IMG/VR virus record: IMGVR_UViG_3300025896_000021
Source: a virus
Taxonomy: Duplodnaviria; Heunggongvirae; Uroviricota; Caudoviricetes
Direction: 5' to 3' (one strand)
Length of the DNA stretch: 64,000 nucleotides
Part shown: positions 1-64,000 of the stretch, piece after piece
Layout: every line of letters begins with the position of its first letter
Position numbering within the stretch: position 1 is the first letter of the stretch
Position numbers and translations under genes: made by a program
The notes under the pieces: model-generated
The model's database searches: none
Seen by the model: the letters and a program-made list of their open reading frames with translations, nothing else
What the model was told of the DNA's origin: nothing

Positions 1-3000
1 AGCACCATCCGTTTTCAATATTTGATTATCATTGCCGCCGCCGATGTATACATTGCTGATGTTGCTACCTAAATTAGCACCAGTGAGAGTTACAATTCTG
101 CCTGTCGTAAATGTATTTGTTGTTTTATTAAAAACTAAATTTGCGCTAGCGCCTAATACGCCACCGTCATTAAATTGAATTTGCGTGTTGCTACCGGTAG
201 CTGACACTCCGCCGCCGCCTGCTGCTGCTCCCCAACTTAAATTACCAGTACCGTCTGTAGTGATAAAATATCCAGCTTCCCCGCCCGCGATCTTGACATT
301 ACCAACGTCACCTAAACTTACATTTGCACCAGTGAAACTAATGTCACCCGAAGATGTTATTGTTCCATTACCAAGCACTGTGTTTGCTGTTGCGTTCCCT
401 ACAGTTAATGTAGTTAGTGTACCTAAACTTGTGATATTAGCTTGTGCATTTCCTGTTACAGAAGAAGCAGTTATCGCGGTGATGCTTGTTAGAAATGCTC
501 CACTACCGGTAAAGTAGTTAGCAGATACATTATTACCTAAATTAGCATTGCCTGCTGTTAAGTTACCAGTATATGTAGGTAGATAAGCTGCAACGTTACT
601 GTCAGTATAATTAGAGCCGCTAGCAATTCCAGTTAGTAAACTACCGTTACCAATAAAGTAATTAGCAGTTACTGCATTACCTAGGTTAGCATTAACCGAA
701 GTAATATTTCCATCGGTTATTAAGTTTCCGCCGGTTACGTTGCCATTTGCTGATACAACGCCGGTTACTGTTAACCCAGTTGAAGCAATACTTACGATAG
801 TCGTACCGCCTGATGGGGTATCTAAATCTCTAATGGTTGAGCCAACTCTAAAGTCTATAGCAGCGTTAGAATAAATTAAGGCGGCGCTGCCTGTGACAGC
901 TCGCATACCCATACCGTTTGTGCCGTCATTGCCTTTGACCTGTATTAAAGAAGTAGCATTTAATCCGTTGGCTTTAGCAAATATGCTAGAATATTGTGTT
1001 GTAGTTACAGTACCATATGAATTACCAACAGCTAAATCAGTTAGTGTACCAACTGATGTAATGTTCGGTTGTGCTGCGGTTGTTACTGTTTCCGCAGTTG
1101 TAGATGATCCAGCAGTAAGTGCATAAGTTGCATTAGCAACAGTACCGCTTACATTAGCGCCGGCTACAGCGTTTGCAGTTGTTGCAAAAGTTGCTAATCC
1201 AACTGCACCAGTTACATTAGCGCCATCCACAGCATAAGATGTTGCAGACGTAATTGCATACGTTGCGTTAGCTACTGTACCAGTTACATTAGCACCTGCT
1301 ACTGCATTGGCTGTCGTTGCAAAAGTTGCTAGCCCGACCGTACCACTTACATTAGCACCTGCGACTGCATTGGCTGTCGTTGCATATGTTGCAAGGGAAA
1401 CAGCACCGGTTACGTTAGCTCCTGCTACTGCATACGCACTAGCAGCTATCGTTGCGGACGAAGCAATACCTGTTAAGTTACCAACGATTGTTTTGTTAAA
1501 GTTCCATGTATCAGATGATGAGGTGTATAAAATTGTAGCTGCTGCACCTGCAACAGTAATACCTGCACCATTAGCTGCCGAAGCTGTAGCAGCATCTTTA
1601 GCAACAGTAATATTTAAATCAGTTACTGATAAAGTTGTCGCATTGATTGTAGTGGTAGTACCATTAACTGTTAAGTTGCCGCCTACTGTGATATCACCTG
1701 ATGTAGCTAAACTAGTTAATGTACCAACACTAGTGATATTTGATTGTGCGCTTGCTGTCACTGTAACTGCGGTGGTAGATGTCCCTGCTGCGATCCCAGT
1801 TAACTGACTACCATTACCTATGAAGAATGCAGCAGTTATATTAGCCGATGCAGTAAAAGTATTAGCAGTAATTACATTAGCGCCGGTGATGTTGCCACCA
1901 CTACCCGATGTAGAGATATTACCAGCGACAACGTTACCCGTTACTGTCAATGCAGTCAATGTACCGGTTGATGTTATGTTAGGCTGTGCCGCAGTTGTTA
2001 CTGTACCAGCGGTAACTGAGTATGTTGCATTAGCTACTGTACCTGATACATTAGCACCAGCTACTGCATTTGCTGTTGTTGCAAAAGATACTGCACCACT
2101 TACATTAGCACCTGTTACTGCGTTAGCTGAAGCTGCAACTGTCGCACTTGAAGCGAGTCCAGTTAGATTACCGATGAAGTTAGTAGCTGTTATATTACCA
2201 GTGTATGTCGGTAAGTAAGCTGCAACATTGCTGTTACTATAACTTGCCGGCAAACCAGTTAACTGACTACCATTGCCAATGAAGAATGCAGCAGTTATAT
2301 TAGCTGATGCATTCATTGTAGTCGCAGTAATTACATTAGCGCCGGTGATGTTGCCACCACTACCCGATGTAGAGATATTACCAGCGACAACGTTACCCGT
2401 TACCGCTAGAGAAGTTAATGTTCCAACACTAGTAATATTGGGTTGTGCTGCAACTGTTACGTTACCTGCATAATTAGCAAAGTTTGATCCAGTAGCGACG
2501 AGTCCGGTTAGTAAGCTGCCGTTACCAACATAGAAGTTCGCTGATATATTCCCAGTAACTGTTAGTTCAGTTAATGTACCTACACTAGTGATATTAGGTT
2601 GAGCATTTGTATATACTGTTGCGGTTACTAAAGCGTTACCTACTTGACCAGTTACATTAGCACCGGCTACTGCATATGCAGTACCACTAGTAATTGCATA
2701 CGTTGCATTAGCTACTGTACCAGTTACATTAGCACCGGCTATCGCAGATAACCCGCTGCCGTTTCCAACAAAGTTAGTAGCAGTTAATGTATTTGTAGTG
2801 GTATCAAATGTTAGATCGGCGCTGCCTGCAAAGCTACTAGCATTATTGAACTGAACTTGAGTATTTGATCCAGCAGCAGAAGAAGTGAACGCATAAGCAC
2901 TTCCATTCGCATACAATATATTATCAGTTTTTATGTTACTTACGGTTACGCTGTTGGCACTAAGATTAGGAACAGTCAACGTACTAGTTACAGCATTAAA

Positions 3001-3081
3001 TGATGATTGTATCTCAGTTAATACAGCCAAAGTAATACTATTAGCATTTACGCCTGATCCGGGAATTTTTGTTAGTGCCAT
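1..3081 (-). CDS. Repeat-rich virion fibre protein (3' end runs off the window; absent from the ORF track)
   Basis: ATG at 3081 (MALTKIPGSGVNANS...) and an open frame to base 1. Carries AQPNITSVGTL, 'F.GNGS.LTG', 'GSNTQVQFN' and 'ANAVAGANV' repeats shared with the other fibre genes. CTAAATA promoter motif at 3113-3119. Confidence 0.8.
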   Translation of the reverse strand, partial: MALTKIPGSGVNANSITLAVLTEIQSSFNAVTSTLTVPNLSANSVTVSNIKTDNILYANGSAYAFTSSAAGSNTQVQFNNASSFAGSADLTFDTTTNTLTATNFVGNGSGLSAIAGANVTGTVANATYAITSGTAYAVAGANVTGQVGNALVTATVYTNAQPNITSVGTLTELTVTGNISANFYVGNGSLLTGLVATGSNFANYAGNVTVAAQPNITSVGTLTSLAVTGNVVAGNISTSGSGGNITGANVITATTMNASANITAAFFIGNGSQLTGLPASYSNSNVAAYLPTYTGNITATNFIGNLTGLASSATVAASANAVTGANVSGAVSFATTANAVAGANVSGTVANATYSVTAGTVTTAAQPNITSTGTLTALTVTGNVVAGNISTSGSGGNITGANVITANTFTASANITAAFFIGNGSQLTGIAAGTSTTAVTVTASAQSNITSVGTLTSLATSGDITVGGNLTVNGTTTTINATTLSVTDLNITVAKDAATASAANGAGITVAGAAATILYTSSSDTWNFNKTIVGNLTGIASSATIAASAYAVAGANVTGAVSLATYATTANAVAGANVSGTVGLATFATTANAVAGANVTGTVANATYAITSATSYAVDGANVTGAVGLATFATTANAVAGANVSGTVANATYALTAGSSTTAETVTTAAQPNITSVGTLTDLAVGNSYGTVTTTQYSSIFAKANGLNATSLIQVKGNDGTNGMGMRAVTGSAALIYSNAAIDFRVGSTIRDLDTPSGGTTIVSIASTGLTVTGVVSANGNVTGGNLITDGNITSVNANLGNAVTANYFIGNGSLLTGIASGSNYTDSNVAAYLPTYTGNLTAGNANLGNNVSANYFTGSGAFLTSITAITASSVTGNAQANITSLGTLTTLTVGNATANTVLGNGTITSSGDISFTGANVSLGDVGNVKIAGGEAGYFITTDGTGNLSWGAAAGGGGVSATGSNTQIQFNDGGVLGASANLVFNKTTNTFTTGRIVTLTGANLGSNISNVYIGGGNDNQILKTDGA
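1796..2403. repeat. Intragenic direct repeat (~148 bp, offset 459 bp)
   Basis: 1796-1944 is near-identical to 2255-2403; 1865-1944 and 2324-2403 are identical over 80 bp. Confidence 0.9.
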
Positions 3082-3190
3082 TCGTGTTACCTTAGTATAT
3101 AGTTACAATATGTATTTAGTCAATAACAAATCAAAGTGACATCACAATAACTAATGCTTAAAATATTGACAATATCGTACAGTGAGTACT

Positions 3191-6100
3191 TTAACTCCAA
3201 TATTGTTGATTAGTCACCGTAGATGTTTCACTCGACAGAATTGGTGAACCATCAGTTGCTGCATAGGTAGTAGCTGAAAGTGGAGTCACTGTCGATAAGT
3301 TAGTGAAGTCGTCTCCTATCACCCTAGAAGCCGCCGCAGATGCTATTACCGTAATAGATTCCGTTAAAGTCGTATTGCTTTCAGGATTAGTAGCAGTTAG
3401 TAATGTTTGTTTAGGACCAAATCCATCCCCGATATCAATAGATGCAAATCCATTAATCAGTACAAATAATCCGTTACTAGCTGCTACAATACTGCTATCC
3501 ACTGAATTTGTTGCAGTAACTATACAAGATAAAGTCTTGAATCCATCAGTTAATAATGTAGTGTATGTATTGTTAGTAGATCCTGAAATATTGACTCCAT
3601 TAACATTCCATTGGTATGAATATACAATCGTGGCGTCTCCGGTCCAAGTCCCTGGGTTACACAACAAAACAGCATTTGCTAGCCCGTTAGTGACAGAGCC
3701 TGATGATACTGAAATTGAGGGTACAACTGTGTTAACCGGAGCTCCCGCAGTGCCTGTTTGAAATACACCCGAGCTTGACCATTTATATATTCGGTATCCA
3801 CCTGTAACGACGGGATAACCGGCATCAACGTTCAGTGCAGCAAGTGCTTCTGGATAACTATCTGGATACCGAATCACTACGATACCCGATCCACCCGTGC
3901 CACCAGCATTAGTTGCATTATAATAAGATCCGCCACCGCCACCTCCACCAGTAGATGCACCCCCATTACCACCCGGAACATTTGACTGACTACTTAATGT
4001 CCCTGCGCCGCCGGCTGTGCCAGTAGAAATGCCGCCGGTGCCCGCGGCGCCACCACCACTAACGCTAGGTGCGCCACCACCGCCGCCACCAGCTCCACCG
4101 GTACCCGCATTACCAGAATAACCGGCTCCGCCGCCGCCTCCACCCCAATAGTAACTAGTACCTAAGATTGCATTAATTAGTCCTATTCCACCATTACCGG
4201 GAGTGTTTTGACCGCTGCCCCCTGCGCCACCACCACCACCGGGATAATTTAATAAGCCAGCGCCGCCACGATTTCCTTGATCAGTTGTTCCCAATCCTGC
4301 GGTTAAGTAAACACTGCTGCCGCCACCGCCGGAGCCGCCGGATTGAGCTGCACCGCCAGCAGACCCGCCTGCGCCGCCACCGTATGCTATTATGTTGCTA
4401 AATGAAGATTTTCCTCCACTGCTGCCCGGCAAAGAAGTAGCTCCAGCAGGTGATCCGGTGCCGCCGGCTCCAACTGTAATTACGTATCTACCTTTTTGTA
4501 GATATAGTGGGTCAGCTGGTGATGCTACATCAACTGATATTGCCGGATAAGCGCGGGTGGGTCCCCAAACAATTCTCACGGCGCCGCCGCCGCCCATGCC
4601 GCCTCCAGTAGATGTTCCCGAGCCACCGCCACCACCGCCATAAGCACCACCAGTAATTGTTCCCTTAGTACTGGTACTTGAGCCGCCCGCTTCGCCTGGA
4701 TTTCCGTCTGCTCCGCCTGAGCCGCCTTTGCCACCAGACGTGCCGTTACCAGTAGCTGCACCACTTGCACCTTGACCAAGTATGCCCACGCCGCCGCCTG
4801 CAGGTGTACCGTATGTACTAGAATAATACCCAGGTGCGCCACCACCACCGCCTGCAGGTGCTGCTGTACCAGTCGAGCTTCCACCGTAGCTGTCGGCGCC
4901 GCGTCCAGCATATCCGCCAGCACCAGCACCAGCATAATTCCACGATCCATCAAACGCACCATTGCCGCCGCGGCCGCCGCCGTCACCAACATAGCCACCG
5001 CCATAGCCTGGTGTTGCCCCGGTTGAGTTTGCTCCACCGCGGCCGCCGCCGTATCCTGCTACTGTAGTTAATGCATCAAAATAACTATTACCGCCTTCAG
5101 CTCCAGCAGTAGTTGCATTAGCTAAACTTGCTCCGCCTGCCCCAACTACAACTGTGTATGATTGTCCCGGTACTACGGTGATGGCAGTTTTCCATCCAAG
5201 GCCACCACCACCACCGCCGCCAGAACTCCAAGTTTGTCCGCCGCCCCCACCACCACCAACAGCTACTACGCTGACTGATGTTATACCGGCTGGCGCGACC
5301 CAAGTATATGTTCCCGGAGTAGTATATGCTCGTTGGCCTGCTGTACCTCCGGGGCCGGGTGCTGTGGCTGCTAATACTCCGCCTGCACCGCCGCCACCAC
5401 CCAAATCAGATCCACCACCACCACCACCACCAACCACCAAGTATTCAATATAAGCACTTCCAGTAGCAGCTACGAAAATACTGTTTGATGTTTCAATGAC
5501 GCCGCCTTCTATATCGGTTGCAATAACATTACATGTAATTGTTGTATCACCATCTGCCATCACTGTAGTATAGGTACTAGATGTTGCGCTGCTTATATTA
5601 ACGCCGCCGCGTTGCCACTGATACGAGTAGGATATTGAGTTGCTACTTGTCCAAGTACCGGTTGTTGCAGTTAATACTTGATTCACCCCTGCAGTGCCGG
5701 ATATGACCGGTGCAACGGTATTCACCGGGCCTGGCGACATAAGAGTAATCGTACCAGAGGTAGTAAATGTGTATATTCTATATGAGCCGGAAATAGTTAT
5801 AGCAGGCGATCCGGTCGTTTTTGCTACAGGGAAAGTGCTTTGCTGTCGCACTACAACAATACCAGAGCCACCGGCACCTGAACCGGAAGACCAGCCACCG
5901 TTAGTAGCCCAGTAAGATCCAGCTCCGCCGCCACCGCCTGTATTGACAACCGCAGTCGGGATGCCACTGCCCTGAGTAGTGGCATTTACTTCATTTGTGT
6001 ATACGTTATAGTTGTAGTAAGTGGTTGTTCCAGCACCGCGGCCGCCGCCATGATAGCCATCGCCGGCTCGTTCACTACTATTACCACCACCACCACCACC

Positions 6101-7819
6101 ACCTGCATACCACTTAGCGGTGCCGGATATATTGTATGATCTGCCTTGACCACCATTACCACCTGGAGAGGCGCTGCTACCACTTACACCGGCGGACCCA
6201 GCTCCGCCGCCGCCAGCGCCGGTCCAGCTTATTGAGCTAGCTCCACCAGCAAATCCATATCCAATCGCAGACCCTATGCTAGTTTGAGTTGCGGCAGTGG
6301 AGCCGCCGCCACCGCTATTGGGCTCGGCGCGGCCGCCGCCTGAGCCACCGTTCATTGTCGTAGCATCGAATGCAATACCAGATGAACCACCCCCACCCCC
6401 ACCTTGTGCAATATATATACCTAAAGAAGAAATTGAGCCTTTATTTCCGTTACCTTTAGTTGAATTTACAATTGCTGGGCCTCCGGCGCCTACAATAACA
6501 GTGTACTTAGTAGAAATAGCCATTGGTAACTGATCTGCATATAGCAAACCTCCGGCTCCACCGCCGCCGTTCGCATTCGTAGTGTCACTATTGCCACCTG
6601 CGCCGCCGCCTGCTACTACTAATAAATCAATAAATCCGAAGTAAATTACATCAATACCGTTTGATGAAGCAGTAGCAGTTCCTGATGAATCAGTTGCTGA
6701 TACTTCACATCGTACAGTCAAGTTACCATCTGCCATCACTGTAGTATAGGTACTAGCTGTTGCACCACTTATATCGACTCCACCTCGACTCCACTGATAC
6801 GAGTAAGATATTGAGTTGCTACTTGTCCAAGTACCGGTTGTTGCAGTTAATACTCTACCGGTTGCATTATTTCCAGTAATCGCAGGTGCTATGGTATTTA
6901 CCGGGCCAGGTGGTACAGGAAATGTAATTGTACCAGAGGTAGTAAAGGTGTAAATTCTATATCCGCCCGAAATAATTACAGTGGGCGATCCAGTAGTCGT
7001 TGCAACTGGATTATAGCTTCGTTGTCTTATTACGACAATACCAGAGCCACCGGCACCTGAACCGGACGACCAATTGCCGTTGGGAGCCCAGTAAGATCCA
7101 CCTCCGCCACCGCCGCCTGTATTGACAACCGCAGTCGGGATGCCACTACCTAATGTAGTAGTGTTAACTTCGTTAGTGTATGTACTAGCACTATAATAAC
7201 TAGTGGTGCCCGCGCCTCGGCCACCACCATGATAACCATCACCGGCTCTTTCTGAGCTATTGGCTCCACCACCACCGCCACCTGCATACCACTTAGTAGT
7301 GCCGGATATATTGTATGATCTGCCTTGACCGCCGTCACCGCCAGGTGCTACTGAGGCACCACTTACGCCAGCGGCTCCAGCTCCGCCACCGCCGCCGCCA
7401 GTCCAGGCTTGCCCAGCTCCGCCACCAAAACCGTATCCTGTTGCACCCGATATACTTGTTTGCGTTGCGAGGCCAGGACCACCACCACCACCATTCGGGT
7501 ATGCACCACCGCCACCGGAGCCACCATCATTCTGCCCACTACTATAAGCTGTTCCAGACGAAACTCCGCCACCGCCACCTTGTGCAATATATATACCTAA
7601 AGAAGAAATTGAGCCTTTATTTCCATTAGCTGCAACGCCATTTGCAATAGCTGCGCCGCCTGCACCTACAGTAACAGTGTAAGAGGTAGAATATTCTAAT
7701 GAGGTAACTGCTGCATAAAGCAGGCCGCCAGCACCGCCACCGCCGTTTCCATTTGTTGTGGTGTGATTGCCACCAGAGCCACCGCCTGCTACTACGAGAA
7801 AATCAATCGAAATTGCCAC
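3191..7819 (-). CDS. Large glycine-rich adhesin-like protein: four Gly-rich domains plus three Ig-like ('PVNT.AP...GTW...Y.YQW') domains
   Basis: Recurrent 'LVVAGGG.GG...GGGGAGG...GSGIVVIR' domains (polyglycine-II type) alternate with Ig-like beta-sandwich repeats. GTG start preceded by an AAGGGA RBS. Confidence 0.75.
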   Translation of the reverse strand: MAISIDFLVVAGGGSGGNHTTTNGNGGGGAGGLLYAAVTSLEYSTSYTVTVGAGGAAIANGVAANGNKGSISSLGIYIAQGGGGGVSSGTAYSSGQNDGGSGGGGAYPNGGGGGPGLATQTSISGATGYGFGGGAGQAWTGGGGGGAGAAGVSGASVAPGGDGGQGRSYNISGTTKWYAGGGGGGANSSERAGDGYHGGGRGAGTTSYYSASTYTNEVNTTTLGSGIPTAVVNTGGGGGGGSYWAPNGNWSSGSGAGGSGIVVIRQRSYNPVATTTGSPTVIISGGYRIYTFTTSGTITFPVPPGPVNTIAPAITGNNATGRVLTATTGTWTSSNSISYSYQWSRGGVDISGATASTYTTVMADGNLTVRCEVSATDSSGTATASSNGIDVIYFGFIDLLVVAGGGAGGNSDTTNANGGGGAGGLLYADQLPMAISTKYTVIVGAGGPAIVNSTKGNGNKGSISSLGIYIAQGGGGGGSSGIAFDATTMNGGSGGGRAEPNSGGGGSTAATQTSIGSAIGYGFAGGASSISWTGAGGGGAGSAGVSGSSASPGGNGGQGRSYNISGTAKWYAGGGGGGGNSSERAGDGYHGGGRGAGTTTYYNYNVYTNEVNATTQGSGIPTAVVNTGGGGGAGSYWATNGGWSSGSGAGGSGIVVVRQQSTFPVAKTTGSPAITISGSYRIYTFTTSGTITLMSPGPVNTVAPVISGTAGVNQVLTATTGTWTSSNSISYSYQWQRGGVNISSATSSTYTTVMADGDTTITCNVIATDIEGGVIETSNSIFVAATGSAYIEYLVVGGGGGGGSDLGGGGGAGGVLAATAPGPGGTAGQRAYTTPGTYTWVAPAGITSVSVVAVGGGGGGGQTWSSGGGGGGGLGWKTAITVVPGQSYTVVVGAGGASLANATTAGAEGGNSYFDALTTVAGYGGGRGGANSTGATPGYGGGYVGDGGGRGGNGAFDGSWNYAGAGAGGYAGRGADSYGGSSTGTAAPAGGGGGAPGYYSSTYGTPAGGGVGILGQGASGAATGNGTSGGKGGSGGADGNPGEAGGSSTSTKGTITGGAYGGGGGGSGTSTGGGMGGGGAVRIVWGPTRAYPAISVDVASPADPLYLQKGRYVITVGAGGTGSPAGATSLPGSSGGKSSFSNIIAYGGGAGGSAGGAAQSGGSGGGGSSVYLTAGLGTTDQGNRGGAGLLNYPGGGGGAGGSGQNTPGNGGIGLINAILGTSYYWGGGGGGAGYSGNAGTGGAGGGGGGAPSVSGGGAAGTGGISTGTAGGAGTLSSQSNVPGGNGGASTGGGGGGGSYYNATNAGGTGGSGIVVIRYPDSYPEALAALNVDAGYPVVTGGYRIYKWSSSGVFQTGTAGAPVNTVVPSISVSSGSVTNGLANAVLLCNPGTWTGDATIVYSYQWNVNGVNISGSTNNTYTTLLTDGFKTLSCIVTATNSVDSSIVAASNGLFVLINGFASIDIGDGFGPKQTLLTATNPESNTTLTESITVIASAAASRVIGDDFTNLSTVTPLSATTYAATDGSPILSSETSTVTNQQYWS
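5460..7810. repeat. ~1.18-kb tandem duplication of a [Gly-rich + Ig-like] unit
   Basis: Identical DNA blocks, e.g. 6401-6448 vs 7577-7624 and 5935-5968 vs 7114-7147; offsets 1176-1179 bp. Confidence 0.85.
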
Positions 7820-7833
7820 AAAATTCCCTTACT

Positions 7834-9273
7834 TTACGCGACTCTAACTAACCACATGTCGTCATTGAGTACAAAGGGCAAGTAAGCATCACCATTAATA
7901 TTGAATGTCTGATTTGCCGCTTGCCAATACAATTTCATAGTTGCATAGGGCATACTTAAACTTTTATATATTCCTCGGCACGCACCGCCTGGATTCCAGG
8001 CACCGTTAAAACATCTACTAATTTTAATAGGATATGCTCCCGGAACTTGCATCCCAGTTGTAGTATCATACTGTGGCATATATAGCATATTGAGACTATT
8101 ACCCGTTTCACCGTTAAAGTAGGAACCGCCCATTGATCTAGTAGTAAAAAGTGGACCATCTAACATTTTATAGGCCGTGGAATAAGAATTAGGTTGCCAA
8201 CCAACTTCACTACTGTTTCTACCACCAGAATTTATATTACTGCCGAAAAATAAAGGGTTCATGTAAGTATTAGTTGTTACATAAATCTGTGCAGTTGTTG
8301 TTACTATCCCGCTATTGTTAATAGTTGCCATTGAAGCTGCTACTTGATTGTGTGAGTAAGGTTGACCGGTGGTGCCAGCTGCTGTTGCTCCTGTATCTCC
8401 TGTATGTTGCCAACATGTCCATGGTACATTGTTTGTTAATGTGTTTTCCCAAGGCTGAGTTTCACGCAGACCCATGTAATAAATACTGGCCCATCTAGCA
8501 TTACCCCAACCAGTAGTACCATTGCCTAGTGTAGTAGTATTAAAATACCCAGTAGCATATGAGTCGCCCACTTTGCTTTCCCAAATAATGCAGTAATCAG
8601 CAGTTATTGCCATGTGATACTGTATCGAAATGTCAGTATAGACTAACCCAGGGCCCTGATTGTATGTATTGCCAGCGGCGTGGGTATTTTGATTTAATGT
8701 GTATGATGTTGATTGAATATCCGGTCTATTTGGTTGGGTAGTATTAACCCCGCCCCCAGGTGGAAATGTAGTAGAGGTCCAATCTGTGCTGCTACTTGCC
8801 CCAAAGGTAATTAACATATTAGCAGCTTTATTGACAGTAATGGCTGTTTTACTTGTTCCACCGTACCCTTGGGCCCAGGCGATGCCATCGATATTTTCAT
8901 TATAACTATGAAAACATAGTTTTTTATACGGGAATGTACTTTTTCCCGAAGCATTGTAAAAATCAGCTTTATACAAATATGACGCAGCAGTTGGTAGTGC
9001 AGTATACGCTGCTGGAGTATTTGATAAAGATGATATCACATTGTGGCTGGCACTAGTGATCCACCCACCTGCTTCGGTATTTGAGTCAATGCTAATGATA
9101 CAGTTTTTAGTAGTGTCAATTGTATTACTAGCTGTAAATGGATTAACTGTTAGTGAAGTAGTTCCTGCAGCGGCCGTAGCAATTGCTGTAACGCATCGCA
9201 AAAAGTTCATGTAACATGCAGTTACATCCGTTGCTGAGGCGTTGTTAATTGTTGGTTGAAAGGTAACTATCAT
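7834..9273 (-). CDS. Hypothetical virion structural protein (fibre-tip candidate)
   Basis: 479-aa Thr/Asn/Gly/aromatic-rich ORF inside the fibre array. Confidence 0.6.
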   Translation of the reverse strand: MIVTFQPTINNASATDVTACYMNFLRCVTAIATAAAGTTSLTVNPFTASNTIDTTKNCIISIDSNTEAGGWITSASHNVISSLSNTPAAYTALPTAASYLYKADFYNASGKSTFPYKKLCFHSYNENIDGIAWAQGYGGTSKTAITVNKAANMLITFGASSSTDWTSTTFPPGGGVNTTQPNRPDIQSTSYTLNQNTHAAGNTYNQGPGLVYTDISIQYHMAITADYCIIWESKVGDSYATGYFNTTTLGNGTTGWGNARWASIYYMGLRETQPWENTLTNNVPWTCWQHTGDTGATAAGTTGQPYSHNQVAASMATINNSGIVTTTAQIYVTTNTYMNPLFFGSNINSGGRNSSEVGWQPNSYSTAYKMLDGPLFTTRSMGGSYFNGETGNSLNMLYMPQYDTTTGMQVPGAYPIKISRCFNGAWNPGGACRGIYKSLSMPYATMKLYWQAANQTFNINGDAYLPFVLNDDMWLVRVA

Positions 9274-9277
9274 AATT

Positions 9278-10117
9278 TTAATCCACTAATAAAGAAATAT
9301 CATTAACTGTCAATCTATAAAAATTAGAAGCATCTTTATAAATTTGCACTCCACTAAAACTTAAGTAAGGAATACGGTAACACCCGTACATTAAGTTAGT
9401 GGCACCTGAAGAAGTAGTAAATAACGGGTTTTCAAATATAACAGTTATTCCTTTGCCTCCGGATTTGCGCGAAGTTTGTGCACCAGTTATACCCGAAGTT
9501 ACCGTGGAGTAACTAGCAGTATCATAATTGTACGTGTATGGGATCGTGCCTCCGGTATTTGCAAAAACACCTTGACTTAGTACTCCCCAATTTGGGACAT
9601 TACCAAAGTCTTGCAACATCATAAGCATACTATTGGTATATGCACGAGTAGTGCTACTGTGACCTATGTCAACGATACCAATCATTGAGCCACTTTGAGG
9701 AGCAATAAACACTAGCACCTTATTGGTAACAATAATATCAATACCGTTTTGTAGTGATGAGTTAAAAGTAAACATTTGCATGTTCACGGTAACGGCTGAA
9801 CTGTTTACTAAAGTGTCGGTTCCGCTAGTATAACTCTGCGCTAGGCTCAACGTGGTCATTTTAGTTGAATCAAAGGTCAATCTAAAATAATGTGTGTATC
9901 CAGTGATACTGTTATGCGCTTTGCTATATGTGTATGTTCCTGCATTTACTTTATTGTAAATTGCCGGGGTATATGCTCCGTATACCGAGCAGTTTGGTTT
10001 GTCTGCACCCGAACTCAAATCGGCTGTTGTAACAATGTTACCAAGAATGATGTTATTAATATCATCCTTGAAGTTTTGTATTGTACATGAACTGTTTAAT
10101 CTATATCTTACTAGCAT
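9278..10117 (-). CDS. Hypothetical virion structural protein
   Basis: 279-aa beta-rich ORF, tightly packed against its neighbours. Confidence 0.6.
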   Translation of the reverse strand: MLVRYRLNSSCTIQNFKDDINNIILGNIVTTADLSSGADKPNCSVYGAYTPAIYNKVNAGTYTYSKAHNSITGYTHYFRLTFDSTKMTTLSLAQSYTSGTDTLVNSSAVTVNMQMFTFNSSLQNGIDIIVTNKVLVFIAPQSGSMIGIVDIGHSSTTRAYTNSMLMMLQDFGNVPNWGVLSQGVFANTGGTIPYTYNYDTASYSTVTSGITGAQTSRKSGGKGITVIFENPLFTTSSGATNLMYGCYRIPYLSFSGVQIYKDASNFYRLTVNDISLLVD

Positions 10118-10120
10118 GGG

Positions 10121-10432
10121 TTACCCTTCTGTTGGGGGTGTTGATTCTTCAGCAACTGGTAATTGCTCAATCACTATATCCGGAATCAGATCAGTAATCA
10201 ATTCAAAATCTGTTGAGTTATTGAGATTTTCAACTGAGTTAGCATAAATCACAGTTACATTAAATATTGGTAATTCAATTACTATTGTATTCAATAAATT
10301 AGTAGCCACTGAGATGGCAAACGCATCAGTTATATAATGCGCTGTGCTTTCTCCATCAGGGACGGTGCCGGCGTATCTATATACATATCCGTGAGTTGCT
10401 TGGAATAGTCGCTGAAAAAAATCTTTATTCAT
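10121..10432 (-). CDS. Small hypothetical protein
   Basis: 103-aa ORF with ATAAATA 5 nt upstream of the ATG. Confidence 0.6.
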   Translation of the reverse strand: MNKDFFQRLFQATHGYVYRYAGTVPDGESTAHYITDAFAISVATNLLNTIVIELPIFNVTVIYANSVENLNNSTDFELITDLIPDIVIEQLPVAEESTPPTEG

Positions 10433-10437
10433 ATGTA

Positions 10438-10444
10438 TATTTAT
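10438..10444 (-). promoter_or_regulatory. gp55-type late promoter
   Basis: ATAAATA 5 nt before the ATG at 10432. Confidence 0.6.
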
Positions 10445-10445
10445 C

Positions 10446-13400
10446 TTAGTAAGAGTACTTGAGTTTAATGCTCAAATCAGAGCCATTAACGCCTGTAATA
10501 TCTAATGTCAGGTAATCTGCGGTAGTCAATGTAACATTCACTGAAACCGGAGTCATAACAACCCCTGACATTGTAAATGTAGTTCCTATACTAACGCCGT
10601 TCTTTTTAATAATAAAAGTAAAATTACCAGCTGGGGCAGTACCCAAATTTGCATATACCGTAGTTATGACAATAGTACTGACCGGGTAATATCTAGCTGT
10701 TCCGGTTACCGGAGCAGTTATAGATCCGGGCATGTTCAAGTTCACATAAACCGGTGGGGCTGTCACTGTTGCAGATTTTGTATTTCTCCACTGCGTGCCA
10801 TTCCATAGATAGATAGTATCAGAATCGGACGAGTAACTAATGTCACCAACTTTGTTACCAACTAATGGGAGATAGCTTGCATCTTCTACGATAGTAACAC
10901 TTGGTACAACAACTACGCCATCGCCTGCGACTAATGTTGCAGTACCAGCTACTTCACGAATCTTATTCTTAAAGCTAGGTGTATTTTCTACATAGGTAGC
11001 CAAGTCTTGCGGTACGAATTTTCCAACAGAGGCGTCGTATACCACGCACATTTGATTTACTAAACTTGGAATAGGACGAATCTCAATCGGAGTCTTGTGC
11101 CCTTCGCCACCATGTTGTATGTATAAAACATAGTTACCGTCAATATTAGTCTCTACTGCTAATGGCTTAATAGTAATCGCGCCTCGTCTAGCAAAAGTAG
11201 TTGCTGACTGATAATAAAGCGTAGTTGGTGCTCCAACTGGTACAGTAAAGACTAGTGTTGTTTTACCCACTGAGCCGTTATTCCTGCTACCAGTAACACC
11301 AGTAGTGTACTCACCGAAGTAAGCATTTGCTACCCAATTTGTTCCATTGTCTGTAGTCAAGTATAACGGGTCGTTAACTAGATCACTAGCTAAGTTGAAT
11401 GTGTAAGTACCTGTCTCTCGCACAGGGCCTAGATTTTTGTTAGGATATCCAGCCGAGGGGCTAGCAATAGTATATACATCCGGTGTGCTCGCACTAATCG
11501 AATAAGATACAATAGGTGCAACAAGTGTAGGTGGAGTTACTACTTCCGGTACTGAAATATTATATCGTTGCACTGAAGTCGATGCACCACCGTTGATATC
11601 GGGATGTGTCATCGAGACATTACCGGCAGCTACTGCCCAACTTACATTGTTTTGTGACCCTGCGCCGTCGATCCATTTTAGTGCTACACCATGTCGCTGT
11701 GTCATATTACCAGTTTGCTCATTAGCAAAGTTGTTAAGCTGATATAAGCCTTTTTTATACATTGGTACGCTTACTTGCGGGCTGTTCGTGATAGTTGTAC
11801 GAGCATACGGTAATGTACTAGTTGCCCAAGTCCACAACCAAGGAATGTCTGAACCGGGTTCAGGTGCAGCAATTTGAATTTCTAATACTTCAGGTGCAAT
11901 GACTAGATTGAATGGGAATACATTTGCAGATGAGAATGGGGTATTACCTAAATAGATTGTACTGTTACTTAGATATAGGTCTTTCCAACGTTGTGTAGGA
12001 CTTCCAATATCATACGTGATATTCGCAGAAGGTAAAAGATTACCTGTAATATTGCCTGAAATACTGAGACTAGTTAATGTACCTACACTAGTGATATTTG
12101 GTTGAGCATTGGTGTATACAGTAGATGCAGCAGCAATTTGTCCGGGCACAATAGTAGTTACTTCTATCAATGCACCATTCACGGGTGCATCAGTAAAAGT
12201 CAGTGTCGTACCACTCACTCCGTATGCTTGTCTTAGTTGTGATACACCATCGATGTTAACTGATACATATTTAATATTACCTGGAGCCACACTCATCGTG
12301 TATGCAGTTTGAACACCATTAGCCGTGAAGTTATCTACTGATACATCACCTGCAGTTACTGTAGCAGATGCTGGTGCTGCCCATGTCAAGTTTCCAGTAC
12401 CGTCAGTTTGCAACGTATAATTAGCATTACCACCCGATATATGTACATTACCAATATTACCCAATGTTACTGACCCAGTGACGGTAAGGCTGGTCAATGT
12501 ACCGATGCTAGTAATATTAGGTTGACTATTAGTTACTACACTTCCGACAAAGTTTGCATAATTAGAATTAGTAGCAGTAGTAGCAATAAGTCCAGTTAAT
12601 TGACTACCGTTACCAATGTAAAAGTTAGCTGATACATTACCAGTAACGTCTAAACTAGTTAATGTACCTACACTAGTGATATTTGGTTGAGCATTTGTAT
12701 ATACTGTACCCGTTACTAGAGCATTCGCTACTTGACCCATTACATTAGCACCTGCTACTGCATTAGCTGTAGCTGCATAAGTAACTGCTCCGATTACATT
12801 AGCACCTGCTACTGCATTAGCTGTAGCTGCATAGCTAACTTGACCAGTAACGTTTCCACCTTGAATATTACTTAATAAATTACCACTACCAGTAAAGTAG
12901 TTTGCACTAACATTATTACCAAGACTTGCATTACCACTAGCAATGTTGCCAGTAACGTCTAAACTAGTTAATGTACCTACACTAGTGATATTTGGTTGAG
13001 CATTCGTGTATACTGTGGCCGCAACAAGGGCATTACCGACTTGACCTATTACATTGCCACCGGTTATATTAGTTATACCAGAACCATTAGTAACTAAGTT
13101 AGTAACAGTAAGAGTGTTGGTTGTTTTGTCAAAAGTTAGATTGCCGCTAGCAGCAAAGCTACCCGCATCATTAAATTGAACTTGAGTATTAGTGCCGGCT
13201 ACAGAAGTTGTAGTTCCCATTGACCATGCTGTACCATTTGCGTACAGTAAGTGGTCCGTTTTGATGTTACCAGCAGTAACATTGCTAGTGACAGATAGAT
13301 TTCCTAATGTACCTACACTAGTAATGTTAGGTTGACTAGTAGTTATTAATGTGCCTGTTACGTAATTTGCAGTTGCGAGATTACCTAAGTTAGCATTAGC

Positions 13401-13490
13401 TGATGTTAAATTCCCCGTAACGGTGACATTACCAAACACAAAGTCTTGTGTACTATCTACTACGGAGGGTTTTATTTTTTGTAATGCCAT
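10446..13490 (-). CDS. Modular fibre protein with repeat shaft, connector domain and degenerate cupredoxin-like domain
   Basis: N-term MALQKIKP; several AQPNITSVGTL repeats; 'VDNFTANG...LTFTDAP' domain; 'GNLLPSANITYDIGS...WKDLYL' motif; 'LVFTVP..APTTLYY' segment. Confidence 0.75.
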   Translation of the reverse strand: MALQKIKPSVVDSTQDFVFGNVTVTGNLTSANANLGNLATANYVTGTLITTSQPNITSVGTLGNLSVTSNVTAGNIKTDHLLYANGTAWSMGTTTSVAGTNTQVQFNDAGSFAASGNLTFDKTTNTLTVTNLVTNGSGITNITGGNVIGQVGNALVAATVYTNAQPNITSVGTLTSLDVTGNIASGNASLGNNVSANYFTGSGNLLSNIQGGNVTGQVSYAATANAVAGANVIGAVTYAATANAVAGANVMGQVANALVTGTVYTNAQPNITSVGTLTSLDVTGNVSANFYIGNGSQLTGLIATTATNSNYANFVGSVVTNSQPNITSIGTLTSLTVTGSVTLGNIGNVHISGGNANYTLQTDGTGNLTWAAPASATVTAGDVSVDNFTANGVQTAYTMSVAPGNIKYVSVNIDGVSQLRQAYGVSGTTLTFTDAPVNGALIEVTTIVPGQIAAASTVYTNAQPNITSVGTLTSLSISGNITGNLLPSANITYDIGSPTQRWKDLYLSNSTIYLGNTPFSSANVFPFNLVIAPEVLEIQIAAPEPGSDIPWLWTWATSTLPYARTTITNSPQVSVPMYKKGLYQLNNFANEQTGNMTQRHGVALKWIDGAGSQNNVSWAVAAGNVSMTHPDINGGASTSVQRYNISVPEVVTPPTLVAPIVSYSISASTPDVYTIASPSAGYPNKNLGPVRETGTYTFNLASDLVNDPLYLTTDNGTNWVANAYFGEYTTGVTGSRNNGSVGKTTLVFTVPVGAPTTLYYQSATTFARRGAITIKPLAVETNIDGNYVLYIQHGGEGHKTPIEIRPIPSLVNQMCVVYDASVGKFVPQDLATYVENTPSFKNKIREVAGTATLVAGDGVVVVPSVTIVEDASYLPLVGNKVGDISYSSDSDTIYLWNGTQWRNTKSATVTAPPVYVNLNMPGSITAPVTGTARYYPVSTIVITTVYANLGTAPAGNFTFIIKKNGVSIGTTFTMSGVVMTPVSVNVTLTTADYLTLDITGVNGSDLSIKLKYSY

Positions 13491-13495
13491 ACTTG

Positions 13496-13502
13496 TATTT
13501 AG
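13496..13502 (-). promoter_or_regulatory. gp55-type late promoter
   Basis: CTAAATA 5 nt before the ATG at 13490. Confidence 0.6.
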
Positions 13503-13509
13503 CTAACCC

Positions 13510-14880
13510 TTAAAACGTGATTGAACCGCTAGCTGTAAATTTGTATGTTCTATAACCACCGGCTACAGTAACAGTTGGACTACCTGTTGTTGAAGTAGCT
13601 GTTGGGCTTATATCTGAGTAACGTAAAATAACAACACCAGACCCACCGTGGCCTGACCCGTTATCACTACCGTTACCACCGTTACCAGTATTTGCAGGTT
13701 GAGCAACGCCGCCGCCGCCATTACCACCAACTGCATAGTAGTTTCCTGAAGCAGTAGGCCATTCATAACCCGCGCCTCCAGTAGCACTCGTGGATGCTGC
13801 ACCTTTACCTCCGCCGCCACCTGCGTAATATGCGCCTGTACTAGCAGCACCAGCATTACCTTGACCTGCTGTCCCTGCGCCACCTGCTTGACCACCATAC
13901 CAGCCGCCTCCGCCACCAGAGCCGCCGGCTGCGCCGCTTGTTGCCTGGTTTGCGCCGCCACCGCCACCACTAGACGTAGTTGGCCCAAATGTACTAGAGC
14001 CTCCGCTAGCGGCCTTGCTCCCGTTGTCGCCGAACGCGACCCCGCCTGCACCAATCGTTACTGTATACGGTGTTCCTGGTGCAGCTTGAAATCCTGTTAC
14101 AACAATCATACCACCTGCGCCGCCGCCACCACCAACGTTGGTTCCACCTGCACCGCCACCTGCGACTACTATATAATCAACTGAAGTTACCGCAGTTACC
14201 GTAATACTGAAATTTCTATCAGTATCTTGTTTTTCTGCATCAGTTGCACGTATCGTAAAGTTATATACAGTAGAATTACCAACTGTACCTGCTGTCCCTG
14301 AGATAACGCCACTGCTGGCATTTAAACTAAAACCAGTAGGTAATGTACCTGAGTATACACTGTAAGTAACTGTAGTATCGCTTGTAGCGGCAACAGTAAA
14401 ACTACCACTAGCACTACCAGCAACACTTCCCAGCGTGCCAGCAGCAGTAGACCATGCAGGTACACCTGAGTACTGTAATCCTGATACATACAACGCACTT
14501 GCACCGTCTGCATTAACTACCGCTAATGAATAGTTGCCTGCAGTTTTTGCTGGTGCAACAAATGTGACTTGAGTTGAATTTACTACGGTTGTAACTCCCA
14601 CGATAGTTCCACCTACGTATACTGATGCGCCTGCACCAAATCCAGATCCGTTAACGGTAATAGTTTTACCGCCTGCTGAATCAGTTGCAGTATCATCTCC
14701 GCCATATGATATGGCCGACACTCTAGGTGCCACTGCATTAGTAGAATTTAAAGTGGTACCATTTAAACTAATGTTACCGCTCATGTAGAGATTACCATAT
14801 TTGTTAGATGGACTACCAAGATCGGTGTTAGAGACTGGAACTATGATACTAGAATTTTTTAGTGAGTGATAATTTGCCAT
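13510..14880 (-). CDS. IPT/TIG + putative Ig + glycine-rich domain protein
   Basis: 'GG.TITVNGSGF..GASVYVG...VNST...AP' (IPT/TIG); 'GTLPTGFSLN..SGVISGT' (Ig-like); C-terminal Gly-rich domain ending 'YKFTASGSITF'. Confidence 0.75.
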   Translation of the reverse strand: MANYHSLKNSSIIVPVSNTDLGSPSNKYGNLYMSGNISLNGTTLNSTNAVAPRVSAISYGGDDTATDSAGGKTITVNGSGFGAGASVYVGGTIVGVTTVVNSTQVTFVAPAKTAGNYSLAVVNADGASALYVSGLQYSGVPAWSTAAGTLGSVAGSASGSFTVAATSDTTVTYSVYSGTLPTGFSLNASSGVISGTAGTVGNSTVYNFTIRATDAEKQDTDRNFSITVTAVTSVDYIVVAGGGAGGTNVGGGGGAGGMIVVTGFQAAPGTPYTVTIGAGGVAFGDNGSKAASGGSSTFGPTTSSGGGGGANQATSGAAGGSGGGGGWYGGQAGGAGTAGQGNAGAASTGAYYAGGGGGKGAASTSATGGAGYEWPTASGNYYAVGGNGGGGVAQPANTGNGGNGSDNGSGHGGSGVVILRYSDISPTATSTTGSPTVTVAGGYRTYKFTASGSITF

Positions 14881-14902
14881 TTTTATTCTTCTTTTAATTA
14901 AG

Positions 14903-14933
14903 TAGTATCGGGCACCCCGGCACCTCGATACTA
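14903..14933 (-). terminator. Intergenic stem-loop (terminator or processing element)
   Basis: TAGTATCG...CGATACTA stem, extended by G-U pairs on the minus strand, between 14880 and 14948. No clear U-tract. Confidence 0.45.
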
Positions 14934-14947
14934 TGCCATACGTAGTA

Positions 14948-17470
14948 TTAAACGTTAGTTAACAACCAGCCCTGAGTGCTATTGTAATATGCTAATGTAA
15001 ATGCTGCTCTATCAGTAGTAACTACCATATCGCTTGCATCACCTTGAATCTTGCCACCGTTACGTGCAATAGTGATAGCATGAGTGCTTGAATTACCAGT
15101 ACCATCGATGATAGAAATTTCGTCACCTAATGTAGCGGTAGCAGGCAAAGTCAATGTAATGTTTGCAGTTGTTGTGTCTACGATATACTTATATGCAACA
15201 GCCATTGATACGTTAGCAGTTACTTCAGAGTAAGTATAGCTTACACCACCACCGCCGCCGCCGCTACCACCAGTGCCGCCAGTAACAGTTGTAATTTCAA
15301 CTGTTGCTCCTGTTGGAGGGGCTTCACTGAATGTAATAACCGCTGCCAATACACTGTATGTGCTTCTTGGTTGCAATACACCACCGATAGCTACGATTGT
15401 ATAATCAACACTTGCAGGAGTAGCAGCTAGTGTCTTCATTGTCCAGCTACCGTCACCAGTGAATGTATCTACAATCATAGTAGTAGTTGACAATGCTGTC
15501 CAACTTAAGTTACCTGTTCCGTCAGTCTTCAGCACATAGTCTGCACTACCACCTGAGATTGCGATATTAGCTACTGCACCTAAGTTAGTAGTACCGGATA
15601 CTGCTAAACTAGTTAATGTACCAACGCTTGTGATTCCAGTTTGTGCTGCTGTAGTCAAATTACCTGCAACAGATGTTGCAGTCACTACGTTAGTAGTGAT
15701 ACCGGTCGCTGTTACAATAACTACGTTACCAGTCCCACCAACTGCCATAGTAATATTACCATTAGCTGTCGTAATGTCTACATTACTTGTTCCGTTTGCT
15801 GTCTTTGTTGCAGTACCGCCTGAAGCAACAACACCTGTCAATAGACTACCGTTACCAATGAAGTAATTAGATGTTACTGCGTTACCTAGATTTGCATCAC
15901 CTGCTTTAATTTTACCTAATGTACCGACAGTTACTGTATTGTCAGTTACTGAAACATTGCTAGCAAAGGTGAACTCTTTATCAGTGTTCATCCAACCCAT
16001 GAACGCATCTTTCACACCACCATCATAGTAATGTAATAACTGACCACGTTCTTTACCATCATTAGTTGATAACACAGCACCGTTCGCGCCACCACCCAGT
16101 TCAAAGATAGGGTCTACGATTTGCGTTACAGTTGAGTTAACTGTAGTTGTTGTTCCGGTAACAGTCAAGTTACCTGCGATAGTAGTATCACCTGAAGTAA
16201 GTGATCCAGTAACAGCCAGTGAAGTTAATGTACCGACAGACGTGATATTTGGTTGTGCAGCAGTATATACAGTACCCGCAACTAATGCGTTACCAACTTG
16301 TCCAGAAACGTTAGCTCCTGCTACTGCATTAGCTGTAGCTGCAAATGCAACTTCACCTGTTACGTTAGCACCAGCAACTGCATTAGCTGTAGCTGCAAAT
16401 GCAACTTCACCTGTTACGTTAGCACCAGTGATACTGCTCAATGCACTACCGTTACCAATAACGTAACTACCTGTTACGTTACCTGACGCAGTGATATATC
16501 CTGTAGCATTCACTCCAGTTGCAGTTACGGTCACTACATCTGCTGTACCGCCGATGCCAATTGTGACATTTCCATTAGCAGTTGCGATATTTACATTACT
16601 TGTTCCGTTTGCTGTCTTTGTTGCAGTACCACCTGAAGCAACAACACCTGTCAATAGGCTACCGTTACCAGTGAAATAACTTGCTGATACGTTGCCAGTA
16701 ACATCTAAACTAGTTAGTGTACCAACACTAGTAATAGCGGGTTGTGCAGCAGTATATACTGTACCTGCAACTAATGCATTACCTACTTGACCGCTTACAT
16801 TAGCACCTGCTACTGCATTAGCTGTAGCTGCAAATGCAACTTCACCTGAAACGTTTGCACCAGCAACTGCATTAGCTGTGCCTGCATATGTTGCATTAGC
16901 TACAGTGCCAGTTACATTAGCGCCGGCGATAGCAGATAAACCTGAACCATTACCTGCAAAGTTAGTAGCAGTCAATGTATTTGTGGTCGTGTCAAATGTT
17001 AAATTAGCACTACCTGATAGATTGGTTCCATCATTGAATTGAATCTGAGTATTACTTCCACCTACATTAGCATTACCTGTACCAGATGCTGCTGCTCCCC
17101 ATGTCAAGTTACCAGAACCGTCTGTTTTTAATACATATCCAGTAGTACCGCCAGTAATCTTAACGTTAGCGACTGCACCTAAATCAGTTGCACCTGATAC
17201 TGTCAAGCTAGTTAATGTACCAGTACTCGTAATATTAGGCTGAGCAGCAGTATATACTGTTCCAGCTACTAATGCATTACCAACCTGACCGGTTACATTA
17301 GCACCGGTTAGTGAAGTAAGTAAACTTCCATTACCGCTGAAGTAGTTAGATGTTGCTAAATTGCCTAATGTGGCATTTCCTGCAACTAGATTGCTAGTGA
17401 TATTCGCATTCGCAAACGTGAATAATTCAGCAGTATCAATACTGAACGGTTTAATTTTTAAAATTGACAT
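14948..17470 (-). CDS. Modular fibre protein
   Basis: N-term MSILKIKP; 18-aa ANAVAGANV.GEVAFAAT repeats; 'DPIFELGGG...RG.LLHY...FMGW' module; 'VDTFTGDG...ITFSEAPP' domain; C-terminal 'VDTT...LTLP...GDEI.IID...GWLL' domain. Confidence 0.75.
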   Translation of the reverse strand: MSILKIKPFSIDTAELFTFANANITSNLVAGNATLGNLATSNYFSGNGSLLTSLTGANVTGQVGNALVAGTVYTAAQPNITSTGTLTSLTVSGATDLGAVANVKITGGTTGYVLKTDGSGNLTWGAAASGTGNANVGGSNTQIQFNDGTNLSGSANLTFDTTTNTLTATNFAGNGSGLSAIAGANVTGTVANATYAGTANAVAGANVSGEVAFAATANAVAGANVSGQVGNALVAGTVYTAAQPAITSVGTLTSLDVTGNVSASYFTGNGSLLTGVVASGGTATKTANGTSNVNIATANGNVTIGIGGTADVVTVTATGVNATGYITASGNVTGSYVIGNGSALSSITGANVTGEVAFAATANAVAGANVTGEVAFAATANAVAGANVSGQVGNALVAGTVYTAAQPNITSVGTLTSLAVTGSLTSGDTTIAGNLTVTGTTTTVNSTVTQIVDPIFELGGGANGAVLSTNDGKERGQLLHYYDGGVKDAFMGWMNTDKEFTFASNVSVTDNTVTVGTLGKIKAGDANLGNAVTSNYFIGNGSLLTGVVASGGTATKTANGTSNVDITTANGNITMAVGGTGNVVIVTATGITTNVVTATSVAGNLTTAAQTGITSVGTLTSLAVSGTTNLGAVANIAISGGSADYVLKTDGTGNLSWTALSTTTMIVDTFTGDGSWTMKTLAATPASVDYTIVAIGGVLQPRSTYSVLAAVITFSEAPPTGATVEITTVTGGTGGSGGGGGGVSYTYSEVTANVSMAVAYKYIVDTTTANITLTLPATATLGDEISIIDGTGNSSTHAITIARNGGKIQGDASDMVVTTDRAAFTLAYYNSTQGWLLTNV

Positions 17471-17494
17471 GAAAGTTCCCTTTTCTCTTTATTA

Positions 17495-17501
17495 TATTTA
17501 T
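17495..17501 (-). promoter_or_regulatory. gp55-type late promoter
   Basis: ATAAATA in the intergenic gap before 17470. Confidence 0.55.
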
Positions 17502-17505
17502 CTGT

Positions 17506-17856
17506 TTATGGTGTAGTTAGTTCTACCCAATTTAATGCATCTTCATCCCAAGTATACATTTTACCTTCTACTACGGGCATTGCTACTGGAGCACCCCATA
17601 CACATGTTGATTCGTTCAATAACCAACTATTGAATGGCTGAGGTGCATAAAATGCATCTCGTTCACTATCGTATGTATAACCAATTCCAGCGTAGTTCTT
17701 ACGCAATGGAGTTCCACCGTTGACGTGTTCGCCACCGTATGTATTATAGCTAGTTTGTACCCAGCCTGTTCCAAATAACCCAGTATCGATCACATCTTGT
17801 TCTGCTACGATGACTTGTGTTACTGTTCCGTTTTCTACTTTTGCAAAATGACTCAT
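17506..17856 (-). CDS. Small protein typically found next to Gly-rich fibre proteins (possible fibre chaperone)
   Basis: Start re-set to MSHFAKVENG (AAAGGA RBS). 'WVQTSYN...RKNYAGIGYTYD..RDAF..PQP..SW' is a motif set I recall from uncultured phages. Confidence 0.7.
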   Translation of the reverse strand: MSHFAKVENGTVTQVIVAEQDVIDTGLFGTGWVQTSYNTYGGEHVNGGTPLRKNYAGIGYTYDSERDAFYAPQPFNSWLLNESTCVWGAPVAMPVVEGKMYTWDEDALNWVELTTP

Positions 17857-17870
17857 ATTATTTCCTTTAT

Positions 17871-18731
17871 TTAAAATGTGATTGAACCTGAGCTGGTCCA
17901 TGCGTAAATCCTATATCCACCTGAAACTGTTATTGTCGGCGATCCCGTTGTAGCTGCTGCTGATGCATGGGTGTCTGCGTAACGAATGATAACGATACCG
18001 GAGCCACCGGAGCCGCCCGGTAGAACAGCAGTAGAATAACCGCCGCCCCCGCCACCGCCGCCAGTATTAGTAGTTCCCGGCGATGCTGTAAAATTTAAAC
18101 CACCGCCTTTGCCACCTCCACCAGTACCTCCAGAACTTTGCCCGGTGTAGCCACCGCTGCCGCCTCCACCTGCATAAGTTACCGAAGCCCCGGATATCAG
18201 TGAAGTCAGCCCGTTTCCGCCTAACCCAGTTCCTACAGCGCCGCCACCTTCAGCCCCGACTGCGCCAGCGCCACCACCGCCGCCTGCATAATAATTACCA
18301 CCCCCGGTAAATCTTCCGCCATTTTTGCCTTGACCAACAATACCGGTGCCGCCAAGAATAGCTACTTGATCGTTAGTACCAGCGCCGCCACCTGATCCAC
18401 CATTTTTACCAGCCGCTGATCGGGCGTCATTACTTGGACCGCCACCGCCGCCGGCTGTTGCAATTATACTACTAAACCCCGAATCATTTCCATTATTAGT
18501 ACCAGCGCCACCGGTTAATCCAGTGCCACCTGCACCTACAGTGACTGTCAACTCAATTCCAGGGGATATAGCAAATCCAGTAGCGGTTAAATAGCCGCCC
18601 GCGCCACCGCCGCCACCATATGCGCCACCTGATCCGCCGCCAGCAACCACTAGATATTCCACTGGTATACTAGATGACCCAACTGATAATGATATGCCAC
18701 CGCCAAAAGTTATTCCTGCTCCGATATTCAT
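17871..18731 (-). CDS. Single glycine-rich domain protein (adhesin candidate)
   Basis: 'VEYLVVAGGG...GSGIVIIRY...TSSGSITF'. Confidence 0.75.
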   Translation of the reverse strand: MNIGAGITFGGGISLSVGSSSIPVEYLVVAGGGSGGAYGGGGGAGGYLTATGFAISPGIELTVTVGAGGTGLTGGAGTNNGNDSGFSSIIATAGGGGGPSNDARSAAGKNGGSGGGAGTNDQVAILGGTGIVGQGKNGGRFTGGGNYYAGGGGGAGAVGAEGGGAVGTGLGGNGLTSLISGASVTYAGGGGSGGYTGQSSGGTGGGGKGGGLNFTASPGTTNTGGGGGGGGYSTAVLPGGSGGSGIVIIRYADTHASAAATTGSPTITVSGGYRIYAWTSSGSITF

Positions 18732-18732
18732 G

Positions 18733-19704
18733 TTAACTTAGCCCCAATGTAGTGATTTCAATGAATGCAGTATCAGGTGGTGCCGAACTAAACGTAAGCA
18801 CTGCTCCTTCAAGTATGTAAGCACTCTTTGGTTGCATAATACCCTGAATCACAGCGAATGTAAAGTTCTTACTTGTTGGGATAACAGACAATACAAATTG
18901 TGTTTGTATACCAGTTCCAGTAAACTCATCTACCGCAGAACTTAATGTAGGTGCTGCTGGAGTGTTGAAACTTAGCACACCACTACCGTTAGTAGTTATT
19001 ACTTGTCCATTACTTCCACCAGTAATTGTAATGTTACCAATAGCTCCTAAATTAGTAGATCCTGATACGCTTAAGTTAGCTAGTATTCCGACACTAGTAA
19101 TATTTGGTTGTGCGTTTGATGTTACTGTTGCTGCACTTGATGCAGCGACGCCGGTCAATGAACTACCATTACCAACGAAATAGCTAGCTCTTAAATTACC
19201 TAAAGTGTTTATGGTAACTGCGTTGTTATTGACGCTTGCGTTACTTGCAAATACGAATTCACTGTTAGCAGTTTGCCAACCCATGAACGCATCCACTGCA
19301 GCGGTAGTATAATAATGAAGTAATGTACCGCGATCTTTATTATCGTTAGTCGTTAGCGGGGTACCGTTAGCGGCTCCACCTTGTTCAATCAATGCATCTT
19401 TGACGTACAAGTTAGTTACGTTGACGTATTCGACATTGCCGCCAACAGTTAAATTACCAGAGATAGCAGTATCACCGGTTACTGTTAGTAAACTAGTTGC
19501 ACTATCAAACGTGAAGTTGCTATTAGCACCCAATGCTCCTGCATTGTTATACTGAATATAAGTATTGCTACCCGCAGCAGATGCTACAGCAGAACCACCG
19601 GTTAGTGCCGCGTCAACATATGATTTAGTTGCCGCGTCAGTACTATCAGTTGGGCCGGATAGATTCTTAAGCTGCGTCGGTGAGGGGAATATTAATGCTG
19701 CCAT
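18733..19704 (-). CDS. Fibre segment/connector protein
   Basis: 'PTDSTDAATKSYVD' neck motif; 'DALIEQGG...RG.LLHY...FMGW' module; C-terminal 'VDEFTGTG...LTFSSAPP' domain. Confidence 0.7.
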   Translation of the reverse strand: MAALIFPSPTQLKNLSGPTDSTDAATKSYVDAALTGGSAVASAAGSNTYIQYNNAGALGANSNFTFDSATSLLTVTGDTAISGNLTVGGNVEYVNVTNLYVKDALIEQGGAANGTPLTTNDNKDRGTLLHYYTTAAVDAFMGWQTANSEFVFASNASVNNNAVTINTLGNLRASYFVGNGSSLTGVAASSAATVTSNAQPNITSVGILANLSVSGSTNLGAIGNITITGGSNGQVITTNGSGVLSFNTPAAPTLSSAVDEFTGTGIQTQFVLSVIPTSKNFTFAVIQGIMQPKSAYILEGAVLTFSSAPPDTAFIEITTLGLS

Positions 19705-19705
19705 T

Positions 19706-22153
19706 TTATGAAGTGGTCAAAACAGTTGTAACTTGACTAAAGTTAGTAAATCCCCACACACGATACGCTTGCCCGGATATAGTAATATTACCGGACGCAT
19801 CGGGTGTATCTACAATGTCTGAACCTAAGAAAATGTGTTTGAAAGTATGTGCGGTGTTGTTCGGCGTAGCTAACCATAGATAGTTAGACGCAGTAGTAGT
19901 TGTATTTGCTCCTTGACCTGTTGCGAAATTGTTACTGTTACGACTGTCACTTGTTGTAAAAGAAGGGATAGTGCTATTTGCCGTTGTTTTCCAGAACAAC
20001 GGATAATATTTTGTTGCTGCTGCTACTGTTCCAGTAACTGCTGTTGGGATAGTTCTTTGTCCTGCACCGAATCCACCTGTACCATTATAGTCAGATGAAG
20101 TTATTGTGTACACATAAGTGCTATCTACTGAAGGGCTAGTACCTGATACTGCACCGGTCGTTGTTAGTGAACCGCTGATGCTAGCAGTTGCATTTGAATA
20201 CGTTACGTTACCAGTTATACCCGTAGCTCCTGCGGTAGTAGTTGCATTCCAGTTGAATGTTTGATTCAAGCTCCAATAAGGAACTGTACTACTAGTTAGT
20301 GTACCTGATAGTGCAGTAACGTTAAACGGTACTGGTTGATTGTTTGTTAGTGTGGTGCCACTACTAGTTTGTAAGCCACGGTTAGTTGTTAAGCTGACTG
20401 ATACAGTATCAGTTGCTTGAGTTTGAACTGTAGTGCTTAACATGCTACTTGGAATAGTATATGTACCGCCGGTACCTGTAATACCCAATCCAGTTAGATT
20501 TGAACCAGTAACAGTAGAACCGTTAATTGTAATTGTGTCGCTAGCTTGGATACTAAAAGTAGCATTAGCTAAAGTTAATGTTATTGCAACGTTCTGAGTA
20601 TTGATAGTGCCAGCGATGAAGTTTGCATATGCATTCTTGCTAGTTCCACCACTAGCCCATACATCAGTTGTACTTAATGAAATTGGACCCAATTGATCTA
20701 GCGTAAATACTCCACCTGGATATGTAAGATTAGAGTAGTCAACTGAGAAATTAAGTGCAGAACCCACGACAATACTTGTTACATTTGATGTTACTAATAC
20801 ATTAGCGGCTCCGCCTAATGCTGTGCTTCCGGCAACCCATGATAAGTTACCAGCACCATCAGTACTCAATACATAATTACTAGTACCACCTGAGATGTGT
20901 ACATTACTTACAGTACCTAACGATACGTTACCCGATACGCTTAGGTTGCTTAATGTACCTAAACTAGTAATATTTGGTTGAGCGTTAGTGGTTAGTGTTC
21001 CTGTAAAGTAGTTCGCAATGACCACATTACCTAAATTCGCACTAGTTGCAGTGATATTCCCTGTGCTGATAGCATCACTAGAAACTGTCGTGTTGCCAGT
21101 TGTTATACCATTACTCGTAACGCTTGTATTACCTGTTGTTACAGTAGTTGTCGTAATAGTACTGCCAGTAACTGTCGTGTTACCAGTAGTCAATCCAGTT
21201 GAGCTTACAGTTGTGTTCCCTGTGGTTACACCTGTACTTGTTACACTAGTGTTACCAGTAGAAATCCCGTTGCTAGTAATCGATGTGTTACCAGTTGTTA
21301 AACCAGTATCAGTGATGCTGGTGTTACCAGTAGTTACTGTTGTTGTAGTAACTGTGTTGCCTGTGACCGAAGTATTGCCAGTTGTTAAACCAGTTGAGCT
21401 AATACTAGTATTACCAGTTGTAAGGCCCGTAGTACTTACAGTAGTATTACCTGTTGTTACTCCGGCATTGCTAATACTAGTATTACCGGTGGTTACCGTA
21501 GTGGTAGTTACTGTATTACCAGTAACGCTCGTGTTGCCAGTAGTCAGTCCGGTTGAGCTAACTGTAGTGTTACCGGTAGTTACTCCATTTGAAGTAATAG
21601 CAGTATTGCCAGTAGTCAGTCCAGTTGTGCTAACTGTAGTGTTACCTGTAGTGACACCAGTGGTACTAATTGTTGTGTTACCGGTAGTTAATCCAGTATC
21701 AGTGATACTTGTGTTACCGGTAGTTACTGTCGTAGTAGTTACCGTATTACCAGTAACACTAGTATTACCAGTAGTCAGTCCAGTTGTACTAACTGTAGTG
21801 TTACCTGTAGTGACGCCGGTTGTACTAACAGTTGTATTACCAGTAGTGACACCAGTCGTACTAATAGTTGTGTTACCGGTAGTTAATCCAGTATCAGTGA
21901 TACTTGTGTTACCGGTAGTTACTGTCGTAGTAGTTACCGTATTACCAGTAACACTAGTATTACCAGTAGAAATTCCGTTACTACTAACTACAGTGTTACC
22001 AGTGGTAACTGCACCGTTCGATATAGCGACATTAGCAATAGTTGTACTAACTACTGCGGTCTTTGTCCATGAGTATTTTGTCGAGCTATAGACATAGGTA
22101 TATCCACCTGATACATAGGTTTGACCATTATACGCGGGGGATGGAAATGCCAT
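19706..22153 (-). CDS. Fibre protein with a long Thr/Gly/Asn 12-aa repeat tract
   Basis: TTGNT(S/T)(V/I)xxxG(V/L) repeats across ~21050-22010. Confidence 0.75.
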   Translation of the reverse strand: MAFPSPAYNGQTYVSGGYTYVYSSTKYSWTKTAVVSTTIANVAISNGAVTTGNTVVSSNGISTGNTSVTGNTVTTTTVTTGNTSITDTGLTTGNTTISTTGVTTGNTTVSTTGVTTGNTTVSTTGLTTGNTSVTGNTVTTTTVTTGNTSITDTGLTTGNTTISTTGVTTGNTTVSTTGLTTGNTAITSNGVTTGNTTVSSTGLTTGNTSVTGNTVTTTTVTTGNTSISNAGVTTGNTTVSTTGLTTGNTSISSTGLTTGNTSVTGNTVTTTTVTTGNTSITDTGLTTGNTSITSNGISTGNTSVTSTGVTTGNTTVSSTGLTTGNTTVTGSTITTTTVTTGNTSVTSNGITTGNTTVSSDAISTGNITATSANLGNVVIANYFTGTLTTNAQPNITSLGTLSNLSVSGNVSLGTVSNVHISGGTSNYVLSTDGAGNLSWVAGSTALGGAANVLVTSNVTSIVVGSALNFSVDYSNLTYPGGVFTLDQLGPISLSTTDVWASGGTSKNAYANFIAGTINTQNVAITLTLANATFSIQASDTITINGSTVTGSNLTGLGITGTGGTYTIPSSMLSTTVQTQATDTVSVSLTTNRGLQTSSGTTLTNNQPVPFNVTALSGTLTSSTVPYWSLNQTFNWNATTTAGATGITGNVTYSNATASISGSLTTTGAVSGTSPSVDSTYVYTITSSDYNGTGGFGAGQRTIPTAVTGTVAAATKYYPLFWKTTANSTIPSFTTSDSRNSNNFATGQGANTTTTASNYLWLATPNNTAHTFKHIFLGSDIVDTPDASGNITISGQAYRVWGFTNFSQVTTVLTTS
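21050..22010. repeat. Coding tandem repeat, 36-bp period (with 51-bp variants)
   Basis: Encodes TTGNTxxxxxGx units; synonymous positions are diverged. Confidence 0.85.
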
Positions 22154-22166
22154 TTATATATGTTCC

Positions 22167-23438
22167 TTAAAAAGTCGGTGGTAAAAAGTCGTAGAAGAAA
22201 TCACTAGTACCATCAGTGACCCACATGTATAATCGTTGTTCGCCATCGTCCCCGATGTAGAACCAACAATCACCGTAATTAGGATCAATTGATTGTGCTT
22301 GCGGTGGTGCATTTCCTGAGTAGAACTTACTTGCCCATGCAGAAGTATTATCTCCTCTTGAAGTCAATAATTGACCTACGCTACCAAAACTTCCTCCTAG
22401 CGAGATTCCATTACCTAAAGTAATATTACCATCAACGCTTAAGTTATTTAGTGTACCTACACTAGTGATGTTAGGTTGTGCATTTGTATACACTGTCCCA
22501 GCAACTATACTGTTTTGTACTTGCTGTGTCCAATTTAAATTACCAGTACCATCAGTAGATAATACATATCCAGTGTCTCCACCTGTAATTTTTACTGTAC
22601 CTACATTACCAAATGTCTTCAGCCCACTAACAGTTAGTGTACTCAATGTACCTACACTAGTAATATTTGGTTGACTTGCTGTTGTTAGTGTACCAGTTAA
22701 CGTGTTTGCACTGATATCGTTCGTTACCGATAGTGAAGTTAATGTACCTACACTAGTAATATTTGGTTGAGCATTGCTAGTCACAGTGACTGCGGTGTTT
22801 GCATTAGTTGCATTACCACTTAAGTCACCGATAAAGATGTTAGCTCTTAAATTTCCTAATTGATTTATCGTAACATTGTTATCCACAATGCTTACGTTAC
22901 TTGCTACGACAAATTCGCTGTTTGCATTCTTCCAACCGATAAATGCATCGATTGCAGAACCATCATAATAATGCAACAGGGATCCGCGATCTCTGTTGTC
23001 GTCTGTTGTTAGCGGGGCGCCATTTGCATCGCCGCCTTGCTCAATAATTGAGTCTTTGATGTAAAGATTAGTTACGTTAGTGTATTCTAATGTTCCACCT
23101 ACAGTCAAGTTACCCGAAAATACTGCATCACCTGCAGATAATTCACCAGTGTATGTTGGTAGATAACTAGCTACGTTAGCGTTACCGTAAGTTGATGTGA
23201 TGCCAGTTAGAAAACTGCCATTACCTATAAAATAGTTTCCGCGTACTGCATTGCCCAAATTAGCATTAAGAGATACGATATTCCCAGAACTAACAACATT
23301 ACCAGTAACGCCAATACCACCGGCTACTTTTAAAGCACCAGTGGTGTTGCTTGTGGATGCATCTTCACCGCTGATAACCAATACGGTATCAACAGTTGCG
23401 TTTCCATAAATTCTAGTACCTGATCGTAATAATGCCAT
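22167..23438 (-). CDS. Fibre segment protein
   Basis: N-term MALLRSGTRIYG; 'TGALKVAGGIG' motif; AQPNITSVGTL repeats; C-term 'LYMWVTDG..DFFYDFLPP'. Confidence 0.7.
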   Translation of the reverse strand: MALLRSGTRIYGNATVDTVLVISGEDASTSNTTGALKVAGGIGVTGNVVSSGNIVSLNANLGNAVRGNYFIGNGSFLTGITSTYGNANVASYLPTYTGELSAGDAVFSGNLTVGGTLEYTNVTNLYIKDSIIEQGGDANGAPLTTDDNRDRGSLLHYYDGSAIDAFIGWKNANSEFVVASNVSIVDNNVTINQLGNLRANIFIGDLSGNATNANTAVTVTSNAQPNITSVGTLTSLSVTNDISANTLTGTLTTASQPNITSVGTLSTLTVSGLKTFGNVGTVKITGGDTGYVLSTDGTGNLNWTQQVQNSIVAGTVYTNAQPNITSVGTLNNLSVDGNITLGNGISLGGSFGSVGQLLTSRGDNTSAWASKFYSGNAPPQAQSIDPNYGDCWFYIGDDGEQRLYMWVTDGTSDFFYDFLPPTF

Positions 23439-23459
23439 CTTTTTCCGCCTTACATATAC

Positions 23460-23693
23460 TTATGTAATTCCTGTGACCTCGTCAAAAACTCCAGAAATTT
23501 TAAGTACACCCGTATTTAGCTGTTGCATAGCCATGCCATTTTCAGGGCCAGTATATTCATCCAAAGTATAAGCAAACACCCCATTAGGGGTGATGCTTAT
23601 GTTGCTTTGACTAATTTCGTTAAACCCTACACTACCAGTAGTAGTAGTGTAGAGTGTGCCGTTGTTGTTTAATCTAGCTGCGACATTAGACAT
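23460..23693 (-). CDS. Small adaptor protein ('ARL..NGTL ... FDEVTG')
   Basis: 77 aa; homologous to the two ends of 28133-29068. Confidence 0.7.
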   Translation of the reverse strand: MSNVAARLNNNGTLYTTTTGSVGFNEISQSNISITPNGVFAYTLDEYTGPENGMAMQQLNTGVLKISGVFDEVTGIT

Positions 23694-23704
23694 TTCACTT
23701 CCAA

Positions 23705-26700
23705 TTAATTGAAGATGAAGTCTAAGCTATTTGCAGATGAGTTAAATTGAATATACGCCTTACTAGCAGTTCCACCGTTGTTATCAGCAAATCCTACAGA
23801 TTTACCTGCATAGATATTACCAGTTGCTGCGATACCACCTACTACAGTGACTGCACCTGCTGCTGCACTAGTTGCTGCTGCACCGTCTGTTACAGAGATT
23901 GAACTTGCAGCAGTGATGTTATTACCACTGATGTTACCAGATACGTCAAGTGTACCAGTTACGTTAGCGCCAGTTCCTGTGATAGTAAGAATTGTGTTTC
24001 CACCACTTACTAAGATTACATCACCGTTAACAGTTGGGATACTTACATTACTAGTACCATTAGAGATTTTATCTGAGCTAATAGTGCCCCAGCTTAGAAC
24101 GCCTGCCCCATTAGTCTTCAAGTAATCACCTGCGCCGCCGCCAGTCAATGTTACATTACCAACTGCACCTAGATCAGTAGCACCTGATACTATCAAGCTA
24201 GTCAATGTACCAAGTAATGTGATATTGCTTTGAGTAGCTCCGGAAACTTGTGCAGCCAGAGTAGCGTTAGCAACTGTACCTTGAACTTCAGAACCAGTTA
24301 AGAATGTCAATGAAGCACCATTACCACTTACAGAAGCAGCAGAAACTGCACCAGATGCAGTTACATTAACAGCAGTCAATGTATCAGTACCTGTATTGTA
24401 TGATAAGTTCGCACTATCAACTAACAAGCCAGCAGAACCAGCAAGAACGATACGACCAGCAGTGCTTAGGTTACGTGCAGTAACGTTAGCAGCAGTGATG
24501 TATCCAGAAAGATTTGCGTTGACTGTAGACAATACGTTGCCGTCTGCATCGAATGTTAGGCCAATGCTGTCAGTTAGTTCTCCACCAGTTGTAGCAAAAG
24601 TGATACTACCTGCAGTCAAACTAGCAGTCTTCAAGTTACCAGCAGTTACCATACCAGAGATATTAGCTGTACCAGTAACTCCTAATGCAGTACCACTGAA
24701 TGTTAAGTTTGTGCTGTCAACTAATTTACCGCCAGCAGCAGCAAAAGTTACTGAACCCTCAGTTAATGTGTTAGCATAAACATAGGCTGAATTAACAGTA
24801 GTTGCATTAACAGTAGTAGCGTTTGCAGTAGTAGCAGCAACTGTAGTCGTAGACAATGTACCATCAGCAAATGTCAATGCAACAGAACCTGTTAACTCTT
24901 GTCCAGCGCCAGCAAATGTTACTTGACCAGCAGTCAATGAACTATCAACAATATTACCAGCTGTTAATAACCCAGATACATTAGCTGTACCAGTAACTAC
25001 CAATGCATTACCATTGAATGTCAAGTTTGCGCTTGCAGCTAAATCATTTACTACGTTACCATCAACATTACCTGCGTGGAATTGAAGTTGAAATTCAGAA
25101 CCTGAAGCAGTTTGGAAGTCGATTGGTGTACCGTCTGCATATTGATATACATCAGACTTGAATGAACCTGCAGTTACAGCACCAGTTACAGCTAAACTAG
25201 TTAGTGTTCCGACTGAAGTAACGTTAGGTTGTGCAGCAGTTGTAAGTGTACCTGTTAATAAAGTAGCAGAGACTAAGCTAGCACCGGTGATGTTACCAGT
25301 TACGCTTACATTACCTGCTGTTACATTACCGGTACCTAAATCTAAGCTGTCACCAGTAGCTGCACCAATATTTGGAGTAGTCAATATTGCGCCTGCGATG
25401 ATAGCTAAGTTGCCACCAGATACAGTCAAGGTGACCTCGTCGGTCAATGCACTGAATACGCCGCCGTTTAATGCAAGACCATGAGTTGCTGAAAGTTGGC
25501 CAGCGCCAGAGAACTGTGTCCAAGCGATTGGATCAGTGCCTACTGTGATAGTTCCGTTCGTAGAAACAACCCATCCTGAATCAGATTGTGCAGTACCTTC
25601 TTCAACGAAAGTAAATGAGCCAGCAGTAAGTTCGCCCGTTGCATTAGCGTCAACAGCACGAGTCCATGAACCACCGTCAACTACGACATAGATACCGTTT
25701 TGGCTAGCAGTTGTTTGATCTTTAACAAGTACACGATCACCTGCAGCTAATAAAACACCGTCAACTGTTTGCGTACCACTTAGTGTAATGTTCACCATTG
25801 TAGCTGCACGTACAGATTCTTTAATATCTAGACCTTGTGCTGCACCGTCAACATAACCTTTTGTAGCAGCGTCAGTTGCATTAACTGGAGTTGCTAAGTT
25901 AGTAATTGTACCTGCACTAGCATCAATAACACCTGAAAAAGCGTTTAAAGTAATTCCACCTGCCACTGTTGAAAGTGTCAATGAAGTTGCACCAGCAACG
26001 TTTGGAGTGTTAACTGTACCTGTTACATTTACGTCACCCGCAGTAGATAAACTACCACCAGATACGTCACCAGTAGCGACAACTGTACCAGCTGTTGATA
26101 AGTTACCAACAGTAGCAGTATCAGATACGCTAGCAGTTCCTGTAATAGTAGTTACACCAGCAGCTAATGTACCAACTGATGTTGCACCAGCAGATAAATT
26201 ACCAACTGTAGTATTACCAGTAACACCTAGTGTAGTTGTAATAGTTGCGCTGTCTAGTGTAGAAGCACCAGCCGTAAACGTAGTAACTGTAGTAGCATTT
26301 GCTGTCAAAACAGCTAATGTAGTAGCGCCAACGACACCCAATGTACCACCAACGTTAGCGTTAGTAGTTACGCTTAAATTAGGAGCAGTTAAAGTTTCAG
26401 TAGCATAAGTAAACCCGCTAGCACTAGTTAATTTGCTACCATCAGCAAACACAACTTGAGTAGTTGACAAGTTATTAGCAGTTACATTAGCACCAGTGAT
26501 AGCACCAGATGCAATAACTGTTACAGCAGATATTGAATTAGAAGCTACAATATCAGCTACCGACAACGTGTTAGATAAATTAATTCCACCATTACCAGTT
26601 GTAGTAGTTGAAATCGTTTGCGTACCGATTCTGATACTGCTACCAGACAACCATAAGTCTCTCCATGCTGCGCCTTCGCCACCTAGATCATACGTTATGT

Positions 26701-28090
26701 CTGCTGATGGGAGCAAGTTACCAGTTACTACACCGGAAATTGCTAAGTCACCAATATCTGCTGTACCAGCAGTAGTGATGTTACCACCAGTTACTAAACC
26801 AGTTACAGTTGCATCACCACCAGTTACTAAACTACCTGCAGTAAGAGTACTTGTAATGTTTGCTGTACCAGTTGCAACAATATTTTTGATATTCAATGCA
26901 CTAGATGAGCCAGTTCCATCAATATTTGCACCAGTCGTAAATCCACCAGCAGCGTTTGCAACACCGGTAATAAACGCGCCTAGCGTTACGTTAAGATTTG
27001 CAGTAGTGCTGATATTACCAGATGCAGTAACAGTAACAGTTGTTACGTCACCAGCAGTTGTCAAGTTACCACCAGATACATTACCAGTTGCAGCTACAAC
27101 ACCAGCAGTTGTCAAGTTACCACCAGATACATTACCAGTTGCAGCTACAACACCAGCAGTTGTCAAGTTACCACCAGATACATTACCTGTTACACTAGCA
27201 GTAGTAGTTACTTCTAATGAACCTACGTTAGCAAGGCCTGTTGCCGTAACTGTTCCACCAGTAGACAAGTTGCCACCAGTGATTGTTCCTGTTGCAGTTA
27301 GTGCATTTGATGCCTTGTTGAATGTAAATCCAGCAGTTGCATTTTGAGCACCATCATCATTGAACTGAACTTGAGTATTATCACCCTTAGCAGCAATATT
27401 ACCTGCAAAGTTACCATAGATGTTTCCACCAACGTGCAAGTTAGCAGTAATACTAGCACCGCCGGCGACTTTAAGTGCACCAGTTGATGTTGAAGTTGCT
27501 TCAGTAGCGTCACTGAAAGTTACAACACCGCTAGCAGTAACAGTAGCTAGATTAGCTGTACCACTGACGCTTACGCCAGCTAGAATACCAACACTAGTGA
27601 TGTTCGCTTGTGCGTTGTTAACAACATTACCTGCAAATGCAGCCATGTTAGCACTAGCTACTGTACCAGTTACTTCTTCACCAGTTAGATTAGTAAGAGT
27701 ATCACCGTTACCAATGAAGTGAGCAGCATGTACATTACCGTAGTTAGTAATTTCAAGAACATCACCTGTATTCGTGACAGATTTTGCTAATACAAATTCC
27801 CCGGCAGCAGTGTGCCAGCCCATGAATCCATCAACTGCTGCTGAGTTAGCAGTGTCAAACGTATGAAGCAATAAACCACGTTCTTTACCATCATTAATCG
27901 TTAGTGCCGCACCATTGGCGCCGCCGCCTAATTCGATTAACGGATCAACTAATGTTGTTGTAGTTGTGTCAACTGTTGTTGTAGTACCTTTAATTACCAA
28001 GTTACCACGAATTGTTACGTCTGTTACATCAAGTGCGTCATTAACTGATAATGCACCGTAAACTACCGTACCGCCTTTTAATTTTGCCAT
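23705..28090 (-). CDS. Long fibre protein (1461 aa)
   Basis: N-term MAKLKGGTVVYG; 'DAATKGYVD...SVRAAT...GDRVLVKDQT...NGIYV' phage fibre module; 17-aa repeats; C-term 'IQFNSSANSLDFIFN'. Confidence 0.75.
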   Translation of the reverse strand: MAKLKGGTVVYGALSVNDALDVTDVTIRGNLVIKGTTTTVDTTTTTLVDPLIELGGGANGAALTINDGKERGLLLHTFDTANSAAVDGFMGWHTAAGEFVLAKSVTNTGDVLEITNYGNVHAAHFIGNGDTLTNLTGEEVTGTVASANMAAFAGNVVNNAQANITSVGILAGVSVSGTANLATVTASGVVTFSDATEATSTSTGALKVAGGASITANLHVGGNIYGNFAGNIAAKGDNTQVQFNDDGAQNATAGFTFNKASNALTATGTITGGNLSTGGTVTATGLANVGSLEVTTTASVTGNVSGGNLTTAGVVAATGNVSGGNLTTAGVVAATGNVSGGNLTTAGDVTTVTVTASGNISTTANLNVTLGAFITGVANAAGGFTTGANIDGTGSSSALNIKNIVATGTANITSTLTAGSLVTGGDATVTGLVTGGNITTAGTADIGDLAISGVVTGNLLPSADITYDLGGEGAAWRDLWLSGSSIRIGTQTISTTTTGNGGINLSNTLSVADIVASNSISAVTVIASGAITGANVTANNLSTTQVVFADGSKLTSASGFTYATETLTAPNLSVTTNANVGGTLGVVGATTLAVLTANATTVTTFTAGASTLDSATITTTLGVTGNTTVGNLSAGATSVGTLAAGVTTITGTASVSDTATVGNLSTAGTVVATGDVSGGSLSTAGDVNVTGTVNTPNVAGATSLTLSTVAGGITLNAFSGVIDASAGTITNLATPVNATDAATKGYVDGAAQGLDIKESVRAATMVNITLSGTQTVDGVLLAAGDRVLVKDQTTASQNGIYVVVDGGSWTRAVDANATGELTAGSFTFVEEGTAQSDSGWVVSTNGTITVGTDPIAWTQFSGAGQLSATHGLALNGGVFSALTDEVTLTVSGGNLAIIAGAILTTPNIGAATGDSLDLGTGNVTAGNVSVTGNITGASLVSATLLTGTLTTAAQPNVTSVGTLTSLAVTGAVTAGSFKSDVYQYADGTPIDFQTASGSEFQLQFHAGNVDGNVVNDLAASANLTFNGNALVVTGTANVSGLLTAGNIVDSSLTAGQVTFAGAGQELTGSVALTFADGTLSTTTVAATTANATTVNATTVNSAYVYANTLTEGSVTFAAAGGKLVDSTNLTFSGTALGVTGTANISGMVTAGNLKTASLTAGSITFATTGGELTDSIGLTFDADGNVLSTVNANLSGYITAANVTARNLSTAGRIVLAGSAGLLVDSANLSYNTGTDTLTAVNVTASGAVSAASVSGNGASLTFLTGSEVQGTVANATLAAQVSGATQSNITLLGTLTSLIVSGATDLGAVGNVTLTGGGAGDYLKTNGAGVLSWGTISSDKISNGTSNVSIPTVNGDVILVSGGNTILTITGTGANVTGTLDVSGNISGNNITAASSISVTDGAAATSAAAGAVTVVGGIAATGNIYAGKSVGFADNNGGTASKAYIQFNSSANSLDFIFN
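27049..27187. repeat. Perfect 51-bp tandem repeat (~2.7 copies)
   Basis: Unit caccagcagttgtcaagttaccaccagatacattaccagttgcagctacaa, encoding GNVSGGNLTTAGVVAAT. Confidence 0.9.
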
Positions 28091-28132
28091 TTTAAATTTC
28101 CTTTATTTCTTTATGTTTCTTAGTTTATAGTG

Positions 28133-29068
28133 TTACGCACTTATACCGGTATACTCATCAAACTCATTTGCAACTAATAGTGATCCAGATTTTCTCTGTT
28201 TCATCTTACCGTTGTAATTAGTTGATAATGGGGTGAGAGCATCATACGTTGCGCCACCGACGTTAGTGACAGACTTACTGGAACCAGAAGTATCTGTTGT
28301 TAAAGCACCTGTATCTGCCATAGTTAATAGCAATACAGTAGCTGAACTTGGGATAGCAGCAATATTAACGCTGCTAGATTGTGTAGCACTGAATGGCTTG
28401 ATAGGAGTACTAAAGTTTCCAGTGTACACTGCTAGCCCTTTTACTACACGAAAATTTGTAACGTTTCCAGTTAGGAATCCGTCAGTTACCCCTGCTGATC
28501 CGCTTTGACCAGTAACACTTGCGTTGACTTCTCCGCCAATTGCTAGTGCTCTAGATGTAACTGAAGTATACGGAGAACTATCTGTAATTACTGAAGTTCC
28601 GTTAACATATACTTTCACATGAGTCGAATCTGTTTTTACTAGTGCAACGTGAAACCATTGATTTTGAGGAACTACATTAGATCCGCTACCAACTGGAGCA
28701 TTGGTACCATTCCAATAATAAAGAGTTGATCCAAGCATCTCAATGTTGTCACCATCTGGGAAAGACCAAAGACGTTGATACGATGTTGAAGTTACAAAGA
28801 ACCATCCTTCAATCGTAAAAGCTGCACTTCCGAATTGGAAATCGCCGCTACCGACTACTGACAAGTATTGACTTGTACCGTCTAATTTAACCGAGCCGCC
28901 GGATGGTTGACCACCTGGTAAAGTAACTTCATCAAATTCATCAGCGAATATATGATCCACTGTGACTTTATGCCCTAAAGGAACAGAACCATCTACGCCG
29001 TATTCATCGAATGAACCCGCAGTTAATAAGGTGCCGTCGTTTTTTAATCTTGCGCCAACTGTTGCCAT
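28133..29068 (-). CDS. Adaptor protein with an inserted LamG/concanavalin-A-like lectin domain
   Basis: 'FTIEGWF...NQWFHVALV...KVYVNG...G.VTNFRVVKG.AVYT.NF' LamG signature. Confidence 0.8.
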   Translation of the reverse strand: MATVGARLKNDGTLLTAGSFDEYGVDGSVPLGHKVTVDHIFADEFDEVTLPGGQPSGGSVKLDGTSQYLSVVGSGDFQFGSAAFTIEGWFFVTSTSYQRLWSFPDGDNIEMLGSTLYYWNGTNAPVGSGSNVVPQNQWFHVALVKTDSTHVKVYVNGTSVITDSSPYTSVTSRALAIGGEVNASVTGQSGSAGVTDGFLTGNVTNFRVVKGLAVYTGNFSTPIKPFSATQSSSVNIAAIPSSATVLLLTMADTGALTTDTSGSSKSVTNVGGATYDALTPLSTNYNGKMKQRKSGSLLVANEFDEYTGISA

Positions 29069-29074
29069 ATTTTT

Positions 29075-29599
29075 TTATCCATTAAATTTAAAATCTATAC
29101 TATTGGCAGTGTTGTTAAAGTCAATTATTCCCTTAGGAGATGTTCCTCCACCGGTCAAATTGATATTTCCACCCACTGTCAAATCTTTCTGAATCCCTAC
29201 TCCACCCTCGGTGACAAAACTGCCCGTGATAGTAGATGTAGAATCTGTATTACTATTTATGATAAGTTGATTATTAATAGCTACAGTGTTAATATTTGCA
29301 CTGTTTAGAAACACGTTTCCGGCTATAATTCCGGATGCGTTTGCTGCAATCACTTGCCCATTTATATCAATATTACCCGTAAGATAGAAATCTTTGTATC
29401 TACTAGCTGAATTTGCTAAAGATAATACTCCGTTCCCGTTCGGGATCAAATTTGAAGTTAGTAACGCTACTGATAAGTTTGCCGTTTTTACCGTGTCCGT
29501 AGCATTGACGTTGGCGACATTAGCGTTACCGCTAGCCGCATCTAATGTTATATTTCCAGTGGTTAACCCACCTTTAACATTAAAATTCTTTGTTGTCAT
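29075..29599 (-). CDS. Short fibre segment/adaptor
   Basis: N-term MTTKNFNVKGG; 'TGSFVTEGGVGI' motif; C-term 'IDFNNTANSIDFKFNG'. Confidence 0.7.
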   Translation of the reverse strand: MTTKNFNVKGGLTTGNITLDAASGNANVANVNATDTVKTANLSVALLTSNLIPNGNGVLSLANSASRYKDFYLTGNIDINGQVIAANASGIIAGNVFLNSANINTVAINNQLIINSNTDSTSTITGSFVTEGGVGIQKDLTVGGNINLTGGGTSPKGIIDFNNTANSIDFKFNG

Positions 29600-29616
29600 A
29601 TACTGTTTTGTTCCAA

Positions 29617-31335
29617 TTAATCAGTCACGTAAGTGCCTACAAGATTCACCACAGTGTTTGCTGCGATTCCTGATGCATACAACTTAACATTTCCACTAGC
29701 AATGTTACTAGTGACAGTAATAATATCTTCATTTAAGGTGCTGATTGCTCCGTAAACTGTGATATAACTATCGCTGCCATCATGTATTAACAAGACTTCT
29801 AGTGATTCGTACCCAAGGTCATTGCTAGCTTTGATAATGTATTTAGCAGTTCTAAAAGATGCCACCGTGAAGCTGTCGATCACTGTGTTGGTAGTGACTA
29901 TCACGCTAGTAGCAGAGCTACTAATAATAGATGAGGTTACTAGATTAGTTGAAGTAATGTTACCCGTAGCAATCGAATCACTTGCAATCGTTGTATTACC
30001 AGTAGTTAATCCACTCGTTGTAATTGATGTATTACCGGTAGTTAATCCAGTTGTACTTACCGTAGTGTTGCCCGTTGTAACTCCATTACTACTGATGCTA
30101 GTATTACCGGTTGACAATCCATTAGCTGTAATAGACGTGTTTCCAGTAGTGAGACCAGTTGTGGTAATTGATGTATTACCTGTAGTAAGGCCGGTAGTAC
30201 TTACAGTAGTATTACCAGTAGTAACACCTGCATTGCTGATACTTGTATTACCAGTAGTGACTGTAGTGGTTGTAACTGTATTTCCAGTCACACTTGTATT
30301 TCCAGTAGTCAATCCAGATGAACTAACAGTTGTGTTACCAGTAGTTACTCCGGTTGTGCTGATGCTTGTATTGCCAGTTGTCAACCCAGTGTCTGTAATA
30401 CTTGTATTGCCAGTGGTCACCGTTGTTGTTGTAACTGTACTTCCCGTAACCGTTGTATTACCAGTGGATATTCCATTACTAGTGATACTTGTATTACCAG
30501 TACTCAATCCATTAGCTGTAATCGATGTATTACCAGTAGTCAGGCCTGAGCTACTGATACTTGTATTACCGGTTGTTACTGTCGTTGTCGTAACTGTACT
30601 TCCTGTTACAGTAGTATTACCAGTCGTAAGTCCATCGCTGCTAATTGAAGTATTACCAGTAGTTACTCCTGAACTGCTTACACTAGTATTACCAGTACTC
30701 AATCCATTCGCTGTAATCGATGTATTACCAGTAGTCAATCCGTCAGTACTGACTGTCGTATTACCAGTAGTTACTCCATTACTACTGATGCTTGTATTAC
30801 CAGTTGATAATCCATTAGCTGTAATCGATGTATTACCAGTAGTCAAACCAGTAGTGCTTACTGTAGTTGCACCAGTAGTAACTGAATTACCAGTAACTGA
30901 GGTTGTACCAGTAGATAATCCATTTGCCGTGACAGTTGTATTGCCAGCAGTTAAACCAGTAGTACTAACTGAGGTTGTGCCAGTAGTAAGACCGGTATCA
31001 CTGATACTAGTATTACCAGTTGTTACCGTAGTAGTCGTTACTGTATTTCCGGTTACGCTAGTGTTACCAGTAGTAAGTCCGGTTGTGCTAACTGTGGTAT
31101 TACCAGTAGTAACGCCCGTTGTAGTGACACTTGTATTACCAGTAGTAACACCTGATGTAGTGACTGATGTATTACCGGTAGTAACGCCTGTACTAGTGAT
31201 ACTAGTGTTTCCTACTGCTACGGTAGCTAGCCCAAGATTCTTCCAGCCTACTCCGGTCCATTGGTAGTTATAACCGTTGTATGTAACGATTGTACCTAAT
31301 GGTGCGGTCTTCGGTAATGCTGTAACTGTTGCCAT
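29617..31335 (-). CDS. Fibre protein with a long TTGNT repeat tract and C-terminal connector domain
   Basis: ~420 aa of 12-aa repeats; C-term 'FRTAKYIIK...EVLLIHDG...YG' domain. Confidence 0.75.
   Translation of the reverse strand: MATVTALPKTAPLGTIVTYNGYNYQWTGVGWKNLGLATVAVGNTSITSTGVTTGNTSVTTSGVTTGNTSVTTTGVTTGNTTVSTTGLTTGNTSVTGNTVTTTTVTTGNTSISDTGLTTGTTSVSTTGLTAGNTTVTANGLSTGTTSVTGNSVTTGATTVSTTGLTTGNTSITANGLSTGNTSISSNGVTTGNTTVSTDGLTTGNTSITANGLSTGNTSVSSSGVTTGNTSISSDGLTTGNTTVTGSTVTTTTVTTGNTSISSSGLTTGNTSITANGLSTGNTSITSNGISTGNTTVTGSTVTTTTVTTGNTSITDTGLTTGNTSISTTGVTTGNTTVSSSGLTTGNTSVTGNTVTTTTVTTGNTSISNAGVTTGNTTVSTTGLTTGNTSITTTGLTTGNTSITANGLSTGNTSISSNGVTTGNTTVSTTGLTTGNTSITTSGLTTGNTTIASDSIATGNITSTNLVTSSIISSSATSVIVTTNTVIDSFTVASFRTAKYIIKASNDLGYESLEVLLIHDGSDSYITVYGAISTLNEDIITVTSNIASGNVKLYASGIAANTVVNLVGTYVTD
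29960..31215. repeat. Coding tandem repeat, 36-bp period
   Basis: Same repeat family as 21050-22010. Confidence 0.85.
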
Positions 31336-31341
31336 ATATTG

Positions 31342-31348
31342 TATTTAC
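31342..31348 (-). promoter_or_regulatory. gp55-type late promoter
   Basis: GTAAATA 6 nt before the ATG at 31335. Confidence 0.55.
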
Positions 31349-31353
31349 CCTTG

Positions 31354-33027
31354 TTACGCCGAAGGCGGTGTTATGTTGAACCAGTAATCGCCACCTGCGG
31401 GATTCGTGTCCGGATCATATGCGCCCGAGCCATCTAAGCTAGTCCACATCATTGGGGTTGATTTTGAATTAGGAGAAGTTACTGTAGGTGATATGTCAGA
31501 CCCGTCATTAGTAACTAGCATCCAAATAGAACCGTACGGGATTTCTACACCGGGTATAAATCCAAATGTCACTGGATCTTGATTAGGTGCCATATTCATG
31601 TACCCCATTCCATATTCGGTGAAGTCATATAGTGTAGTAGTATAGTAATATCTACCTTTCCATTCTGTCTTTCCATCGCCAGTTGAAGACAATACTTCAA
31701 ATTTGTTTCCAAAATTTCCGTTTGCAGATAATCCATTACCTAATACAATGTTACCAGTAACATTCAAATTCAGCAAGTTACCCACTGATGTAATGTTTGG
31801 CTGCGCTGCTGTTGTTAATGTACCTGTAAAGAAGTTAGCTGTTACTAAGTTACCTAAATTAGCACTAGTAGCAGTTACGTTTCCGGTTACTGTTAGATTT
31901 ACTAATGACCCGAGTGAAGTTATATTTGGTTGTGCAGAAGCCGATACAGTAACTGCTACATTTGCATTAGAAATAGTACCAACTAAGTTCTTATTAAAGT
32001 TCCAAGTATCAGTCGATGAATTGTACAGCATCGTAGCAAATGCACCATTGACAGTAATACCGGCGCCGTTTGCCTCTGCTGCTGTCGTTGCTGACTTTGC
32101 AACAGTTATGTTCAAATCTACTACGTCTAAGGTAGTAGCATTAATCGTAGTCGTAGTTCCGTAAACAATTAAGTTACCACCTACTGACACGTCCCCAGCT
32201 GTAGTTAAACTTGTTAGATTACCAACGGAAGTAATGTTAGGCTGTGCTGCTGTTGTTAATGTACCTGTAAAGAAGTTAGCAGTAGCAACATTACCTAAGT
32301 TCGCATTAAGTGAAACTACCAAGTTACCAGTAACGTTAGTGTTTGCAGAAAGCGATATAGTCCCAGTACCATTTGGATCTAGTGTTATGTTACTATTTGC
32401 GTCGATACTTGAAATAGTAAAACCAGTAATATTCAAATTACCTAGATTAGCACTTTCACTAGCTACTGACCCACTAAACCCAAGAGTTCCGGCGTATCTA
32501 GCTCCGCTTACATAAATGCTCTTACCAGTTACACCTGTTGCAATAGCAGCAGGAATGTTTGCACCAATGAAGTGTAGTACACCAGCTTGATAGTCAAAGT
32601 ACCATTCGTCATTGTTACCTGAGCCTGCAGCAAAAATCTTAGTACCGGTAGTTTGCGGATTAGCAGCGCCGGCTGTATCAATGTACACTTGTACTTGATA
32701 TGTAGAGCCAAACTCTACCGGTACCCAATCTGTTAAGTTAGTCTTCCAAGACTTATTATCACTAGCAGTAGTATCTTCGGTACATTGAATTGTTTTAGTC
32801 CAGCTACCGGTGCCGTCTTTATATAAGGTGACAAGTGGAGTAGTAGTAGTCGGGATTGATGCTGGTATGTCACCTGATTGTGCCCAAACTTTGTCTCCCC
32901 GCAATAACAATGGACTTGCAATCGCTTCTTCATATGCTTTCTTGTTGACGTCCGTATCGGTTTTAGCTACGCCGTAACCTAGCTTCTTCCATAGATAGTC
33001 AATTTTTTGTGTATCAGCAATAGCCAT
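31354..33027 (-). CDS. Fibre/structural protein
   Basis: Start re-set to MAIADTQKIDYLWKKLGYG, which overlaps the upstream stop (TAATG). AQPNITS repeats; C-term 'DYWFNITPPSA'. Confidence 0.7.
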   Translation of the reverse strand: MAIADTQKIDYLWKKLGYGVAKTDTDVNKKAYEEAIASPLLLRGDKVWAQSGDIPASIPTTTTPLVTLYKDGTGSWTKTIQCTEDTTASDNKSWKTNLTDWVPVEFGSTYQVQVYIDTAGAANPQTTGTKIFAAGSGNNDEWYFDYQAGVLHFIGANIPAAIATGVTGKSIYVSGARYAGTLGFSGSVASESANLGNLNITGFTISSIDANSNITLDPNGTGTISLSANTNVTGNLVVSLNANLGNVATANFFTGTLTTAAQPNITSVGNLTSLTTAGDVSVGGNLIVYGTTTTINATTLDVVDLNITVAKSATTAAEANGAGITVNGAFATMLYNSSTDTWNFNKNLVGTISNANVAVTVSASAQPNITSLGSLVNLTVTGNVTATSANLGNLVTANFFTGTLTTAAQPNITSVGNLLNLNVTGNIVLGNGLSANGNFGNKFEVLSSTGDGKTEWKGRYYYTTTLYDFTEYGMGYMNMAPNQDPVTFGFIPGVEIPYGSIWMLVTNDGSDISPTVTSPNSKSTPMMWTSLDGSGAYDPDTNPAGGDYWFNITPPSA

Positions 33028-35633
33028 TATGCAAAGCTCCATGAAGTCACAGTATCACCTGCATTCAGTGCGATACTGAATAAAATCTGATTACCTGTTG
33101 AGTTTGTAGTACTTATCGTACCCAATGAAATCGTATATGTCTGACTAGTAATCAGTGTACCTTTTGGTACTAATGCACCAACTGCACATCCGTTTGTTCC
33201 ATTGCCCGGACTAGTTGCGCCCGGTATACCTGAACCGTTGTATGCGATACTAGCATCTAACCAACCATTTAAGCTACTAGTAGTATCAATTGTTGTACCC
33301 GGTGCTGCAAAATATAAACCACGAATAGTGCCACTGATTGTTACAGTGAAACTACTACGTGCTGTTCTACTGAATGCACCAAAAAAGTATTGTGTACCAC
33401 TACGTCCTGTAGCTAGATCGGGTCCAGCTGGTAGATACGTCGATAAGTCGGTTGAGAAATTCTTCAGTTGATTCCAGCGAACGACTGCGCCGTCTGTACC
33501 TGCGATAGTTTGTGCGCCAGTCCAAAGACCACTAGTATAGTAGTTTGTAGCAGACGTAAATGCACGAGTGGGGCCAGTACCTGCGATTACAATTCGTTTA
33601 GCTACTGCGTTTGTTCCTCCCACTGCACATGCAATGCTGTCTTCAATGAATCCAGTTGGTGCAGCAGTGAACACTTGAATCTTTTTAGGATGAGATGCAT
33701 AAGTACCATTGCCATTCACATTAGTTGCTAAGAACTTAACTGTTTGAACTGATGCAACACTTGATGCAGTTATACTAATTGACTGACTACCAATTGTGTA
33801 TGCGCTAGCACTTACATTACCTGTATTAGCTTTTGGTATGCCACCTGATAAGAATGTTGTTGCACCATCTAAGTTTGCATACGTCTTAGTTTGTGATGTA
33901 ACTACGTTACCAGTTGTACTTTCATCATTCGCACCCGCTTCGATTTGAAACGGTGTAGTAGTATTTTGATATGTCTGGCCAATCCAGTTATAGATGTTTG
34001 CACTTGCTAATGTAATTGTAGGACTACCTGTGTTGTAGTATGGTACACCTGAAATATAACGATATGTTCCGTTTGTTGCGTTAGCTATTGTAGCAGTAGT
34101 CAAGTCTACGGTAGGAGCTAGAATAACATCATCTTTAACAAACTCTACGATGTTAGTATTTCCACTTGTACTATGGGACAGTTTCAAACTGTTAACTCCG
34201 GCACTGATGCCTGATGCAGTAGCTGCAACTTTAGCAGTAAAGCCTTGATACAATGATGGACTGTATGTTGACAATGCAAATGTAGTCGCAGTGCCTGCAC
34301 TGGTTAGTAAGTTGTAGTCGCTCTCCGCGACTAACACTAGTGAACCATTTGTCCCTGCATTGTTTGCAGAAGATAGTATAATATTGCCAGTGTCAGTTCC
34401 GTTTACAACAGAGCTTAACACGCCACTGTTTCCATCATATGCAAATGAAGTTAGGGTAACAGTTTCGATTGTACCAGTCGTTGCAATACTTCTGTTAACA
34501 CTTACGCCCGCAGTATACGTTGTTGCACCACCTGCATTATTTGCAAAGTTTGCAGCAAGATATGGACTTGTACCGACGCTAGAACTAAATGTAATTGTCT
34601 TTGTACCCAATCCGTTTGGTGCAGAGATACTTGGATTGTACACTTTAATTGCTGATGTACTGTTAGGACCTGCGGCAATATAAGAGGGTGTCGCTGTATC
34701 GTGAGAAGTTAATGTTAAAGTGATTGTCTTTGTACCTGTACCAGAATTCTGACCAGTTGCATAAACGTGACTCTTTCTAGCTGAACCAACCCCGCCGGCT
34801 ACACCATTACTAGCAATGGTATCAGTGACACCATCACCCCAGTTGATAGTATATGTGACTGTAGCACCGGTCGTGTTAGTTGTCAAGTTCTCAAGATAAA
34901 TTGTTTCGCCTTCTGATGCGTACAATGTACTACCAGTTAGTGCAGTACCACCAGTGCTTGCTCTATATAGACTAAAGCCTACAACAGGGTTAGCAGTATA
35001 GATTGTGATATAACTTGCTCTAGTGAATGATGCTTCACTACCTGTGCCAACACCAGCATTATTATACCCACGTACTGTCACCGTGTATGGTGTTAGTGAA
35101 CTAGTAGAATATACATGTGTTGGATTCACTATAGAAACTGCATTACTGTAAGTAGTGTCGCCCCAATTGATATCATATCTATTTGGATTACCTACACTAG
35201 TAATGGCTAATGTTACCGTAGACCCTACGCCGCTAGCAGTAGGAGTCCCAGTGAATGCTACACTTTTCACATACGTATTGTTACGTACATTTTCCATTGC
35301 TTCATTCAAGTCATCAATTGCATCGGTGACTTTAGTTTCTGCTGTCCATGAAGTTATTGTGCCTGGGCTAACTAAATCAGTATCGATTGAATCACCAAGC
35401 GGAACAGTATTACCTGATACACCGGTAAACCCACCAGTAGAAGATATACTGCCACTGACGACTAAGTTACCAGTAGTGGTTATATCACCTAAACTGCTTA
35501 TGGCTCCAGTGCTGCTTATGTTACCGGAAACACTTACTTCGTTAACAGTTATATTGGCATTAGCATCGACAAAATCCAGTGGGATTTCTCCCACTGTGTA
35601 TCCTGCGATTGAATTGAACTTTTTAATTGCCAT
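33027..35633 (-). CDS. Structural protein with two PKD-like Ig domains
   Basis: 'YDINWGD' and 'YTINWGDG...HVY' PKD signatures; N-term MAIKKFNSIAG. Confidence 0.7.
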   Translation of the reverse strand: MAIKKFNSIAGYTVGEIPLDFVDANANITVNEVSVSGNISSTGAISSLGDITTTGNLVVSGSISSTGGFTGVSGNTVPLGDSIDTDLVSPGTITSWTAETKVTDAIDDLNEAMENVRNNTYVKSVAFTGTPTASGVGSTVTLAITSVGNPNRYDINWGDTTYSNAVSIVNPTHVYSTSSLTPYTVTVRGYNNAGVGTGSEASFTRASYITIYTANPVVGFSLYRASTGGTALTGSTLYASEGETIYLENLTTNTTGATVTYTINWGDGVTDTIASNGVAGGVGSARKSHVYATGQNSGTGTKTITLTLTSHDTATPSYIAAGPNSTSAIKVYNPSISAPNGLGTKTITFSSSVGTSPYLAANFANNAGGATTYTAGVSVNRSIATTGTIETVTLTSFAYDGNSGVLSSVVNGTDTGNIILSSANNAGTNGSLVLVAESDYNLLTSAGTATTFALSTYSPSLYQGFTAKVAATASGISAGVNSLKLSHSTSGNTNIVEFVKDDVILAPTVDLTTATIANATNGTYRYISGVPYYNTGSPTITLASANIYNWIGQTYQNTTTPFQIEAGANDESTTGNVVTSQTKTYANLDGATTFLSGGIPKANTGNVSASAYTIGSQSISITASSVASVQTVKFLATNVNGNGTYASHPKKIQVFTAAPTGFIEDSIACAVGGTNAVAKRIVIAGTGPTRAFTSATNYYTSGLWTGAQTIAGTDGAVVRWNQLKNFSTDLSTYLPAGPDLATGRSGTQYFFGAFSRTARSSFTVTISGTIRGLYFAAPGTTIDTTSSLNGWLDASIAYNGSGIPGATSPGNGTNGCAVGALVPKGTLITSQTYTISLGTISTTNSTGNQILFSIALNAGDTVTSWSFA

Positions 35634-35660
35634 ATGTCTTTCTCTAAGTTATATAGCTAT

Positions 35661-38228
35661 TTAGATGGTTCTGAATTGTGTCGTCCAAACTGTGCTAGTT
35701 GATCCTGTTGGGATGACTTTTAGTTGAACCTTGTTCACTGTGTCTACTACTGCAAACTCAACTGCAAATGTTCCTGCTTGTGCTGAATCATCAAAGTTTA
35801 ATTTGTTGTGTGTTGACATTACATCAGTACCATTATGAATAGCAGTGATAGTTGCAACAGTATACTTACCAGTAGCTGCGTCTTCACCTTTAACAAAGAA
35901 TTCAATTGCTCGGCAATTAGAAACATCAACTGAAACTAACGTAGCGGATGCAGTAGATGTTGTAGTAGCAGTTGCTGCATATACCGCAGTATCACCAATA
36001 GAAACTTTAGGTGTGATTACTTCAGTTGCAGCATTCACTGTAGGAGTATCAACACTAGTAGATGATGTCAATACGCCAGTAACATCTGCACCAGTTTCGA
36101 TTACGGTAAATGATGCTGCACCATTAACAGTTATGACTGTGTTTGCAGTTGTTACCGAAGTCCCTTCGATAGTCTCTGTAATCGAATTAACAAAAACGCC
36201 ACTAGATGCATTAGCAATTCTATCTGTGTGAATTACTGAGAATGATAATGTGCCGGCGCCGTCTGTACGCATTGCCACTACTTCTGTTCCATTGAGTGCA
36301 GGAGTTGCACCATCTGCTGTTGGGTACTTCAATGTACTAGCGTATAAGGTAGCAATTTTACCAATCGTAATATTTGCAGTATTACTTGTAGTAGTATCAG
36401 TAAGACCCAACATAACTTTAACGTTAGGCTGAGTATCTGTTTGAATAGTACCATATACATAATTGCTAGTCAATGTAGCAAGGCGTAGATTTGCTAGTGT
36501 ACCGGTTACTGCGCCGCCGTCAAGCGTAGTAGTAGACAGCATTTGAAATTCACTGTTACCTGTATTCCAACCCATAAACTGATTAACACTAGAGCTACCG
36601 TGTAGTAATAAACCGCGATCACCTACAGCCGTAACGATATTCCCACCAGAACCATCTCCACCTAAGTCGATGATTGCGTCTTTGATACTAGTGTTAGTTG
36701 TGTTGACATACGTTGTGTTACCACCAACTGTCAAGTCACCAGTAATAGAAAGACTACCTGCAATATCGGCGTTACCTGTAATAGCAGCATTACCTGTGAT
36801 AGCAGCGTTTCCACCTACTTGCAAGTTACCGGTCACATTCGCACTAGCTGCATTTCCTACACCTGCAGTACCGATTAATACATCACCTGCTATAGTTGCT
36901 TTACTGCTTACATAAATATTTCCACCAATACCAACTCCGCCTGCAACAGTTAATGCACCGGTAGATGCATCAGTAGTAGTTGCAGCATTCGATAGAACAA
37001 CATATCCACTAGCAGAAATATTATTTGCAGTAAACATTCCGGTAACAGTTTGATTACTAGTAGTAACAATATTACTATTGCTACCGGTAGTGCTAATCGT
37101 AGCATTACCCAACTTGATACTGTTACCAGACAACCATAAGTCTTTCCAAGGGTGCAATTCTGATCCCAAGTCAAGCGTTGCTGATCCATTAGGAATCAAG
37201 CTCGTTGTTACAAGTCCGCTGACTGCTAAGTTACTAGTAGATACAATAGCAGCAGTAACTGTTTCAGTTACGTTGACACTACCTGTAATAGTTGCACTGT
37301 TACTAACCGTCAATACGCCTGAAATATTTGTTGCACCTGAAATATTTGCAGTGCTACCCATTGTGACTGCGCCATCTAAATTAGAGGTGGTAGTAGCTCT
37401 TAATGTTTGGCTGCTTACTAATCCTGCATTTGCATAGATATCACCCGGGGCAAGTAATGCAGCATCACTGTTAAATGTCCATTGTTTACTATTACTTGCA
37501 ATGATAACATTAGCGTTTGAGTCTAATACTTGACCGCCTGTTTGAAAGTTAATAGCTTTAACATTTGAAACAGCAGTATTAGCAAGTACGATGTTACCGT
37601 CAACTTCTACATTAGATGAAGTTAGTATGTATCTAAGACCGCTAGATGCTTCCAGTTTAGAACTTCCACTAGATGCATCGTTAAAAATAAGCTGTGTGTT
37701 TGAGCCAGGTGCAGAAATTGTCGCTCCACCAGTAATATTACCACTGAAGTTACCAGTTACATTACCTGTCAAATTACCAGTAATTTCACCTGCATCAATC
37801 GTACCAACTGTGATTGAAGTTGCAGTAATATCGTTAGTTACGCTAATGTTACCAGCATTCATCTGGTCTACACTAATCGTATTAGCACCAATCGTATTTG
37901 CACTAATTGCGTTATTTGCAGTAATGTTAGTTGAAACAATATTACCACCAACTGTCAACGTGTCTAATGTTGATAGCGATGCATTTGCGTTAACAACGCC
38001 ATAAGTGAATACTAGATTGCCAGTTGCTGCAAAATTATTACTAGTGTTGAACTGAATGTAACCGTTACTACCCTGAGCTTCTTGCATGTCCCAAGCTACA
38101 CCGTTTGCATACTGCAAATTGTTTGTTTTAATAGTAGTAAAAGTACCTACACCACTAGGATCGATTACATTCGTAGGAATTTCACCTACCGAGAAACCAC
38201 CAACTGAATTAAACGTTCTTATAGCCAT
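35661..38228 (-). CDS. Fibre protein with C-terminal connector domain
   Basis: N-term MAIRTFNSVGG; 'LIP...TLDLGS...WKDLWLSG' motif; C-term homologous to 29617-29920 and 38249-38585. Confidence 0.72.
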   Translation of the reverse strand: MAIRTFNSVGGFSVGEIPTNVIDPSGVGTFTTIKTNNLQYANGVAWDMQEAQGSNGYIQFNTSNNFAATGNLVFTYGVVNANASLSTLDTLTVGGNIVSTNITANNAISANTIGANTISVDQMNAGNISVTNDITATSITVGTIDAGEITGNLTGNVTGNFSGNITGGATISAPGSNTQLIFNDASSGSSKLEASSGLRYILTSSNVEVDGNIVLANTAVSNVKAINFQTGGQVLDSNANVIIASNSKQWTFNSDAALLAPGDIYANAGLVSSQTLRATTTSNLDGAVTMGSTANISGATNISGVLTVSNSATITGSVNVTETVTAAIVSTSNLAVSGLVTTSLIPNGSATLDLGSELHPWKDLWLSGNSIKLGNATISTTGSNSNIVTTSNQTVTGMFTANNISASGYVVLSNAATTTDASTGALTVAGGVGIGGNIYVSSKATIAGDVLIGTAGVGNAASANVTGNLQVGGNAAITGNAAITGNADIAGSLSITGDLTVGGNTTYVNTTNTSIKDAIIDLGGDGSGGNIVTAVGDRGLLLHGSSSVNQFMGWNTGNSEFQMLSTTTLDGGAVTGTLANLRLATLTSNYVYGTIQTDTQPNVKVMLGLTDTTTSNTANITIGKIATLYASTLKYPTADGATPALNGTEVVAMRTDGAGTLSFSVIHTDRIANASSGVFVNSITETIEGTSVTTANTVITVNGAASFTVIETGADVTGVLTSSTSVDTPTVNAATEVITPKVSIGDTAVYAATATTTSTASATLVSVDVSNCRAIEFFVKGEDAATGKYTVATITAIHNGTDVMSTHNKLNFDDSAQAGTFAVEFAVVDTVNKVQLKVIPTGSTSTVWTTQFRTI

Positions 38229-38248
38229 TTTATTTTTCCTTATTCTTA

Positions 38249-38953
38249 TTATGCTTTATAGCTTGTTACCAAAATCTTATAATTTGTCAAGTGAGCAGTT
38301 TGAGGTGTAACTGTTAATGTCACATTACCCCCAAAGTTACCCGGCTCGAAATTAACCTTAAAATCACCTACGCCCGGACTTGTCACTGGCGCATCGATTG
38401 TACCGTACTCATAGTACCCAACATCATTACCCAACACACTAGCAATCAATTTACTAGTCTGTCTAGTGTTTGCAACACCATCAGTTGCAATAATCGTATA
38501 ATCCATTGAACATACAGTTGGTGCTGATATTTTATGTAGCACTTGGTCAGCCGTCACACTATTAGTAGTAGCAATGAATGATGAAATTGTATAGAATTGA
38601 CTTTCACCCAATCCTAATGAGAAATTATTTGCAGTTAAGTTTTCTTCAACTGTAACTGATTTTGTATCTGGATTATACTTGATACTATCTGCGGTAGCTG
38701 CTAAGCCATAGCTGTTAAACAGCAATGCATTGTTAGGTCCAGTGATAGTGATATTAGCAGAAATGTTGCCCTGCAAGTTACCGTAAAAGTTAGTAGCTGC
38801 AATAGCGCCGGACACTGAAAGGTTACCGCCCACGACAAGATTGCCTGATATCGTAGCTTTAGGAGCCGTGATATTTCCGCTAGTATCTATGATGTTTACC
38901 GGGGGTATTCCTGTAGAAAAACCGCCCGCTGAATTGAATGCATCTGCTGCCAT
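38249..38953 (-). CDS. First (proximal) fibre/adaptor protein
   Basis: Start re-set to MAADAFNSAGG. First gene after the capsid-gene terminator, with its own ATAAATA promoter motif (38981-38987). Confidence 0.7.
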   Translation of the reverse strand: MAADAFNSAGGFSTGIPPVNIIDTSGNITAPKATISGNLVVGGNLSVSGAIAATNFYGNLQGNISANITITGPNNALLFNSYGLAATADSIKYNPDTKSVTVEENLTANNFSLGLGESQFYTISSFIATTNSVTADQVLHKISAPTVCSMDYTIIATDGVANTRQTSKLIASVLGNDVGYYEYGTIDAPVTSPGVGDFKVNFEPGNFGGNVTLTVTPQTAHLTNYKILVTSYKA

Positions 38954-38980
38954 GTATGGTCCCAAATATGTTGTATATCT

Positions 38981-38987
38981 TATTTAT
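38981..38987 (-). promoter_or_regulatory. gp55-type late promoter opening the fibre array
   Basis: ATAAATA between the capsid terminator and 38953. Confidence 0.65.
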
Positions 38988-39019
38988 CATTATTGGGTGA
39001 TAACACTTTGGGTAGCCAT

Positions 39020-39046
39020 AAAAAAAGAGCACCGAAGTGCTCTTTT
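39020..39046 (-). terminator. Rho-independent terminator of the major capsid gene
   Basis: AAAAGAGCAC-TTCG-GTGCTCTTTTTTT; a cUUCGg tetraloop, as in T4 terminators. Confidence 0.9.
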
Positions 39047-39104
39047 AATTCCTTCCCGTAACGCAGACCTTAGTCTGCGCTCCCGAACAAGAAGATGTTT
39101 GTGC

Positions 39105-40301
39105 TTACTTGAATGTCAAGTTAGCAACATCGATTTCGCCTAGATAGTCTGCTGCATTACCGAAAGATGATGCAGTGTTTGTTAACTCAACATAACCGTA
39201 ACGAGTCATAAATGATACGACTGGTTCGAATGTTGATGGATCTAGAACAACGCCAGATGACATCAATGGGATGTAAGGGCAATAGAATGCCGCTGCATCT
39301 GTTTCTGATGTACCTTTGTAACCAACTAGAACAGCTTGGCTATCTGATGCATATGTGTTAACGAAAACACGCATAGCGCCATTCAATGTACCAACGAACT
39401 TAGTGTTAGTTGGAGCTTCGAAAGTTCCTTCTGTTGTACGAGCGAATGCTGATGTAGTTGCAGATTGCAATACAGTCAACACAGCAGGAGAAACAACAGC
39501 CCAGTTACCTGCGCCACGACGAGTGCGTTGAGCAATCTTGTTAGCAACACGGTTAATAAGAACAGCTAGAGCAGCGTGTTCGTCACCAACGAATGTAGCA
39601 GTACCAGATACAGCAGCTTGGTCGAATGTTTCTTCCAACGTAGCTAATGTGCTCAATGACAACAAGATTTCTTGGTCGATTTCAGCAGTAATTTCTTGAG
39701 CAAGCGCAGCCATGATTTCTGCTTCAACGTCAATACCATGTTGGGATTGTGCGTCTTGAGCAGCTTCAAATGTCCAGCGAGCTTGCAACTTACGTGACTT
39801 AGCTTCAACAGCTTGACGCAAGATTTGTACAGAGATTTGTTTACCGCCGTTACCTTCTAGAGCAGCAGTATTATTGCCAGTATAGATAGATGACGATGTA
39901 GAACCGTTTGTCTGTGTTGAGTAAGCCTGAGCAATTTTGAATGGGCTTAGAGCTTCTTCACCTGCTGACACGCTAGTTTGCGCTGTGCTGTTGTCTGTTA
40001 AAGACTGAGCATAACGTACACGTAGAGTGTGAATCTGACCTACTGGTCCTGTCATTGGCTGAACACCGACCAACTCGTTAGCGATAACTGTTGGCATAAC
40101 ACGACGGATAACTGGAAGAATCACACGATTTAACGTAGCGATGTTACCAGATGTTGTCGTACCGGCTGAAGATTCAGACAATAGCGATTTTTTGGTGTTT
40201 TCAAGAATAACACCCATTGTTGAGCGGCGTGTGCCTTTAAGACCTTCGAGTAGGGCTTCTTTAGTCTCATCCCAACGGCCTTCTAATAGAACTTGTGACA
40301 T
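39105..40301 (-). CDS. gp23: Major capsid protein (T4 gp23 family)
   Basis: 'RRVMP..IA..LVGVQPMTGPVGQI..LR', 'EAKSRKL.A.WT.E.AQD...HG.D.EAE', 'FYCPYIPL', 'TRYG'. Confidence 0.96.
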   Translation of the reverse strand: MSQVLLEGRWDETKEALLEGLKGTRRSTMGVILENTKKSLLSESSAGTTTSGNIATLNRVILPVIRRVMPTVIANELVGVQPMTGPVGQIHTLRVRYAQSLTDNSTAQTSVSAGEEALSPFKIAQAYSTQTNGSTSSSIYTGNNTAALEGNGGKQISVQILRQAVEAKSRKLQARWTFEAAQDAQSQHGIDVEAEIMAALAQEITAEIDQEILLSLSTLATLEETFDQAAVSGTATFVGDEHAALAVLINRVANKIAQRTRRGAGNWAVVSPAVLTVLQSATTSAFARTTEGTFEAPTNTKFVGTLNGAMRVFVNTYASDSQAVLVGYKGTSETDAAAFYCPYIPLMSSGVVLDPSTFEPVVSFMTRYGYVELTNTASSFGNAADYLGEIDVANLTFK

Positions 40302-40329
40302 TTTATGTTTCTCCTAAATTATGTCGTTT

Positions 40330-41430
40330 TTAAAGCCCTGCCAAACGTCTAAGGTCAATCACGTTATCACGCGGCTGATCTTCAACTTGTGTCATGGCAG
40401 ATTTATCACCGGTCATTGCTCTTACTGTCTCTGAAATCATAGGCTTTTTAGGGTCTTTCTTTTCATTGATGTTATTCAGCACTGCTGGTAAATACTTATC
40501 AAAAGCTGTCTGCAAACGTCCTGTTTGCACGCTTTCTAGTAAATCCCTCATTACGGTTGCTTTGTCCTGATTTAGAGAACCAAGCAATTCATTCATTGTC
40601 TTTTGACGGACATTGGATTCCTTAATGATACGGATTTCACGTTCTTTGTTTTCAACTAATTGCTTTGCAGCTTTCATTGTTTTAATGGATTCAGATAACT
40701 GAGCATCTTTTGCTTGAAGTTGGTTGTACAACTTACGTGTTTCAGCTTTTTCCTGTAAATGGGTTGTGCTGAATTCACTTGCGTAAGATTCAAAAATACG
40801 ACGACCAAAATCGTTTTCACGAGCGGTCTTGATATCTTCTTTCAATTGTCCTAGTTCACCCTTTAGATGTTTAGTAACAGCGACATTCATTCTTGTTGCA
40901 GATTCTGACACGAAACGTGTCTTCAATGCTTCAAGTTGTTTACGTCCTTCAGCAACTAACTTAACCTTTGCTTCGACCACAGCTTGTTTGTCTTGTGTGA
41001 ATTCTTTAATTTCACGTGAAAGAGCACGAACAACGAATTGTTCTAGCTTTTCTTGACTTTCTTTCTGGATCTTACGCTCTGTGCGTAGTTCTTTAATTTC
41101 TTCGGATAGTTTAGTAACCATGAAATTGTTGAACTTTGCTGCGTTTTCGTGTAGCTTACGCTTTGCGTTAACGCGGTCTTCATTCATTGCTTGTCTTTCA
41201 AACTGGAATTCTTCAATTTCAGTTGTAAGACCTTCTGTAACCATATTATCTAGGGCTTCTACCATTACGTTTTTGTCATGTTCATAACGTTGTGCGAATT
41301 CTTCTCGTAATTCAGCACGTACTTGCTCTTTGGCTTCATTCAATTTAGATTCCCATGCCTCGTTAATAGCGACACCGGTTTCTTCGTTGATTAATCCACT
41401 TTCAAGTAATGGTTTGATAGCATCTAACAT
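40330..41430 (-). CDS. gp22: Prohead core scaffold protein (gp22-like)
   Basis: Long coiled-coil E/K-rich ORF between gp21 and gp23. Confidence 0.85.
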   Translation of the reverse strand: MLDAIKPLLESGLINEETGVAINEAWESKLNEAKEQVRAELREEFAQRYEHDKNVMVEALDNMVTEGLTTEIEEFQFERQAMNEDRVNAKRKLHENAAKFNNFMVTKLSEEIKELRTERKIQKESQEKLEQFVVRALSREIKEFTQDKQAVVEAKVKLVAEGRKQLEALKTRFVSESATRMNVAVTKHLKGELGQLKEDIKTARENDFGRRIFESYASEFSTTHLQEKAETRKLYNQLQAKDAQLSESIKTMKAAKQLVENKEREIRIIKESNVRQKTMNELLGSLNQDKATVMRDLLESVQTGRLQTAFDKYLPAVLNNINEKKDPKKPMISETVRAMTGDKSAMTQVEDQPRDNVIDLRRLAGL

Positions 41431-41432
41431 GC

Positions 41433-42077
41433 TTAATCCCCTTTGTTGATTTTGAGGTCCTTGATAAGACGAAACATTTCATCTTTCAGGTATCTCTGTA
41501 CTTTCTTATCACTCTGAGCGTCTTTTGCAATATCCAATAATTTATGACCATGACGCATATTCATCATACCTTCATAAATCGCTTTCGGATAAGCATTAGG
41601 TGCGCTCGGTTGAGCAACAATATCCACAGTGACTATTTCGAAATCACTGACATGGCCATTAGCATCGTTAACGTTGCCGCTACCTCTGCTAGATACGCCT
41701 AGTTTAACACCACTCTCCAACATAGTAGACACTAATTGTCCCATCGGAGTCGGTAGAATCTTTAATTTACCAAATCCATTTGCACCATCCATCCACATTT
41801 GAGTAATCATATGTGATACACGGTCCAAATTGATTTTTAAATCGTCTGGGTGATCGACTTCACCTAGAACAGAATAACCACCTTGAACTTGTTCATTTAG
41901 AGCGTTAACAGCAGATTCAATTTCAGAAACAGGATACACACGCTCATTAGCGTTGCGTACCCCACCCTGAATGAATATCCCCTTCATATAAAGGGACTTC
42001 TTGTTACCTTCACCTTCACTTAAGACCTCCATGCTCGCACGGTCAAAAGTTAAGTGCTCTTTAAGATACAAAGCCAT
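41433..42077 (-). CDS. gp21: Prohead protease (gp21 family)
   Basis: 'GIFIQ...N.N.RVYP', 'GEVDHP', 'VSH', 'GVSSRGSG', 'D.V..PSAP.A'. Confidence 0.95.
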   Translation of the reverse strand: MALYLKEHLTFDRASMEVLSEGEGNKKSLYMKGIFIQGGVRNANERVYPVSEIESAVNALNEQVQGGYSVLGEVDHPDDLKINLDRVSHMITQMWMDGANGFGKLKILPTPMGQLVSTMLESGVKLGVSSRGSGNVNDANGHVSDFEIVTVDIVAQPSAPNAYPKAIYEGMMNMRHGHKLLDIAKDAQSDKKVQRYLKDEMFRLIKDLKINKGD

Positions 42078-42091
42078 TATCTTAGGTATCC

Positions 42092-42964
42092 TTACTTGAC
42101 AATCTTCTTAGCTACAGGACGCGCTAGAGGCTTCTTAACCATCTTACGTGACTCGCTAGTGATTGACTTTGAATTTACACCATTATCACCTTTTGCTGGC
42201 TTAGGAGCTGCTTCACCTTTTTCAGAGAAGTTACCTTTACCTGGAGCATTTTTGTAATTACCTGGAATGTCTTTTACTGCTGGGTTTAATAGTCCACCTT
42301 GTGTACCACCCTTGCCGCCGTCTGTACCACCTAAGTGATTAGCTTTAGCGCCATTTGACGGAATCTTTGGTCCATTGCTAGTTACGCTCTTAGTGTTAAC
42401 ACCGTTATCACCATGAGTTACTGAAACTTTTTGCAATTGAACAGCTTCCATCATACCTTGTTCTTCTTCTTCGCCGCCGAAGTCTTCTTCAGAACCTTCT
42501 TCGTCGCCAAAGTCTTCTTCGCCGCCGAAGTCTTCTTCACCACCGTCGCCGCCCATCATTTCTTCAAACTCGGCCATTAGTTCGTCTAGTTTGTCTTCTA
42601 GTTCAACTACGCGGTCTTCGATGTCGCCTTCAGGAGCTTCTTCGCCGTCCATGCTGTCATCCATATCGATATCAGCAAATTCGTCATCTTCTTCGGTCAT
42701 GCCTTGTTCTTCAGCATCGATCTCATCTAGCAATCCGCCGACTTCATCGCCTTGACCGCCTTCTTCGCCGAAGCCTTCTTCAAGTTCTTCTTCAGTACCT
42801 TCTTCAAGTTCTTCTTCAACGCCTTCTTCTAATTCTTCATCCATCATTGATTCATAGATTTCACGTGATTTTTCAACCACGATATCATGGAATAATGCTC
42901 TGGCTTGGTCTTCGTTCTCATTGATAATTAAATCGATAAGTTTTTCAAATTTTTTGTTGTCCAT
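42092..42964 (-). CDS. Acidic prohead core protein (gp67-like by position)
   Basis: Very acidic ORF with EELEEG/EEDFGG repeats, between the portal and protease genes. Confidence 0.65.
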   Translation of the reverse strand: MDNKKFEKLIDLIINENEDQARALFHDIVVEKSREIYESMMDEELEEGVEEELEEGTEEELEEGFGEEGGQGDEVGGLLDEIDAEEQGMTEEDDEFADIDMDDSMDGEEAPEGDIEDRVVELEDKLDELMAEFEEMMGGDGGEEDFGGEEDFGDEEGSEEDFGGEEEEQGMMEAVQLQKVSVTHGDNGVNTKSVTSNGPKIPSNGAKANHLGGTDGGKGGTQGGLLNPAVKDIPGNYKNAPGKGNFSEKGEAAPKPAKGDNGVNSKSITSESRKMVKKPLARPVAKKIVK

Positions 42965-43020
42965 CGTTTTGTCTCCTATAAGATAAATGGCTTTGTAATA
43001 ATTACTTAGTGTGTATCAAA

Positions 43021-43043
43021 GAAAAGAGCACATTAAGTGCTCA
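43021..43043 (-). terminator. Rho-independent terminator
   Basis: GAGCAC-TTAAT-GTGCTC followed by TTTTCTTT; same stem as the capsid-gene terminator. Confidence 0.7.
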
Positions 43044-43064
43044 TTTTTTGCGTTTTTAGTAGTA

Positions 43065-43295
43065 TTATAATGTTGGCGCAGCGCCTTCAGCTGGAGCTGG
43101 CGTATATTGCTTACGAATCTTCTTAAGATTCTGTACTTTTTCGTAGTTTCTCACGTCATTCATTTTACGTAGCTTACGAATTTGCTTTAGTGTTAATTTG
43201 GATTTGCGGGCTTGCTTCCACTTAGGTTTGCTGTTGTCTTCTTCAGCATCTTGGTACCCTTGTTTGGGCGCAGCGTACATTTCAAATAATCTCAT
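43065..43295 (-). CDS. Small basic prohead protein (gp68-like by position)
   Basis: MRLFEMY...LTLKQIRKLRKM. Start re-set to the ATG 5 nt after ATAAATA. Confidence 0.6.
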   Translation of the reverse strand: MRLFEMYAAPKQGYQDAEEDNSKPKWKQARKSKLTLKQIRKLRKMNDVRNYEKVQNLKKIRKQYTPAPAEGAAPTL

Positions 43296-43300
43296 TATAT

Positions 43301-43307
43301 TATTTAT
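43301..43307 (-). promoter_or_regulatory. gp55-type late promoter
   Basis: ATAAATA 5 nt before the ATG at 43295. Confidence 0.6.
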
Positions 43308-43313
43308 CAATTA

Positions 43314-45068
43314 TTACACAGGAGGTGCTGTAGCGCCACCCATACTAGACGGTGCGGCTACTGCCGGTGCCATCTCGCCGGGCATCTGTTCAGCACCTTC
43401 TTCTGGAGTATTCTCAATAGTCTCGGTGTCTGTTTCCAAATCACCTGAACTGATACCAATACTACGCAAGTCACTACTTGATGCTTCACTATCTTCTGGT
43501 TCTTCACGTTCTTCAAACCATAGACGTTGATTTTCTTCGATTTCTTCTTCAGTCAATCCTAAGAAGCGAGTCATAGCAAAACGCTTACTCATATAAGGAA
43601 ATGCTTCCATTGCTTGGAACACGGTTACACGTGCAGTATCTAGTTCACTCTGACGATATGCTGCAAAGTTTTGTGGTGCATTGAATTTGATATTGAATAA
43701 TGACGAATCAATGTTCAATCCTCTCCAACGCATAAACAATTTAAACTCATCGTTTAGCTTTTGGCTGATATACTTCTGTAGTCGTTCACAATATTGATTG
43801 AAACGAAACTCTTGAATCATTGCTGTACCAACACGTCCATCACTCATGGGGGTCGGGCTATCTTCTGGGCCTTGCGGCAAATAGCTACTTGGCACTCGTA
43901 GTCCACGAGCTAACCTATTGTTGAAGTAGCGCAAGTCATCAATCTGTCCTAAGTTGTCACCACCGGGTAGTGTAGTAACGTCAGAGCCACGGCCATCAGC
44001 AGTAACAGGGAAGAAGTAATCTTCGTTAATGCTTAATGGGTTGTATGTTGCATCCATTGTAGCTTGTCCACCTTGAATAGATGGAATTCTACGTTGGTGA
44101 ATTTCATTTTTGATACGGTCAACGAATGCCATAGCCATGTGACTTGGCATGTTACCAACGTCAATCTTAAAGACTCGACGCTCAGGAGCACGTTGGATAC
44201 GATATATAAGAATCGCATCTTCTAATAATTCTTTTTGCTTGTATACTTTGAAAATGTTTTCAAGTACTGACTGACCAAACGGCCAATAACGGTCTAAGCC
44301 TTCTGTCAAACTCAAGTGAACAACGTGCTTTGCATCAATTGCTGACTCGTTCATATTCAAAGTAAATCTGCTGCCGCTGTTGCCAGAACTACCAGCACTA
44401 TTTGGAACACTGTACGCAGTAGCTGCATTATAGCCACCTGAACCTTGCTGCGTCATAAAGTCTGTTGTAGTCTTTTCAGCGATACTTAGATTCTGTAAGT
44501 TAACGTTAATGTCTTTAACAACATATTGCTCTGGCTTCTTGCCTTCAGATTCGTTAACAATGACCTTGACTAACTTGGTCATATCAACCCAGTATAGTTT
44601 AAAGTTTTCTGGATCACGAATGAAAATCTGATCTCCATACTTGATACTATTGCGGAAGATTTTGAATGTTCGTGTATCAAACTCATTGAGTTTACACCAT
44701 TGTTGCAATTGCTTTTTGATCAATTCAACTTCATGGGGTGTTGGATCTTCGCTGAATTCAATTTCAAACGGTGTACCATTTTGATCATTCTTCTGGGTAC
44801 TGAACTCAGCAATGATGTCCAAACATGCGTTAATTTCAGCATCAACGTCCATCATTTCATATTGGTTGTATCGTTCAATACGATTTGGGTGACCAGTATA
44901 TACTTCTGGTAAGCGACTTTGATAGTTTTTGTAACCAAAGTCGTTATTGTTGTAGTTACCAGATGCTGTAGTTTCGCTATTCCAAGCGCCGCGGTTGCTG
45001 TTAGCCCCTGAAATAGGGCTGACGGTACCTGTTACATTAGGTGCTTGAAAGCGTTTTTTATAAGACAT
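43314..45068 (-). CDS. gp20: Portal protein (gp20 family)
   Basis: 'LLEDAILIYRIQRAPERRVFKIDVGNMP', 'EDYFFP...GRGSDVTTLPGG.NLG.IDD..YF'. Confidence 0.96.
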   Translation of the reverse strand: MSYKKRFQAPNVTGTVSPISGANSNRGAWNSETTASGNYNNNDFGYKNYQSRLPEVYTGHPNRIERYNQYEMMDVDAEINACLDIIAEFSTQKNDQNGTPFEIEFSEDPTPHEVELIKKQLQQWCKLNEFDTRTFKIFRNSIKYGDQIFIRDPENFKLYWVDMTKLVKVIVNESEGKKPEQYVVKDINVNLQNLSIAEKTTTDFMTQQGSGGYNAATAYSVPNSAGSSGNSGSRFTLNMNESAIDAKHVVHLSLTEGLDRYWPFGQSVLENIFKVYKQKELLEDAILIYRIQRAPERRVFKIDVGNMPSHMAMAFVDRIKNEIHQRRIPSIQGGQATMDATYNPLSINEDYFFPVTADGRGSDVTTLPGGDNLGQIDDLRYFNNRLARGLRVPSSYLPQGPEDSPTPMSDGRVGTAMIQEFRFNQYCERLQKYISQKLNDEFKLFMRWRGLNIDSSLFNIKFNAPQNFAAYRQSELDTARVTVFQAMEAFPYMSKRFAMTRFLGLTEEEIEENQRLWFEEREEPEDSEASSSDLRSIGISSGDLETDTETIENTPEEGAEQMPGEMAPAVAAPSSMGGATAPPV

Positions 45069-45076
45069 AGTGTATA

Positions 45077-45083
45077 TATTTAT
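45077..45083 (-). promoter_or_regulatory. gp55-type late promoter (portal gene)
   Basis: ATAAATA 8 nt before the ATG at 45068. Confidence 0.6.
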
Positions 45084-45086
45084 CTG

Positions 45087-47864
45087 TTATGCTTTAGCGT
45101 ATGTTAATAAGTTGCTAAGAGTGCTATTAGAGGTGTCTAAATGAGCAATCATGTCATCAAATTTTTGAGTCATCATTTCCATCATTCTTTCTATACCATC
45201 AGAATTAGATTGTGATGCAGGTGCTGCATCAGGTGATGAAGTCTTATTCAATCCCATATCAGCTAACACTTCTCGCTTGTAGTCTTCAATACTAGATTTT
45301 TGAACTTCATCTAGTAGTCCTTTTAGCTTCTTTTCTGGCCAGACACTTTCAGGATCATCTTGTTTACCATGAAGCATGACAGGATAACCTGCATTGGGGC
45401 CGCTGAATGCTCCACCTTGTTTAGCTACTTCTACGTGAAAATGTCCACCCTTAGTATTTTCATTTTTGTCAGCATAGTATTCATCTAAGACTTTAGATCC
45501 GCCTAAGTCTCTCAGTGATTCTTTAATAGTGGCTGCTTCTTCTGCATTCTTTGGTATTTTACCAACCGGAAGTGTAAAATCTAATGCTTTACCAGTAGTA
45601 TGCTTACTGCCTGGGCGCTCTTTTTTATGGAATGCATCATTCAATGACGTGAATGTACTTCCGGGAAACGCTTCCTGAATCTTTTCAGCTATAGCTAGCA
45701 ATGCAGGATCGGCATTTCCACCAGCAGTAGCTTGGCCACCTTGGCCGCCTTTTAAATTCAATTTATTTAGAATTTCTTCTGTTCTACCGGCGCCGGCAGC
45801 TGGTAGAGCGGCCGCTGCTTGTGCACGGGCGGCTTGCTTTTCCGGCGAAGCAGGTGCGGCCGCTTCGCCTCCACCTGCTGTTTTACCAGTTGCTGCTTCT
45901 CCTGCCGCCCCGCCAGTAGTAAATCCTAGTTTTAATTTTTCTTTCGCTAGCTTCTGAAGTTTTTCTTCTTCAATCGCTAATTTTTGCTGCTTCTCTAATA
46001 GCATTTTTTGCTTTTCTGCTACGATAGCAGTAGTATCAGCTTTGGAACCACCAGCAGATAGTTGCTGATTTAAATCCATTAATGATCGTTTAGCTTTAGC
46101 TATTTCAGCAGCATGTTCTTTGGCAAGAGTTATGTCTTTGATTTTTCCTTGCTCTCGTTGCATGTCAGAAATCTGCTGCTCTTTTTGGCGCATCTGTGCT
46201 CTGATATCAGCAATGCTTTTCTCTTTATCCGATGAGTTAGCTGTCATTGCAGCAATTTCTTTTTTCGATGTTTCGATTTCTGCAACCAGTGACGCTTTTT
46301 CCGCTGCTGCTGTTTTCATGTCCGCTGCATTGTCACCTAAATCTCTAAATGATTCAGACCAATTAGTAGCTGTCATTCCAAACATACCGGTGCCAGTAAG
46401 ACCGTCGATAAACTTAGCCATAGACTTGCCTAAACCAAACACAACATCATTTAACTTTTGAAATACAGTAATCGTAGCACCCGCTACATCAGTTAGTGTT
46501 TTATCTGCTATGATACGAGCTTGACGAGTTTGCTGTTCAAGTGTAAGATTCTTATTAAGTAAGTCTCCGCCTTTTTTCTGAGTGTCTGCTAAATTGCCAG
46601 CAACATCAATATTCTTTTTATTCTGAATAGAGTATGCAGCATTAATCTGTTCATATTCTCCGGTCATCGTAGCTAAACCTTTGCCAGCTACCATGAATGA
46701 CGGCCCCAGTTGATCCATATTGCGTCTGACTCCGGCCGCCGTATCGCTCAATCCTTCTTGCATAGTAACTTGACCTTTGGCTACTTTTTCAGCCATCTCA
46801 AATGCTTTACCTTGTGTTGACATATGAGCTTTAACACTAGCTTCACCTACGATTGCACCTTTATTGACAATCTGTTCCATCAATCCAGCTGCAGCCTCTT
46901 TACCAAACGTTTTTTCATACGTAGCCATGTACGCTTGTAAACGTCTAGCTTCATCTCCTTTGCCTTCCATTTCCATCCGGCGCAAATCCATTGAAAATCT
47001 AGCATCAGCTTGTTGCTGATCCATTAATTTCTGAGCTTCATCTCTACTCATGCCAGTAAGTTCACCTAACTCGCGTAAAGTAACCATATACTTCACTGAT
47101 TCATCACGTAACTGATCTGTTGTTTTGGTTTGAGCTAATCCTAACTTAGATTGTTTGGCTATATAATCAGAAGTTGCATCACGCATTTCTTCTGCACCGT
47201 AGCCAATACGACCCATTGCAATTTCGATTTGATTGTTGGGACCAATAAGACCCTGAACAACTCCAATTAATTTGTCTTTACCAGCAGATACGCTTCCGCC
47301 AAAGTTAGCTAAGTCAGGTGCCACCTTCTTAAGCATAGAGCCAAATTTAGCTGCGTCTTCTGTAGTTAATCCCACTTTATTAAAGTCAGATTGTAGTTTT
47401 TCTAAACTACCCGATACTGAGCCTACATCTGATAGTTCTCTGTATGACTTCATCAGTTGGTCGTTTTGCTTTAAGCTAGCACCAACTAACATTCCAAATG
47501 CTTTAATTACTCCACCGACGATTATGCCCAATGGTCCAAACGATGCAAGCATAGTAGTTGCAGCATTGCCGGCTGCATCAGCAGCGCCTTGGACAGCGCC
47601 CGAATACTTACCTAACCCTTCGCCGCCGGTTGCCATAGCGCGGCCATAATCTACCGCAGAACTACCTATCGATAACGCAAGAGTCTGTAATGCATCTTTT
47701 GTTTTCTTTGATGCAGCTTCAACATCTTTGGACGCTTGCTCTTGTGCAGCAGCATAATCATTTGTTGATTTTGAGGCTACGTCTTGAGCCCGCGCATGGT
47801 CGTTTGCTGCAATTGCAGCAGCAGTGAATGCTCGTACTAGGTCGTCTTGATTTAAATCTGCCAT
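45087..47864 (-). CDS. Tape-measure-like tail protein with C-terminal M15-type Zn peptidase
   Basis: Long Ala/Gln/Lys-rich helical body, a hydrophobic stretch (GPLGIIVGGVIKAFGMLVG), and 'SKHTTGKALD...HFH'. Confidence 0.7.
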   Translation of the reverse strand: MADLNQDDLVRAFTAAAIAANDHARAQDVASKSTNDYAAAQEQASKDVEAASKKTKDALQTLALSIGSSAVDYGRAMATGGEGLGKYSGAVQGAADAAGNAATTMLASFGPLGIIVGGVIKAFGMLVGASLKQNDQLMKSYRELSDVGSVSGSLEKLQSDFNKVGLTTEDAAKFGSMLKKVAPDLANFGGSVSAGKDKLIGVVQGLIGPNNQIEIAMGRIGYGAEEMRDATSDYIAKQSKLGLAQTKTTDQLRDESVKYMVTLRELGELTGMSRDEAQKLMDQQQADARFSMDLRRMEMEGKGDEARRLQAYMATYEKTFGKEAAAGLMEQIVNKGAIVGEASVKAHMSTQGKAFEMAEKVAKGQVTMQEGLSDTAAGVRRNMDQLGPSFMVAGKGLATMTGEYEQINAAYSIQNKKNIDVAGNLADTQKKGGDLLNKNLTLEQQTRQARIIADKTLTDVAGATITVFQKLNDVVFGLGKSMAKFIDGLTGTGMFGMTATNWSESFRDLGDNAADMKTAAAEKASLVAEIETSKKEIAAMTANSSDKEKSIADIRAQMRQKEQQISDMQREQGKIKDITLAKEHAAEIAKAKRSLMDLNQQLSAGGSKADTTAIVAEKQKMLLEKQQKLAIEEEKLQKLAKEKLKLGFTTGGAAGEAATGKTAGGGEAAAPASPEKQAARAQAAAALPAAGAGRTEEILNKLNLKGGQGGQATAGGNADPALLAIAEKIQEAFPGSTFTSLNDAFHKKERPGSKHTTGKALDFTLPVGKIPKNAEEAATIKESLRDLGGSKVLDEYYADKNENTKGGHFHVEVAKQGGAFSGPNAGYPVMLHGKQDDPESVWPEKKLKGLLDEVQKSSIEDYKREVLADMGLNKTSSPDAAPASQSNSDGIERMMEMMTQKFDDMIAHLDTSNSTLSNLLTYAKA

Positions 47865-47876
47865 ATGTTAAGTTCT

Positions 47877-47904
47877 TATAAATATTGGGTAACATTGTAT
47901 TTAG
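47877..47904. promoter_or_regulatory. Face-to-face pair of gp55-type late promoters
   Basis: TATAAATA on + (47877-47884) and CTAAATA on - (47898-47904). Confidence 0.65.
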
Positions 47905-47939
47905 TGTTACCAAAACACTCAATTTAATAGGAAATCATC

Positions 47940-48767
47940 ATGCTTCAAGAAAATCCACTCAAACAATACTTCCGTAGACCAGCATTGTACTTGTCTCTCC
48001 CTAGCAAAGGAATAGGATACGCTCCGGGTATTATAGATTTTCCAGAGAACCATGAATTACCAATTTATCCTATGACCGCGATTGACGAGATTACTAGTCG
48101 TACACCTGATGCATTATATAACGGCTTAGCTGTTGTTGAAATTATCAAAAGCTGTGTACCTTCTATCAAAAAACCATGGGAACTACTTAACATTGACTTA
48201 GACCCTATCTTAGTTGCAATCAAAATGGCTACAAATGGACAGACTATGGAACTAGAATCCGTATGTCCAAAATGTGAAGAAACTAGCAAGTACGATATCA
48301 ATCTCAGTGGAATATTAGGTAGCTTCAAGCCAGGTGATTATTCATCAGCATTAGAAGTAAACGGATTGAAAGTCAAATTTAGACCCTCTACCTATCAAGA
48401 AGTGAATAAAGCAAGCACCAGTCAGTTTGAAATTCAACGTTTACTCAACTCGTTTGATGGAATTACTGATTCAGACGAAAGAACAAAGAAGACTGCGGAA
48501 GTGATCAAAACAATTAATGAATTGACCATTGATCTAGTTACTAGCGCAATTGAATACATCAAGACTCCAGATAGTACCGTACTAGACAAAGATTTCATTC
48601 GTGAATTCTTAGTTAGCTGTGACAAGAATACTCACAATACTATCAAAGAACGACACATTGAATTGAGAAAGAGTACTGAACTTAAGCCATTAGATGTAAA
48701 GTGTACGCATTGCAGCCATGAGTACACTCAGCAATTCAATATCAATATTTCTGATTTTTTCGCATAA
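47940..48767 (+). CDS. gp26: Baseplate hub/tail assembly chaperone (T4 gp26-like)
   Basis: 'NPLKQYFRRP..Y..LPS', 'PMTAIDEI', two CxxC motifs, ends 'SDFFA'. Confidence 0.75.
   Translation: MLQENPLKQYFRRPALYLSLPSKGIGYAPGIIDFPENHELPIYPMTAIDEITSRTPDALYNGLAVVEIIKSCVPSIKKPWELLNIDLDPILVAIKMATNGQTMELESVCPKCEETSKYDINLSGILGSFKPGDYSSALEVNGLKVKFRPSTYQEVNKASTSQFEIQRLLNSFDGITDSDERTKKTAEVIKTINELTIDLVTSAIEYIKTPDSTVLDKDFIREFLVSCDKNTHNTIKERHIELRKSTELKPLDVKCTHCSHEYTQQFNINISDFFA
48755..48761 (+). other. Candidate -1 ribosomal frameshift heptamer T_TTT_TTC
   Basis: The -1 frame is open from 48755 into ORF 48803-48991 and is closed by TGA at 48752-48754. Confidence 0.6.
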
Positions 48768-48802
48768 GGCTTCTTCTCCTTGGTTCCGAGGAGATTAAGC
48801 AG

Positions 48803-48991
48803 ATGATTGATGACATGGAACAAGAGTGCCACACCATTAAAAATGGAGCACTTAAAATGTCTTGGTATATGCGTGGGGGCGTATCCTATGAGGATGTATT
48901 GAACATGAGTATAGAAGAACGATCATCCATAACTAAGATTATTGAAGATAACTTAGAAACAACAAAGAACACTAAATTGCCTTTCTTCTAA
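48803..48991 (+). CDS. gp51-like baseplate hub assembly protein (or C-terminal part of a frameshift fusion)
   Basis: 'WYMRGGVSYEDVLNMS.EER..I..IIE.N'; GAGGAG RBS upstream. Confidence 0.7.
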   Translation: MIDDMEQECHTIKNGALKMSWYMRGGVSYEDVLNMSIEERSSITKIIEDNLETTKNTKLPFF

Positions 48992-49048
48992 CCGGTAGTA
49001 GTCATTTATCTTAGATTAGAATGTCTTAGGGTATATTGTTTCTTTAAG

Positions 49049-49090
49049 AGATGAACTACGTTCATCTAAGAACTCACTTCGTTCGTTCTT
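49049..49090 (-). other. Two adjacent DNA-type hairpins with C(GNA)G triloops
   Basis: AAGAAC-GA-AC-GAA-GT-GA-GTTCTT and AGATGAAC-GTA-GTTCATCT on the minus strand. Confidence 0.55.
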
Positions 49091-49160
49091 TATCTTTACG
49101 GTTAACTAGAATAGATATTGTTTTTTATTCTTAATCTTCTAATACATATTGCCGATTAGA

Positions 49161-49508
49161 AGCCATGGTAGGGCAAATTTTGCCCTACCAATGGTTAAAC
49201 GCATGTTTGCCATGACCGTCATCCTTTGCCATCTATTCCCCGTATAATCAGCTTCTTTGTGCTATTACACGCTACCGGTTGTCCTGTAAAGTATATGGGA
49301 CTGTAGTGAGGTCTGTTAATTCTATTTCACATTAACGCCTCGACAACGCATGTTCTATATCCGCAAGATAGAGTTGGATATAGACTCATTGAAGGTTCGC
49401 TTTGACGAGAGCCTTCTCGGTATTCCTTATCATTACTGATAAGCATACTCCAGAATCTGACGGCACAGCACAATCTGTACAATCTCAAGGAGGACTCGCA
49501 GCCGAGCC
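49161..49508 (-). ncRNA. Unidentified ~350-nt structured RNA candidate
   Basis: About nine helices, including a long-range closing helix (49208-49221 with 49458-49470) and a GUAA tetraloop. G-U pairs work only on the minus strand. Confidence 0.6.
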
Positions 49509-49568
49509 ATCTAATTTTTATATTATGCGAACTTTGTGTCTGCTTTTATTTGTTTGGTTTGGTTTGGT

Positions 49569-50099
49569 TTATTTTGACGTGGTGTCTAATGTTGTACTTG
49601 AGTAGGCTTTCACGAACTCAGTATTATTTTTGAAGAAGCTAGTATGCTCCATGATGATCCAATCACCATGCTTCTTACTACTATAGAATACGCAGTTGTC
49701 TGCTTTCCATGTTAGTTTGCCTTGGACAGCGACATATTGACCCTTGCGATTGAACTTCATAAACAAAAGATTCAAATCACCGTCGTCTTCTACATCAAGT
49801 AGCTGTTCTAGCCACGAATCAAGTTGTTTGCACTCACCCGAAAGAGTTAAGTGCCACGGAAAGTCAGCATAGAATTTGCATTCTATATTCATTTTACTGA
49901 AACTTTGTCCTGGAACAATGTCTCCCTTGAATGAACGTATCTGACCTTCGTGCAAGAACTGAGTTCTTGATTGATTCTTGCCACCCACATAAGCACCAGA
50001 ACCAGGAGCACGGATGAATGATTCTCCGTACAATTCAGAAAGAAATTTTGCAACTTCTCTCTCGTATCCTGATCCTTTGTTCTTCTGCGGTGATGACAT
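49569..50099 (-). CDS. Holliday junction resolvase-like PD-(D/E)XK nuclease
   Basis: 'KGSGYEREVA', 'GDI', 'IECK' pattern. Start re-set to MSSPQKNKG. Confidence 0.75.
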   Translation of the reverse strand: MSSPQKNKGSGYEREVAKFLSELYGESFIRAPGSGAYVGGKNQSRTQFLHEGQIRSFKGDIVPGQSFSKMNIECKFYADFPWHLTLSGECKQLDSWLEQLLDVEDDGDLNLLFMKFNRKGQYVAVQGKLTWKADNCVFYSSKKHGDWIIMEHTSFFKNNTEFVKAYSSTTLDTTSK

Positions 50100-50133
50100 A
50101 CTATTACTTATCACTAGTGAATCGTGTCCGTAA

Positions 50134-52206
50134 TTATTCCATCTCGCTACTAGTAGCGTATGACGTAAATCCGTTTTCCTTGATAACTTTCAGCACGTTT
50201 GGTACACGTCCAGCTAGTTCTTCACGGTGAGACACAAGCCAAATCGACTTATGACGCCTGCGAGACATATCTTTCAGGATAGCAATAGAGTTTTCAACTC
50301 CAATCGTGTCCAATCCACTGTCAATCAATTCGTCAATGAACAATGTGTTGATAGGTTGATACAAGTTTTCCCAAACATCACGAAATGCAAAACTCAACCC
50401 TAAGATTAAGCGATTGCGTTCACCGCGACTCAAGTTATCAAAGTCAAGTTCACGACCCAACTCAGTAATTTCAACTTGCAAGTCGTTTTTAAACACAACT
50501 TGATGGGGTAGACCGATCTTATCCAAGTAATGCGTCAATCGTGCATTCAGGTATGACAAGTTCTGGTCAATGATCTTCTTACGAACGAACGAATCCTTAC
50601 TTGTCAGAATGTCTAACAAGAACTTTTGATGTTCCATAGTCTTTGTCAGTTTGTTGATCTTTTCAAAATCAATTGCTTGCAATGCATTTGCTTCCATTTC
50701 GGCTACTTGTTCCGAGTATGGATCAAGTTCACTTGCTTTGGTATCAATTTGTTGCAACAGATTGGCAATCTTGCTGCGATGTTCAATTGCTTGAGCCTCT
50801 GTATCATAATGTGTGATAGGTTGACGACCAATATCAACTACTGTATGCTCTGACAATTGTTCAGCAAACGGATTAGTCTCTAATTGCTTGTCTTCGTAAA
50901 TTTTCTTCAAGTTGGCCAAGTCACCGCTATGACGAATTGCTTCTGCTTCTGTTTTATACAGAGTAGTAGGTTGCGGTCCTAGTTCTTTAACCAGTAACAC
51001 GCTGTCAATTAGTAAACCTGCTAACTCTGCAAGCTGTGCAGTGGCAGTGGCAAGCATTTCTTGTTTGTCAGTCAATACTTTTGTATGACCGTCATCATGG
51101 AAGTCTTGACCGCATGCATAGCAAGTATGTTCTTCAAGTGACCGAACCTCTTTTTCAAGTTTAGAAATTAATTTTTTTTCTTTTTCTATGCTTTTGGTTT
51201 GGGTATCAATTGTAACGGCAAGATTGTTTTGAGTAGTAGATTCACGTATCCACTCTTTCAACTTAGCCCATGCTTCAAGTTCAGTTTCAATGTTGTAGCG
51301 ATTCTTATCTAAGTAAACACGACCGGCAACTTGCACATCACTGTCATTCTTTTGTTGCCATGCAATAGAACGAGCGAATAATGCACCATACGCATCCTGT
51401 TGCTTTTTCTTCTCGGTGTAAACTGAAAGTTCTTTGTGTGCTAACAATTCACTATCAATATCAATCTTACTTAACTCGTCATAGTCTAGTGCAAGCGTGT
51501 CCAAGTCTTCATCATGGCGCTTTAGCCAAAGCATTTGTCTACGCTTTAGCGCATCAATTTGTTCCTTAACTCGTTTGTTAGCTTCTTCAACTGCTTTGAC
51601 ATTGAATTCTTCTTGCTGTATACCATCTTTGCTAGCCTTTATCATGTTTTTGATAACTTCAGCTTTCTCTGATAGCAGTGTGATACCCATTAGTTGTTCA
51701 ATGATATCTTTTTGATCGTTATTCTTTAATGCAAGAAATGGTTCGGAGTAAGTGTTCAGTACAACGATGTGACGGAACATGTCTGATGACATACATAGTA
51801 CTCGTTCAATATTTGCTTGAGTTTCTTTGTTCTCACCCTGTGCATCATCTTGATTCTTTTGTTGAACATCATTCACATAGAATCGCAACACATTGGGTTT
51901 ACGACCACGTTCAATCTTGTATTCAATACCATTAGCGTTAAACTCAAGTGTAACCATCATAGCCTTACCGTTTGTACGATTGACTAAGTTGTCTTTGCGA
52001 ATGTTGTTAATTGGAACACCGAATAGGGCATACGATAGCCCTTGAATCAATGTGGTCTTGCCTGTACCGTTACGAGCACCGTCACCACCTAAGTCTAAGT
52101 TCTCACCTAGAATAAGTGTTAAGTCTTTTTTGTCAAAGTCAACTGCCTGAGTTACGTTTCCGATTGATAGGAAATTTCGTAGTGTTATATTTTTTAGTGT
52201 AATCAT
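50134..52206 (-). CDS. gp46: Recombination ATPase, Rad50/SbcC family (gp46)
   Basis: Walker A 'NGTGKT', zinc hook 'CYACG', signature 'LSRGE', Walker B 'LFIDE', 'VSH'. Confidence 0.95.
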   Translation of the reverse strand: MITLKNITLRNFLSIGNVTQAVDFDKKDLTLILGENLDLGGDGARNGTGKTTLIQGLSYALFGVPINNIRKDNLVNRTNGKAMMVTLEFNANGIEYKIERGRKPNVLRFYVNDVQQKNQDDAQGENKETQANIERVLCMSSDMFRHIVVLNTYSEPFLALKNNDQKDIIEQLMGITLLSEKAEVIKNMIKASKDGIQQEEFNVKAVEEANKRVKEQIDALKRRQMLWLKRHDEDLDTLALDYDELSKIDIDSELLAHKELSVYTEKKKQQDAYGALFARSIAWQQKNDSDVQVAGRVYLDKNRYNIETELEAWAKLKEWIRESTTQNNLAVTIDTQTKSIEKEKKLISKLEKEVRSLEEHTCYACGQDFHDDGHTKVLTDKQEMLATATAQLAELAGLLIDSVLLVKELGPQPTTLYKTEAEAIRHSGDLANLKKIYEDKQLETNPFAEQLSEHTVVDIGRQPITHYDTEAQAIEHRSKIANLLQQIDTKASELDPYSEQVAEMEANALQAIDFEKINKLTKTMEHQKFLLDILTSKDSFVRKKIIDQNLSYLNARLTHYLDKIGLPHQVVFKNDLQVEITELGRELDFDNLSRGERNRLILGLSFAFRDVWENLYQPINTLFIDELIDSGLDTIGVENSIAILKDMSRRRHKSIWLVSHREELAGRVPNVLKVIKENGFTSYATSSEME

Positions 52207-52781
52207 GTGTTTAGTAATTCGTGTACTTCGGGGTTAAATCTAGCAGAAAATAATGCTCTGGGTTTATTGTGGGTAGTAACAGAACAATGAGGGATGCTTA
52301 CGTTAACCCAAGCTGGATTAATGACAGCCCATCTTCCTATTTCAGTGGGAATAGTTCCTGGTTTTATTGTGGGTGCATTGTTATATGAAGGTTCAGCTTC
52401 AACTAGATTAGATTCTAACATATCTGCGTCATACCATACTGTGTAACTATCTTCGCAATTCAATACTGGGATGTTTAAGCCATAACAAACAGTAGTCCAG
52501 TCAGACTGGTCAACGTGAATACGAAGATCCTCGCCGTGATTGTTGCTGCTGATACCGCATCCAGACCATCTAGAAAATAAGTCCAACTTCCTAAGCATTT
52601 TACAAAATAAGGGAGTGTATGACACCATTATAAATTTTGAAACAAATATAAAATCTGTAGGCTTGTTGTCAAAATCACTATCTATCCTGTATAAAAATTT
52701 AGTCAACTCAACTTGTATCGCAGCTAAATTATCTATCTGCACTGGTTTATATAACCAAGTGGGTTTACTCATTGGTATCAT
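52203..52781 (-). CDS. Putative 2OG-Fe(II) oxygenase/cupin-fold protein
   Basis: HxD ('IHVD'), 'LNIP', distal His ('IPH') and 'PR...S.RF'. Confidence 0.55.
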   Translation of the reverse strand: MIPMSKPTWLYKPVQIDNLAAIQVELTKFLYRIDSDFDNKPTDFIFVSKFIMVSYTPLFCKMLRKLDLFSRWSGCGISSNNHGEDLRIHVDQSDWTTVCYGLNIPVLNCEDSYTVWYDADMLESNLVEAEPSYNNAPTIKPGTIPTEIGRWAVINPAWVNVSIPHCSVTTHNKPRALFSARFNPEVHELLNT

Positions 52782-53794
52782 AGATTGTTATAAATGTCTA
52801 GTAAAATCTTTTTGTCAAACGTAGCTGATTCAATACTGTTAATTTGGTCAATGACGATTTGGTCAACTGATTCAAACTTCAATCCATCAGCACCTGTAGT
52901 TTGTTCGGCCTGATCAACCTTCATGGGAATTAATGTCATTTCTCGTAGTCTGTGTTCTGGGATGAAACTTTCACGGATGAAGTTTGCTTCTTCATATGAA
53001 ATATCAATGTCAAGATGTACTCTAACATGACTATCAATCAATAGCAAGCCTTCAGGGTTTTCTAATACATCACTGAGTTTGTAAACTCTGAACAATGGTT
53101 GACGAGGCCAGCTATAGAAAGCAGGATCCTTGTCCCATTCTAATACCATCATGCCACGTGCGTCATCGCCTGCGTCAGCATAGTTATGTGGGAAAGCGTT
53201 ACCGATGTACCAAATGTTTTTCTTAGCTTGTCGTTTGTGAAAGTGCCCACTGAAGGTCATATCAAACCCAGCAAAGTGGTCACTGTTAAGTTCACCATGA
53301 TCGGGCATTTCAATCATAGCGTTCATAAAGAAGTTTGGCAACTCAAAATGACCAAACATATATTTGCCAGTCATCTTTTTAATTTGCTTGTAATCTTCTT
53401 GGACAAGCCAAGGTGCAATGACTACGTTACCTTCATTGAACCAATCGTTAACGATTGTCAAGTTTGGTAAGTGCTTCGCCCATTCAACACTGTGAATGTC
53501 ACGACGGTCACGATAGTACAAGTCATGGTTACCGGGGATGAAATATACATGGTCAAACGCCGCGCTTAGTTTTTCTAATGAACGTAGACCAAACTGTAAC
53601 GTGTGGATGTTGATACTAGCTCGGTGATGATTCCAATCACCTAAGAACATACAAGTTTCACAACCTTCAGCTTTCGCTTTGGTAATGAACCAATCTACAA
53701 AATTCTCACAATCTTGATTGTGCTGTAGACTATTTGACTTAAGACCGAAGTGGATATCGGTGAACACTGCTGCTTTTTTGAAAAGGTTACTCAT
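52778..53794 (-). CDS. gp47: Recombination nuclease, Mre11/SbcD family (gp47)
   Basis: Phosphoesterase motifs 'TDIHFG', 'LGD', 'GNHD', 'GH', 'SGHFH'. Confidence 0.95.
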   Translation of the reverse strand: MSNLFKKAAVFTDIHFGLKSNSLQHNQDCENFVDWFITKAKAEGCETCMFLGDWNHHRASINIHTLQFGLRSLEKLSAAFDHVYFIPGNHDLYYRDRRDIHSVEWAKHLPNLTIVNDWFNEGNVVIAPWLVQEDYKQIKKMTGKYMFGHFELPNFFMNAMIEMPDHGELNSDHFAGFDMTFSGHFHKRQAKKNIWYIGNAFPHNYADAGDDARGMMVLEWDKDPAFYSWPRQPLFRVYKLSDVLENPEGLLLIDSHVRVHLDIDISYEEANFIRESFIPEHRLREMTLIPMKVDQAEQTTGADGLKFESVDQIVIDQINSIESATFDKKILLDIYNNL

Positions 53795-53811
53795 AAACGT
53801 AGTATATAGGA

Positions 53812-53836
53812 AGAGGGGCTGAAAAACAACCCCTCT
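53812..53836 (-). terminator. Stem-loop downstream of gp55
   Basis: AGAGGGGTTG-TTTTT-CAGCCCCTCT on the minus strand; weak U-tract. Confidence 0.5.
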
Positions 53837-53849
53837 GGTTAAATGAAAA

Positions 53850-54752
53850 TTATTCTTCGTAGCTAGTACTAGAACTTGCTTGGCGAGACCATGAAGGATT
53901 CAACCCGTTGATCTCCAAAATGTCATCACGAATGTTTTGATTTCGCTTTTCCGTATTTAGGACACGACAGAAACTATTTGTGATAGCTGCGGTGTAGTAA
54001 GCGAATGGGTTAGCACTTTTGGCTTCATTGAAACGCAAGCCGACATACGTGAGTTGTAAAATGGCACTATTGCGCATCTCATCATTGTACGTGTACCCGC
54101 GCCAATTGTACTTCATTGCATATTTTTCGCACATCATAATGTACATTCGGGCTAGTTTGTTAGTGATGTTTCCGTGATCCTTAGAGAACTCACCATCCTT
54201 AAGTGAACCTTTCCAATGACTCTTGCCAATGCATTGATAAGTGTTTGTAGCGTCTACTCTAAAGTGTTGGAATGGGGGAAAGTTAACCTTGACGTGAACC
54301 ATATCGTCAATTTCTGCTTTGGTAGTTGTATCTTCTAAGTCTGCAAACAGTTCGTCTGCATCACCTTCAATTTCAAAGATATCCTTAGCAGTTTTCTTTT
54401 TATCTGATTTGCGGGGTTGTTTTGGAGCAACTGGGACATGATCCCAGGTCATTACACGAAATACTAAGTCAGTCACTGGTATAGACAATGGATCAACTGA
54501 ATCTTTTTCCCCTGCCTCAAGTCCTAGCCTAGATGCTCGGGTTTCACGTGCTAACTGAATAGATTCGGGCGTACTAGCAAAAGCTAGACTTTCTTCAATT
54601 GGAGCTAGGGGCATGTCAACAATAAAATCGTAACGATGATCCTCGGGTGTTAGAAAGCAGCAATAGTCAGTTTTGCTAGTGTGAATTTCTTTTAGAATAT
54701 CTTTGTTGTTAAGATAATTGACTGGTTTTCGGGGCGCGGGTAATAATGACAT
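53850..54752 (-). CDS. gp55: Late-transcription sigma factor (gp55 family)
   Basis: 'NYLNNKD', 'NWRGYTYNDEM', 'F...KS.NPFAYYT....NSF.R.L..EK'; lies next to gp47/gp46 as in T4. Confidence 0.88.
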   Translation of the reverse strand: MSLLPAPRKPVNYLNNKDILKEIHTSKTDYCCFLTPEDHRYDFIVDMPLAPIEESLAFASTPESIQLARETRASRLGLEAGEKDSVDPLSIPVTDLVFRVMTWDHVPVAPKQPRKSDKKKTAKDIFEIEGDADELFADLEDTTTKAEIDDMVHVKVNFPPFQHFRVDATNTYQCIGKSHWKGSLKDGEFSKDHGNITNKLARMYIMMCEKYAMKYNWRGYTYNDEMRNSAILQLTYVGLRFNEAKSANPFAYYTAAITNSFCRVLNTEKRNQNIRDDILEINGLNPSWSRQASSSTSYEE

Positions 54753-54839
54753 AGGTCTCCGTTGTTATGTTAAGAATAGTGTAACACATTTGTTGCAGAA
54801 TAGCAACCGATTTATGAGCAAAAGGTAAAAAGACTACTA

Positions 54840-54856
54840 TATTTAGCAGATAAATA
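54840..54856. promoter_or_regulatory. Back-to-back late promoters
   Basis: CTAAATA on - (54840-54846) toward gp55; ATAAATA on + (54850-54856) toward the baseplate operon. Confidence 0.55.
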
Positions 54857-54877
54857 TAGATAAGGACAACAATAACT

Positions 54878-56764
54878 ATGGCAACGCTAACAAAAGAACA
54901 ACTTGCAGCCCAACTAAACTACCTACAATCAACCGGTGCGACTGATGCTCAAATTGGAGCAGCAATCACCGCAGCTGGCTACAATGAATCAGCCTTTACT
55001 ATAAGTATGGATGGAAAATTTGAGCCAGAGGGCTCTGGTAGTGGAATCAAGGTAGCGGGAGTGGACTATAATTCATATACTCCGGAACCAGAACCAGTAG
55101 TTGCATCTACATCAACGGCAAATACAAAAGTAACGAGCACTACCTCAGTAGTGGAAACTACATCAGGCGGAAGTTCTACTACGAATTACGCTCCACCGGC
55201 GACAATAAGTACAGACGCAAAAGCCAGCGCGAAACTAGCAAATCAACGCGCTGACGCATTTACCGCTAATACTTCAGGTAAATTTGGAGCAGGCACTATT
55301 GACAAAGCTGTCGCCACCGGAGCAATTACTGCCGATGAAGCTGCTGCATTAAAATCGGGTTCAATCAGTGAAGCAGATAGATTCGCCACTGCACAATCTT
55401 CTAGAGCCTCAGGCAAAGCAGCGGTTGATGCAGGGACCACTTCTTCTCCACCTATTGTCGCTACCACCGCAGAACCAAACACAACTGCAACCACAGTAAC
55501 TACTACTAAAGCGGCACAAGATCCACCTGCAACAATCACAGCCGCATCTGACCCGGCAACTGCCCCCAACACGACTACTATCACTAACGAAGATGGAAGT
55601 ACATCAGAAATAAGTACAGACATCAATGCCGGTACACAAACATTGACGCCGGTATCAGACAATCCAATTGCACAGTCTACCGAAACGTCAGTGACCGTTA
55701 GCCAAACTATAGAAAACACAACAAATGTAGTTGATGATACATATGTTGTACCAGCAGAAGAAGAACAAACATTCTCACCATTGCAGGAACCTCCGGGGGT
55801 AACAGGGGATGAATTTGATGGCATAGATCAACAAGTAGCAGATAATGAAAATGGATTGCAGGAACCACCTCAATTATCTGCTGAAGAGGTTGATGCATAT
55901 TTACAACAAGGTGGAGAACCGACACAAGATGAAGCGCCGTCAAGCGCAGCAACCAATGCAACTGGGGCATCACGCTCGCTGCCTCCTGTAACAGTCACTG
56001 CTAAGAAAAGCCCATTCACAGCCGATGACTGGAGAATACGATTAAGTCTTGCAGACACTGCAAACTATTTGTACAGAATCGCATCAAAAGCTGATATATT
56101 ATATCCATTGATTGCAACTGACGGTGTCGTCTTCCCGTATACACCTGCAATCAATACTTCTTATCGGGCAAATTATGATCCGGCAGAATTAACTCATTCT
56201 AACTACAAAATGTTTTTCTATAAAAATAGTAGTGTTGACGATATTACGATCACCGCAGATTTTACTGCACAGGACACTGCTGAGGCAAACTATATGTTAG
56301 CCGTGATTCACTTTTTTAAGTCAGCAACTAAAATGTTTTACGGTCAAGATACTGCACCAAGAGCAGGAACCCCTCCTCCGTTATTATATCTAACTGGATA
56401 TGGCACTAATCAGTTTGAACATCATCCTCTACTACTTACTAACTTTACATATAGTCTACCTAATGATGTAGATTACATTCGAGCGGGCAGCAACGCTCAA
56501 TGGGGCGGAATGTCTATTGCCCAATTATCGAGTGGTAGCAGTACGAGACTAAGTGCGAATGGGTTGACCGCCGGTGGAACGGCGGCACCGGCTGCGTTCT
56601 CAGGACTTGCTAGTAAAGACAATGTTACATATCTACCTACAAAAATACAATTAAGTATTAGCTTGGTACCAGTCGTATCTCGAAACGACATAAGTAAAAA
56701 CTTCAGCCTTAAGGATTATGCGGCTGGTAAATTGTCAGGTAAAACTGGCGGAGGAATTTGGTAA
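54878..56764 (+). CDS. Baseplate tail-tube initiator/cap-like protein (gp48/gp54-like) with long low-complexity N-terminus
   Basis: C-terminal 'GVVFPYTP.I', 'ITITADFTAQ', 'PPPLLYL.GYG', 'NFTYSLP.DVDYI' tube-like domain; position at the head of the baseplate operon. Confidence 0.6.
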   Translation: MATLTKEQLAAQLNYLQSTGATDAQIGAAITAAGYNESAFTISMDGKFEPEGSGSGIKVAGVDYNSYTPEPEPVVASTSTANTKVTSTTSVVETTSGGSSTTNYAPPATISTDAKASAKLANQRADAFTANTSGKFGAGTIDKAVATGAITADEAAALKSGSISEADRFATAQSSRASGKAAVDAGTTSSPPIVATTAEPNTTATTVTTTKAAQDPPATITAASDPATAPNTTTITNEDGSTSEISTDINAGTQTLTPVSDNPIAQSTETSVTVSQTIENTTNVVDDTYVVPAEEEQTFSPLQEPPGVTGDEFDGIDQQVADNENGLQEPPQLSAEEVDAYLQQGGEPTQDEAPSSAATNATGASRSLPPVTVTAKKSPFTADDWRIRLSLADTANYLYRIASKADILYPLIATDGVVFPYTPAINTSYRANYDPAELTHSNYKMFFYKNSSVDDITITADFTAQDTAEANYMLAVIHFFKSATKMFYGQDTAPRAGTPPPLLYLTGYGTNQFEHHPLLLTNFTYSLPNDVDYIRAGSNAQWGGMSIAQLSSGSSTRLSANGLTAGGTAAPAAFSGLASKDNVTYLPTKIQLSISLVPVVSRNDISKNFSLKDYAAGKLSGKTGGGIW

Positions 56765-57063
56765 TGCTATACAATCAAACAAGCCCATACTACACTACAC
56801 CTACATTCAATAACGAATTTTTAGATGTGATGGTCAATCGACCTATCCCACTAAATTCCTCAGACACTTACTGGGAAATAACACAGACCTATAACATGAG
56901 ACCTGATTTACTAGCGTATGACTTATATGCCGACAGTAGATTGTGGTGGGTGTTCGCACAGCGTAATTCAAATCGACTTAAAGATCCTATCTTTGACTTT
57001 GTTGCTGGGACTGGGATATATATTCCTCAGCTACCCAATCTTCGTGAGGCATTAGGATTCTAA
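56764..57063 (+). CDS. Baseplate wedge protein, gp53/LysM-like
   Basis: 'RPDLLAYDLY....LWWVFA..N'; TAATG overlap with the upstream stop. Confidence 0.75.
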   Translation: MLYNQTSPYYTTPTFNNEFLDVMVNRPIPLNSSDTYWEITQTYNMRPDLLAYDLYADSRLWWVFAQRNSNRLKDPIFDFVAGTGIYIPQLPNLREALGF

Positions 57064-57064
57064 T

Positions 57065-59704
57065 ATGGCTACTTCAGGCTCAACTAGAATTATATCCAGC
57101 GGCGATGGGAAAGATTGGACATTAACCACTACTCTGAACCTAGATACAGGTGAACTCACGTATGACGTAAACGGTAGTTCGGGAAGACTTATATACAGTG
57201 GATCATATGAATCAGTAATGTCAGGAGTTGATGCTACTATCGCCGCCCCTGAAACGCTCGCTAGTGTTCGAGATTTCTTTGGTATTTTAAAAACTGAGCT
57301 AGAGAGTTCAAACTCAACTTGGGCATCACAAGCAGCCGACACTAAAGAAGCCTTAAAAAACAAAGTACCTGAGCCACCAAAAGAGTCTTCGACTTCTGCC
57401 CCCGACCCAACAAAAGCACCTGCAACAGCAGACGGGGATAAAACTGGTGACAGCACTACCACAACTTCATCCGCGCCAGCAACTGCTGCTACTTCGTCTA
57501 CTACAACACCTAATTCAGGAACTACTACTGCCGGCAGCGCCGGCAGTAGTCCAGCATCTGACCCTTCATCAATCATAGGTAAACGAACTTACAATCCTTT
57601 AGGTGACTTCAGCAGTTATACATACAAGATCGGTTTGTATATGATGAATCCAGAAGAGTTTAACTCGTATATGGGCGGAGATTATACAAAGATAAGCAGT
57701 TTCAAATTAATAGCACAAAGTGGAGGCATCACTGACGCACTAGACAGTAAACGTGCACCGGGCTTTGACTTGGACTTATATATTGATGACTTAGAAATTG
57801 GAACTAAAATCAATAGTAAAGAAACGATGACCGCAACAAACTCTATTGAGTTTAAATTTAAAATCTATGAGCCGTATGGTTTTAGTTTCCCTAATCAATT
57901 AGTAAAAGCACAAGTTGCTGCACAAAAAGGTAGAGCAGCAGCACCGGGGGCAAATGCTACCCCTGTCAATCAAATAACAGCACTAACTGAAAATTTTCTA
58001 CTGACAATTAAATTTTACGGATATGACAAGGATGGCAAACTAGTTACTTCTGCTGATTATCCGCGTGCAGATATAACCTCATCTGATACGCAGGCTGTGT
58101 TTGAAAGAGGATTTCCTATCAGGATTAAAGATTTTAAGTTCAAGCTAGAAAACAAAGTTACGGTGTATAATATTACAGCCGTGCAAGTAGCAGAGCAAGT
58201 TTCAAAAGGCACTAAGTTAGGTACATTACCGTCTAACGTAACTATTGCAGGAGAAACAGTGCAGGACGTTCTAGTTGGCGCAGGACAAGATTCAACGAAG
58301 AAGGCTATCTTGGGTTTGGTTCAAGCATTGAATGCAGCCGAAGTAGAACATGTTAAAAAAGAAAACTACACTTATCCAAACGTATATAAGATCGAGTTTG
58401 AAAAGGGTACGGCTATCGGCGATGCTAGAATGGTACCAAAAGAATACTATGTAAAGGAAAGAGCTCCTTTTAGTTCAATACAAAACCCCGAAGGTAGTAA
58501 CGAACGAACTGCTTGGAAAAACAAATTAGGAAGTGTTGACAAAGCAGTACGCACTGTTGAATTGCAAGCAGGTACTTCTATCATACAAGCAATAGACCAG
58601 ATCATAACTCAAAGTGAGTACTTGAAAAATATGATGACTGCTATCGATAAAGAAATAGATCAGCCTATAAAGAACACTGACTCTACTGTGGATAAGAATC
58701 CTAGTCCAAAGATATTATCTTGGTACAGTATAATTCCTAAGGTTAAAATTAACTCTACTACTAAAGATCCAAAGCGCAATGATTACGCATATGAAATAAC
58801 CTATAAGGTACAAGAATATCAAATCCCCTACATACGAGCAATGTACGCTAGTTCTACTAGCCCGTACTATGGTCCGCACAAGAAATACAATTATTGGTAT
58901 ACTGGAAAAAATACTGAGGTTCTGAGTTATGAGCAAGACTTCAATTTGTTGTATACTACAGAAGGAGCGTCATCTAGTGAGGCTAAACCATCAACTACCC
59001 AATCAGCGCCCACGACACTTAAGTCTGGTCAAAACGTTGATTCAGTCAATAGTAAATCTGGAACAAATGATGTTATCAACAGTGTTAAGTCATTCTTGTA
59101 CAGCCCAAACGACCTGCTTAAATTTAAACTAAGAGTATTAGGAGATCCAGACTATCTTATGCCATCTATCGGTAGCGGCGGCGGAGATGGGGCAGAAAAA
59201 TGGTATGGTAAAGGTTTCTCTATTAATCCTAATAGCGGTCAAATTTTCATTGAGATATATTTTGAACAAGCAGAAGATTACAACACTTCTTCTGGATTGC
59301 TAGCACCCAATGGTGACATTCAATTCATGAACTATCCGCCTGAACTTAAATCAAAAATAAAAGGTATGGTCTATATGTTATCTGATGTGACTAGTACCTT
59401 TAGTAAAGGCAAGTTCGAGCAAACGCTGAAAGGTATCATACCTGAATTTGCACAAGCAGGAGCAAAGGCCCCAACTACACCGCCAGCAGCAGCTAACGCT
59501 AGAACCGATGCAGCTACCCCAGCCGCTACAGCACCAGATCAATCTTCCGCTGAAGACGCTAGGTTATCTAGAGCTACAGTTCCTAGCTCAGAGACAACAA
59601 CGACAGCAGCGACCACTGCCGAAGCAACAGCACCGACAACTACATCCGGCACTAGTGCATCATCTGGTAACCAAGCAGTAGCCGACGATGACGCTGGTAC
59701 ATAA
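57065..59704 (+). CDS. Baseplate hub protein (gp27/VgrG-N-like)
   Basis: Lies just before gp5; 'LRVLGDPDY' and 'TSTFSKGKFEQTL' hub-type C-terminus. Confidence 0.6.
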   Translation: MATSGSTRIISSGDGKDWTLTTTLNLDTGELTYDVNGSSGRLIYSGSYESVMSGVDATIAAPETLASVRDFFGILKTELESSNSTWASQAADTKEALKNKVPEPPKESSTSAPDPTKAPATADGDKTGDSTTTTSSAPATAATSSTTTPNSGTTTAGSAGSSPASDPSSIIGKRTYNPLGDFSSYTYKIGLYMMNPEEFNSYMGGDYTKISSFKLIAQSGGITDALDSKRAPGFDLDLYIDDLEIGTKINSKETMTATNSIEFKFKIYEPYGFSFPNQLVKAQVAAQKGRAAAPGANATPVNQITALTENFLLTIKFYGYDKDGKLVTSADYPRADITSSDTQAVFERGFPIRIKDFKFKLENKVTVYNITAVQVAEQVSKGTKLGTLPSNVTIAGETVQDVLVGAGQDSTKKAILGLVQALNAAEVEHVKKENYTYPNVYKIEFEKGTAIGDARMVPKEYYVKERAPFSSIQNPEGSNERTAWKNKLGSVDKAVRTVELQAGTSIIQAIDQIITQSEYLKNMMTAIDKEIDQPIKNTDSTVDKNPSPKILSWYSIIPKVKINSTTKDPKRNDYAYEITYKVQEYQIPYIRAMYASSTSPYYGPHKKYNYWYTGKNTEVLSYEQDFNLLYTTEGASSSEAKPSTTQSAPTTLKSGQNVDSVNSKSGTNDVINSVKSFLYSPNDLLKFKLRVLGDPDYLMPSIGSGGGDGAEKWYGKGFSINPNSGQIFIEIYFEQAEDYNTSSGLLAPNGDIQFMNYPPELKSKIKGMVYMLSDVTSTFSKGKFEQTLKGIIPEFAQAGAKAPTTPPAAANARTDAATPAATAPDQSSAEDARLSRATVPSSETTTTAATTAEATAPTTTSGTSASSGNQAVADDDAGT

Positions 59705-59728
59705 TACTAAATTTAATAAGAGAATACA

Positions 59729-62700
59729 ATGAGTGAAGACATCCAAAAAGTACGTGGTACGATAAGCAACTACAAAGATGACCGCGGTGGAGCGAACACT
59801 ATTCCCAGCGCAGTGTTGGGTATTGTTAAAGATAACATTGATCCAAATCGTTCAGGTAGGATTAGAGTTTATCTAAAGAGATTAGATGCCGGTAATGAAA
59901 ACGATCCCAATGGATGGAAGTATGTAAGTTATTTGAGTCCATTCTTTGGATCGACCCCTAACACTGCTAGTTCTAAAGCTGAAGGTGATTATATTGGTAA
60001 TCCGCAGAGTTATGGTTTCTGGGCGACCCCACCTGATATCGGTACTGAAGTAGTTTGCCTTTTCTTGAACGGGGTAGCAGACGCCGGGTACTATATTGGA
60101 TGTATCCCTGGCCAAGGCATGACACACATGGTACCTGCTATTGGGTCGAGCGATAGCATCATTGCAAACAACTCCGGTGAAGCAGATAGTTATGGCGGCG
60201 CAACTAGATTACCTGTAGGCGAGATTAATAATGCCAACCAGAAGCAAGATAATAATTCTATCCTGACTTCACAACCAAGACCCATTCATAGTTATCAAGC
60301 TGCGATACTAAACAAGCAAGGTCTTATTCGTGATCCTGATAGAGGCACGATTGGTAGTACTAGTGTACGTGAAAGCCCTAGTCGTGTGTTTGGTATCAGC
60401 ACCCCGGGCAGACCTATCTATGAAGGTGGATATGATGACACTACTATTGCCGATGCGGTCAAAGATGATAAAATCCCTGATAAGAACTTTAAAGTAGTTA
60501 GTCGTAGAGGTGGTCATAGTGTTGTGTTAGATGACGGTGATCTACAAGGAAAAGATCAATTAGTCAGACTTAGGACTGCCGGCGGACATATGATAATGAT
60601 GAATGACAGTATTCAATCACTGTTCATCGTTCACGCTAATGGACAAAGTTATATTGAGTTAGGACGTGAGGGTACTATTGATATGTACGCTACAAACAGT
60701 GTCAACATTCGCACTCAGGGCGACTTGAACTTACACGCAGACAATGACGTGAATATTCACGCCGCTAAGAATTTCAACGTTAATGCTGAAAATATAAAAA
60801 TGGAAAGTAGTAAAGAAACTACTAGCTTTGTTGGGACTAATTATAAGCAGCAAGTTAAAGCTGACCTTACTGTCAAAGTAGATAGCAAGATGAGTTTTAC
60901 TAGCAACGGTGATAGTAGTTTTAAAAGTGCAGCAATCAACTATATCAATGGTAGCAAAGTTAATTTGAATACAGGTTCAAGTGGGTTAGTACCATCAGAT
61001 GTTAAACAACAACCGTTAGTAGCACATACTGACACGTTGTACGATAGTAAGAAAGGCTACGCGGCAGCGCCAGGTAAGTTGCCTAGTATTGTTAGTCGAG
61101 CACCCGCACATAGTCCATGGGCTGCTGCCGGGCAAGGTGTAAATGTTAAGACTGACATAAGTGCAGATTCAAATCTGCCAGCAGCACCATCGTCTTCCTT
61201 GTCTGCGGTTAATAATAGCACCCCTGCTGTGCCACCAGCTGGAGTATCACCGGCAATATCAGCAACAGTACCTAACGTTGCAGCAGTATCAAAACAGATT
61301 GACAAAGCTACGACTAGCGCAATGGTTTCTCAAATGGCAGTCAACGCTGCGACAGGAGCAGCAAAAGATGCAGTGGCATCAGCGGCCGGCGTAGTAAACA
61401 TTGCTGGAGAAAAGATAGCTAGCGTTGGTATGTTTGGATTGAATCCTACTCAGCTAGTGGCAGCAGGAACATTAAAGCCAGGGTCAGATACCATCATTAA
61501 TGCGGGCATTGCAGCAGGAAAATCATTAGAAGCAGCAATGCCAACTAACTTGTTTACTGGATTGAACGGAGTCAAGAGTGCTACACAATTCATTAGCAAT
61601 CCATCAGCGCAAGCAGCAAGTGCAGTTTCATTGTTGCAAAAAGGTGAAGCCGCACTAAAGTCTACTGGTATTATTACTGGGCTAGAAAGTCCTACTCAAA
61701 CTGCCGGCCTTGTATTGAGTTCGGCTACTGCTGGTATAGATAAAACTATGGATTTTGTGAAATCAGCCGGAGTACCAGGTGGTGCCGCAGCTAGTGCCGC
61801 ACTAGGTGGAGCAACTGCGGCGCTAGGTGGATTAAAATTACCAGGTAACTTGTCTGCAATGTCAGGCTCAGTTAAAGACATAATCTCAGGTGGCAATTTT
61901 GCAGCTAATATGGCTGACAAAGTTACTGGTCCACTTAGTGGATTGCCAGTAGCAGACCAACTTAAGGGAGCAGCATCAGCGGCGTTTAGTAAAGTAACTG
62001 AATCATTCAAATCACTAGCTAAAGTGGGATCGCCTATTAATTTGACCGCGGTCAAAGCAAAGAATGATGAGGCGCAAGCAGCAGCAGAGACTAAAGGAGA
62101 TGCTCCTTCCCCCTCACAAATTGCAGCCAACGCTTCATTGAATGCTAAACTAACTTCTGCGTTGGGATTTGGAGCCGGAGGAACATCGGCGTCTATTCTA
62201 GGTGGAATGGGAGACAAGATCAAATCCGCTACATCAGGCATCACTGACCCTAGTAAGTTAGTATCATCTACTATGACTGCGTTAGGAGCAGCTACAAAGA
62301 GTTTTGGAGTAGATACTAGCGGATTAAGTAATCTTCCAGGTGGCGCATCAGCTATATCAAATGTAGTAAACTTGGGCCCTGTAGCTAAAGCTATTGGCGG
62401 GGATTTATCCTCTGCATTGTCAGCCGGTAGTTCTTTAGCAGCGGGTGCAAATAAATTAGTATCAGGGGCAATTGATGTTCCTGGGTTACCTAGCATCCCC
62501 GGATTACCCAATGTACCGGGTAGTGGCGAACTAGCGGGGGCGATTGGTAAAGTAACTGGATCATTGGGAGGCTCGATGGGCGGCGTTACTGATGCATTGG
62601 CTGGATTGAAATCTAAATTGGGTGGAGCTTCAGGCCTACAAGCCTTAGCAGGCACCGGCCTCGGCGCAAAAAGCATGGCGTTACTCAGTAGTTCTATTAA

Positions 62701-63073
62701 TTCAATTGGTACAGGTGGTCCAGTAGAAGTTAAACTACCGACAGTCGCAAAAGACAGTTTTGACTTTGGTCCAATGATGGCACAAGCTAAATCACTGTTA
62801 GGCAATCCAAAGATTCCTGCACTGCCGTTCGGTACTATACCAGCTGGATCATTTAAAACGCCTACTTCAGCACAAGTCGTAGAGTATGATAAGTTAAAGG
62901 CAGAGTTGGCGGTACAAGAAGACTTGCAATGGGACCTAAGAAAGACATACTTAGACTTGAAGGGTAAAAAAGGTCCAGATGATTCGTCAACTACTACTGC
63001 ATATGCTTCTTGGCAAGATAATGTCAAAAAGATAGAAACAATACGTCAAGACATGTCCAAAGTTGTGACATAA
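59729..63073 (+). CDS. gp5: Baseplate central spike (gp5-like) with a long C-terminal extension
   Basis: OB-fold 'GIVKDNIDP...GRIRVY', 'PPDIGTEV...F', 'GH...DD', 'RLRT.GGH', then beta-helix repeats. Confidence 0.8.
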   Translation: MSEDIQKVRGTISNYKDDRGGANTIPSAVLGIVKDNIDPNRSGRIRVYLKRLDAGNENDPNGWKYVSYLSPFFGSTPNTASSKAEGDYIGNPQSYGFWATPPDIGTEVVCLFLNGVADAGYYIGCIPGQGMTHMVPAIGSSDSIIANNSGEADSYGGATRLPVGEINNANQKQDNNSILTSQPRPIHSYQAAILNKQGLIRDPDRGTIGSTSVRESPSRVFGISTPGRPIYEGGYDDTTIADAVKDDKIPDKNFKVVSRRGGHSVVLDDGDLQGKDQLVRLRTAGGHMIMMNDSIQSLFIVHANGQSYIELGREGTIDMYATNSVNIRTQGDLNLHADNDVNIHAAKNFNVNAENIKMESSKETTSFVGTNYKQQVKADLTVKVDSKMSFTSNGDSSFKSAAINYINGSKVNLNTGSSGLVPSDVKQQPLVAHTDTLYDSKKGYAAAPGKLPSIVSRAPAHSPWAAAGQGVNVKTDISADSNLPAAPSSSLSAVNNSTPAVPPAGVSPAISATVPNVAAVSKQIDKATTSAMVSQMAVNAATGAAKDAVASAAGVVNIAGEKIASVGMFGLNPTQLVAAGTLKPGSDTIINAGIAAGKSLEAAMPTNLFTGLNGVKSATQFISNPSAQAASAVSLLQKGEAALKSTGIITGLESPTQTAGLVLSSATAGIDKTMDFVKSAGVPGGAAASAALGGATAALGGLKLPGNLSAMSGSVKDIISGGNFAANMADKVTGPLSGLPVADQLKGAASAAFSKVTESFKSLAKVGSPINLTAVKAKNDEAQAAAETKGDAPSPSQIAANASLNAKLTSALGFGAGGTSASILGGMGDKIKSATSGITDPSKLVSSTMTALGAATKSFGVDTSGLSNLPGGASAISNVVNLGPVAKAIGGDLSSALSAGSSLAAGANKLVSGAIDVPGLPSIPGLPNVPGSGELAGAIGKVTGSLGGSMGGVTDALAGLKSKLGGASGLQALAGTGLGAKSMALLSSSINSIGTGGPVEVKLPTVAKDSFDFGPMMAQAKSLLGNPKIPALPFGTIPAGSFKTPTSAQVVEYDKLKAELAVQEDLQWDLRKTYLDLKGKKGPDDSSTTTAYASWQDNVKKIETIRQDMSKVVT

Positions 63074-63076
63074 ATA
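63070..63076 (+). promoter_or_regulatory. gp55-type late promoter (gp25)
   Basis: ATAAATA overlapping the gp5 stop codon. Confidence 0.55.
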
Positions 63077-63093
63077 CAGTATAGGAACTTATA

Positions 63094-63540
63094 ATGGCAT
63101 CATATATTGGATTTAGTACTAAAAATGTAAACAAAGTTAGAGACTTTGTTGGTACCGGCACTGAAGGCGGGTCTACTCTGCTAGCTAAACCATTCCAACC
63201 GGGTAAGAAATTTAAACTCACTGATGAAGAACTGGTAATCACAGACCTCATCAATGCGTTAAATATACCTCAAGGTCAAAAACCAGGCAAACCTAGCTAT
63301 GGAACTTCACTTTGGTCATTTATTTTTGAACCAAACACTGTAGATGTGCGACAAGCATTATCTAATGAAATCAAACGAGTAGTGCAATTAGATCCTAGAC
63401 TTATTCTGAACACGTTAGAAGTTTTCAACCAAGAAAATGGCATCTTAATTCAACTTGAACTAGCAATTGCGCCGTTCAATGAGGCTTTGACCTTCAGTAT
63501 TTTCTTCGACCCTACGACAAATTCTGCGTTCGGTAGTTAA
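63094..63540 (+). CDS. gp25: Baseplate wedge/sheath initiator (gp25 family)
   Basis: 'DL.N.LN...G.K...P.YGT.LW..IFEP...DPR'. Confidence 0.85.
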   Translation: MASYIGFSTKNVNKVRDFVGTGTEGGSTLLAKPFQPGKKFKLTDEELVITDLINALNIPQGQKPGKPSYGTSLWSFIFEPNTVDVRQALSNEIKRVVQLDPRLILNTLEVFNQENGILIQLELAIAPFNEALTFSIFFDPTTNSAFGS

Positions 63541-63560
63541 AACCGTCACTTTTTCGTATG

Positions 63561-63567
63561 ATAAATA
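63561..63567 (+). promoter_or_regulatory. gp55-type late promoter (gp6)
   Basis: ATAAATA in the gp25-gp6 gap. Confidence 0.6.
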
Positions 63568-63586
63568 CTTAAAAGAGAATTAACTT

Positions 63587-64000
63587 ATGGCTACAAGTTC
63601 AAGACAATCAAGTATATTTGGTGTAAACGATTGGAAAACAATCTATAAAACATACAAACAAGCTGACTTTCAGAGTTACGACTACGAAACCCTTCGTAAA
63701 ACGTTCGTAGACTACCTACGCAAAAACTACCCTGAAACATTCAACGACTACGTAGAGTCTAGTGAATATGTTGCATTATTAGACGTGATGGCATTCATGG
63801 GACAAGCACTTAGCTTCCGTGATGACCTGAACACCCGTGAAAATTTCATTGATACTGCCGAGCGCAGAGATAGCGTTATCAAATTAGCTAACCTAGTTGG
63901 GTACAACCCAAAGCGCAACAATGCAGGTCAGGGCTATATGAAGTTGACCTCAATTCAAACAACTGAGCAAGTCAAAGATATTAATGGATTGAGTTTAAAC
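63587..64000 (+). CDS. gp6: Baseplate wedge protein gp6 (5' part; absent from the ORF track)
   Basis: MATSSRQ...ADFQSYDYETLRK...FNDYVESSE...ENFIDTAERRDSVIKLANLVGYNPKR. Confidence 0.85.
   Translation, partial: MATSSRQSSIFGVNDWKTIYKTYKQADFQSYDYETLRKTFVDYLRKNYPETFNDYVESSEYVALLDVMAFMGQALSFRDDLNTRENFIDTAERRDSVIKLANLVGYNPKRNNAGQGYMKLTSIQTTEQVKDINGLSLN

What the first reader, a model, noticed from the sequence alone, without database searches (positions are those of the whole stretch)
1..19704. A fifth pair type that skips genes suggests branch points carrying adhesin side-arms
Seen: a ~65-aa domain 'VD.FT..G.....L...P......V.I.G..Q....Y......(L/I)TF..AP......E.TT' occurs three times (C-term of 18733-19704; internal in 14948-17470 and 10446-13490). 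Three downstream genes begin with a 'L.KI(K)P' peptide (17470 MSILKIKP, 13490 MALQKIKP, 3081 MALTKIP), one after each copy. Between these backbone genes sit Gly-rich, IPT and hypothetical genes. The two proteins with an internal copy also carry a second, different C-terminal domain. Inference: the internal domain continues the backbone and the terminal domain docks a side-arm (e.g. 'GWLLTNV' domain to the 'MANYHSLK' start of 14880), giving a branched, multi-adhesin distal structure.
Basis: partly seen in the sequence, partly recalled or inferred. Interest (0 to 1): 0.8.

Follow-up and report, generated by a model that had tools for sequence, protein, structure and literature searches.

The report
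Socket-and-plug joints chaining phage tail fibres
Three tail-fibre proteins of an uncultured jumbo phage carry a known "branching" domain in their far half, and each is followed by a fibre gene with a matching conserved start peptide, so the fibres most likely plug into one another in gene order to form a long branched fibre.

Summary
The window holds exactly three copies of the ~65-aa domain, exactly three genes with the conserved N-terminal peptide, and they alternate.

- **The domain is not new.** It belongs to the superfamily of T4 gp10 XD2/XD3, T7 gp17 N-terminus and DUF4183, the known branching/docking module of CBA120, G7C, RaK2 and KP32. The second C-terminal domain of the 840-aa protein is an XD1/gp9-type domain.
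- **The arrangement is new.** Here the sockets sit in the distal half of non-enzymatic fibres. The partner is a 24-aa N-terminal "K-plug", found as 75 genes and 52 variants in 78 related metagenomic loci.
- **Support is comparative only.**
  - Socket sequence co-varies with the next plug (Mantel r 0.61). It co-varies much less with its own protein's start (0.20) or with a physically closer intervening gene.
  - In two relatives whose fibre module is fully covered, sockets and plugs balance exactly (6:6).
  - The XD1 tail predicts the next gene's start in 9 of 9 cases.
- **Not tested.** Physical docking was not tested. The 3' end of gene 1-3081 could not be seen.

Verdict: a new variant of a known kind. 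The scan had noted this same stretch in an overlapping window; a look-up by sequence found no look-alike in other genomes.

The parts
18733..19704 (-). 323-aa connector protein: own N-terminal plug of another type, a short shaft, and a C-terminal XD socket with only 3 residues after it
   Evidence: orthologues in L001-L004
18745..18939 (-). XD socket copy 1 (residues 256-320)
   Evidence: HMM E 2e-28; DUF4183 weak hit 17.5 bits
17871..18731 (-). 286-aa Gly_rich_2 protein, an optional intervening gene (absent in L002)
17506..17856 (-). ~117-aa 'HFA' protein (phrog_7759, unknown function). The true start is probably the internal Met at 17856. It recurs directly upstream of K-plug genes
14948..17470 (-). 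840-aa backbone fibre: K-plug, shaft, XD socket, Gly linker, C-terminal XD1-type domain
17399..17470 (-). K-plug 1 (first 24 residues)
   Evidence: plug HMM E 5e-12
15284..15478 (-). XD socket copy 2 (residues 665-729)
   Evidence: HMM E 4e-28; the AF2 model of this part matches T7 gp17 N-terminus at Z 8.4-8.7
14951..15238 (-). XD1/gp9-type C-terminal domain ending in the LLTNV tail
   Evidence: phmmer vs 7REJ residues 74-176, E 5.6e-13; VIA Z 17.5, rmsd 1.2 over 100 residues
13510..14880 (-). 456-aa side-arm: MANY-type plug, TIG, He_PIG and Gly_rich_2 domains
   Evidence: this plug follows the LLTNV-type tail in 9 of 9 loci
10446..13490 (-). 1014-aa backbone fibre: K-plug, shaft, internal XD socket, then a 567-aa distal region
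13419..13490 (-). K-plug 2
   Evidence: plug HMM E 1.5e-12
12150..12344 (-). XD socket copy 3 (residues 383-447)
   Evidence: HMM E 3e-26
7834..10432 (-). three accessory genes (103, 279 and 479 aa). In relatives they travel with the distal-tip module that here ends the 1014-aa protein
   Evidence: the same trio follows a like-ending tip in L001, L006-L009, L012 and L066
3191..7819 (-). 1542-aa protein with five Gly_rich_2 stretches; intervening, attachment unknown
1..3081 (-). fibre of at least 1027 aa starting with K-plug 3; its 3' end lies outside the window
   Evidence: plug HMM E 4e-5

Best explanation
This is the distal tail-fibre module of an uncultured jumbo myovirus of the RaK2/PA5oct/Vibrio 2.275.O lineage.

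Each ~65-aa domain is a small beta-sandwich of the gp10 XD2/XD3 and T7 gp17 N-terminus superfamily. Its trimer most likely acts as a socket. The conserved 24-residue N-terminal peptide (K-plug) of the next backbone fibre docks into that socket, so that 323 aa -> 840 aa -> 1014 aa -> the fibre starting at 3081 join in gene order.

Whatever lies C-terminal of a socket carries its own cargo, and the genes for that cargo sit between the backbone genes. The XD1-type domain of the 840-aa protein holds the MANY-start Gly-rich/Ig protein. The distal tip of the 1014-aa protein comes with three accessory genes. This is why the pair 'skips' genes.

Shown here: domain identity, copy numbers, order, and co-variation. 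Inferred: physical docking, trimer geometry, and adhesin function.
For: **Domain identity**
- Relatives of the domain pass Pfam DUF4183 and Phage_T7_tail positions ~8-75.
- A 60-sequence profile hits the Kp7 tail adaptor (7e-10), a K1 depolymerase (2e-9) and CBA120 TSP4 XD2 residues 211-250 (2e-4).
- The AF2 model (pLDDT 79.7) matches T7 gp17 N-terminus at Z 8.4-8.7, and TSP4 XD1 at Z 17.5 for the last domain.

**Known role of the family**
- It docks trimeric partners (PMC8825819).
- Domain plus N-terminal peptide was shown essential in KP32 (PMC13352976).

**The plug is a real family**
- 75 genes and 52 variants.

**Order**
- In 26 of 28 loci that hold both, a socket gene without a plug precedes the first plug gene (my count from the strings).
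- Every plug gene without an upstream socket lies within 4 genes of a locus edge.

**Co-variation**
- Socket versus next plug: r 0.61, p 2e-4.
- Socket versus its own protein's N-terminus: r 0.20. Partial r is 0.59.
- Across an intervening gene: r 0.64, against 0.14-0.29 for that gene itself.
- The nearest relative of the third socket (63% identity, L029) is followed by a plug that shares the same opening residues, although overall plug identity is only 0.38.

**Counts**
- G001 (367 kb, complete): 6 sockets versus 5 K + 1 related T plug. G002: 6 versus 4 + 2. G005: 1 versus 1.
- The running balance is never negative and ends at zero.
- Two-socket genes are followed by two plug genes.

**Side-arm**
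- The XD1 tail type predicts the next gene's start in 9 of 9 loci.
- A changed tail occurs exactly where the side-arm gene is missing, while the socket and the following plug stay the same.
Against: - No interface was modelled or measured.
- Co-variation could partly reflect co-inheritance of neighbouring DNA.
- Loci were collected through the socket itself, which biases 'a socket lies upstream'.
- G004 has 5 sockets and only 2 plugs, and G003 has 8 versus 6 (its contig is truncated), so some sockets take other partners or none.
- The T-type plug was added to the count after seeing the data.
- In T7 the same fold is the plug, not the socket. In TSP4 and gp10, XD1 is a spacer with no partner (PMC8825819).
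- There is no significant sequence similarity to the validated KP32 pair.
Confidence: 0.65

Rival explanations
1. The sockets dock other partners (Gly-rich proteins, the HFA protein, or another XD as in TSP2-TSP4), and the K-plugs attach elsewhere, for example to a baseplate hub. On this view the order and co-variation reflect conserved synteny and linkage.
For: XD2-XD2 pairing exists in CBA120 (PMC8825819). Sockets outnumber K-plugs in G003 and G004. Gly-rich and HFA genes sit right after socket genes.
Against: The Gly-rich and HFA genes are optional: L002 has socket and plug genes adjacent. The socket co-varies with the plug but not with the intervening HFA gene. Sockets in unrelated host proteins cluster by the type of the following plug. 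Balances are exact in G001, G002 and G005.
Confidence: 0.2
2. The domain is only a structural or glycan-binding Ig-like spacer in the shaft, and the conserved start is just the cap of the shaft fold. On this view there is no docking code.
For: The fold is a common small beta-sandwich. VIA Z 6-9.5 also matches neck proteins, pilins and spore appendages. The family is huge, with 8391 clusters, often as long tandem arrays.
Against: The plug is conserved from Met1 across otherwise unrelated proteins. Socket type and plug type co-vary. Socket and plug numbers match. Profile links lead to proteins with a proven docking role.
Confidence: 0.1
3. The three copies and three start peptides are chance resemblances.
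For: None beyond the short length of the motifs.
Against: HMM E-values are 1e-26 to 1e-28 for the domains and 1e-12 to 4e-5 for the plugs, with no other hit in six frames of 64 kb.
Confidence: 0.01

Closest known systems
CBA120 TSP4/TSP2 and G7C gp66 T4 gp10-like XD2/XD3 branching domains
   Same: Small beta-sandwich docking modules with a profile match to TSP4 XD2. They are combined with an XD1-type domain and flexible Gly linkers, and each module holds one trimeric partner.
   Different: In those phages the modules sit at the N-terminus of enzymatic tailspikes next to the baseplate anchor, in the order XD1-XD2-XD3. Partners bind through head domains or XD2-XD2. Here the modules sit in the distal half of non-enzymatic fibres, in the order XD then XD1, and the partner offers a short peptide.
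KP32 gp37 branching domain with the gp38 conserved N-terminal peptide (PMC13352976)
   Same: A branching domain paired with a partner's conserved N-terminal peptide of about 29 aa, encoded downstream. Both elements are needed for assembly.
   Different: There is no significant sequence similarity. KP32 is a podovirus with a single branch at the tail, and the partner gene is adjacent rather than up to seven genes away.
Hyperbranched fibres of RaK2, phiK64-1 and phiKp24 (PMC10253068, PMC9700779)
   Same: The capsid lineage is the same: the best phage matches of the major head protein, at 64-67% identity, are jumbo myoviruses (Vibrio 2.275.O, PA5oct and ~350-kb E. coli phages; that these belong with RaK2 is from my own knowledge). 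The logic of counting XD domains against fibre proteins is also the same (RaK2: 8 XD for 9 proteins).
   Different: Those phages carry N-terminal XD arrays on one or two hub depolymerases. Here there are single sockets spread along a serial chain of fibres.
T4 long tail fibre (gp34-gp35-gp36-gp37) and its gp9 connector
   Same: Serial end-to-end assembly in gene order. The last domain of the 840-aa protein has the gp9/gp10 XD1 fold (Z 12.2).
   Different: T4 joints are not known to use XD2/3-type sockets. The gp9 middle domain and gp10 XD1 are regarded as spacers, not sockets.
T7 gp17 N-terminal domain (PF03906)
   Same: Same fold and the same sequence superfamily.
   Different: In T7 it is N-terminal and is itself the plug that sits on the tail adaptor/nozzle.

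Membership tests
T4 gp10-like XD2/XD3 branching domain | ~60-70-aa beta-sandwich with sequence-profile similarity to TSP4/gp10 XD2-XD3 | tested here: met
   Profile A3 versus PDB: TSP4 residues 211-250 (XD2), E 2e-4; Kp7 adaptor 7e-10. The model has long first and last strands.
T4 gp10-like XD2/XD3 branching domain | direct structural match to XD2/XD3 of 7REJ or 5IV5 | tested here: inconclusive
   VIA lists one row per entry, and the XD1 match fills the rows for 7REJ and 5IV5.
T4 gp10-like XD2/XD3 branching domain | lies in the N-terminal region of a tailspike after a baseplate anchor | tested here: not met
   The copies are C-terminal or internal in fibre proteins.
T4 gp10-like XD2/XD3 branching domain | binds a trimeric partner protein | not testable with these tools
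   Only indirect evidence: co-variation and counts.
Pfam DUF4183 / Phage_T7_tail N-terminal domain | score above the Pfam gathering threshold | tested here: inconclusive
   The window copy scores 17.5 bits against a cut-off of 25.1. Multi-copy relatives pass both families.
KP32-type branching domain + conserved peptide pair | partner has a conserved N-terminal peptide of up to ~30 aa | tested here: met
   24-aa plug family, 75 genes and 52 variants.
KP32-type branching domain + conserved peptide pair | sequence homology to gp37 domain / gp38 peptide | tested here: not met
   The socket HMM scores 1.2 bits on gp37 residues 198-252. The plug HMM finds nothing on gp38.
TSP4 XD1 / T4 gp9 middle domain / gp10 XD1 | sequence and fold match | tested here: met
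   E 5.6e-13. Z 17.5 to 7REJ, and 12.2 to both 1QEX and 5IV5.
TSP4 XD1 / T4 gp9 middle domain / gp10 XD1 | spacer with chain continuing on the far face, no partner | tested here: not met
   Here it ends the protein, and its last residues co-vary with the next gene's start.
T4-type serial long tail fibre | consecutive genes whose products join end to end | not testable with these tools
   Gene order and balance are consistent with this.

The most novel reading that the evidence does not exclude
Aquatic myophages may share a sequence-readable assembly grammar. Families of mutually specific socket-plug pairs (XD with K/T plugs, XD1 tails with MANY or MATTNL plugs) would fix the order and branching of many fibre proteins. 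A fibre tree of tens of kilobases could then be read from the genome, and the pairs could serve as orthogonal connectors.
Probability: 0.45. Interest if true: 0.7.

Novelty: new variant of a known kind. Interest (0 to 1): 0.55.

Why it matters
Host recognition by jumbo and marine or freshwater myophages is almost unknown, because their fibre genes have no annotation. If distal sockets and start-peptide plugs really pair, the architecture of these huge fibre modules could be predicted from sequence alone. It would also explain why cargo genes sit between backbone genes. And it would add a set of naturally diversified, apparently specific connectors to the branching-domain/peptide tools now used for phage host-range engineering.

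Tried and rejected
- **3' end of gene 1-3081.** A 40-base exact match from the window start found nothing in viral or metagenome contigs, and no whole genome is held. The 3' end could therefore not be seen.
- **Near DNA match.** There is none in cultured phages.
- **Natural fusions.** I looked for proteins fusing a socket directly to a plug among 154 representatives and found none.
- **KP32 similarity.** It is not significant.
- **Antibody hits.** Many Fab light-chain hits of the profile are spurious motif matches.
- **T-plug model.** An HMM for the T-type plug bleeds into the K family, so T is best treated as a divergent K.
- **Second AF2 job.** I left it unused, because monomer models without coordinates cannot show an interface.
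- **Chance.** Rejected.
Full report
**Context.** All genes of the stretch lie on the minus strand, downstream of a T4-type head module. That module has a major head protein at 39105-40301, a prohead protease and a portal. The head protein is 64-67% identical to those of jumbo myoviruses: Vibrio phage 2.275.O, Pseudomonas PA5oct and ~350-kb E. coli phages. There is no near DNA match among cultured phages, and no whole genome is held. The window is therefore part of an uncultured jumbo myovirus whose fibre module spans at least 39 kb.

**Observation.**
- An HMM built from the three copies, and later one built from 167 copies, finds exactly three domains in six frames of the window (E 2e-28 to 3e-26). 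They lie at residues 256-320 of the 323-aa protein, 665-729 of the 840-aa protein and 383-447 of the 1014-aa protein. Nineteen columns are invariant among the three.
- A model of the start peptide finds exactly three hits, each at the first start codon of its ORF: 17470, 13490 and 3081. Purine-rich AAGG/AGGG stretches lie upstream.
- In transcription order the features alternate: socket; plug + socket; plug + socket; plug.
- The genes between them are Gly_rich_2 proteins, a TIG/He_PIG/Gly_rich_2 protein and hypotheticals.

**What the domains are.**
- The last 100 residues of the 840-aa protein match the XD1 domain of CBA120 TSP4 by sequence (E 5.6e-13).
- In an AF2 model (pLDDT 79.7), this part aligns to TSP4 XD1 at Z 17.5 (rmsd 1.2 over 100 residues). 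It aligns to T4 gp9 and to gp10 XD1 at Z 12.2.
- The ~65-aa domain aligns to the N-terminal domain of T7 gp17 and its relatives at Z 8.4-8.7, and to other small sandwiches at Z up to 9.5.
- Its family is very large: 8391 clusters at E <= 0.001, usually with 2-12 tandem copies. Members pass Pfam DUF4183 and Phage_T7_tail positions ~8-75.
- A 60-sequence profile reaches the Kp7 tail adaptor (7e-10), a K1 depolymerase (2e-9), a cyanophage fibre (9e-6) and TSP4 XD2 (2e-4).
- Within this superfamily, XD2/XD3 are the platforms on which other trimeric proteins dock in T4 gp10, G7C gp66 and CBA120 TSP4/TSP2, whereas XD1 is regarded there as a spacer (PMC8825819).
- In KP32 a gp10-like branching domain and a 29-aa N-terminal peptide of the next protein were shown by deletion to be an essential pair (PMC13352976).
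- For RaK2 and phiKp24, jumbo phages that by my own knowledge belong to this capsid lineage, XD domains were counted against fibre proteins to draw hyperbranched models (PMC10253068, PMC9700779).
The placement is not.

**Comparative test.**
- *Data set.* A scan of viral contigs returned 78 loci, 55 of them non-redundant.
- *Plug family.* The start peptide is a genuine family of 75 genes and 52 variants, conserved from Met1 over about 24 residues in otherwise diverse proteins. Most plug proteins carry sockets themselves, as a chain would need.
- *Order.* In 26 of 28 loci holding both a plug gene and a socket gene without a plug, the socket gene comes first (my count from the strings). Every plug gene lacking an upstream socket lies within four genes of a locus edge.
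- *Skipped genes.* They follow rules of their own. What stands C-terminal of the socket predicts them. An XD1 domain ending in the LLTNV-type tail is followed by a MANY-type start in 9 of 9 loci; one of these uses a GTG start. A WKVLEL-type tail is followed by a MATTNL-type start with overlapping stop and start codons. A tip like the one ending the 1014-aa protein comes with the same three accessory genes.
- *A natural control.* In L004, L014 and L039 the side-arm gene is absent and only the XD1 tail has changed. The socket and the following plug are of the same types as in the window. This assigns the socket to the K-plug and XD1 to the side-arm.

**Co-variation.**
- For 36 single-socket proteins, socket distance correlates with the distance of the next plug (Mantel r 0.61, p 2e-4). 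The correlation with the host protein's own N-terminus is far weaker (r 0.20). The partial r is 0.59.
- In 12 cases with an intervening HFA gene, the socket tracks the plug (r 0.64, p 0.001) but not the physically closer HFA gene (r 0.14-0.29, not significant). This argues against simple linkage.
- Sockets from unrelated host proteins sit together in tree order according to the following plug type (leaf order only, branch support not examined).
- The closest relative of the third window socket (63% identity, L029) precedes a plug that shares the same opening residues as the gene at 3081, although overall plug identity is only 0.38.

**Counts in whole contigs.**

| Contig | Status | Sockets | Plugs | Note |
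|---|---|---|---|---|
| G001 | 367 kb, 100% complete (CheckV) | 6 | 5 K + 1 T | each two-socket gene is followed by two plug genes |
| G002 | 35% complete (CheckV); fibre module covered | 6 | 4 K + 2 T | balanced |
| G005 | 86% complete (CheckV); fibre module covered | 1 | 1 K | balanced |
| G003 | contig ends inside the module | 8 | 5 K + 1 T | truncated |
| G004 | 60% complete (CheckV) | 5 | 2 K | surplus of sockets |

- In G001, G002 and G005 the running balance never goes negative and ends at zero.
- The surplus in G004 means some sockets take other partners or none.
- The T type was recognised after the fact. Its model overlaps the K family.

**Mechanism proposed.** A socket trimer in the distal half of each fibre binds three N-terminal plugs of the next fibre. 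The polypeptide beyond the socket (XD1, or a distal tip) carries its own cargo, which gives a branch at each joint. By my reading the model's longest strands are the first and the last. Together with a 12-residue Gly linker, this fits the knob-on-a-tether geometry described for TSP4 (PMC8825819). This geometry, the trimer state, and the adhesin role of the Gly-rich proteins are inferred.

**Limits.**
- There was no multimer modelling.
- An unchecked note of this scan on the overlapping window (e1-5712451) speaks of five sockets and five plugs in the genome.
- Loci were ascertained through the socket itself.

**Verdict.** This is a real and widely conserved feature. The module type is known; it is used here in a new position and with a new plug family. 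Docking is well supported indirectly but has not been shown.

Noticed in passing
window 17506-17901 (-): The ~117-aa 'HFA' protein (phrog_7759, no known function) sits directly upstream of many K-plug genes across loci, and also in cultured phage Melnitz. It may be a fibre assembly chaperone. The listed ORF start is probably 15 codons too early: homologues begin at the internal Met.
   Followed up: partly
window 7834-10432 and 10446-12149 (-); L001, L006-L009, L012, L066: A distal-tip module plus three accessory genes (~100, ~280 and ~480 aa) moves as a unit between hosts. It ends a K-plug fibre here but a MANY-plug protein in L001 and L003.
   Followed up: partly
G001 93680-98494; G002 30415 and 35909; G003 104113: A 'T-type' start (MTTKI.L.NI.D-like), a divergent relative of the K-plug without the proline, marks large proteins that follow multi-socket genes or sockets ending in RELPR.
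   Followed up: partly
G001 107045-110510; G002 44550-47832; G004 124814-128057: The last plug gene of each module is a small 127-141-aa protein, followed by a conserved ~950-1010-aa protein. This may be a terminal adaptor plus a receptor-binding protein.
   Followed up: no
window 17871-18731 (-) and orthologues: Small Gly_rich_2 proteins share a conserved start of their own (M.IG.GI.FG.G) but have no identified socket. Their gene is optional (absent in L002).
   Followed up: no
L091 (Methylophilales phage Melnitz, MZ577097, 97-107 kb): This cultured myophage has small proteins with 1-3 XD domains (some N-terminal), K-like starts and HFA genes. It is a possible experimental model for the grammar.
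   Followed up: partly
L068 16334-16460: The MANY-type side-arm gene there starts with GTG, so an ATG-only gene call had produced an apparent exception.
   Followed up: yes
G004 113141-120103; G002 33042-39980: Proteins ending in PFLLMGA are followed by one to four genes that start with a YKVLGQ-type peptide. This exceeds the available sockets, so these proteins may chain among themselves.
   Followed up: no

Follow-up and report, generated by a model that had tools for sequence, protein, structure and literature searches.

Eleven consecutive minus-strand tail-fibre genes (g1–g11 in transcription order), located between positions 19706 and 38953 of the window (the whole stretch of 64,000 nucleotides analysed) and belonging to an uncultured jumbo phage, probably encode segments of a multi-part tail fibre that are joined head-to-tail, largely in gene order, by dedicated joints of three or more kinds. 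Head-to-tail docking is well supported for joints A, B and C, for which we infer both physical binding and stoichiometry, and the product may be one linear fibre.

Terminal classes and their pairing across loci

The array was present as the initial annotation had described it, with the gene coordinates and end sequences as claimed and the ends sorting into recurring classes (Na–Ne for N-terminal and Ca–Ce for C-terminal ends). The true starts of g1 and g4 lie at positions 38953 and 33027, respectively, in agreement with the orthologues in relatives, which were located using the major capsid gene (39105–40301, minus strand) directly upstream of the array as anchor. Within the array, BLAST-short gave E-values of 3e-7 to 6e-3 for the FN.xGG class (Na; g1, g2, g3 and g6), 1.8e-4 for ARL.N.GTL (Nb; g7 and g9) and 9e-3 for MA.L(K/R).GT..YG (Nc; g8 and g10), and, among the C-terminal ends, 3.5e-5 for I.FN..ANS.DF.FN (Cb; g6 and g8) and 2e-3 for FDE.TGI (Cc; g7 and g9). 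Likeness among the ∼100-aa Ca domains of g1, g2 and g5 was not detected by BLAST; profiles built from their relatives aligned with an hhalign E-value of 3e-6 (probability 88%). The classes were strictly terminal in full-length ORFs, Ca in 83/83 cases, Na in 116 as against five weak internal matches and Nc in 71 as against two. The proposal that nine of the ten junctions fall into four classes proved robust for seven (A, B and C being statistically real), while two rest on short motifs, and the tenth junction, g3|g4, which had been left outside the four classes, constitutes a fifth conserved pair (class E).

No cross-class pair was present among 114 junctions obtained from 211 related and unrelated loci after dereplication at 70%, in line with the earlier observation that the classes combine without mismatch. 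In this dereplicated table, Ca was followed by Na in 31/32 cases, a count that represents largely orthologous junctions of one phage family and few independent lineages (this phage's family, L136 and L139), and the sole miss, in L139, was Na-like by eye. Likewise, Cc preceded Nc in 20/21, Cd preceded Nd in 3/3, Ce preceded Ne in 10/10 and Cb preceded Nb in 16/23 cases, Cb being followed by something other than the three-hairpin module (see below) in the remaining 7/23. Matched pairs recurred in unrelated contigs whose shafts differ, bearing out the view that the ends are kept while the shafts differ freely, and a 57-kb contig (L162) repeated the complete g6–g11 grammar. Profiles of the ends, which the initial annotation had proposed to apply to homologous arrays, found the matched pairs to recur in the survey of 211 loci. 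A C-terminal end does not in every case predict the next N-terminal end, in that an Nc start follows the module even where the latter forms the N-terminal end of the preceding protein (L141, L164 and L180), genes may intervene between module and Nc start (L146 and L193), and the gene for the first socket lies at a distance from the array.

The gp9-like domain and the FN peptide (joint A)

The product of g1 (38249–38953; 234 aa) begins with an FN plug (Na), followed by a short shaft and, in its last ∼115 aa, by the gp9-like socket domain (Ca). An Na plug, a repetitive shaft and a Ca socket make up g2 (35661–38228; 855 aa), g5 (29617–31335; 572 aa) has an Nd-type N-terminal end, a TTGNT-repeat shaft and a Ca socket of subtype 2, and g6 (29075–29599; 174 aa) carries an Na plug of subtype 2 (F.VK.GL) and the C-terminal end ...ANSIDFKFNG (Cb). 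Residues 169–283 of T4 gp9 were the best structural match (Foldseek E 1.8e-5) of an AF2 model of the last 130 aa of g1 (pLDDT 94), and comparison with the gp9 C-terminal domain gave a VIA Z of 12.7 and an rmsd of 2.5 Å over 111 residues. Ca thus shows the gp9-socket fold, an eight/nine-stranded antiparallel β-sandwich superposable on gp9 residues ∼167–288, and hhalign revealed no significant sequence similarity between Ca and gp9 (E 0.14 with profile A5 and 0.095 with the g1 profile A3). The same fold is also found C-terminally in tailspikes without a known partner from Acinetobacter and Klebsiella phages (Z 7–10.6), and the gp9-like domain at the C-terminal end of RaK2 gp529 has been interpreted as a trimerization domain (PMC10253068).

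In three relatives, and not within the window, one extra, unlinked 262-aa gp9-like protein was found each, with Ca at the C-terminal end (E 7e-13, 4e-12 and 8e-7). These proteins match phrog_677, ‘baseplate wedge tail fiber protein connector’ (6e-5 and 2e-4), a description that, as a likeness to T4, fits the product label of gp9 in the T4 record. Whereas g1 has an Na plug, no Ca gene lies upstream of g1 in any relative; as each of the three relatives has one unlinked socket gene, the number of sockets equals that of plugs, and in G003 the count is four versus four when the extra Ca protein is included. Subtype Ca1 pairs with FNS.GG and Ca2 with F.VK.GL, a covariation seen in 38/38 and 12/12 cases, including the distant contigs L136 and L139, in which the Ca carrier is a small protein of 205 or 406 aa with a different N-terminal end. 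Orthologues conserve each of the three plug types of subtype 1 (g1, g2 and g3). When the Na profile was compared with 16 T4 structural proteins, the N-terminal end of gp34 scored best and in register, a weak match (P 0.009) that is no more than suggestive. We propose that Ca, a ∼115-residue C-terminal β-sandwich, may form a trimeric socket in which the MA...FN(S/V).GG peptide of the next protein is seated coaxially. The first socket would be a separate gp9-like baseplate connector, as in the relatives, and the further sockets in which g1, g2 and g5 end would allow segments to be daisy-chained.

The three-hairpin adaptor (joints B and C)

Classes B and C are two faces of one ∼72-residue adaptor, a module of three β-hairpin repeats found free, LamG-loaded or fused to other proteins. 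The bare module (3 × h.h...G.h.h.G.FDE.T) is represented by g9 (23460–23693; 77 aa), the AF2 model of which is all-β (pLDDT 67). In g7 (28133–29068; 311 aa), a LamG domain is inserted between hairpins 2 and 3 of the module (residues 63–182; Laminin_G_3/ConA-like lectin, Pfam PF13385, E 4.1e-10, 40.4 bits with a gathering cut-off of 27.6), and an even larger side body, of about 2400 extra residues, is present on the module in L141. Between these two genes, g8 (23705–28090; 1461 aa) combines an Nc start (MAKLKGGTVVYG) with a long repetitive shaft and a Cb end (...ANSLDFIFN).

When 1.8 billion representatives were searched with a profile of the module, 135 matches were obtained, 31 of them free-standing, 32 N-terminal, 15 split by an insert and 29 at the extreme C-terminus of 800–2000-aa proteins; the module belongs to no Pfam or PHROG family, and genomes of cultured phages contained no match. 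Many uncultured phages unrelated to one another have the module between a fibre end of the type ...S(I/L)DF.F and a fibre start of the type MAKL.SGT.IYG. The latter begins the gene after the module in the unrelated contigs L136, L138, L139, L141 and L142, and was present in 10/10 distinct contigs with the ending FDEVTGI and a downstream gene. The module would bridge a proximal rod ending in ...(F/Y)N....S(I/L)DF.F and a distal rod that begins with MA(K/L)L..GT.(I/V)YG, and may act as a knee, in a role comparable to that of T4 gp35.

Joints D and E

An Na plug and a ∼540-aa C-terminal globular region (Ce) constitute g3 (33027–35633; 868 aa), and g4 (31354–33027; 557 aa) consists of a ∼217-aa N-terminal domain (Ne) and a C-terminal end with a GDYWF..PP motif (Cd). 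The two match phrog_8578 (4e-63) and phrog_9417, respectively, and are homologous to adjacent phiCbK genes, Ce to gp073 (E 5e-50) and Ne to gp074 (E 3e-24). The g3 stop and the g4 start share 1 nt (spacer −1), and joint E probably represents a translationally coupled two-gene module, composed of the g3 C-domain and the g4 N-domain and common to phiCbK-like phages.

Joint D is uncertain. It would connect g10 (22167–23438; 423 aa), with an Nc start (MALLRSGTRIYG) and the Cd motif P.YGD.WF...LYMW...PP, to g11 (19706–22153; 815 aa), with an Nd N-terminal end (FPSPAYNGQ..Y.Y....W), a TTGNT-repeat shaft and a distinct C-terminal end. This C-terminal end and the beginning of the following gene are conserved together. 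Class D had been described as recurring on both sides of the junction, which was confirmed for the N-terminal end of g11, a member of the widespread FP.SP..GQ...Y.Y....W family (leave-one-out E 9e-13), and not for the C-terminal ends of g4 and g10, which are not significantly alike (E 0.38; 12% identity). The N-terminal end of g5 matched this family with an E-value of 0.31 only, its L083 orthologue with 6e-7, and the Nd motif followed unrelated ends in nine cases of the junction table. The original idea of matched plug/socket pairs is therefore weak for D, and is sustained for A, B and C by pairing and, for A, also by the gp9-like fold and subtype covariation.

Discussion

The principle behind the array is most likely one already known from T4, of whose long-tail-fibre building it would be an extended version. 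The T4 fibre is assembled as gp9-gp34-gp35-gp36-gp37, in gene order, and joins the gp9 C-terminal domain coaxially via the N-terminal end of gp34 (PMC3004832); with this precedent, for gp9/gp34 as well as gp34-35-36-37 (PMC3004832), the supposition that such chaining had not been described for phage fibres falls. The Ca fold is that of the gp9 C-terminal domain and the plug is an N-terminal peptide in both systems, but here the socket is also found at the C-terminal ends of fibre proteins (g1, g2 and g5), which makes fibre-on-fibre chaining possible, something that T4 does not do. Similarly, g8-g9-g10-g11 (1461, 77, 423 and 815 aa) resemble gp34–gp37 (1289, 372, 221 and 1026 aa) in their gene layout, with a rod followed by a small connector, a second rod and a distal rod, and the order of assembly here would be that of the genes. 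In place of the 372-aa gp35, the array has a 72-aa three-hairpin module as connector, and, unlike the T4 knee, the joint is used twice per array and may carry a LamG domain. None of the HMMs for the ten end classes, nor that for the module, gave a significant match to T4 gp34–37, and no end class had a profile match to any T4 protein. In contrast to T4, the array has copies of the gp9-type socket on fibre C-terminal ends, and its 72-residue knee adaptor is new.

CBA120 TSP1-4 and RaK2 gp526-534 are likewise fibre or spike proteins, and the conserved end domains through which they are joined have relatives among the T4 baseplate proteins. There, however, N-terminal head domains dock on gp10-like XD platforms near the N-terminal end of an organiser, leading to branching, whereas the sockets described here are at C-terminal ends and would lead to serial joining; moreover, no docking role was proposed for the gp9-like domain of RaK2. 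Among the structural matches of the Ca model no gp10 chain was present, the Ca domain and g9 being the only parts folded. PKS/NRPS docking domains are comparable in that short matched terminal elements of orthogonal classes would order subunits collinearly with the genes. This is an analogy only, as the molecules and folds are unrelated and the Ca and g9 models are all-β and not helical; a Pfam search of the array proteins found no enzyme or docking families.

A further-reaching reading, which we offer tentatively, is that the joints form a portable ‘grammar’ of uncultured phages (gp9-like sockets with two covarying plug subtypes; a Cb/adaptor/Nc knee that can carry cargo domains), by which segments could be added, removed and swapped like extension cords. 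In this phage it would give a single ordered filament with several knees and >6,000 residues in each chain, built strictly in gene order. It is rather unlikely that the same joints build no single ordered filament, in which case same-class sockets and plugs would be interchangeable, giving branched or mixed fibres of differing length (the baseplate socket could directly accept g1, g2, g3 or g6), and gene order would reflect history and not an assembly programme. Such interchange would fit the presence of just two subtypes among four plugs and four sockets, the large side bodies on the module, the branched fibre complexes of CBA120 and RaK2 (PMC10253068), and relatives in which a single 515-aa Na...Ca protein stands in place of g3 to g5 and a g10–g11 fusion is present (L081) or g4 is fused to g5 (L083), the rest of the array being undisturbed. 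A coaxial gp9-type socket, however, accepts one trimer and not several (PMC3004832), conservation of the individual subtype 1 plugs leaves room for finer specificity, and sockets and plugs match exactly in number in G003.

Less likely still, class A would involve no docking, Na being a virion-attachment peptide shared by four independent fibres (g1; g2; g3-g5; g6-g11) and Ca a distal trimerization or knob domain, with only B, C and E real. The g1 plug that has no upstream Ca gene in any relative, the single protein spanning Na to Ca in L081, the partnerless tailspikes ending in this fold and the trimerization reading for RaK2 gp529 are compatible with this explanation. Yet every Ca-ending gene in the surveyed arrays is followed by an Na-type gene (31/32 by profile, L139 by eye), and the only Ca proteins without a following Na are the unlinked gp9-like connectors of three relatives, whose socket is similar in sequence to Ca (E down to 7e-13). 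Furthermore, the Ca/Na subtypes co-vary even in distant phages with small 205- or 406-aa Ca carriers, and the gp9 socket is the best fold match (Z 12.7 versus ≤10.6).

A reading of the pairing as no more than a consequence of synteny and of duplicated junction-spanning DNA, with ends that are not functionally coupled, is highly improbable and disfavoured: junction halves are 6–42 nt apart, so that recombination seldom splits them, and L083 has a whole junction (g4-type end and g5-type start) at another array position, but recent junction duplication is excluded because paralogous junctions are only about 46–67% identical in DNA, near the shuffled-codon null and with unrelated spacers, and peptide motifs persist despite this near saturation, ends are conserved across unrelated contigs while shafts are free to differ, and the partnership outlives adjacency (unlinked socket gene; module at the N-terminal end of the preceding protein; intervening genes). 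Recent duplication without covariation of the ends had been raised in the initial annotation; the junctions proved to be old, and socket and plug subtypes co-vary.

If the joints of the head-to-tail array bind as proposed, they would provide a rule for assigning and ordering fibre proteins in multi-gene loci of metagenomic phages, a widespread, uncharacterized family of 72-residue adaptors whose partner motifs are defined, and natural orthogonal connectors usable for modular fibres in laboratory phages. The gp9 socket fold in which certain fibre and spike proteins end C-terminally may be a docking site and not merely a trimerization aid.

Genomic setting and end classes of the fibre array

The window comes from the structural gene region of a jumbo myophage. 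Its major capsid gene (39105-40301, minus strand) is ~72% identical at the DNA level to the capsid genes of PA5oct-like Pseudomonas phages, which have this gene in common with the window and in which the fibre array is absent. Genes for the portal, prohead protease, baseplate hub and wedge are found near the array, whose eleven tail-fibre genes (19706-38953, minus strand, designated g1 to g11 in transcription order) lie immediately downstream of the capsid gene and are tightly packed, with spacers of −1 to 42 nt. In many relatives (loci L007, L010, L014, L025, L027, L048, L050, L053 and others) a variable ORF of ~250 aa is placed between the capsid gene and g1. Several of these ORFs contain the sequence ...ERHHI(I/H)P(R)SL and look like an HNH homing endonuclease; the window carries no ORF of that kind at this position. 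The region 4001-8000 has a GC content of 50-56%, compared with ~41% elsewhere, and is mostly covered by a gene of 1181 aa (3191-6736; phrog_2295, phrog_4474 and a tail-fibre-assembly-like region).

The N-terminal ends fall into classes Na (FN.xGG; g1, g2, g3 and g6), Nb (ARL.N.GTL; g7 and g9), Nc (MA.L..GT..YG; g8 and g10), Nd (g5 and g11) and Ne (g4), and the C-terminal ends into Ca (g1, g2 and g5), Cb (g6 and g8), Cc (g7 and g9), Cd (g4 and g10) and Ce (g3). When each C-end is read together with the N-end of the following gene, the joints run A, A, E, D, A, B, C, B, C, D, as described in the initial annotation, whose gene coordinates were likewise reproduced. Its four recurring end classes were upheld for A, B and C, with class D remaining weak. 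Na, Nb, Nc, Cb and Cc are each backed by short-query BLAST; the Ca ends of g1, g2 and g5 are too diverged for BLAST to detect their similarity, and profiles of the g1/g2-type and g5-type built from relatives matched each other with an hhalign E-value of 3e-6. The Cd ends of g4 and g10 showed no significant likeness to each other, and the N-end of g5 matched the model of a widespread FP.SP..GQ...Y.Y....W motif at an E-value of only 0.31, the same model giving 6e-7 for the g5 orthologue in locus L083 and 9e-13 for g11.

In L083 (15368-19260) the g10 orthologue ends in a g4-type GDYWFNITPP and the next gene has a g5-type N-end, so that the entire D junction occupies another array position than in the window. 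Some Nc-started fibres (L162:10420-11457, L044 and L197) end in ...G(V/S)IE(V/I).(I/V)GR(Y/F), a sequence like that which terminates self-cleaving intramolecular chaperone domains (Peptidase_S74 is matched by the L139 homologue); an Nd-type gene comes next nonetheless. The C-end of g11 (..VWGFTNFSQV..TTS) is followed by MAALIFPSPTQLKNL in nine loci (window 18733-19704), a candidate for a sixth conserved junction. Farther downstream (1-17470), fibre-like genes start with MSILKIKP, MALQKIKP and MALTKIP, and the chain may continue past g11.

Pairing of ends across loci

IMG/VR contigs were gathered using the capsid protein, g7, g9 and a degenerate FDEVTGI DNA pattern, and further assemblies were added by exact look-up of profile matches. 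Genes were called on every locus, an iterated HMM was built for each end class and junctions were dereplicated at 70% identity. Ca was followed by Na in 31 of 32 dereplicated junctions (in the single exception, from L139, the start looks like Na by eye), Cb by Nb in 16 of 23, Cc by Nc in 20 of 21, Cd by Nd in 3 of 3 and Ce by Ne in 10 of 10. The table was strictly diagonal without any cross-class pair, and all end classes were restricted to protein termini. Recent duplication of junction-spanning DNA is excluded as the source of the pairing, since paralogous junction halves inside the window share only 46-67% DNA identity, near the shuffled-codon null, and their spacers are unrelated.

Joint A resembles the gp9 socket of T4

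The last 130 residues of g1 were modelled by AF2 (46-row alignment) as a nine-strand beta-sandwich with a pLDDT of 94. The top PDB match of this Ca model was residues 169-283 of T4 gp9 (Foldseek E 1.8e-5; VIA Z 12.7; rmsd 2.5 Å over 111 residues), whereas a PDB sequence search with the Ca profile gave no match and profile comparison with gp9 itself was not significant. T4 fibres join the C-terminal domain of gp9 coaxially via the N-end of gp34 (PMC3004832), and joint A is accordingly predicted, on the basis of the model, to be a gp9-type socket. When the Na profile was compared with the N-termini of 16 T4 structural proteins, gp34 was the best match, in register (P 0.009; runner-up 0.054), a resemblance that is suggestive only.

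If the ends dock, one more socket is expected for the plug of g1, and it was found in three relatives, in each of which a single additional Ca match lies 88-190 kb from the array. The protein concerned (262 aa; N-end IINVG.LPNDG.GDP.R.AF.KIN.NF) matches phrog_677, 'baseplate wedge tail fiber protein connector', a label also borne by T4 gp9, and counting it, G003, one of the three, has four sockets and four plugs. Sockets and plugs also covary by subtype: g1/g2-type Ca is followed by FNS.GG(F/Y)(S/T)VG in 38 of 38 cases, and g5-type Ca by F(N/I)VK.GL in 12 of 12, including two distant contigs, L136 and L139, in which a small protein of 205 or 406 aa with a different N-end carries the socket. 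Complex prediction with g1 residues 95-234 and the N-terminal 45 residues of g2, three copies of each, scored 0.18, 0.88 and 0.21 in separate runs and was counted neither way. The gp9-like fold also terminates several tailspikes without a known partner, and in RaK2 gp529 it was read as a trimerisation domain (PMC10253068). That the class A ends belong to four independent fibres has become less probable in view of the gp9 fold match of Ca, the socket gene outside the array and the covariation of subtypes.

Joints B and C form one three-hairpin adaptor

The g9 protein consists of three tandem hairpin-like repeats of ~25 residues (h.h...G.h.h.G.FDE.T), the first of which is Nb and the last Cc; joints B and C are therefore one adaptor. 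The same module is found in g7, where a LamG domain separates the second repeat from the third. When 1.8 billion representative proteins were searched with a module profile, 135 relatives were recovered, in which the module is nearly always terminal: 31 are free-standing (70-130 aa), in 32 it opens a longer protein, in 29 it lies at the very C-terminus of a beta-helix-like protein of 800-2000 aa starting MAT.YWVGG, and in 15 it is interrupted by an insert. No Pfam or PHROG family and, by sequence profile search, no PDB relative was found for the module, nor any DNA or protein match to it or to g9-g10 in cultured phage genomes. Modelled alone by AF2, g9 was all-beta with low confidence (pLDDT 67). 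A match of g7 residues 1-237 in cyanophage Syn1 was rejected as a joint homologue, as it corresponds to the internal LamG region.

The triad of Cb, module and Nc is kept while the shafts differ entirely. L142 has a Cb end, a 78-aa module and an Nc start in direct succession; in L136, L138 and L139 the order is a Cb-ending protein, a small conserved ORF, a MAT.YWVGG protein with a C-terminal module and a gene starting MAKL(Q/K)S.T.IYG. The 57 kb contig L162 shows the whole grammar again, as (..Cb)(Nb-insert-Cc)(Nc..Cb)(Nb..Cc)(Nc..)(Nd..), and among distinct contigs with an FDEVTGI-ending protein and a downstream gene, an Nc start came next in 10 of 10. In L141 the module stands at the start of a 2510-aa protein with an unrelated C-end, and the next gene nonetheless starts with MAKLKNGTRVYG; L164 and L180 have the same arrangement. 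Together with the other neighbourhoods, these loci indicate that the partner of Nc is the module and not merely the preceding C-terminus. The initial proposal that each C-end predicts the next N-end does not hold strictly, as an Nc start also follows the module where this lies at the N-end of the preceding protein. The small ORF between the Cb-ending gene and the MAT.YWVGG protein (53-76 aa; L136:6767-6997, L138:2105-2266, L204:9430-9594 and L139:6824-6997) starts MISI.FE in three of four cases and may serve as a chaperone or as an alternative connector.

Joint E is a two-gene module

The C-terminal ~540 residues of g3 show homology to phiCbK gp073 (E 5e-50) and the N-terminal ~217 of g4 to gp074 (E 3e-24), two genes that are adjacent in phiCbK as g3 and g4 are in the window. 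As phiCbK is a siphophage and the window derives from a myophage, this two-gene module crosses tail types. The stop codon of g3 and the start codon of g4 share one base (33027), which suggests translational coupling. In phiCbK the pair (L135:7048-9699) is located right after the head genes and ahead of a lectin-like protein of 2799 aa.

Proposed assembly of the array

A baseplate gp9-like connector would offer the first socket, into which g1 would insert to offer another, and g2 likewise. The coupled pair g3 and g4 would follow, and g5 would end with a subtype-2 socket accepting g6. The LamG-bearing adaptor g7 would then link the Cb end of g6 to g8, and the bare adaptor g9 that of g8 to g10, followed by g11. 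In L081 and L083 whole segments are deleted or fused with the other joints undisturbed, which fits a modular, extendable design and leaves room also for mixed or branched assemblies in place of one linear fibre. The matched ends reported in the initial annotation are largely confirmed, and their interpretation as plugs and sockets chaining the fibres head-to-tail is partly supported; binding, stoichiometry and linearity of the chain are inferred.

The T4 fibre is assembled from segments that are encoded by separate genes and connect through matched ends in the order of the genes, with the gp9 socket as the starting point. The assembly proposed for the array follows this principle, and none of its end classes is homologous to gp34-37. 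Three features appear to be new: a socket domain used again at the C-ends of fibre proteins, where it would permit chaining in series; an adaptor of 72 residues that has two partner motifs and also occurs with cargo or fused to other proteins; and the occurrence of the same grammar twice within one array and across unrelated uncultured phages.

What the first reader, a model, noticed from the sequence alone, without database searches (positions are those of the whole stretch)
49161..49508. Unannotated ~350-nt highly structured RNA between the tail-chaperone and resolvase genes
Seen (plus coordinates, pairing on the minus strand): helices 49493-98/49503-08; 49426-32/49437-43 with a GUAA tetraloop; 49391-95/49412-16; 49354-62/49376-84; 49308-20/49331-41; 49281-84/49298-301; 49241-48/49264-71. 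A 13-bp long-range helix 49208-21/49458-70 encloses six of them, and a 10-bp terminal hairpin lies at 49166-75/49181-90. Several G-U pairs would be A-C mismatches on the plus strand, which fixes the orientation. A TATAAAAA late-promoter-like element (49515-49522) lies just upstream. It sits in the only large non-coding gap of a densely coding window. I cannot match it to tRNA, tmRNA, RNase P or group I consensus motifs.
Basis: partly seen in the sequence, partly recalled or inferred. Interest (0 to 1): 0.8.

Follow-up and report, generated by a model that had tools for sequence, protein, structure and literature searches.

The report
Large doubly knotted jumbo-phage RNA
The gene-free gap behind a small nuclease gene of this uncultured freshwater giant phage encodes a real RNA of about 375 bases with a doubly knotted fold; hundreds of related phages keep it, no RNA catalogue lists it, and its job is unknown.

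Summary
The finding holds. Window 49147-49520 (minus strand) is a single-copy gene for a ~375-nt non-coding RNA. It sits at the same place, nuclease gene -> RNA <- small ORF <- gp51, in all 200 related viral contigs fetched and in at least 119 metagenome contigs. None was found in 185,579 bacterial and archaeal genomes.

On 109 non-redundant relatives, 107 modelled pairs are 90.5% canonical (31-45% when partners are slid). 77 pairs show compensatory change. G-U outnumbers A-C 776 to 163, which fixes the strand.

Its 13-bp long-range helix and one 4-bp helix are not. It missed a four-way junction, two covarying pseudoknots and a closing 3' domain.

Rfam 15 gives nothing at E<=10 for group I, RNase P, tmRNA, GOLLD, ROOL or Polynucleobacter-1.

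The oddest feature is two short "twin boxes" flanking an invariant hairpin. They mutate together yet stay identical, and I found no complementary partner.

Function is unknown. My best reading is a trans-acting RNP scaffold or ribozyme that shows one recognition site twice.

This scan has already reported the same family on other, related phage genomes. I re-tested their main claims independently.

The parts
49147..49520 (-). Conserved block of the RNA gene (~375 nt)
   Evidence: blastn and nhmmer conservation in every relative, one copy each. Conservation drops sharply outside these ends.
49493..49508 (-). H1 hairpin (GGCUCG/CGAGUC, 4-nt loop)
   Evidence: 6 pairs, all with compensatory changes (helix 2).
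49448..49492 (-). H2 (CUCC 49489-49492 with GGAG 49448-49451) enclosing hairpin H3 (49459-49484)
   Evidence: H2 is 100% paired, with CUCU/AGAG and CUUC/GAAG variants. All 9 pairs of H3 covary (helices 3 and 4). H3 is a single hairpin in 109 of 109 sequences.
49426..49443 (-). H4 variable hairpin with GUAA tetraloop
   Evidence: Single hairpin in 108 of 109 sequences, 17-69 nt long. GNRA loop in 72 of 109.
49273..49422 (-). Four-way junction core. H5 is 49418-22/49273-77, H6 is 49391-49416, H7 is 49350-49389, and H8 is 49342-47/49278-83, stacked on H5. H9 hairpin (49308-49341) lies inside H8.
   Evidence: helices 7-14: H5 99%, H6 100%, H7 93.5%, H8 96.6% paired, with many compensatory pairs. 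H9 is a single hairpin in 109 of 109 sequences.
49297..49300 (-). Pseudoknot 1, 5' strand (UCCC); pairs with GGGA at 49237-49240
   Evidence: 95.4% paired. Pair types UA 62, CG 19, AU 14, GC 5 at the first pair (helix 15; first seen).
49366..49371 (-). Pseudoknot 2, 5' strand (CUAUCU in the H7 loop); pairs with AGAUGG at 49229-49234
   Evidence: 95.6% paired, and 5 of 6 pairs have compensatory changes (helix 11).
49229..49271 (-). H11 hairpin (49241-49271), followed by the 3' strands of pseudoknot 1 (49237-49240) and pseudoknot 2 (49229-49234)
   Evidence: H11 is 92.8% paired and 10 of 11 pairs covary (helix 16). Its loop is A-rich.
49198..49220 (-). H12 weak hairpin showing twin box A (UCAUGGCAAA, 49206-49215) in its loop
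   Evidence: Folds of 77 distinct versions. The stem covaries (GGU/ACC, GGG/CCC, CAGG/CCUG).
49163..49194 (-). H13 hairpin with an invariant stem (GGUAGGGC/GCCCUACC here; GGUAGUGC/GCACUACC in most), flanked by CCAU/AUGG
   Evidence: 97% paired and almost no variation in 109 sequences, although other stems covary freely (helices 17-19).
49148..49155 (-). Twin box B (UCGGCAAU) at the 3' end. It can pair with the 5' end (49509-49515) as a weak closing helix, H0.
   Evidence: Identity with box A through many variants. H0 is 84.7% paired with hardly any compensation (helix 1).
49515..49522 (-). TATAAAAA, a possible promoter element just upstream
   Evidence: Present and conserved in the main clade only. 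Function not shown.

Best explanation
Shown: window 49147-49520 (minus strand) is a single-copy gene for a ~375-nt non-coding RNA. It is fixed in one lineage of uncultured, mostly freshwater, T4-like jumbo phages. It always lies directly behind a small PD-(D/E)XK nuclease gene and faces the gp51 operon. Its core is a four-way junction (H5/H6/H7/H8) locked by two pseudoknots. Variable peripheral hairpins end in GNRA or A-rich loops. A 3' domain holds an invariant hairpin (H13) flanked by two near-identical short boxes.

Inferred: it acts in trans as a compactly folded RNA machine, either the scaffold of a ribonucleoprotein or a ribozyme. It is not a mere mRNA tail. The twin boxes are two copies of one recognition site, read by base pairing with a single partner that is not part of the RNA.

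My odds: real structured RNA gene 0.97; independent trans-acting RNA 0.7; twin boxes read by one common nucleic-acid partner 0.35.
For: Conservation and copy number:
- The region is 69-93% identical behind the nuclease gene in all 80 first loci.
- There is one copy in each of 200 loci and in each of 5 near-complete 303-525 kb genomes.
- Synteny is invariant.

Structure:
- 107 pairs are 90.5% canonical against 31-45% when slid. 77 pairs and 1456 cells show compensatory change, and 0 of 500 shuffles reach this.
- Both pseudoknots covary.
- Each of H3, H4, H9 and H11 is one hairpin in 108-109 of 109 sequences despite 17-69-nt length variation. 72 GNRA loops cap H4.

Strand and coding:
- G-U 776 against A-C 163.
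- Stops in all six frames, and indels mostly not multiples of three.

Novelty and distribution:
- No Rfam family matches.
- Found in viruses only: 0 hits in the bacterial/archaeal species genomes, at least 119 in metagenomes.

Twin boxes:
- Matched variants are GGU, GAU, AGC, GGCAUG and GGCAG.
- On a tree, 13 of 17 and 19 changes at the flanking G/U site fall on the same branch with the same new base.
- Mutual information between the two sites is 0.77, higher than with sites lying between them.
- Where the boxes differ it is often C against U, as expected opposite a G in a pairing partner.
Against:
- No convincing promoter or terminator was found.
- No partner for the boxes was found inside the RNA, within 150 nt, or enriched in the ~8-kb loci.
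- About 20 family members have UGCAA against GGCAA, so box identity is not absolute.
- The closing helix H0 is weak.
- Nothing shown here separates a ribozyme from a protein-binding scaffold.
Confidence: 0.55

Rival explanations
1. It is a cis-acting 3' untranslated element of the nuclease mRNA. It would act as a stabiliser, a processing site, or a roadblock where two transcription units converge.
For: It starts ~50 nt after the nuclease stop codon on the same strand in every locus. No independent promoter is proven. It lies at a convergent junction.
Against: A four-way junction, two covarying pseudoknots, invariant junction bases and twin boxes are far more than a 3' stabiliser or terminator needs. 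No U-tract follows any of its hairpins. Conservation is as high as in the flanking proteins.
Confidence: 0.15
2. It is the primer RNA of a replication origin. The transcript would re-pair with its DNA in the AT-rich stretch just downstream and start DNA synthesis, as ColE1 RNA II or the T4 oriF/oriG R-loops do. Earlier notes of this scan proposed this.
For: An AT-rich, length-variable spacer (about 49095-49146) follows the RNA. Two conserved hairpins with C(GAA)G-type loops lie at 49049-49089. The neighbours are recombination and repair genes.
Against: Cumulative GC skew has no turning point here; its minimum lies near 55-59 kb, where the gene strand changes (a weak test). In hairpin A, the departures from Watson-Crick pairing are A-C, never G-U, on the RNA's strand. 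A U-rich tail follows on the plus strand. Both fit a terminator of the gp51 operon. Primer RNAs do not need such a knotted, invariant core. The RNA is not near the genome ends in a record with terminal repeats.
Confidence: 0.1
3. It is a group-I-like ribozyme, or the remnant of a group I intron whose homing endonuclease became the neighbouring nuclease. It would now process its own transcript.
For: The order H5(5') - hairpins - pseudoknot 1(5') - H8/H5(3') - hairpin H11 - pseudoknot 1(3') has the same topology as P3 - P4/P6 - P7 - P3' - P8 - P7' (the group I layout is from established knowledge). It has GNRA peripheral loops. It is a phage RNA next to a small nuclease gene.
Against: Rfam's group I model does not match at E<=10, even when only the RNA is searched. 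There are no exons: a convergent gene follows, and no ORF is interrupted. The RNA is at a fixed locus in all relatives rather than scattered like mobile introns. The extra helices H8 and H9 interrupt the P3-like stack.
Confidence: 0.07
4. It is a tRNA-binding RNA. Each twin box is a codon-like NNY-A motif that pairs with the anticodon loop of a G34 tRNA. For example, GGCAA pairs with UUGCC of tRNA-Gly(GCC). The RNA would hold or shield two tRNAs.
For: Every box variant has a pyrimidine at the third place followed by an invariant A: GGC, GGU, GAU, AGC, AGU, AAC, AAU, UGC. Boxes that differ often differ only C against U: AGC/AGU and AAC/AAU. Box A sits in a hairpin loop of 5-12 nt. The anticodon-loop sequences are from established knowledge, not tested here.
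Against: About 20 members pair UGC with GGC, which would mean two different tRNAs. The fifth box position also changes to U (GGCAUG), which does not fit pairing with tRNA position 32. No tRNA gene is in the window. No binding data exist.
Confidence: 0.07
5. It is not an RNA at all, but a small protein-coding region or a DNA-level signal such as a packaging site or cruciform.
For: ORFs of 53 and 67 codons overlap it. The plus strand also folds well.
Against: There are stops in all six frames and no conserved ORF. Gap runs by length modulo three number 2528, 845 and 286. A DNA duplex signal would not favour G-U over A-C 776 to 163. It is far from the genome ends.
Confidence: 0.01

Closest known systems
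GOLLD (RF01998) and ROOL (RF03087), large ornate RNAs often carried by phages and prophages
   Same: Large, many-helix, pseudoknotted non-coding RNAs. They are frequently phage-borne, have no ORF, have variable peripheral hairpins around a conserved core, and have no known function.
   Different: No sequence or covariance-model similarity. This RNA is about half their size or less. Its carriers are freshwater T4-like jumbo phages rather than phages of Firmicutes. The twin boxes flanking an invariant hairpin have no counterpart that I know of.
Polynucleobacter-1 RNA motif (RF01718; Weinberg et al. 2010, PMC2864571)
   Same: It comes from fresh-water/estuary metagenomes and has unknown function. 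The paper's supplement says it lies downstream of a small gene family with a possible cyanophage P-SSM2 homologue, a context much like this one. It shares the 8-nt string GGAUGACG. Earlier notes of this scan say it forms the first third of related RNAs in other clades.
   Different: Rfam's model does not match this window at E<=10. It also does not match five complete genomes that hold this RNA at E<=1. The family HMM finds nothing in one RF01718 seed sequence. RF01718 has 141 positions against ~375, and neither the pseudoknots nor the twin boxes are described for it.
Catalytic core of group I introns
   Same: The pseudoknot topology is like P3-P7 bracketing P8. It has GNRA-capped peripheral helices. 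It is a phage RNA next to a small nuclease gene.
   Different: No exons, no match to RF00028, a fixed chromosomal position, and extra helices in the P3-like stack. No guanosine site can be recognised.
Multi-site decoy or sensor RNAs (CsrB/RsmZ GGA motifs; T-box specifier plus acceptor contacts)
   Same: A structured RNA shows the same short single-stranded motif more than once, partly in hairpin loops, to one partner.
   Different: In those RNAs the motif is invariant or set by a known partner. Here the motif changes between lineages and both copies follow, and no partner is known.

Membership tests
Any Rfam 15 family | Covariance-model score at or above the gathering score, or at least E<=10 | tested here: not met
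   0 hits at gathering score over the whole window. Only noise at E<=10 on 48700-49700, 49380-49545 and 49140-49430. Nothing relevant in 8 divergent loci at E<=1.
Group I intron | Match to the family model (RF00028) | tested here: not met
   No hit at E<=10, even with only the RNA as input.
Group I intron | Interrupts a gene, with flanking exons that join into an ORF or a structural RNA | tested here: not met
   The upstream ORF ends with its own stop at 49569. A convergent gene and no minus-strand ORF lie downstream.
Group I intron | P3-P7 pseudoknot with the P4-P6 domain and P8 | tested here: inconclusive
   The topology is analogous (H5, pseudoknot 1, H11), but H8 and H9 are inserted and the helices cannot be equated by sequence.
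Bacterial RNase P RNA | Model match and the conserved regions CR-I (GAGGAAAGUCC) and CR-V (ACAGAAnnCGGCUUA) forming P4 | tested here: not met
   No model hit. There is only a loose resemblance by eye: GGAAUACCGAG and ACAGGACAACCGGUA. The pairing topology differs.
tmRNA / tRNA | tRNA-like domain with acceptor stem, T arm and CCA end; tag reading frame | tested here: not met
   ARAGORN finds no tRNA or tmRNA in the window. No Rfam hit. The linker between box A and H13 varies by 1-8 nt, so no reading frame is kept.
GOLLD / ROOL | Match to RF01998 or RF03087 | tested here: not met
   No hit.
Polynucleobacter-1 motif (RF01718) | Match to the 141-position model (gathering score 37 bits) | tested here: not met
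   No hit in the window at E<=10. No hit in five genomes holding the RNA at E<=1. nhmmer of the family profile against one seed row finds nothing.
Polynucleobacter-1 motif (RF01718) | Lies downstream of GOS11034-family genes (possible P-SSM2 PSSM2_218 homologues) | not tested
   Stated in the paper's supplement. I did not compare that family with the PDDEXK_15 nuclease here.
Template RNA of a reverse transcriptase (retron, DRT2-type, with repeats for template jumping) | A reverse transcriptase gene in the same element | tested here: not met
   No RVT_1 match in five records holding the RNA, four of them at least 90% complete.
Intrinsic terminator / simple 3' UTR hairpin | GC-rich hairpin followed by a U-tract on the transcribed strand | tested here: not met
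   No minus-strand terminator-like site in 48700-49800. H13 is followed by AUGGCUUCUAAUCGG.

The most novel reading that the evidence does not exclude
This is a new class of catalytic or ribonucleoprotein RNA of giant phages. Its two identical boxes are read by base pairing with one outside nucleic acid. The most concrete version is that they are codon-like NNY-A motifs which capture the anticodon loops of two G34 tRNAs (GGCAA against UUGCC of tRNA-Gly). The phage would then hold, shield or deliver specific tRNAs during infection.
Probability: 0.08. Interest if true: 0.9.

Novelty: categorically new. Interest (0 to 1): 0.75.

Why it matters
Large RNAs with conserved tertiary folds are rare, and nearly every one understood so far does something fundamental: ribozymes, riboswitches, or the RNA cores of ribonucleoproteins. 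This RNA is kept as a single-copy core gene by hundreds of uncultured jumbo phages. It has two pseudoknots and invariant junction bases, and it fits no catalogued family. Its twin boxes change in step while staying identical. I know of no structured RNA described with that kind of constraint, and it points to a specific, testable recognition event. At ~120 kDa the RNA is well suited to RNA-only cryo-EM, and the alignment of more than 200 distinct sequences already gives a detailed pairing map.

Tried and rejected
- Rfam at gathering score and at E<=10, on the whole window, on three sub-ranges and on 8 divergent loci: nothing.
- ARAGORN: nothing.
- blastn against 50,697 phage records: no match.
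- The closest cultured phages by gp46 are PA5oct-like (42% aa). The PA5oct locus has no homologue by nhmmer or pattern. Its four published ncRNAs lie elsewhere (PMC7318152).
- RF01718 link: model and profile tests were negative. A 28-nt probe for the Polynucleobacter copy found nothing in the genome collection.
- Reverse-transcriptase template idea: no RT gene found.
- Internal or nearby partner for the twin boxes: only the invariant H8 strand and the weak 5' strand are complementary, and neither follows the box variants. There is no enrichment of the anti-box in ~1 Mb of loci: 59 found, 61 expected.
- Linkage alone as the cause of box identity: rejected, because sites between the two G/U positions are less associated with them than they are with each other.
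- A tmRNA-like tag frame from box A to box B is open in the window, but the linker length is not kept.
- K-turn, 11-nt tetraloop receptor and anti-Shine-Dalgarno mimicry (CCUCCUU): considered by eye only. The CUCC pairs internally with GGAG and covaries to CUCU/AGAG.
- Origin signal in GC skew: none at the locus.
- Sigma-70-type or T4-late-type promoter: no convincing site.
- Expression evidence could not be obtained with these tools.

Full report
**Where it lies.**
The finding sits in a 577-nt gap between two converging transcription units.
- On the plus strand, a gp51-like baseplate-hub gene (47940-48767; PHROG 150, Pfam T4_baseplate) and a 62-codon ORF (48803-48991; phrog_18291) end at 48991.
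- On the minus strand, a 181-codon nuclease gene ends at 49569. SbcC/gp46-like and SbcD/gp47-like genes lie upstream of it.
PHROGs labels it RusA-like.
- By gp46, the nearest cultured phages are Pseudomonas PA5oct-like, Sinorhizobium Phosso, Agrobacterium Atu_ph07 and Xanthomonas XaC1 jumbo phages, at 36-42% identity.
- The window therefore comes from an uncultured T4-like jumbo phage.

- The minus strand folds to -113.6 kcal/mol (z = -3.68). The plus strand does as well (z = -4.0), so energy shows structure but not strand.
- No tRNA or tmRNA is found.
- Rfam 15 gives nothing at gathering score over the whole window. At E<=10 it gives only noise, on the 1-kb region, on the 5' third and on the core plus 3' domain.

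**Relatives.**
- The nuclease protein retrieved 172 viral contigs, and I kept 80 loci. In every one, the DNA just downstream of the nuclease gene aligns to the window at 69-93% identity over about 49526-49036.
- A pattern built from invariant core bases found at least 120 further viral contigs. It also found at least 119 metagenome contigs, mostly lake samples. It found none in one genome each of 185,579 bacterial and archaeal species.
- A profile search finds exactly one copy in each of 200 loci. It finds one copy in each of five records of 303-525 kb, four of them judged complete.
- The order nuclease -> RNA <- small ORF <- gp51 holds in all 169 loci long enough to show both sides. The other loci are cut by contig ends, apart from two where the nuclease match lay just outside the set distance window.

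**Structure from covariation.**
- On 60 sequences, RNAalifold predicted 67 pairs, 39 of them with compensatory change.
- An all-against-all column scan added two pseudoknots.
- I then aligned 109 representatives, none more than 97% identical to another (A3), and counted a model of 107 pairs.
- 90.5% of cells are canonical, against 30.6-44.7% when every 3' partner is slid by 1-3 columns.
- 77 pairs and 1456 cells show change on both sides. None of 500 shuffles reaches any of the five measures.

**The model, in window coordinates on the minus strand.**
- H1: 49508-03/49498-93.
- H2: CUCC 49492-89 with GGAG 49451-48, enclosing hairpin H3 (49484-49459). H2 is nearly invariant, but three sequences carry CUCU/AGAG or CUUC/GAAG.
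- H4: 49443-26.
- H5: 49422-18/49277-73.
- H6: 49416-49391.
- H7: 49389-49350.
- H8: 49347-42/49283-78, contiguous with H5 on the 3' side. H5, H6, H7 and H8 therefore form a four-way junction.
- H9: 49341-49308, inside H8.
- H11: 49271-49241.
- Pseudoknot 1: UCCC 49300-297 with GGGA 49240-237. Relatives have GCUC/GAGC, CCUC/GAGG, UCUC/GAGA and CUCC/GGAG.
- Pseudoknot 2: CUAUCU 49371-66, in the H7 loop, with AGAUGG 49234-29. Five of its six pairs covary.

**Peripheral hairpins.**
H3, H4, H9 and H11 each fold as one hairpin in 108-109 of 109 sequences, although H4 ranges from 17 to 69 nt. H4 ends in a GNRA tetraloop in 72 sequences, and the H11 loops are A-rich. These are the usual marks of an RNA with a packed tertiary fold.

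**Strand and coding.**
- In the modelled pairs there are 776 G-U cells and 163 A-C cells, so the RNA is read from the window's minus strand.
- All six frames of the window copy carry 4-11 stops.
- The longest stop-free run varies from 40 to 127 codons between relatives.
- Gap runs of length 1, 2 and 0 modulo 3 number 2528, 845 and 286.
- It is not a protein gene.

- Seven of nine helices are confirmed.
- The 13-bp long-range helix (49470-58 with 49208-21) is 80-88% paired. However, only 3 single cells in 13 pairs show change on both sides. One pair is unpaired in 74 of 108 rows. It also breaks in the relatives whose H3 has another sequence, while the competing local hairpin H3 keeps pairing through compensatory changes.
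- I cannot exclude it as an alternative conformer in the window's subgroup, but evolution does not support it.
- The 4-bp helix 49301-298/49284-281 conflicts with H8 and pseudoknot 1, both of which covary.

**The 3' domain and the twin boxes.**
- After pseudoknot 2 come the nearly invariant GGAUGACGG and a weak hairpin H12 (49220-49198). The H12 stem covaries (GGU/ACC, GGG/CCC, CAGG/CCUG), and its loop shows the sequence GGCAA.
- Next is H13 (49194-49163). Its stem sequence hardly changes in 109 sequences, even though other stems covary freely.
- Then come CUUCUAAUC and GGCAAU, after which conservation stops.
- Earlier notes of this scan on related genomes spoke of two boxes that stay identical. 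I tested this independently.
- A scan for columns that vary yet stay identical picks out these two sites.
- Across 220 distinct family members, box A (49206-49215) and box B (49148-49155) share the core x-G-Y-A-A. They change together: GGC/GGC, GGU/GGU, GAU/GAU, AGC/AGC, AGC/AGU, AAC/AAU, GGCAUG twice, GGCAG twice.
- There are exceptions. The largest is a class of about 20 with UGCAA against GGCAA.
- I built a tree from the rest of the molecule. The G/U site just upstream of each box changes 17 and 19 times. 13 of these changes fall on the same branch with the same new base, where about 1.5 would be expected by chance. At the variable fifth box position, 4 of the 5 changes in box B coincide with changes in box A.
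- The two G/U sites have mutual information 0.77. Their mutual information with the H13 loop columns between them is only 0.2-0.3. Simple linkage of a swapped segment therefore does not explain it.
- I found no covarying complementary strand. Only the invariant H8 5' strand and the weak 5' closing strand (H0, 84.7% paired, almost no compensation) are complementary. Nothing was found within 150 nt. The anti-box is not enriched in about 1 Mb of loci: 59 hits against 61 expected.
- That the boxes often differ only by C against U suggests a pairing partner with G opposite that position.

**Tests of known kinds.**
- Group I intron: the topology around pseudoknot 1 resembles P3-P7-P8. But there is no model match, there are no exons, and the RNA sits at a fixed locus.
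- RNase P and tmRNA: no match.
- Reverse-transcriptase template with repeats for template jumping: no RVT_1 gene in five genomes.
- Polynucleobacter-1 (RF01718): earlier notes call it the first third of related RNAs. The paper's supplement places it downstream of a small phage-like gene family, a context like this one.
  - The model does not match this window at E<=10, nor five genomes with the RNA at E<=1.
  - The family profile finds nothing in a seed sequence.
  - Only GGAUGACG is shared.
  - For this clade, membership is therefore not shown. A distant relation through other clades remains possible and was not tested here.
- PA5oct: no homologue at the matching locus, and its published ncRNAs lie elsewhere.

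**How it most likely works.**
- Shown: a conserved, single-copy, non-coding, strand-specific RNA fold with a knotted core and a distinct 3' domain.
- Inferred: it is made as, or processed to, a discrete RNA. It acts in trans as a ribonucleoprotein scaffold or a ribozyme. The invariant H13 and the two boxes form the business end, with the boxes read twice by one base-pairing partner.
- The cis 3' UTR reading, the primer-of-replication reading and the group-I-remnant reading are less likely, for the reasons given under the rivals. None of them is excluded.
- The downstream hairpins at 49049-49089 covary. Hairpin A departs from Watson-Crick pairing by A-C rather than G-U on the RNA's strand, and a U-rich tail follows on the plus strand. 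They look like the terminator of the gp51 operon rather than part of this RNA.
- No origin-like turn in GC skew lies here.

**Limits.**
- I had no transcript data, so expression, ends, promoter and terminator are not established.
- The alignments of the variable hairpins and of the most divergent clade are imperfect. This lowers the pairing percentages of H1, H4 and H9.
- The tree-based counts rest on parsimony over a FastTree tree of a recombining population.

**Novelty.**
Within what these tools can reach (Rfam 15, the held literature, phage and prokaryote genome collections), this is an undescribed RNA family with no recognisable relative of known function. The same family has already been flagged by this scan on other, related phage genomes. 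That neither raises nor lowers the score given here.

Noticed in passing
window 49049-49089 (hairpin A 49069-49089, hairpin B 49049-49067): Two abutting conserved hairpins with C(GAA)G or C(GUA)G loops show compensatory stem changes in relatives. In hairpin A, non-Watson-Crick cells are A-C (19), never G-U, on the minus strand. On the plus strand a U-rich tail (TTTATCTTTA) follows. They look like the terminator of the gp51/small-ORF operon, not part of the RNA or a DNA origin.
   Followed up: partly
window 49002-49010 (minus strand GATAAATGA): A motif close to the T4 late-promoter box is conserved in nearly all relatives, about 10 nt beyond the stop of the 62-codon plus-strand ORF. It points into antisense of that ORF. 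Its purpose is unknown.
   Followed up: no
window 49527-49543 and 49575-49587: The spacer between the nuclease stop and the RNA holds GCAGACACAAAGTTCGC. This is a near-repeat of the nuclease gene's last codons (AGACACCACGTCA). Several otherwise diverged relatives share the same 30-nt block.
   Followed up: no
loci L015, L017, L027, L028, L038, L039, L089, L107, L112, L122, L124, L180: 0-25 nt upstream of the RNA: A motif ACAGAACCCT precedes the RNA in several clades, in place of the window's TATAAAAA context. It may be a lineage-specific promoter or processing signal.
   Followed up: no
window 49569-50114 (minus): The gene called a resolvase matches Pfam PDDEXK_15 (putative phage PD-(D/E)XK endonuclease) over residues 10-131, leaving about 50 C-terminal residues unassigned. 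PHROGs calls the same family RusA-like.
   Followed up: partly
window 47877-47884 (plus): The only exact TATAAATA in 64 kb lies 55 nt upstream of the gp51-like gene. About 6 would be expected by chance, so the motif seems to be avoided elsewhere.
   Followed up: no
locus L201 (PA5oct NC_071039.1, record 75700-77850): In PA5oct the stretch between the PD-(D/E)XK/RusA-like gene and the baseplate-hub gene is about 2.2 kb. It holds only tiny hypothetical ORFs and a 660-nt gap. It shows no sequence similarity to this RNA and was not examined for a structure of its own.
   Followed up: no
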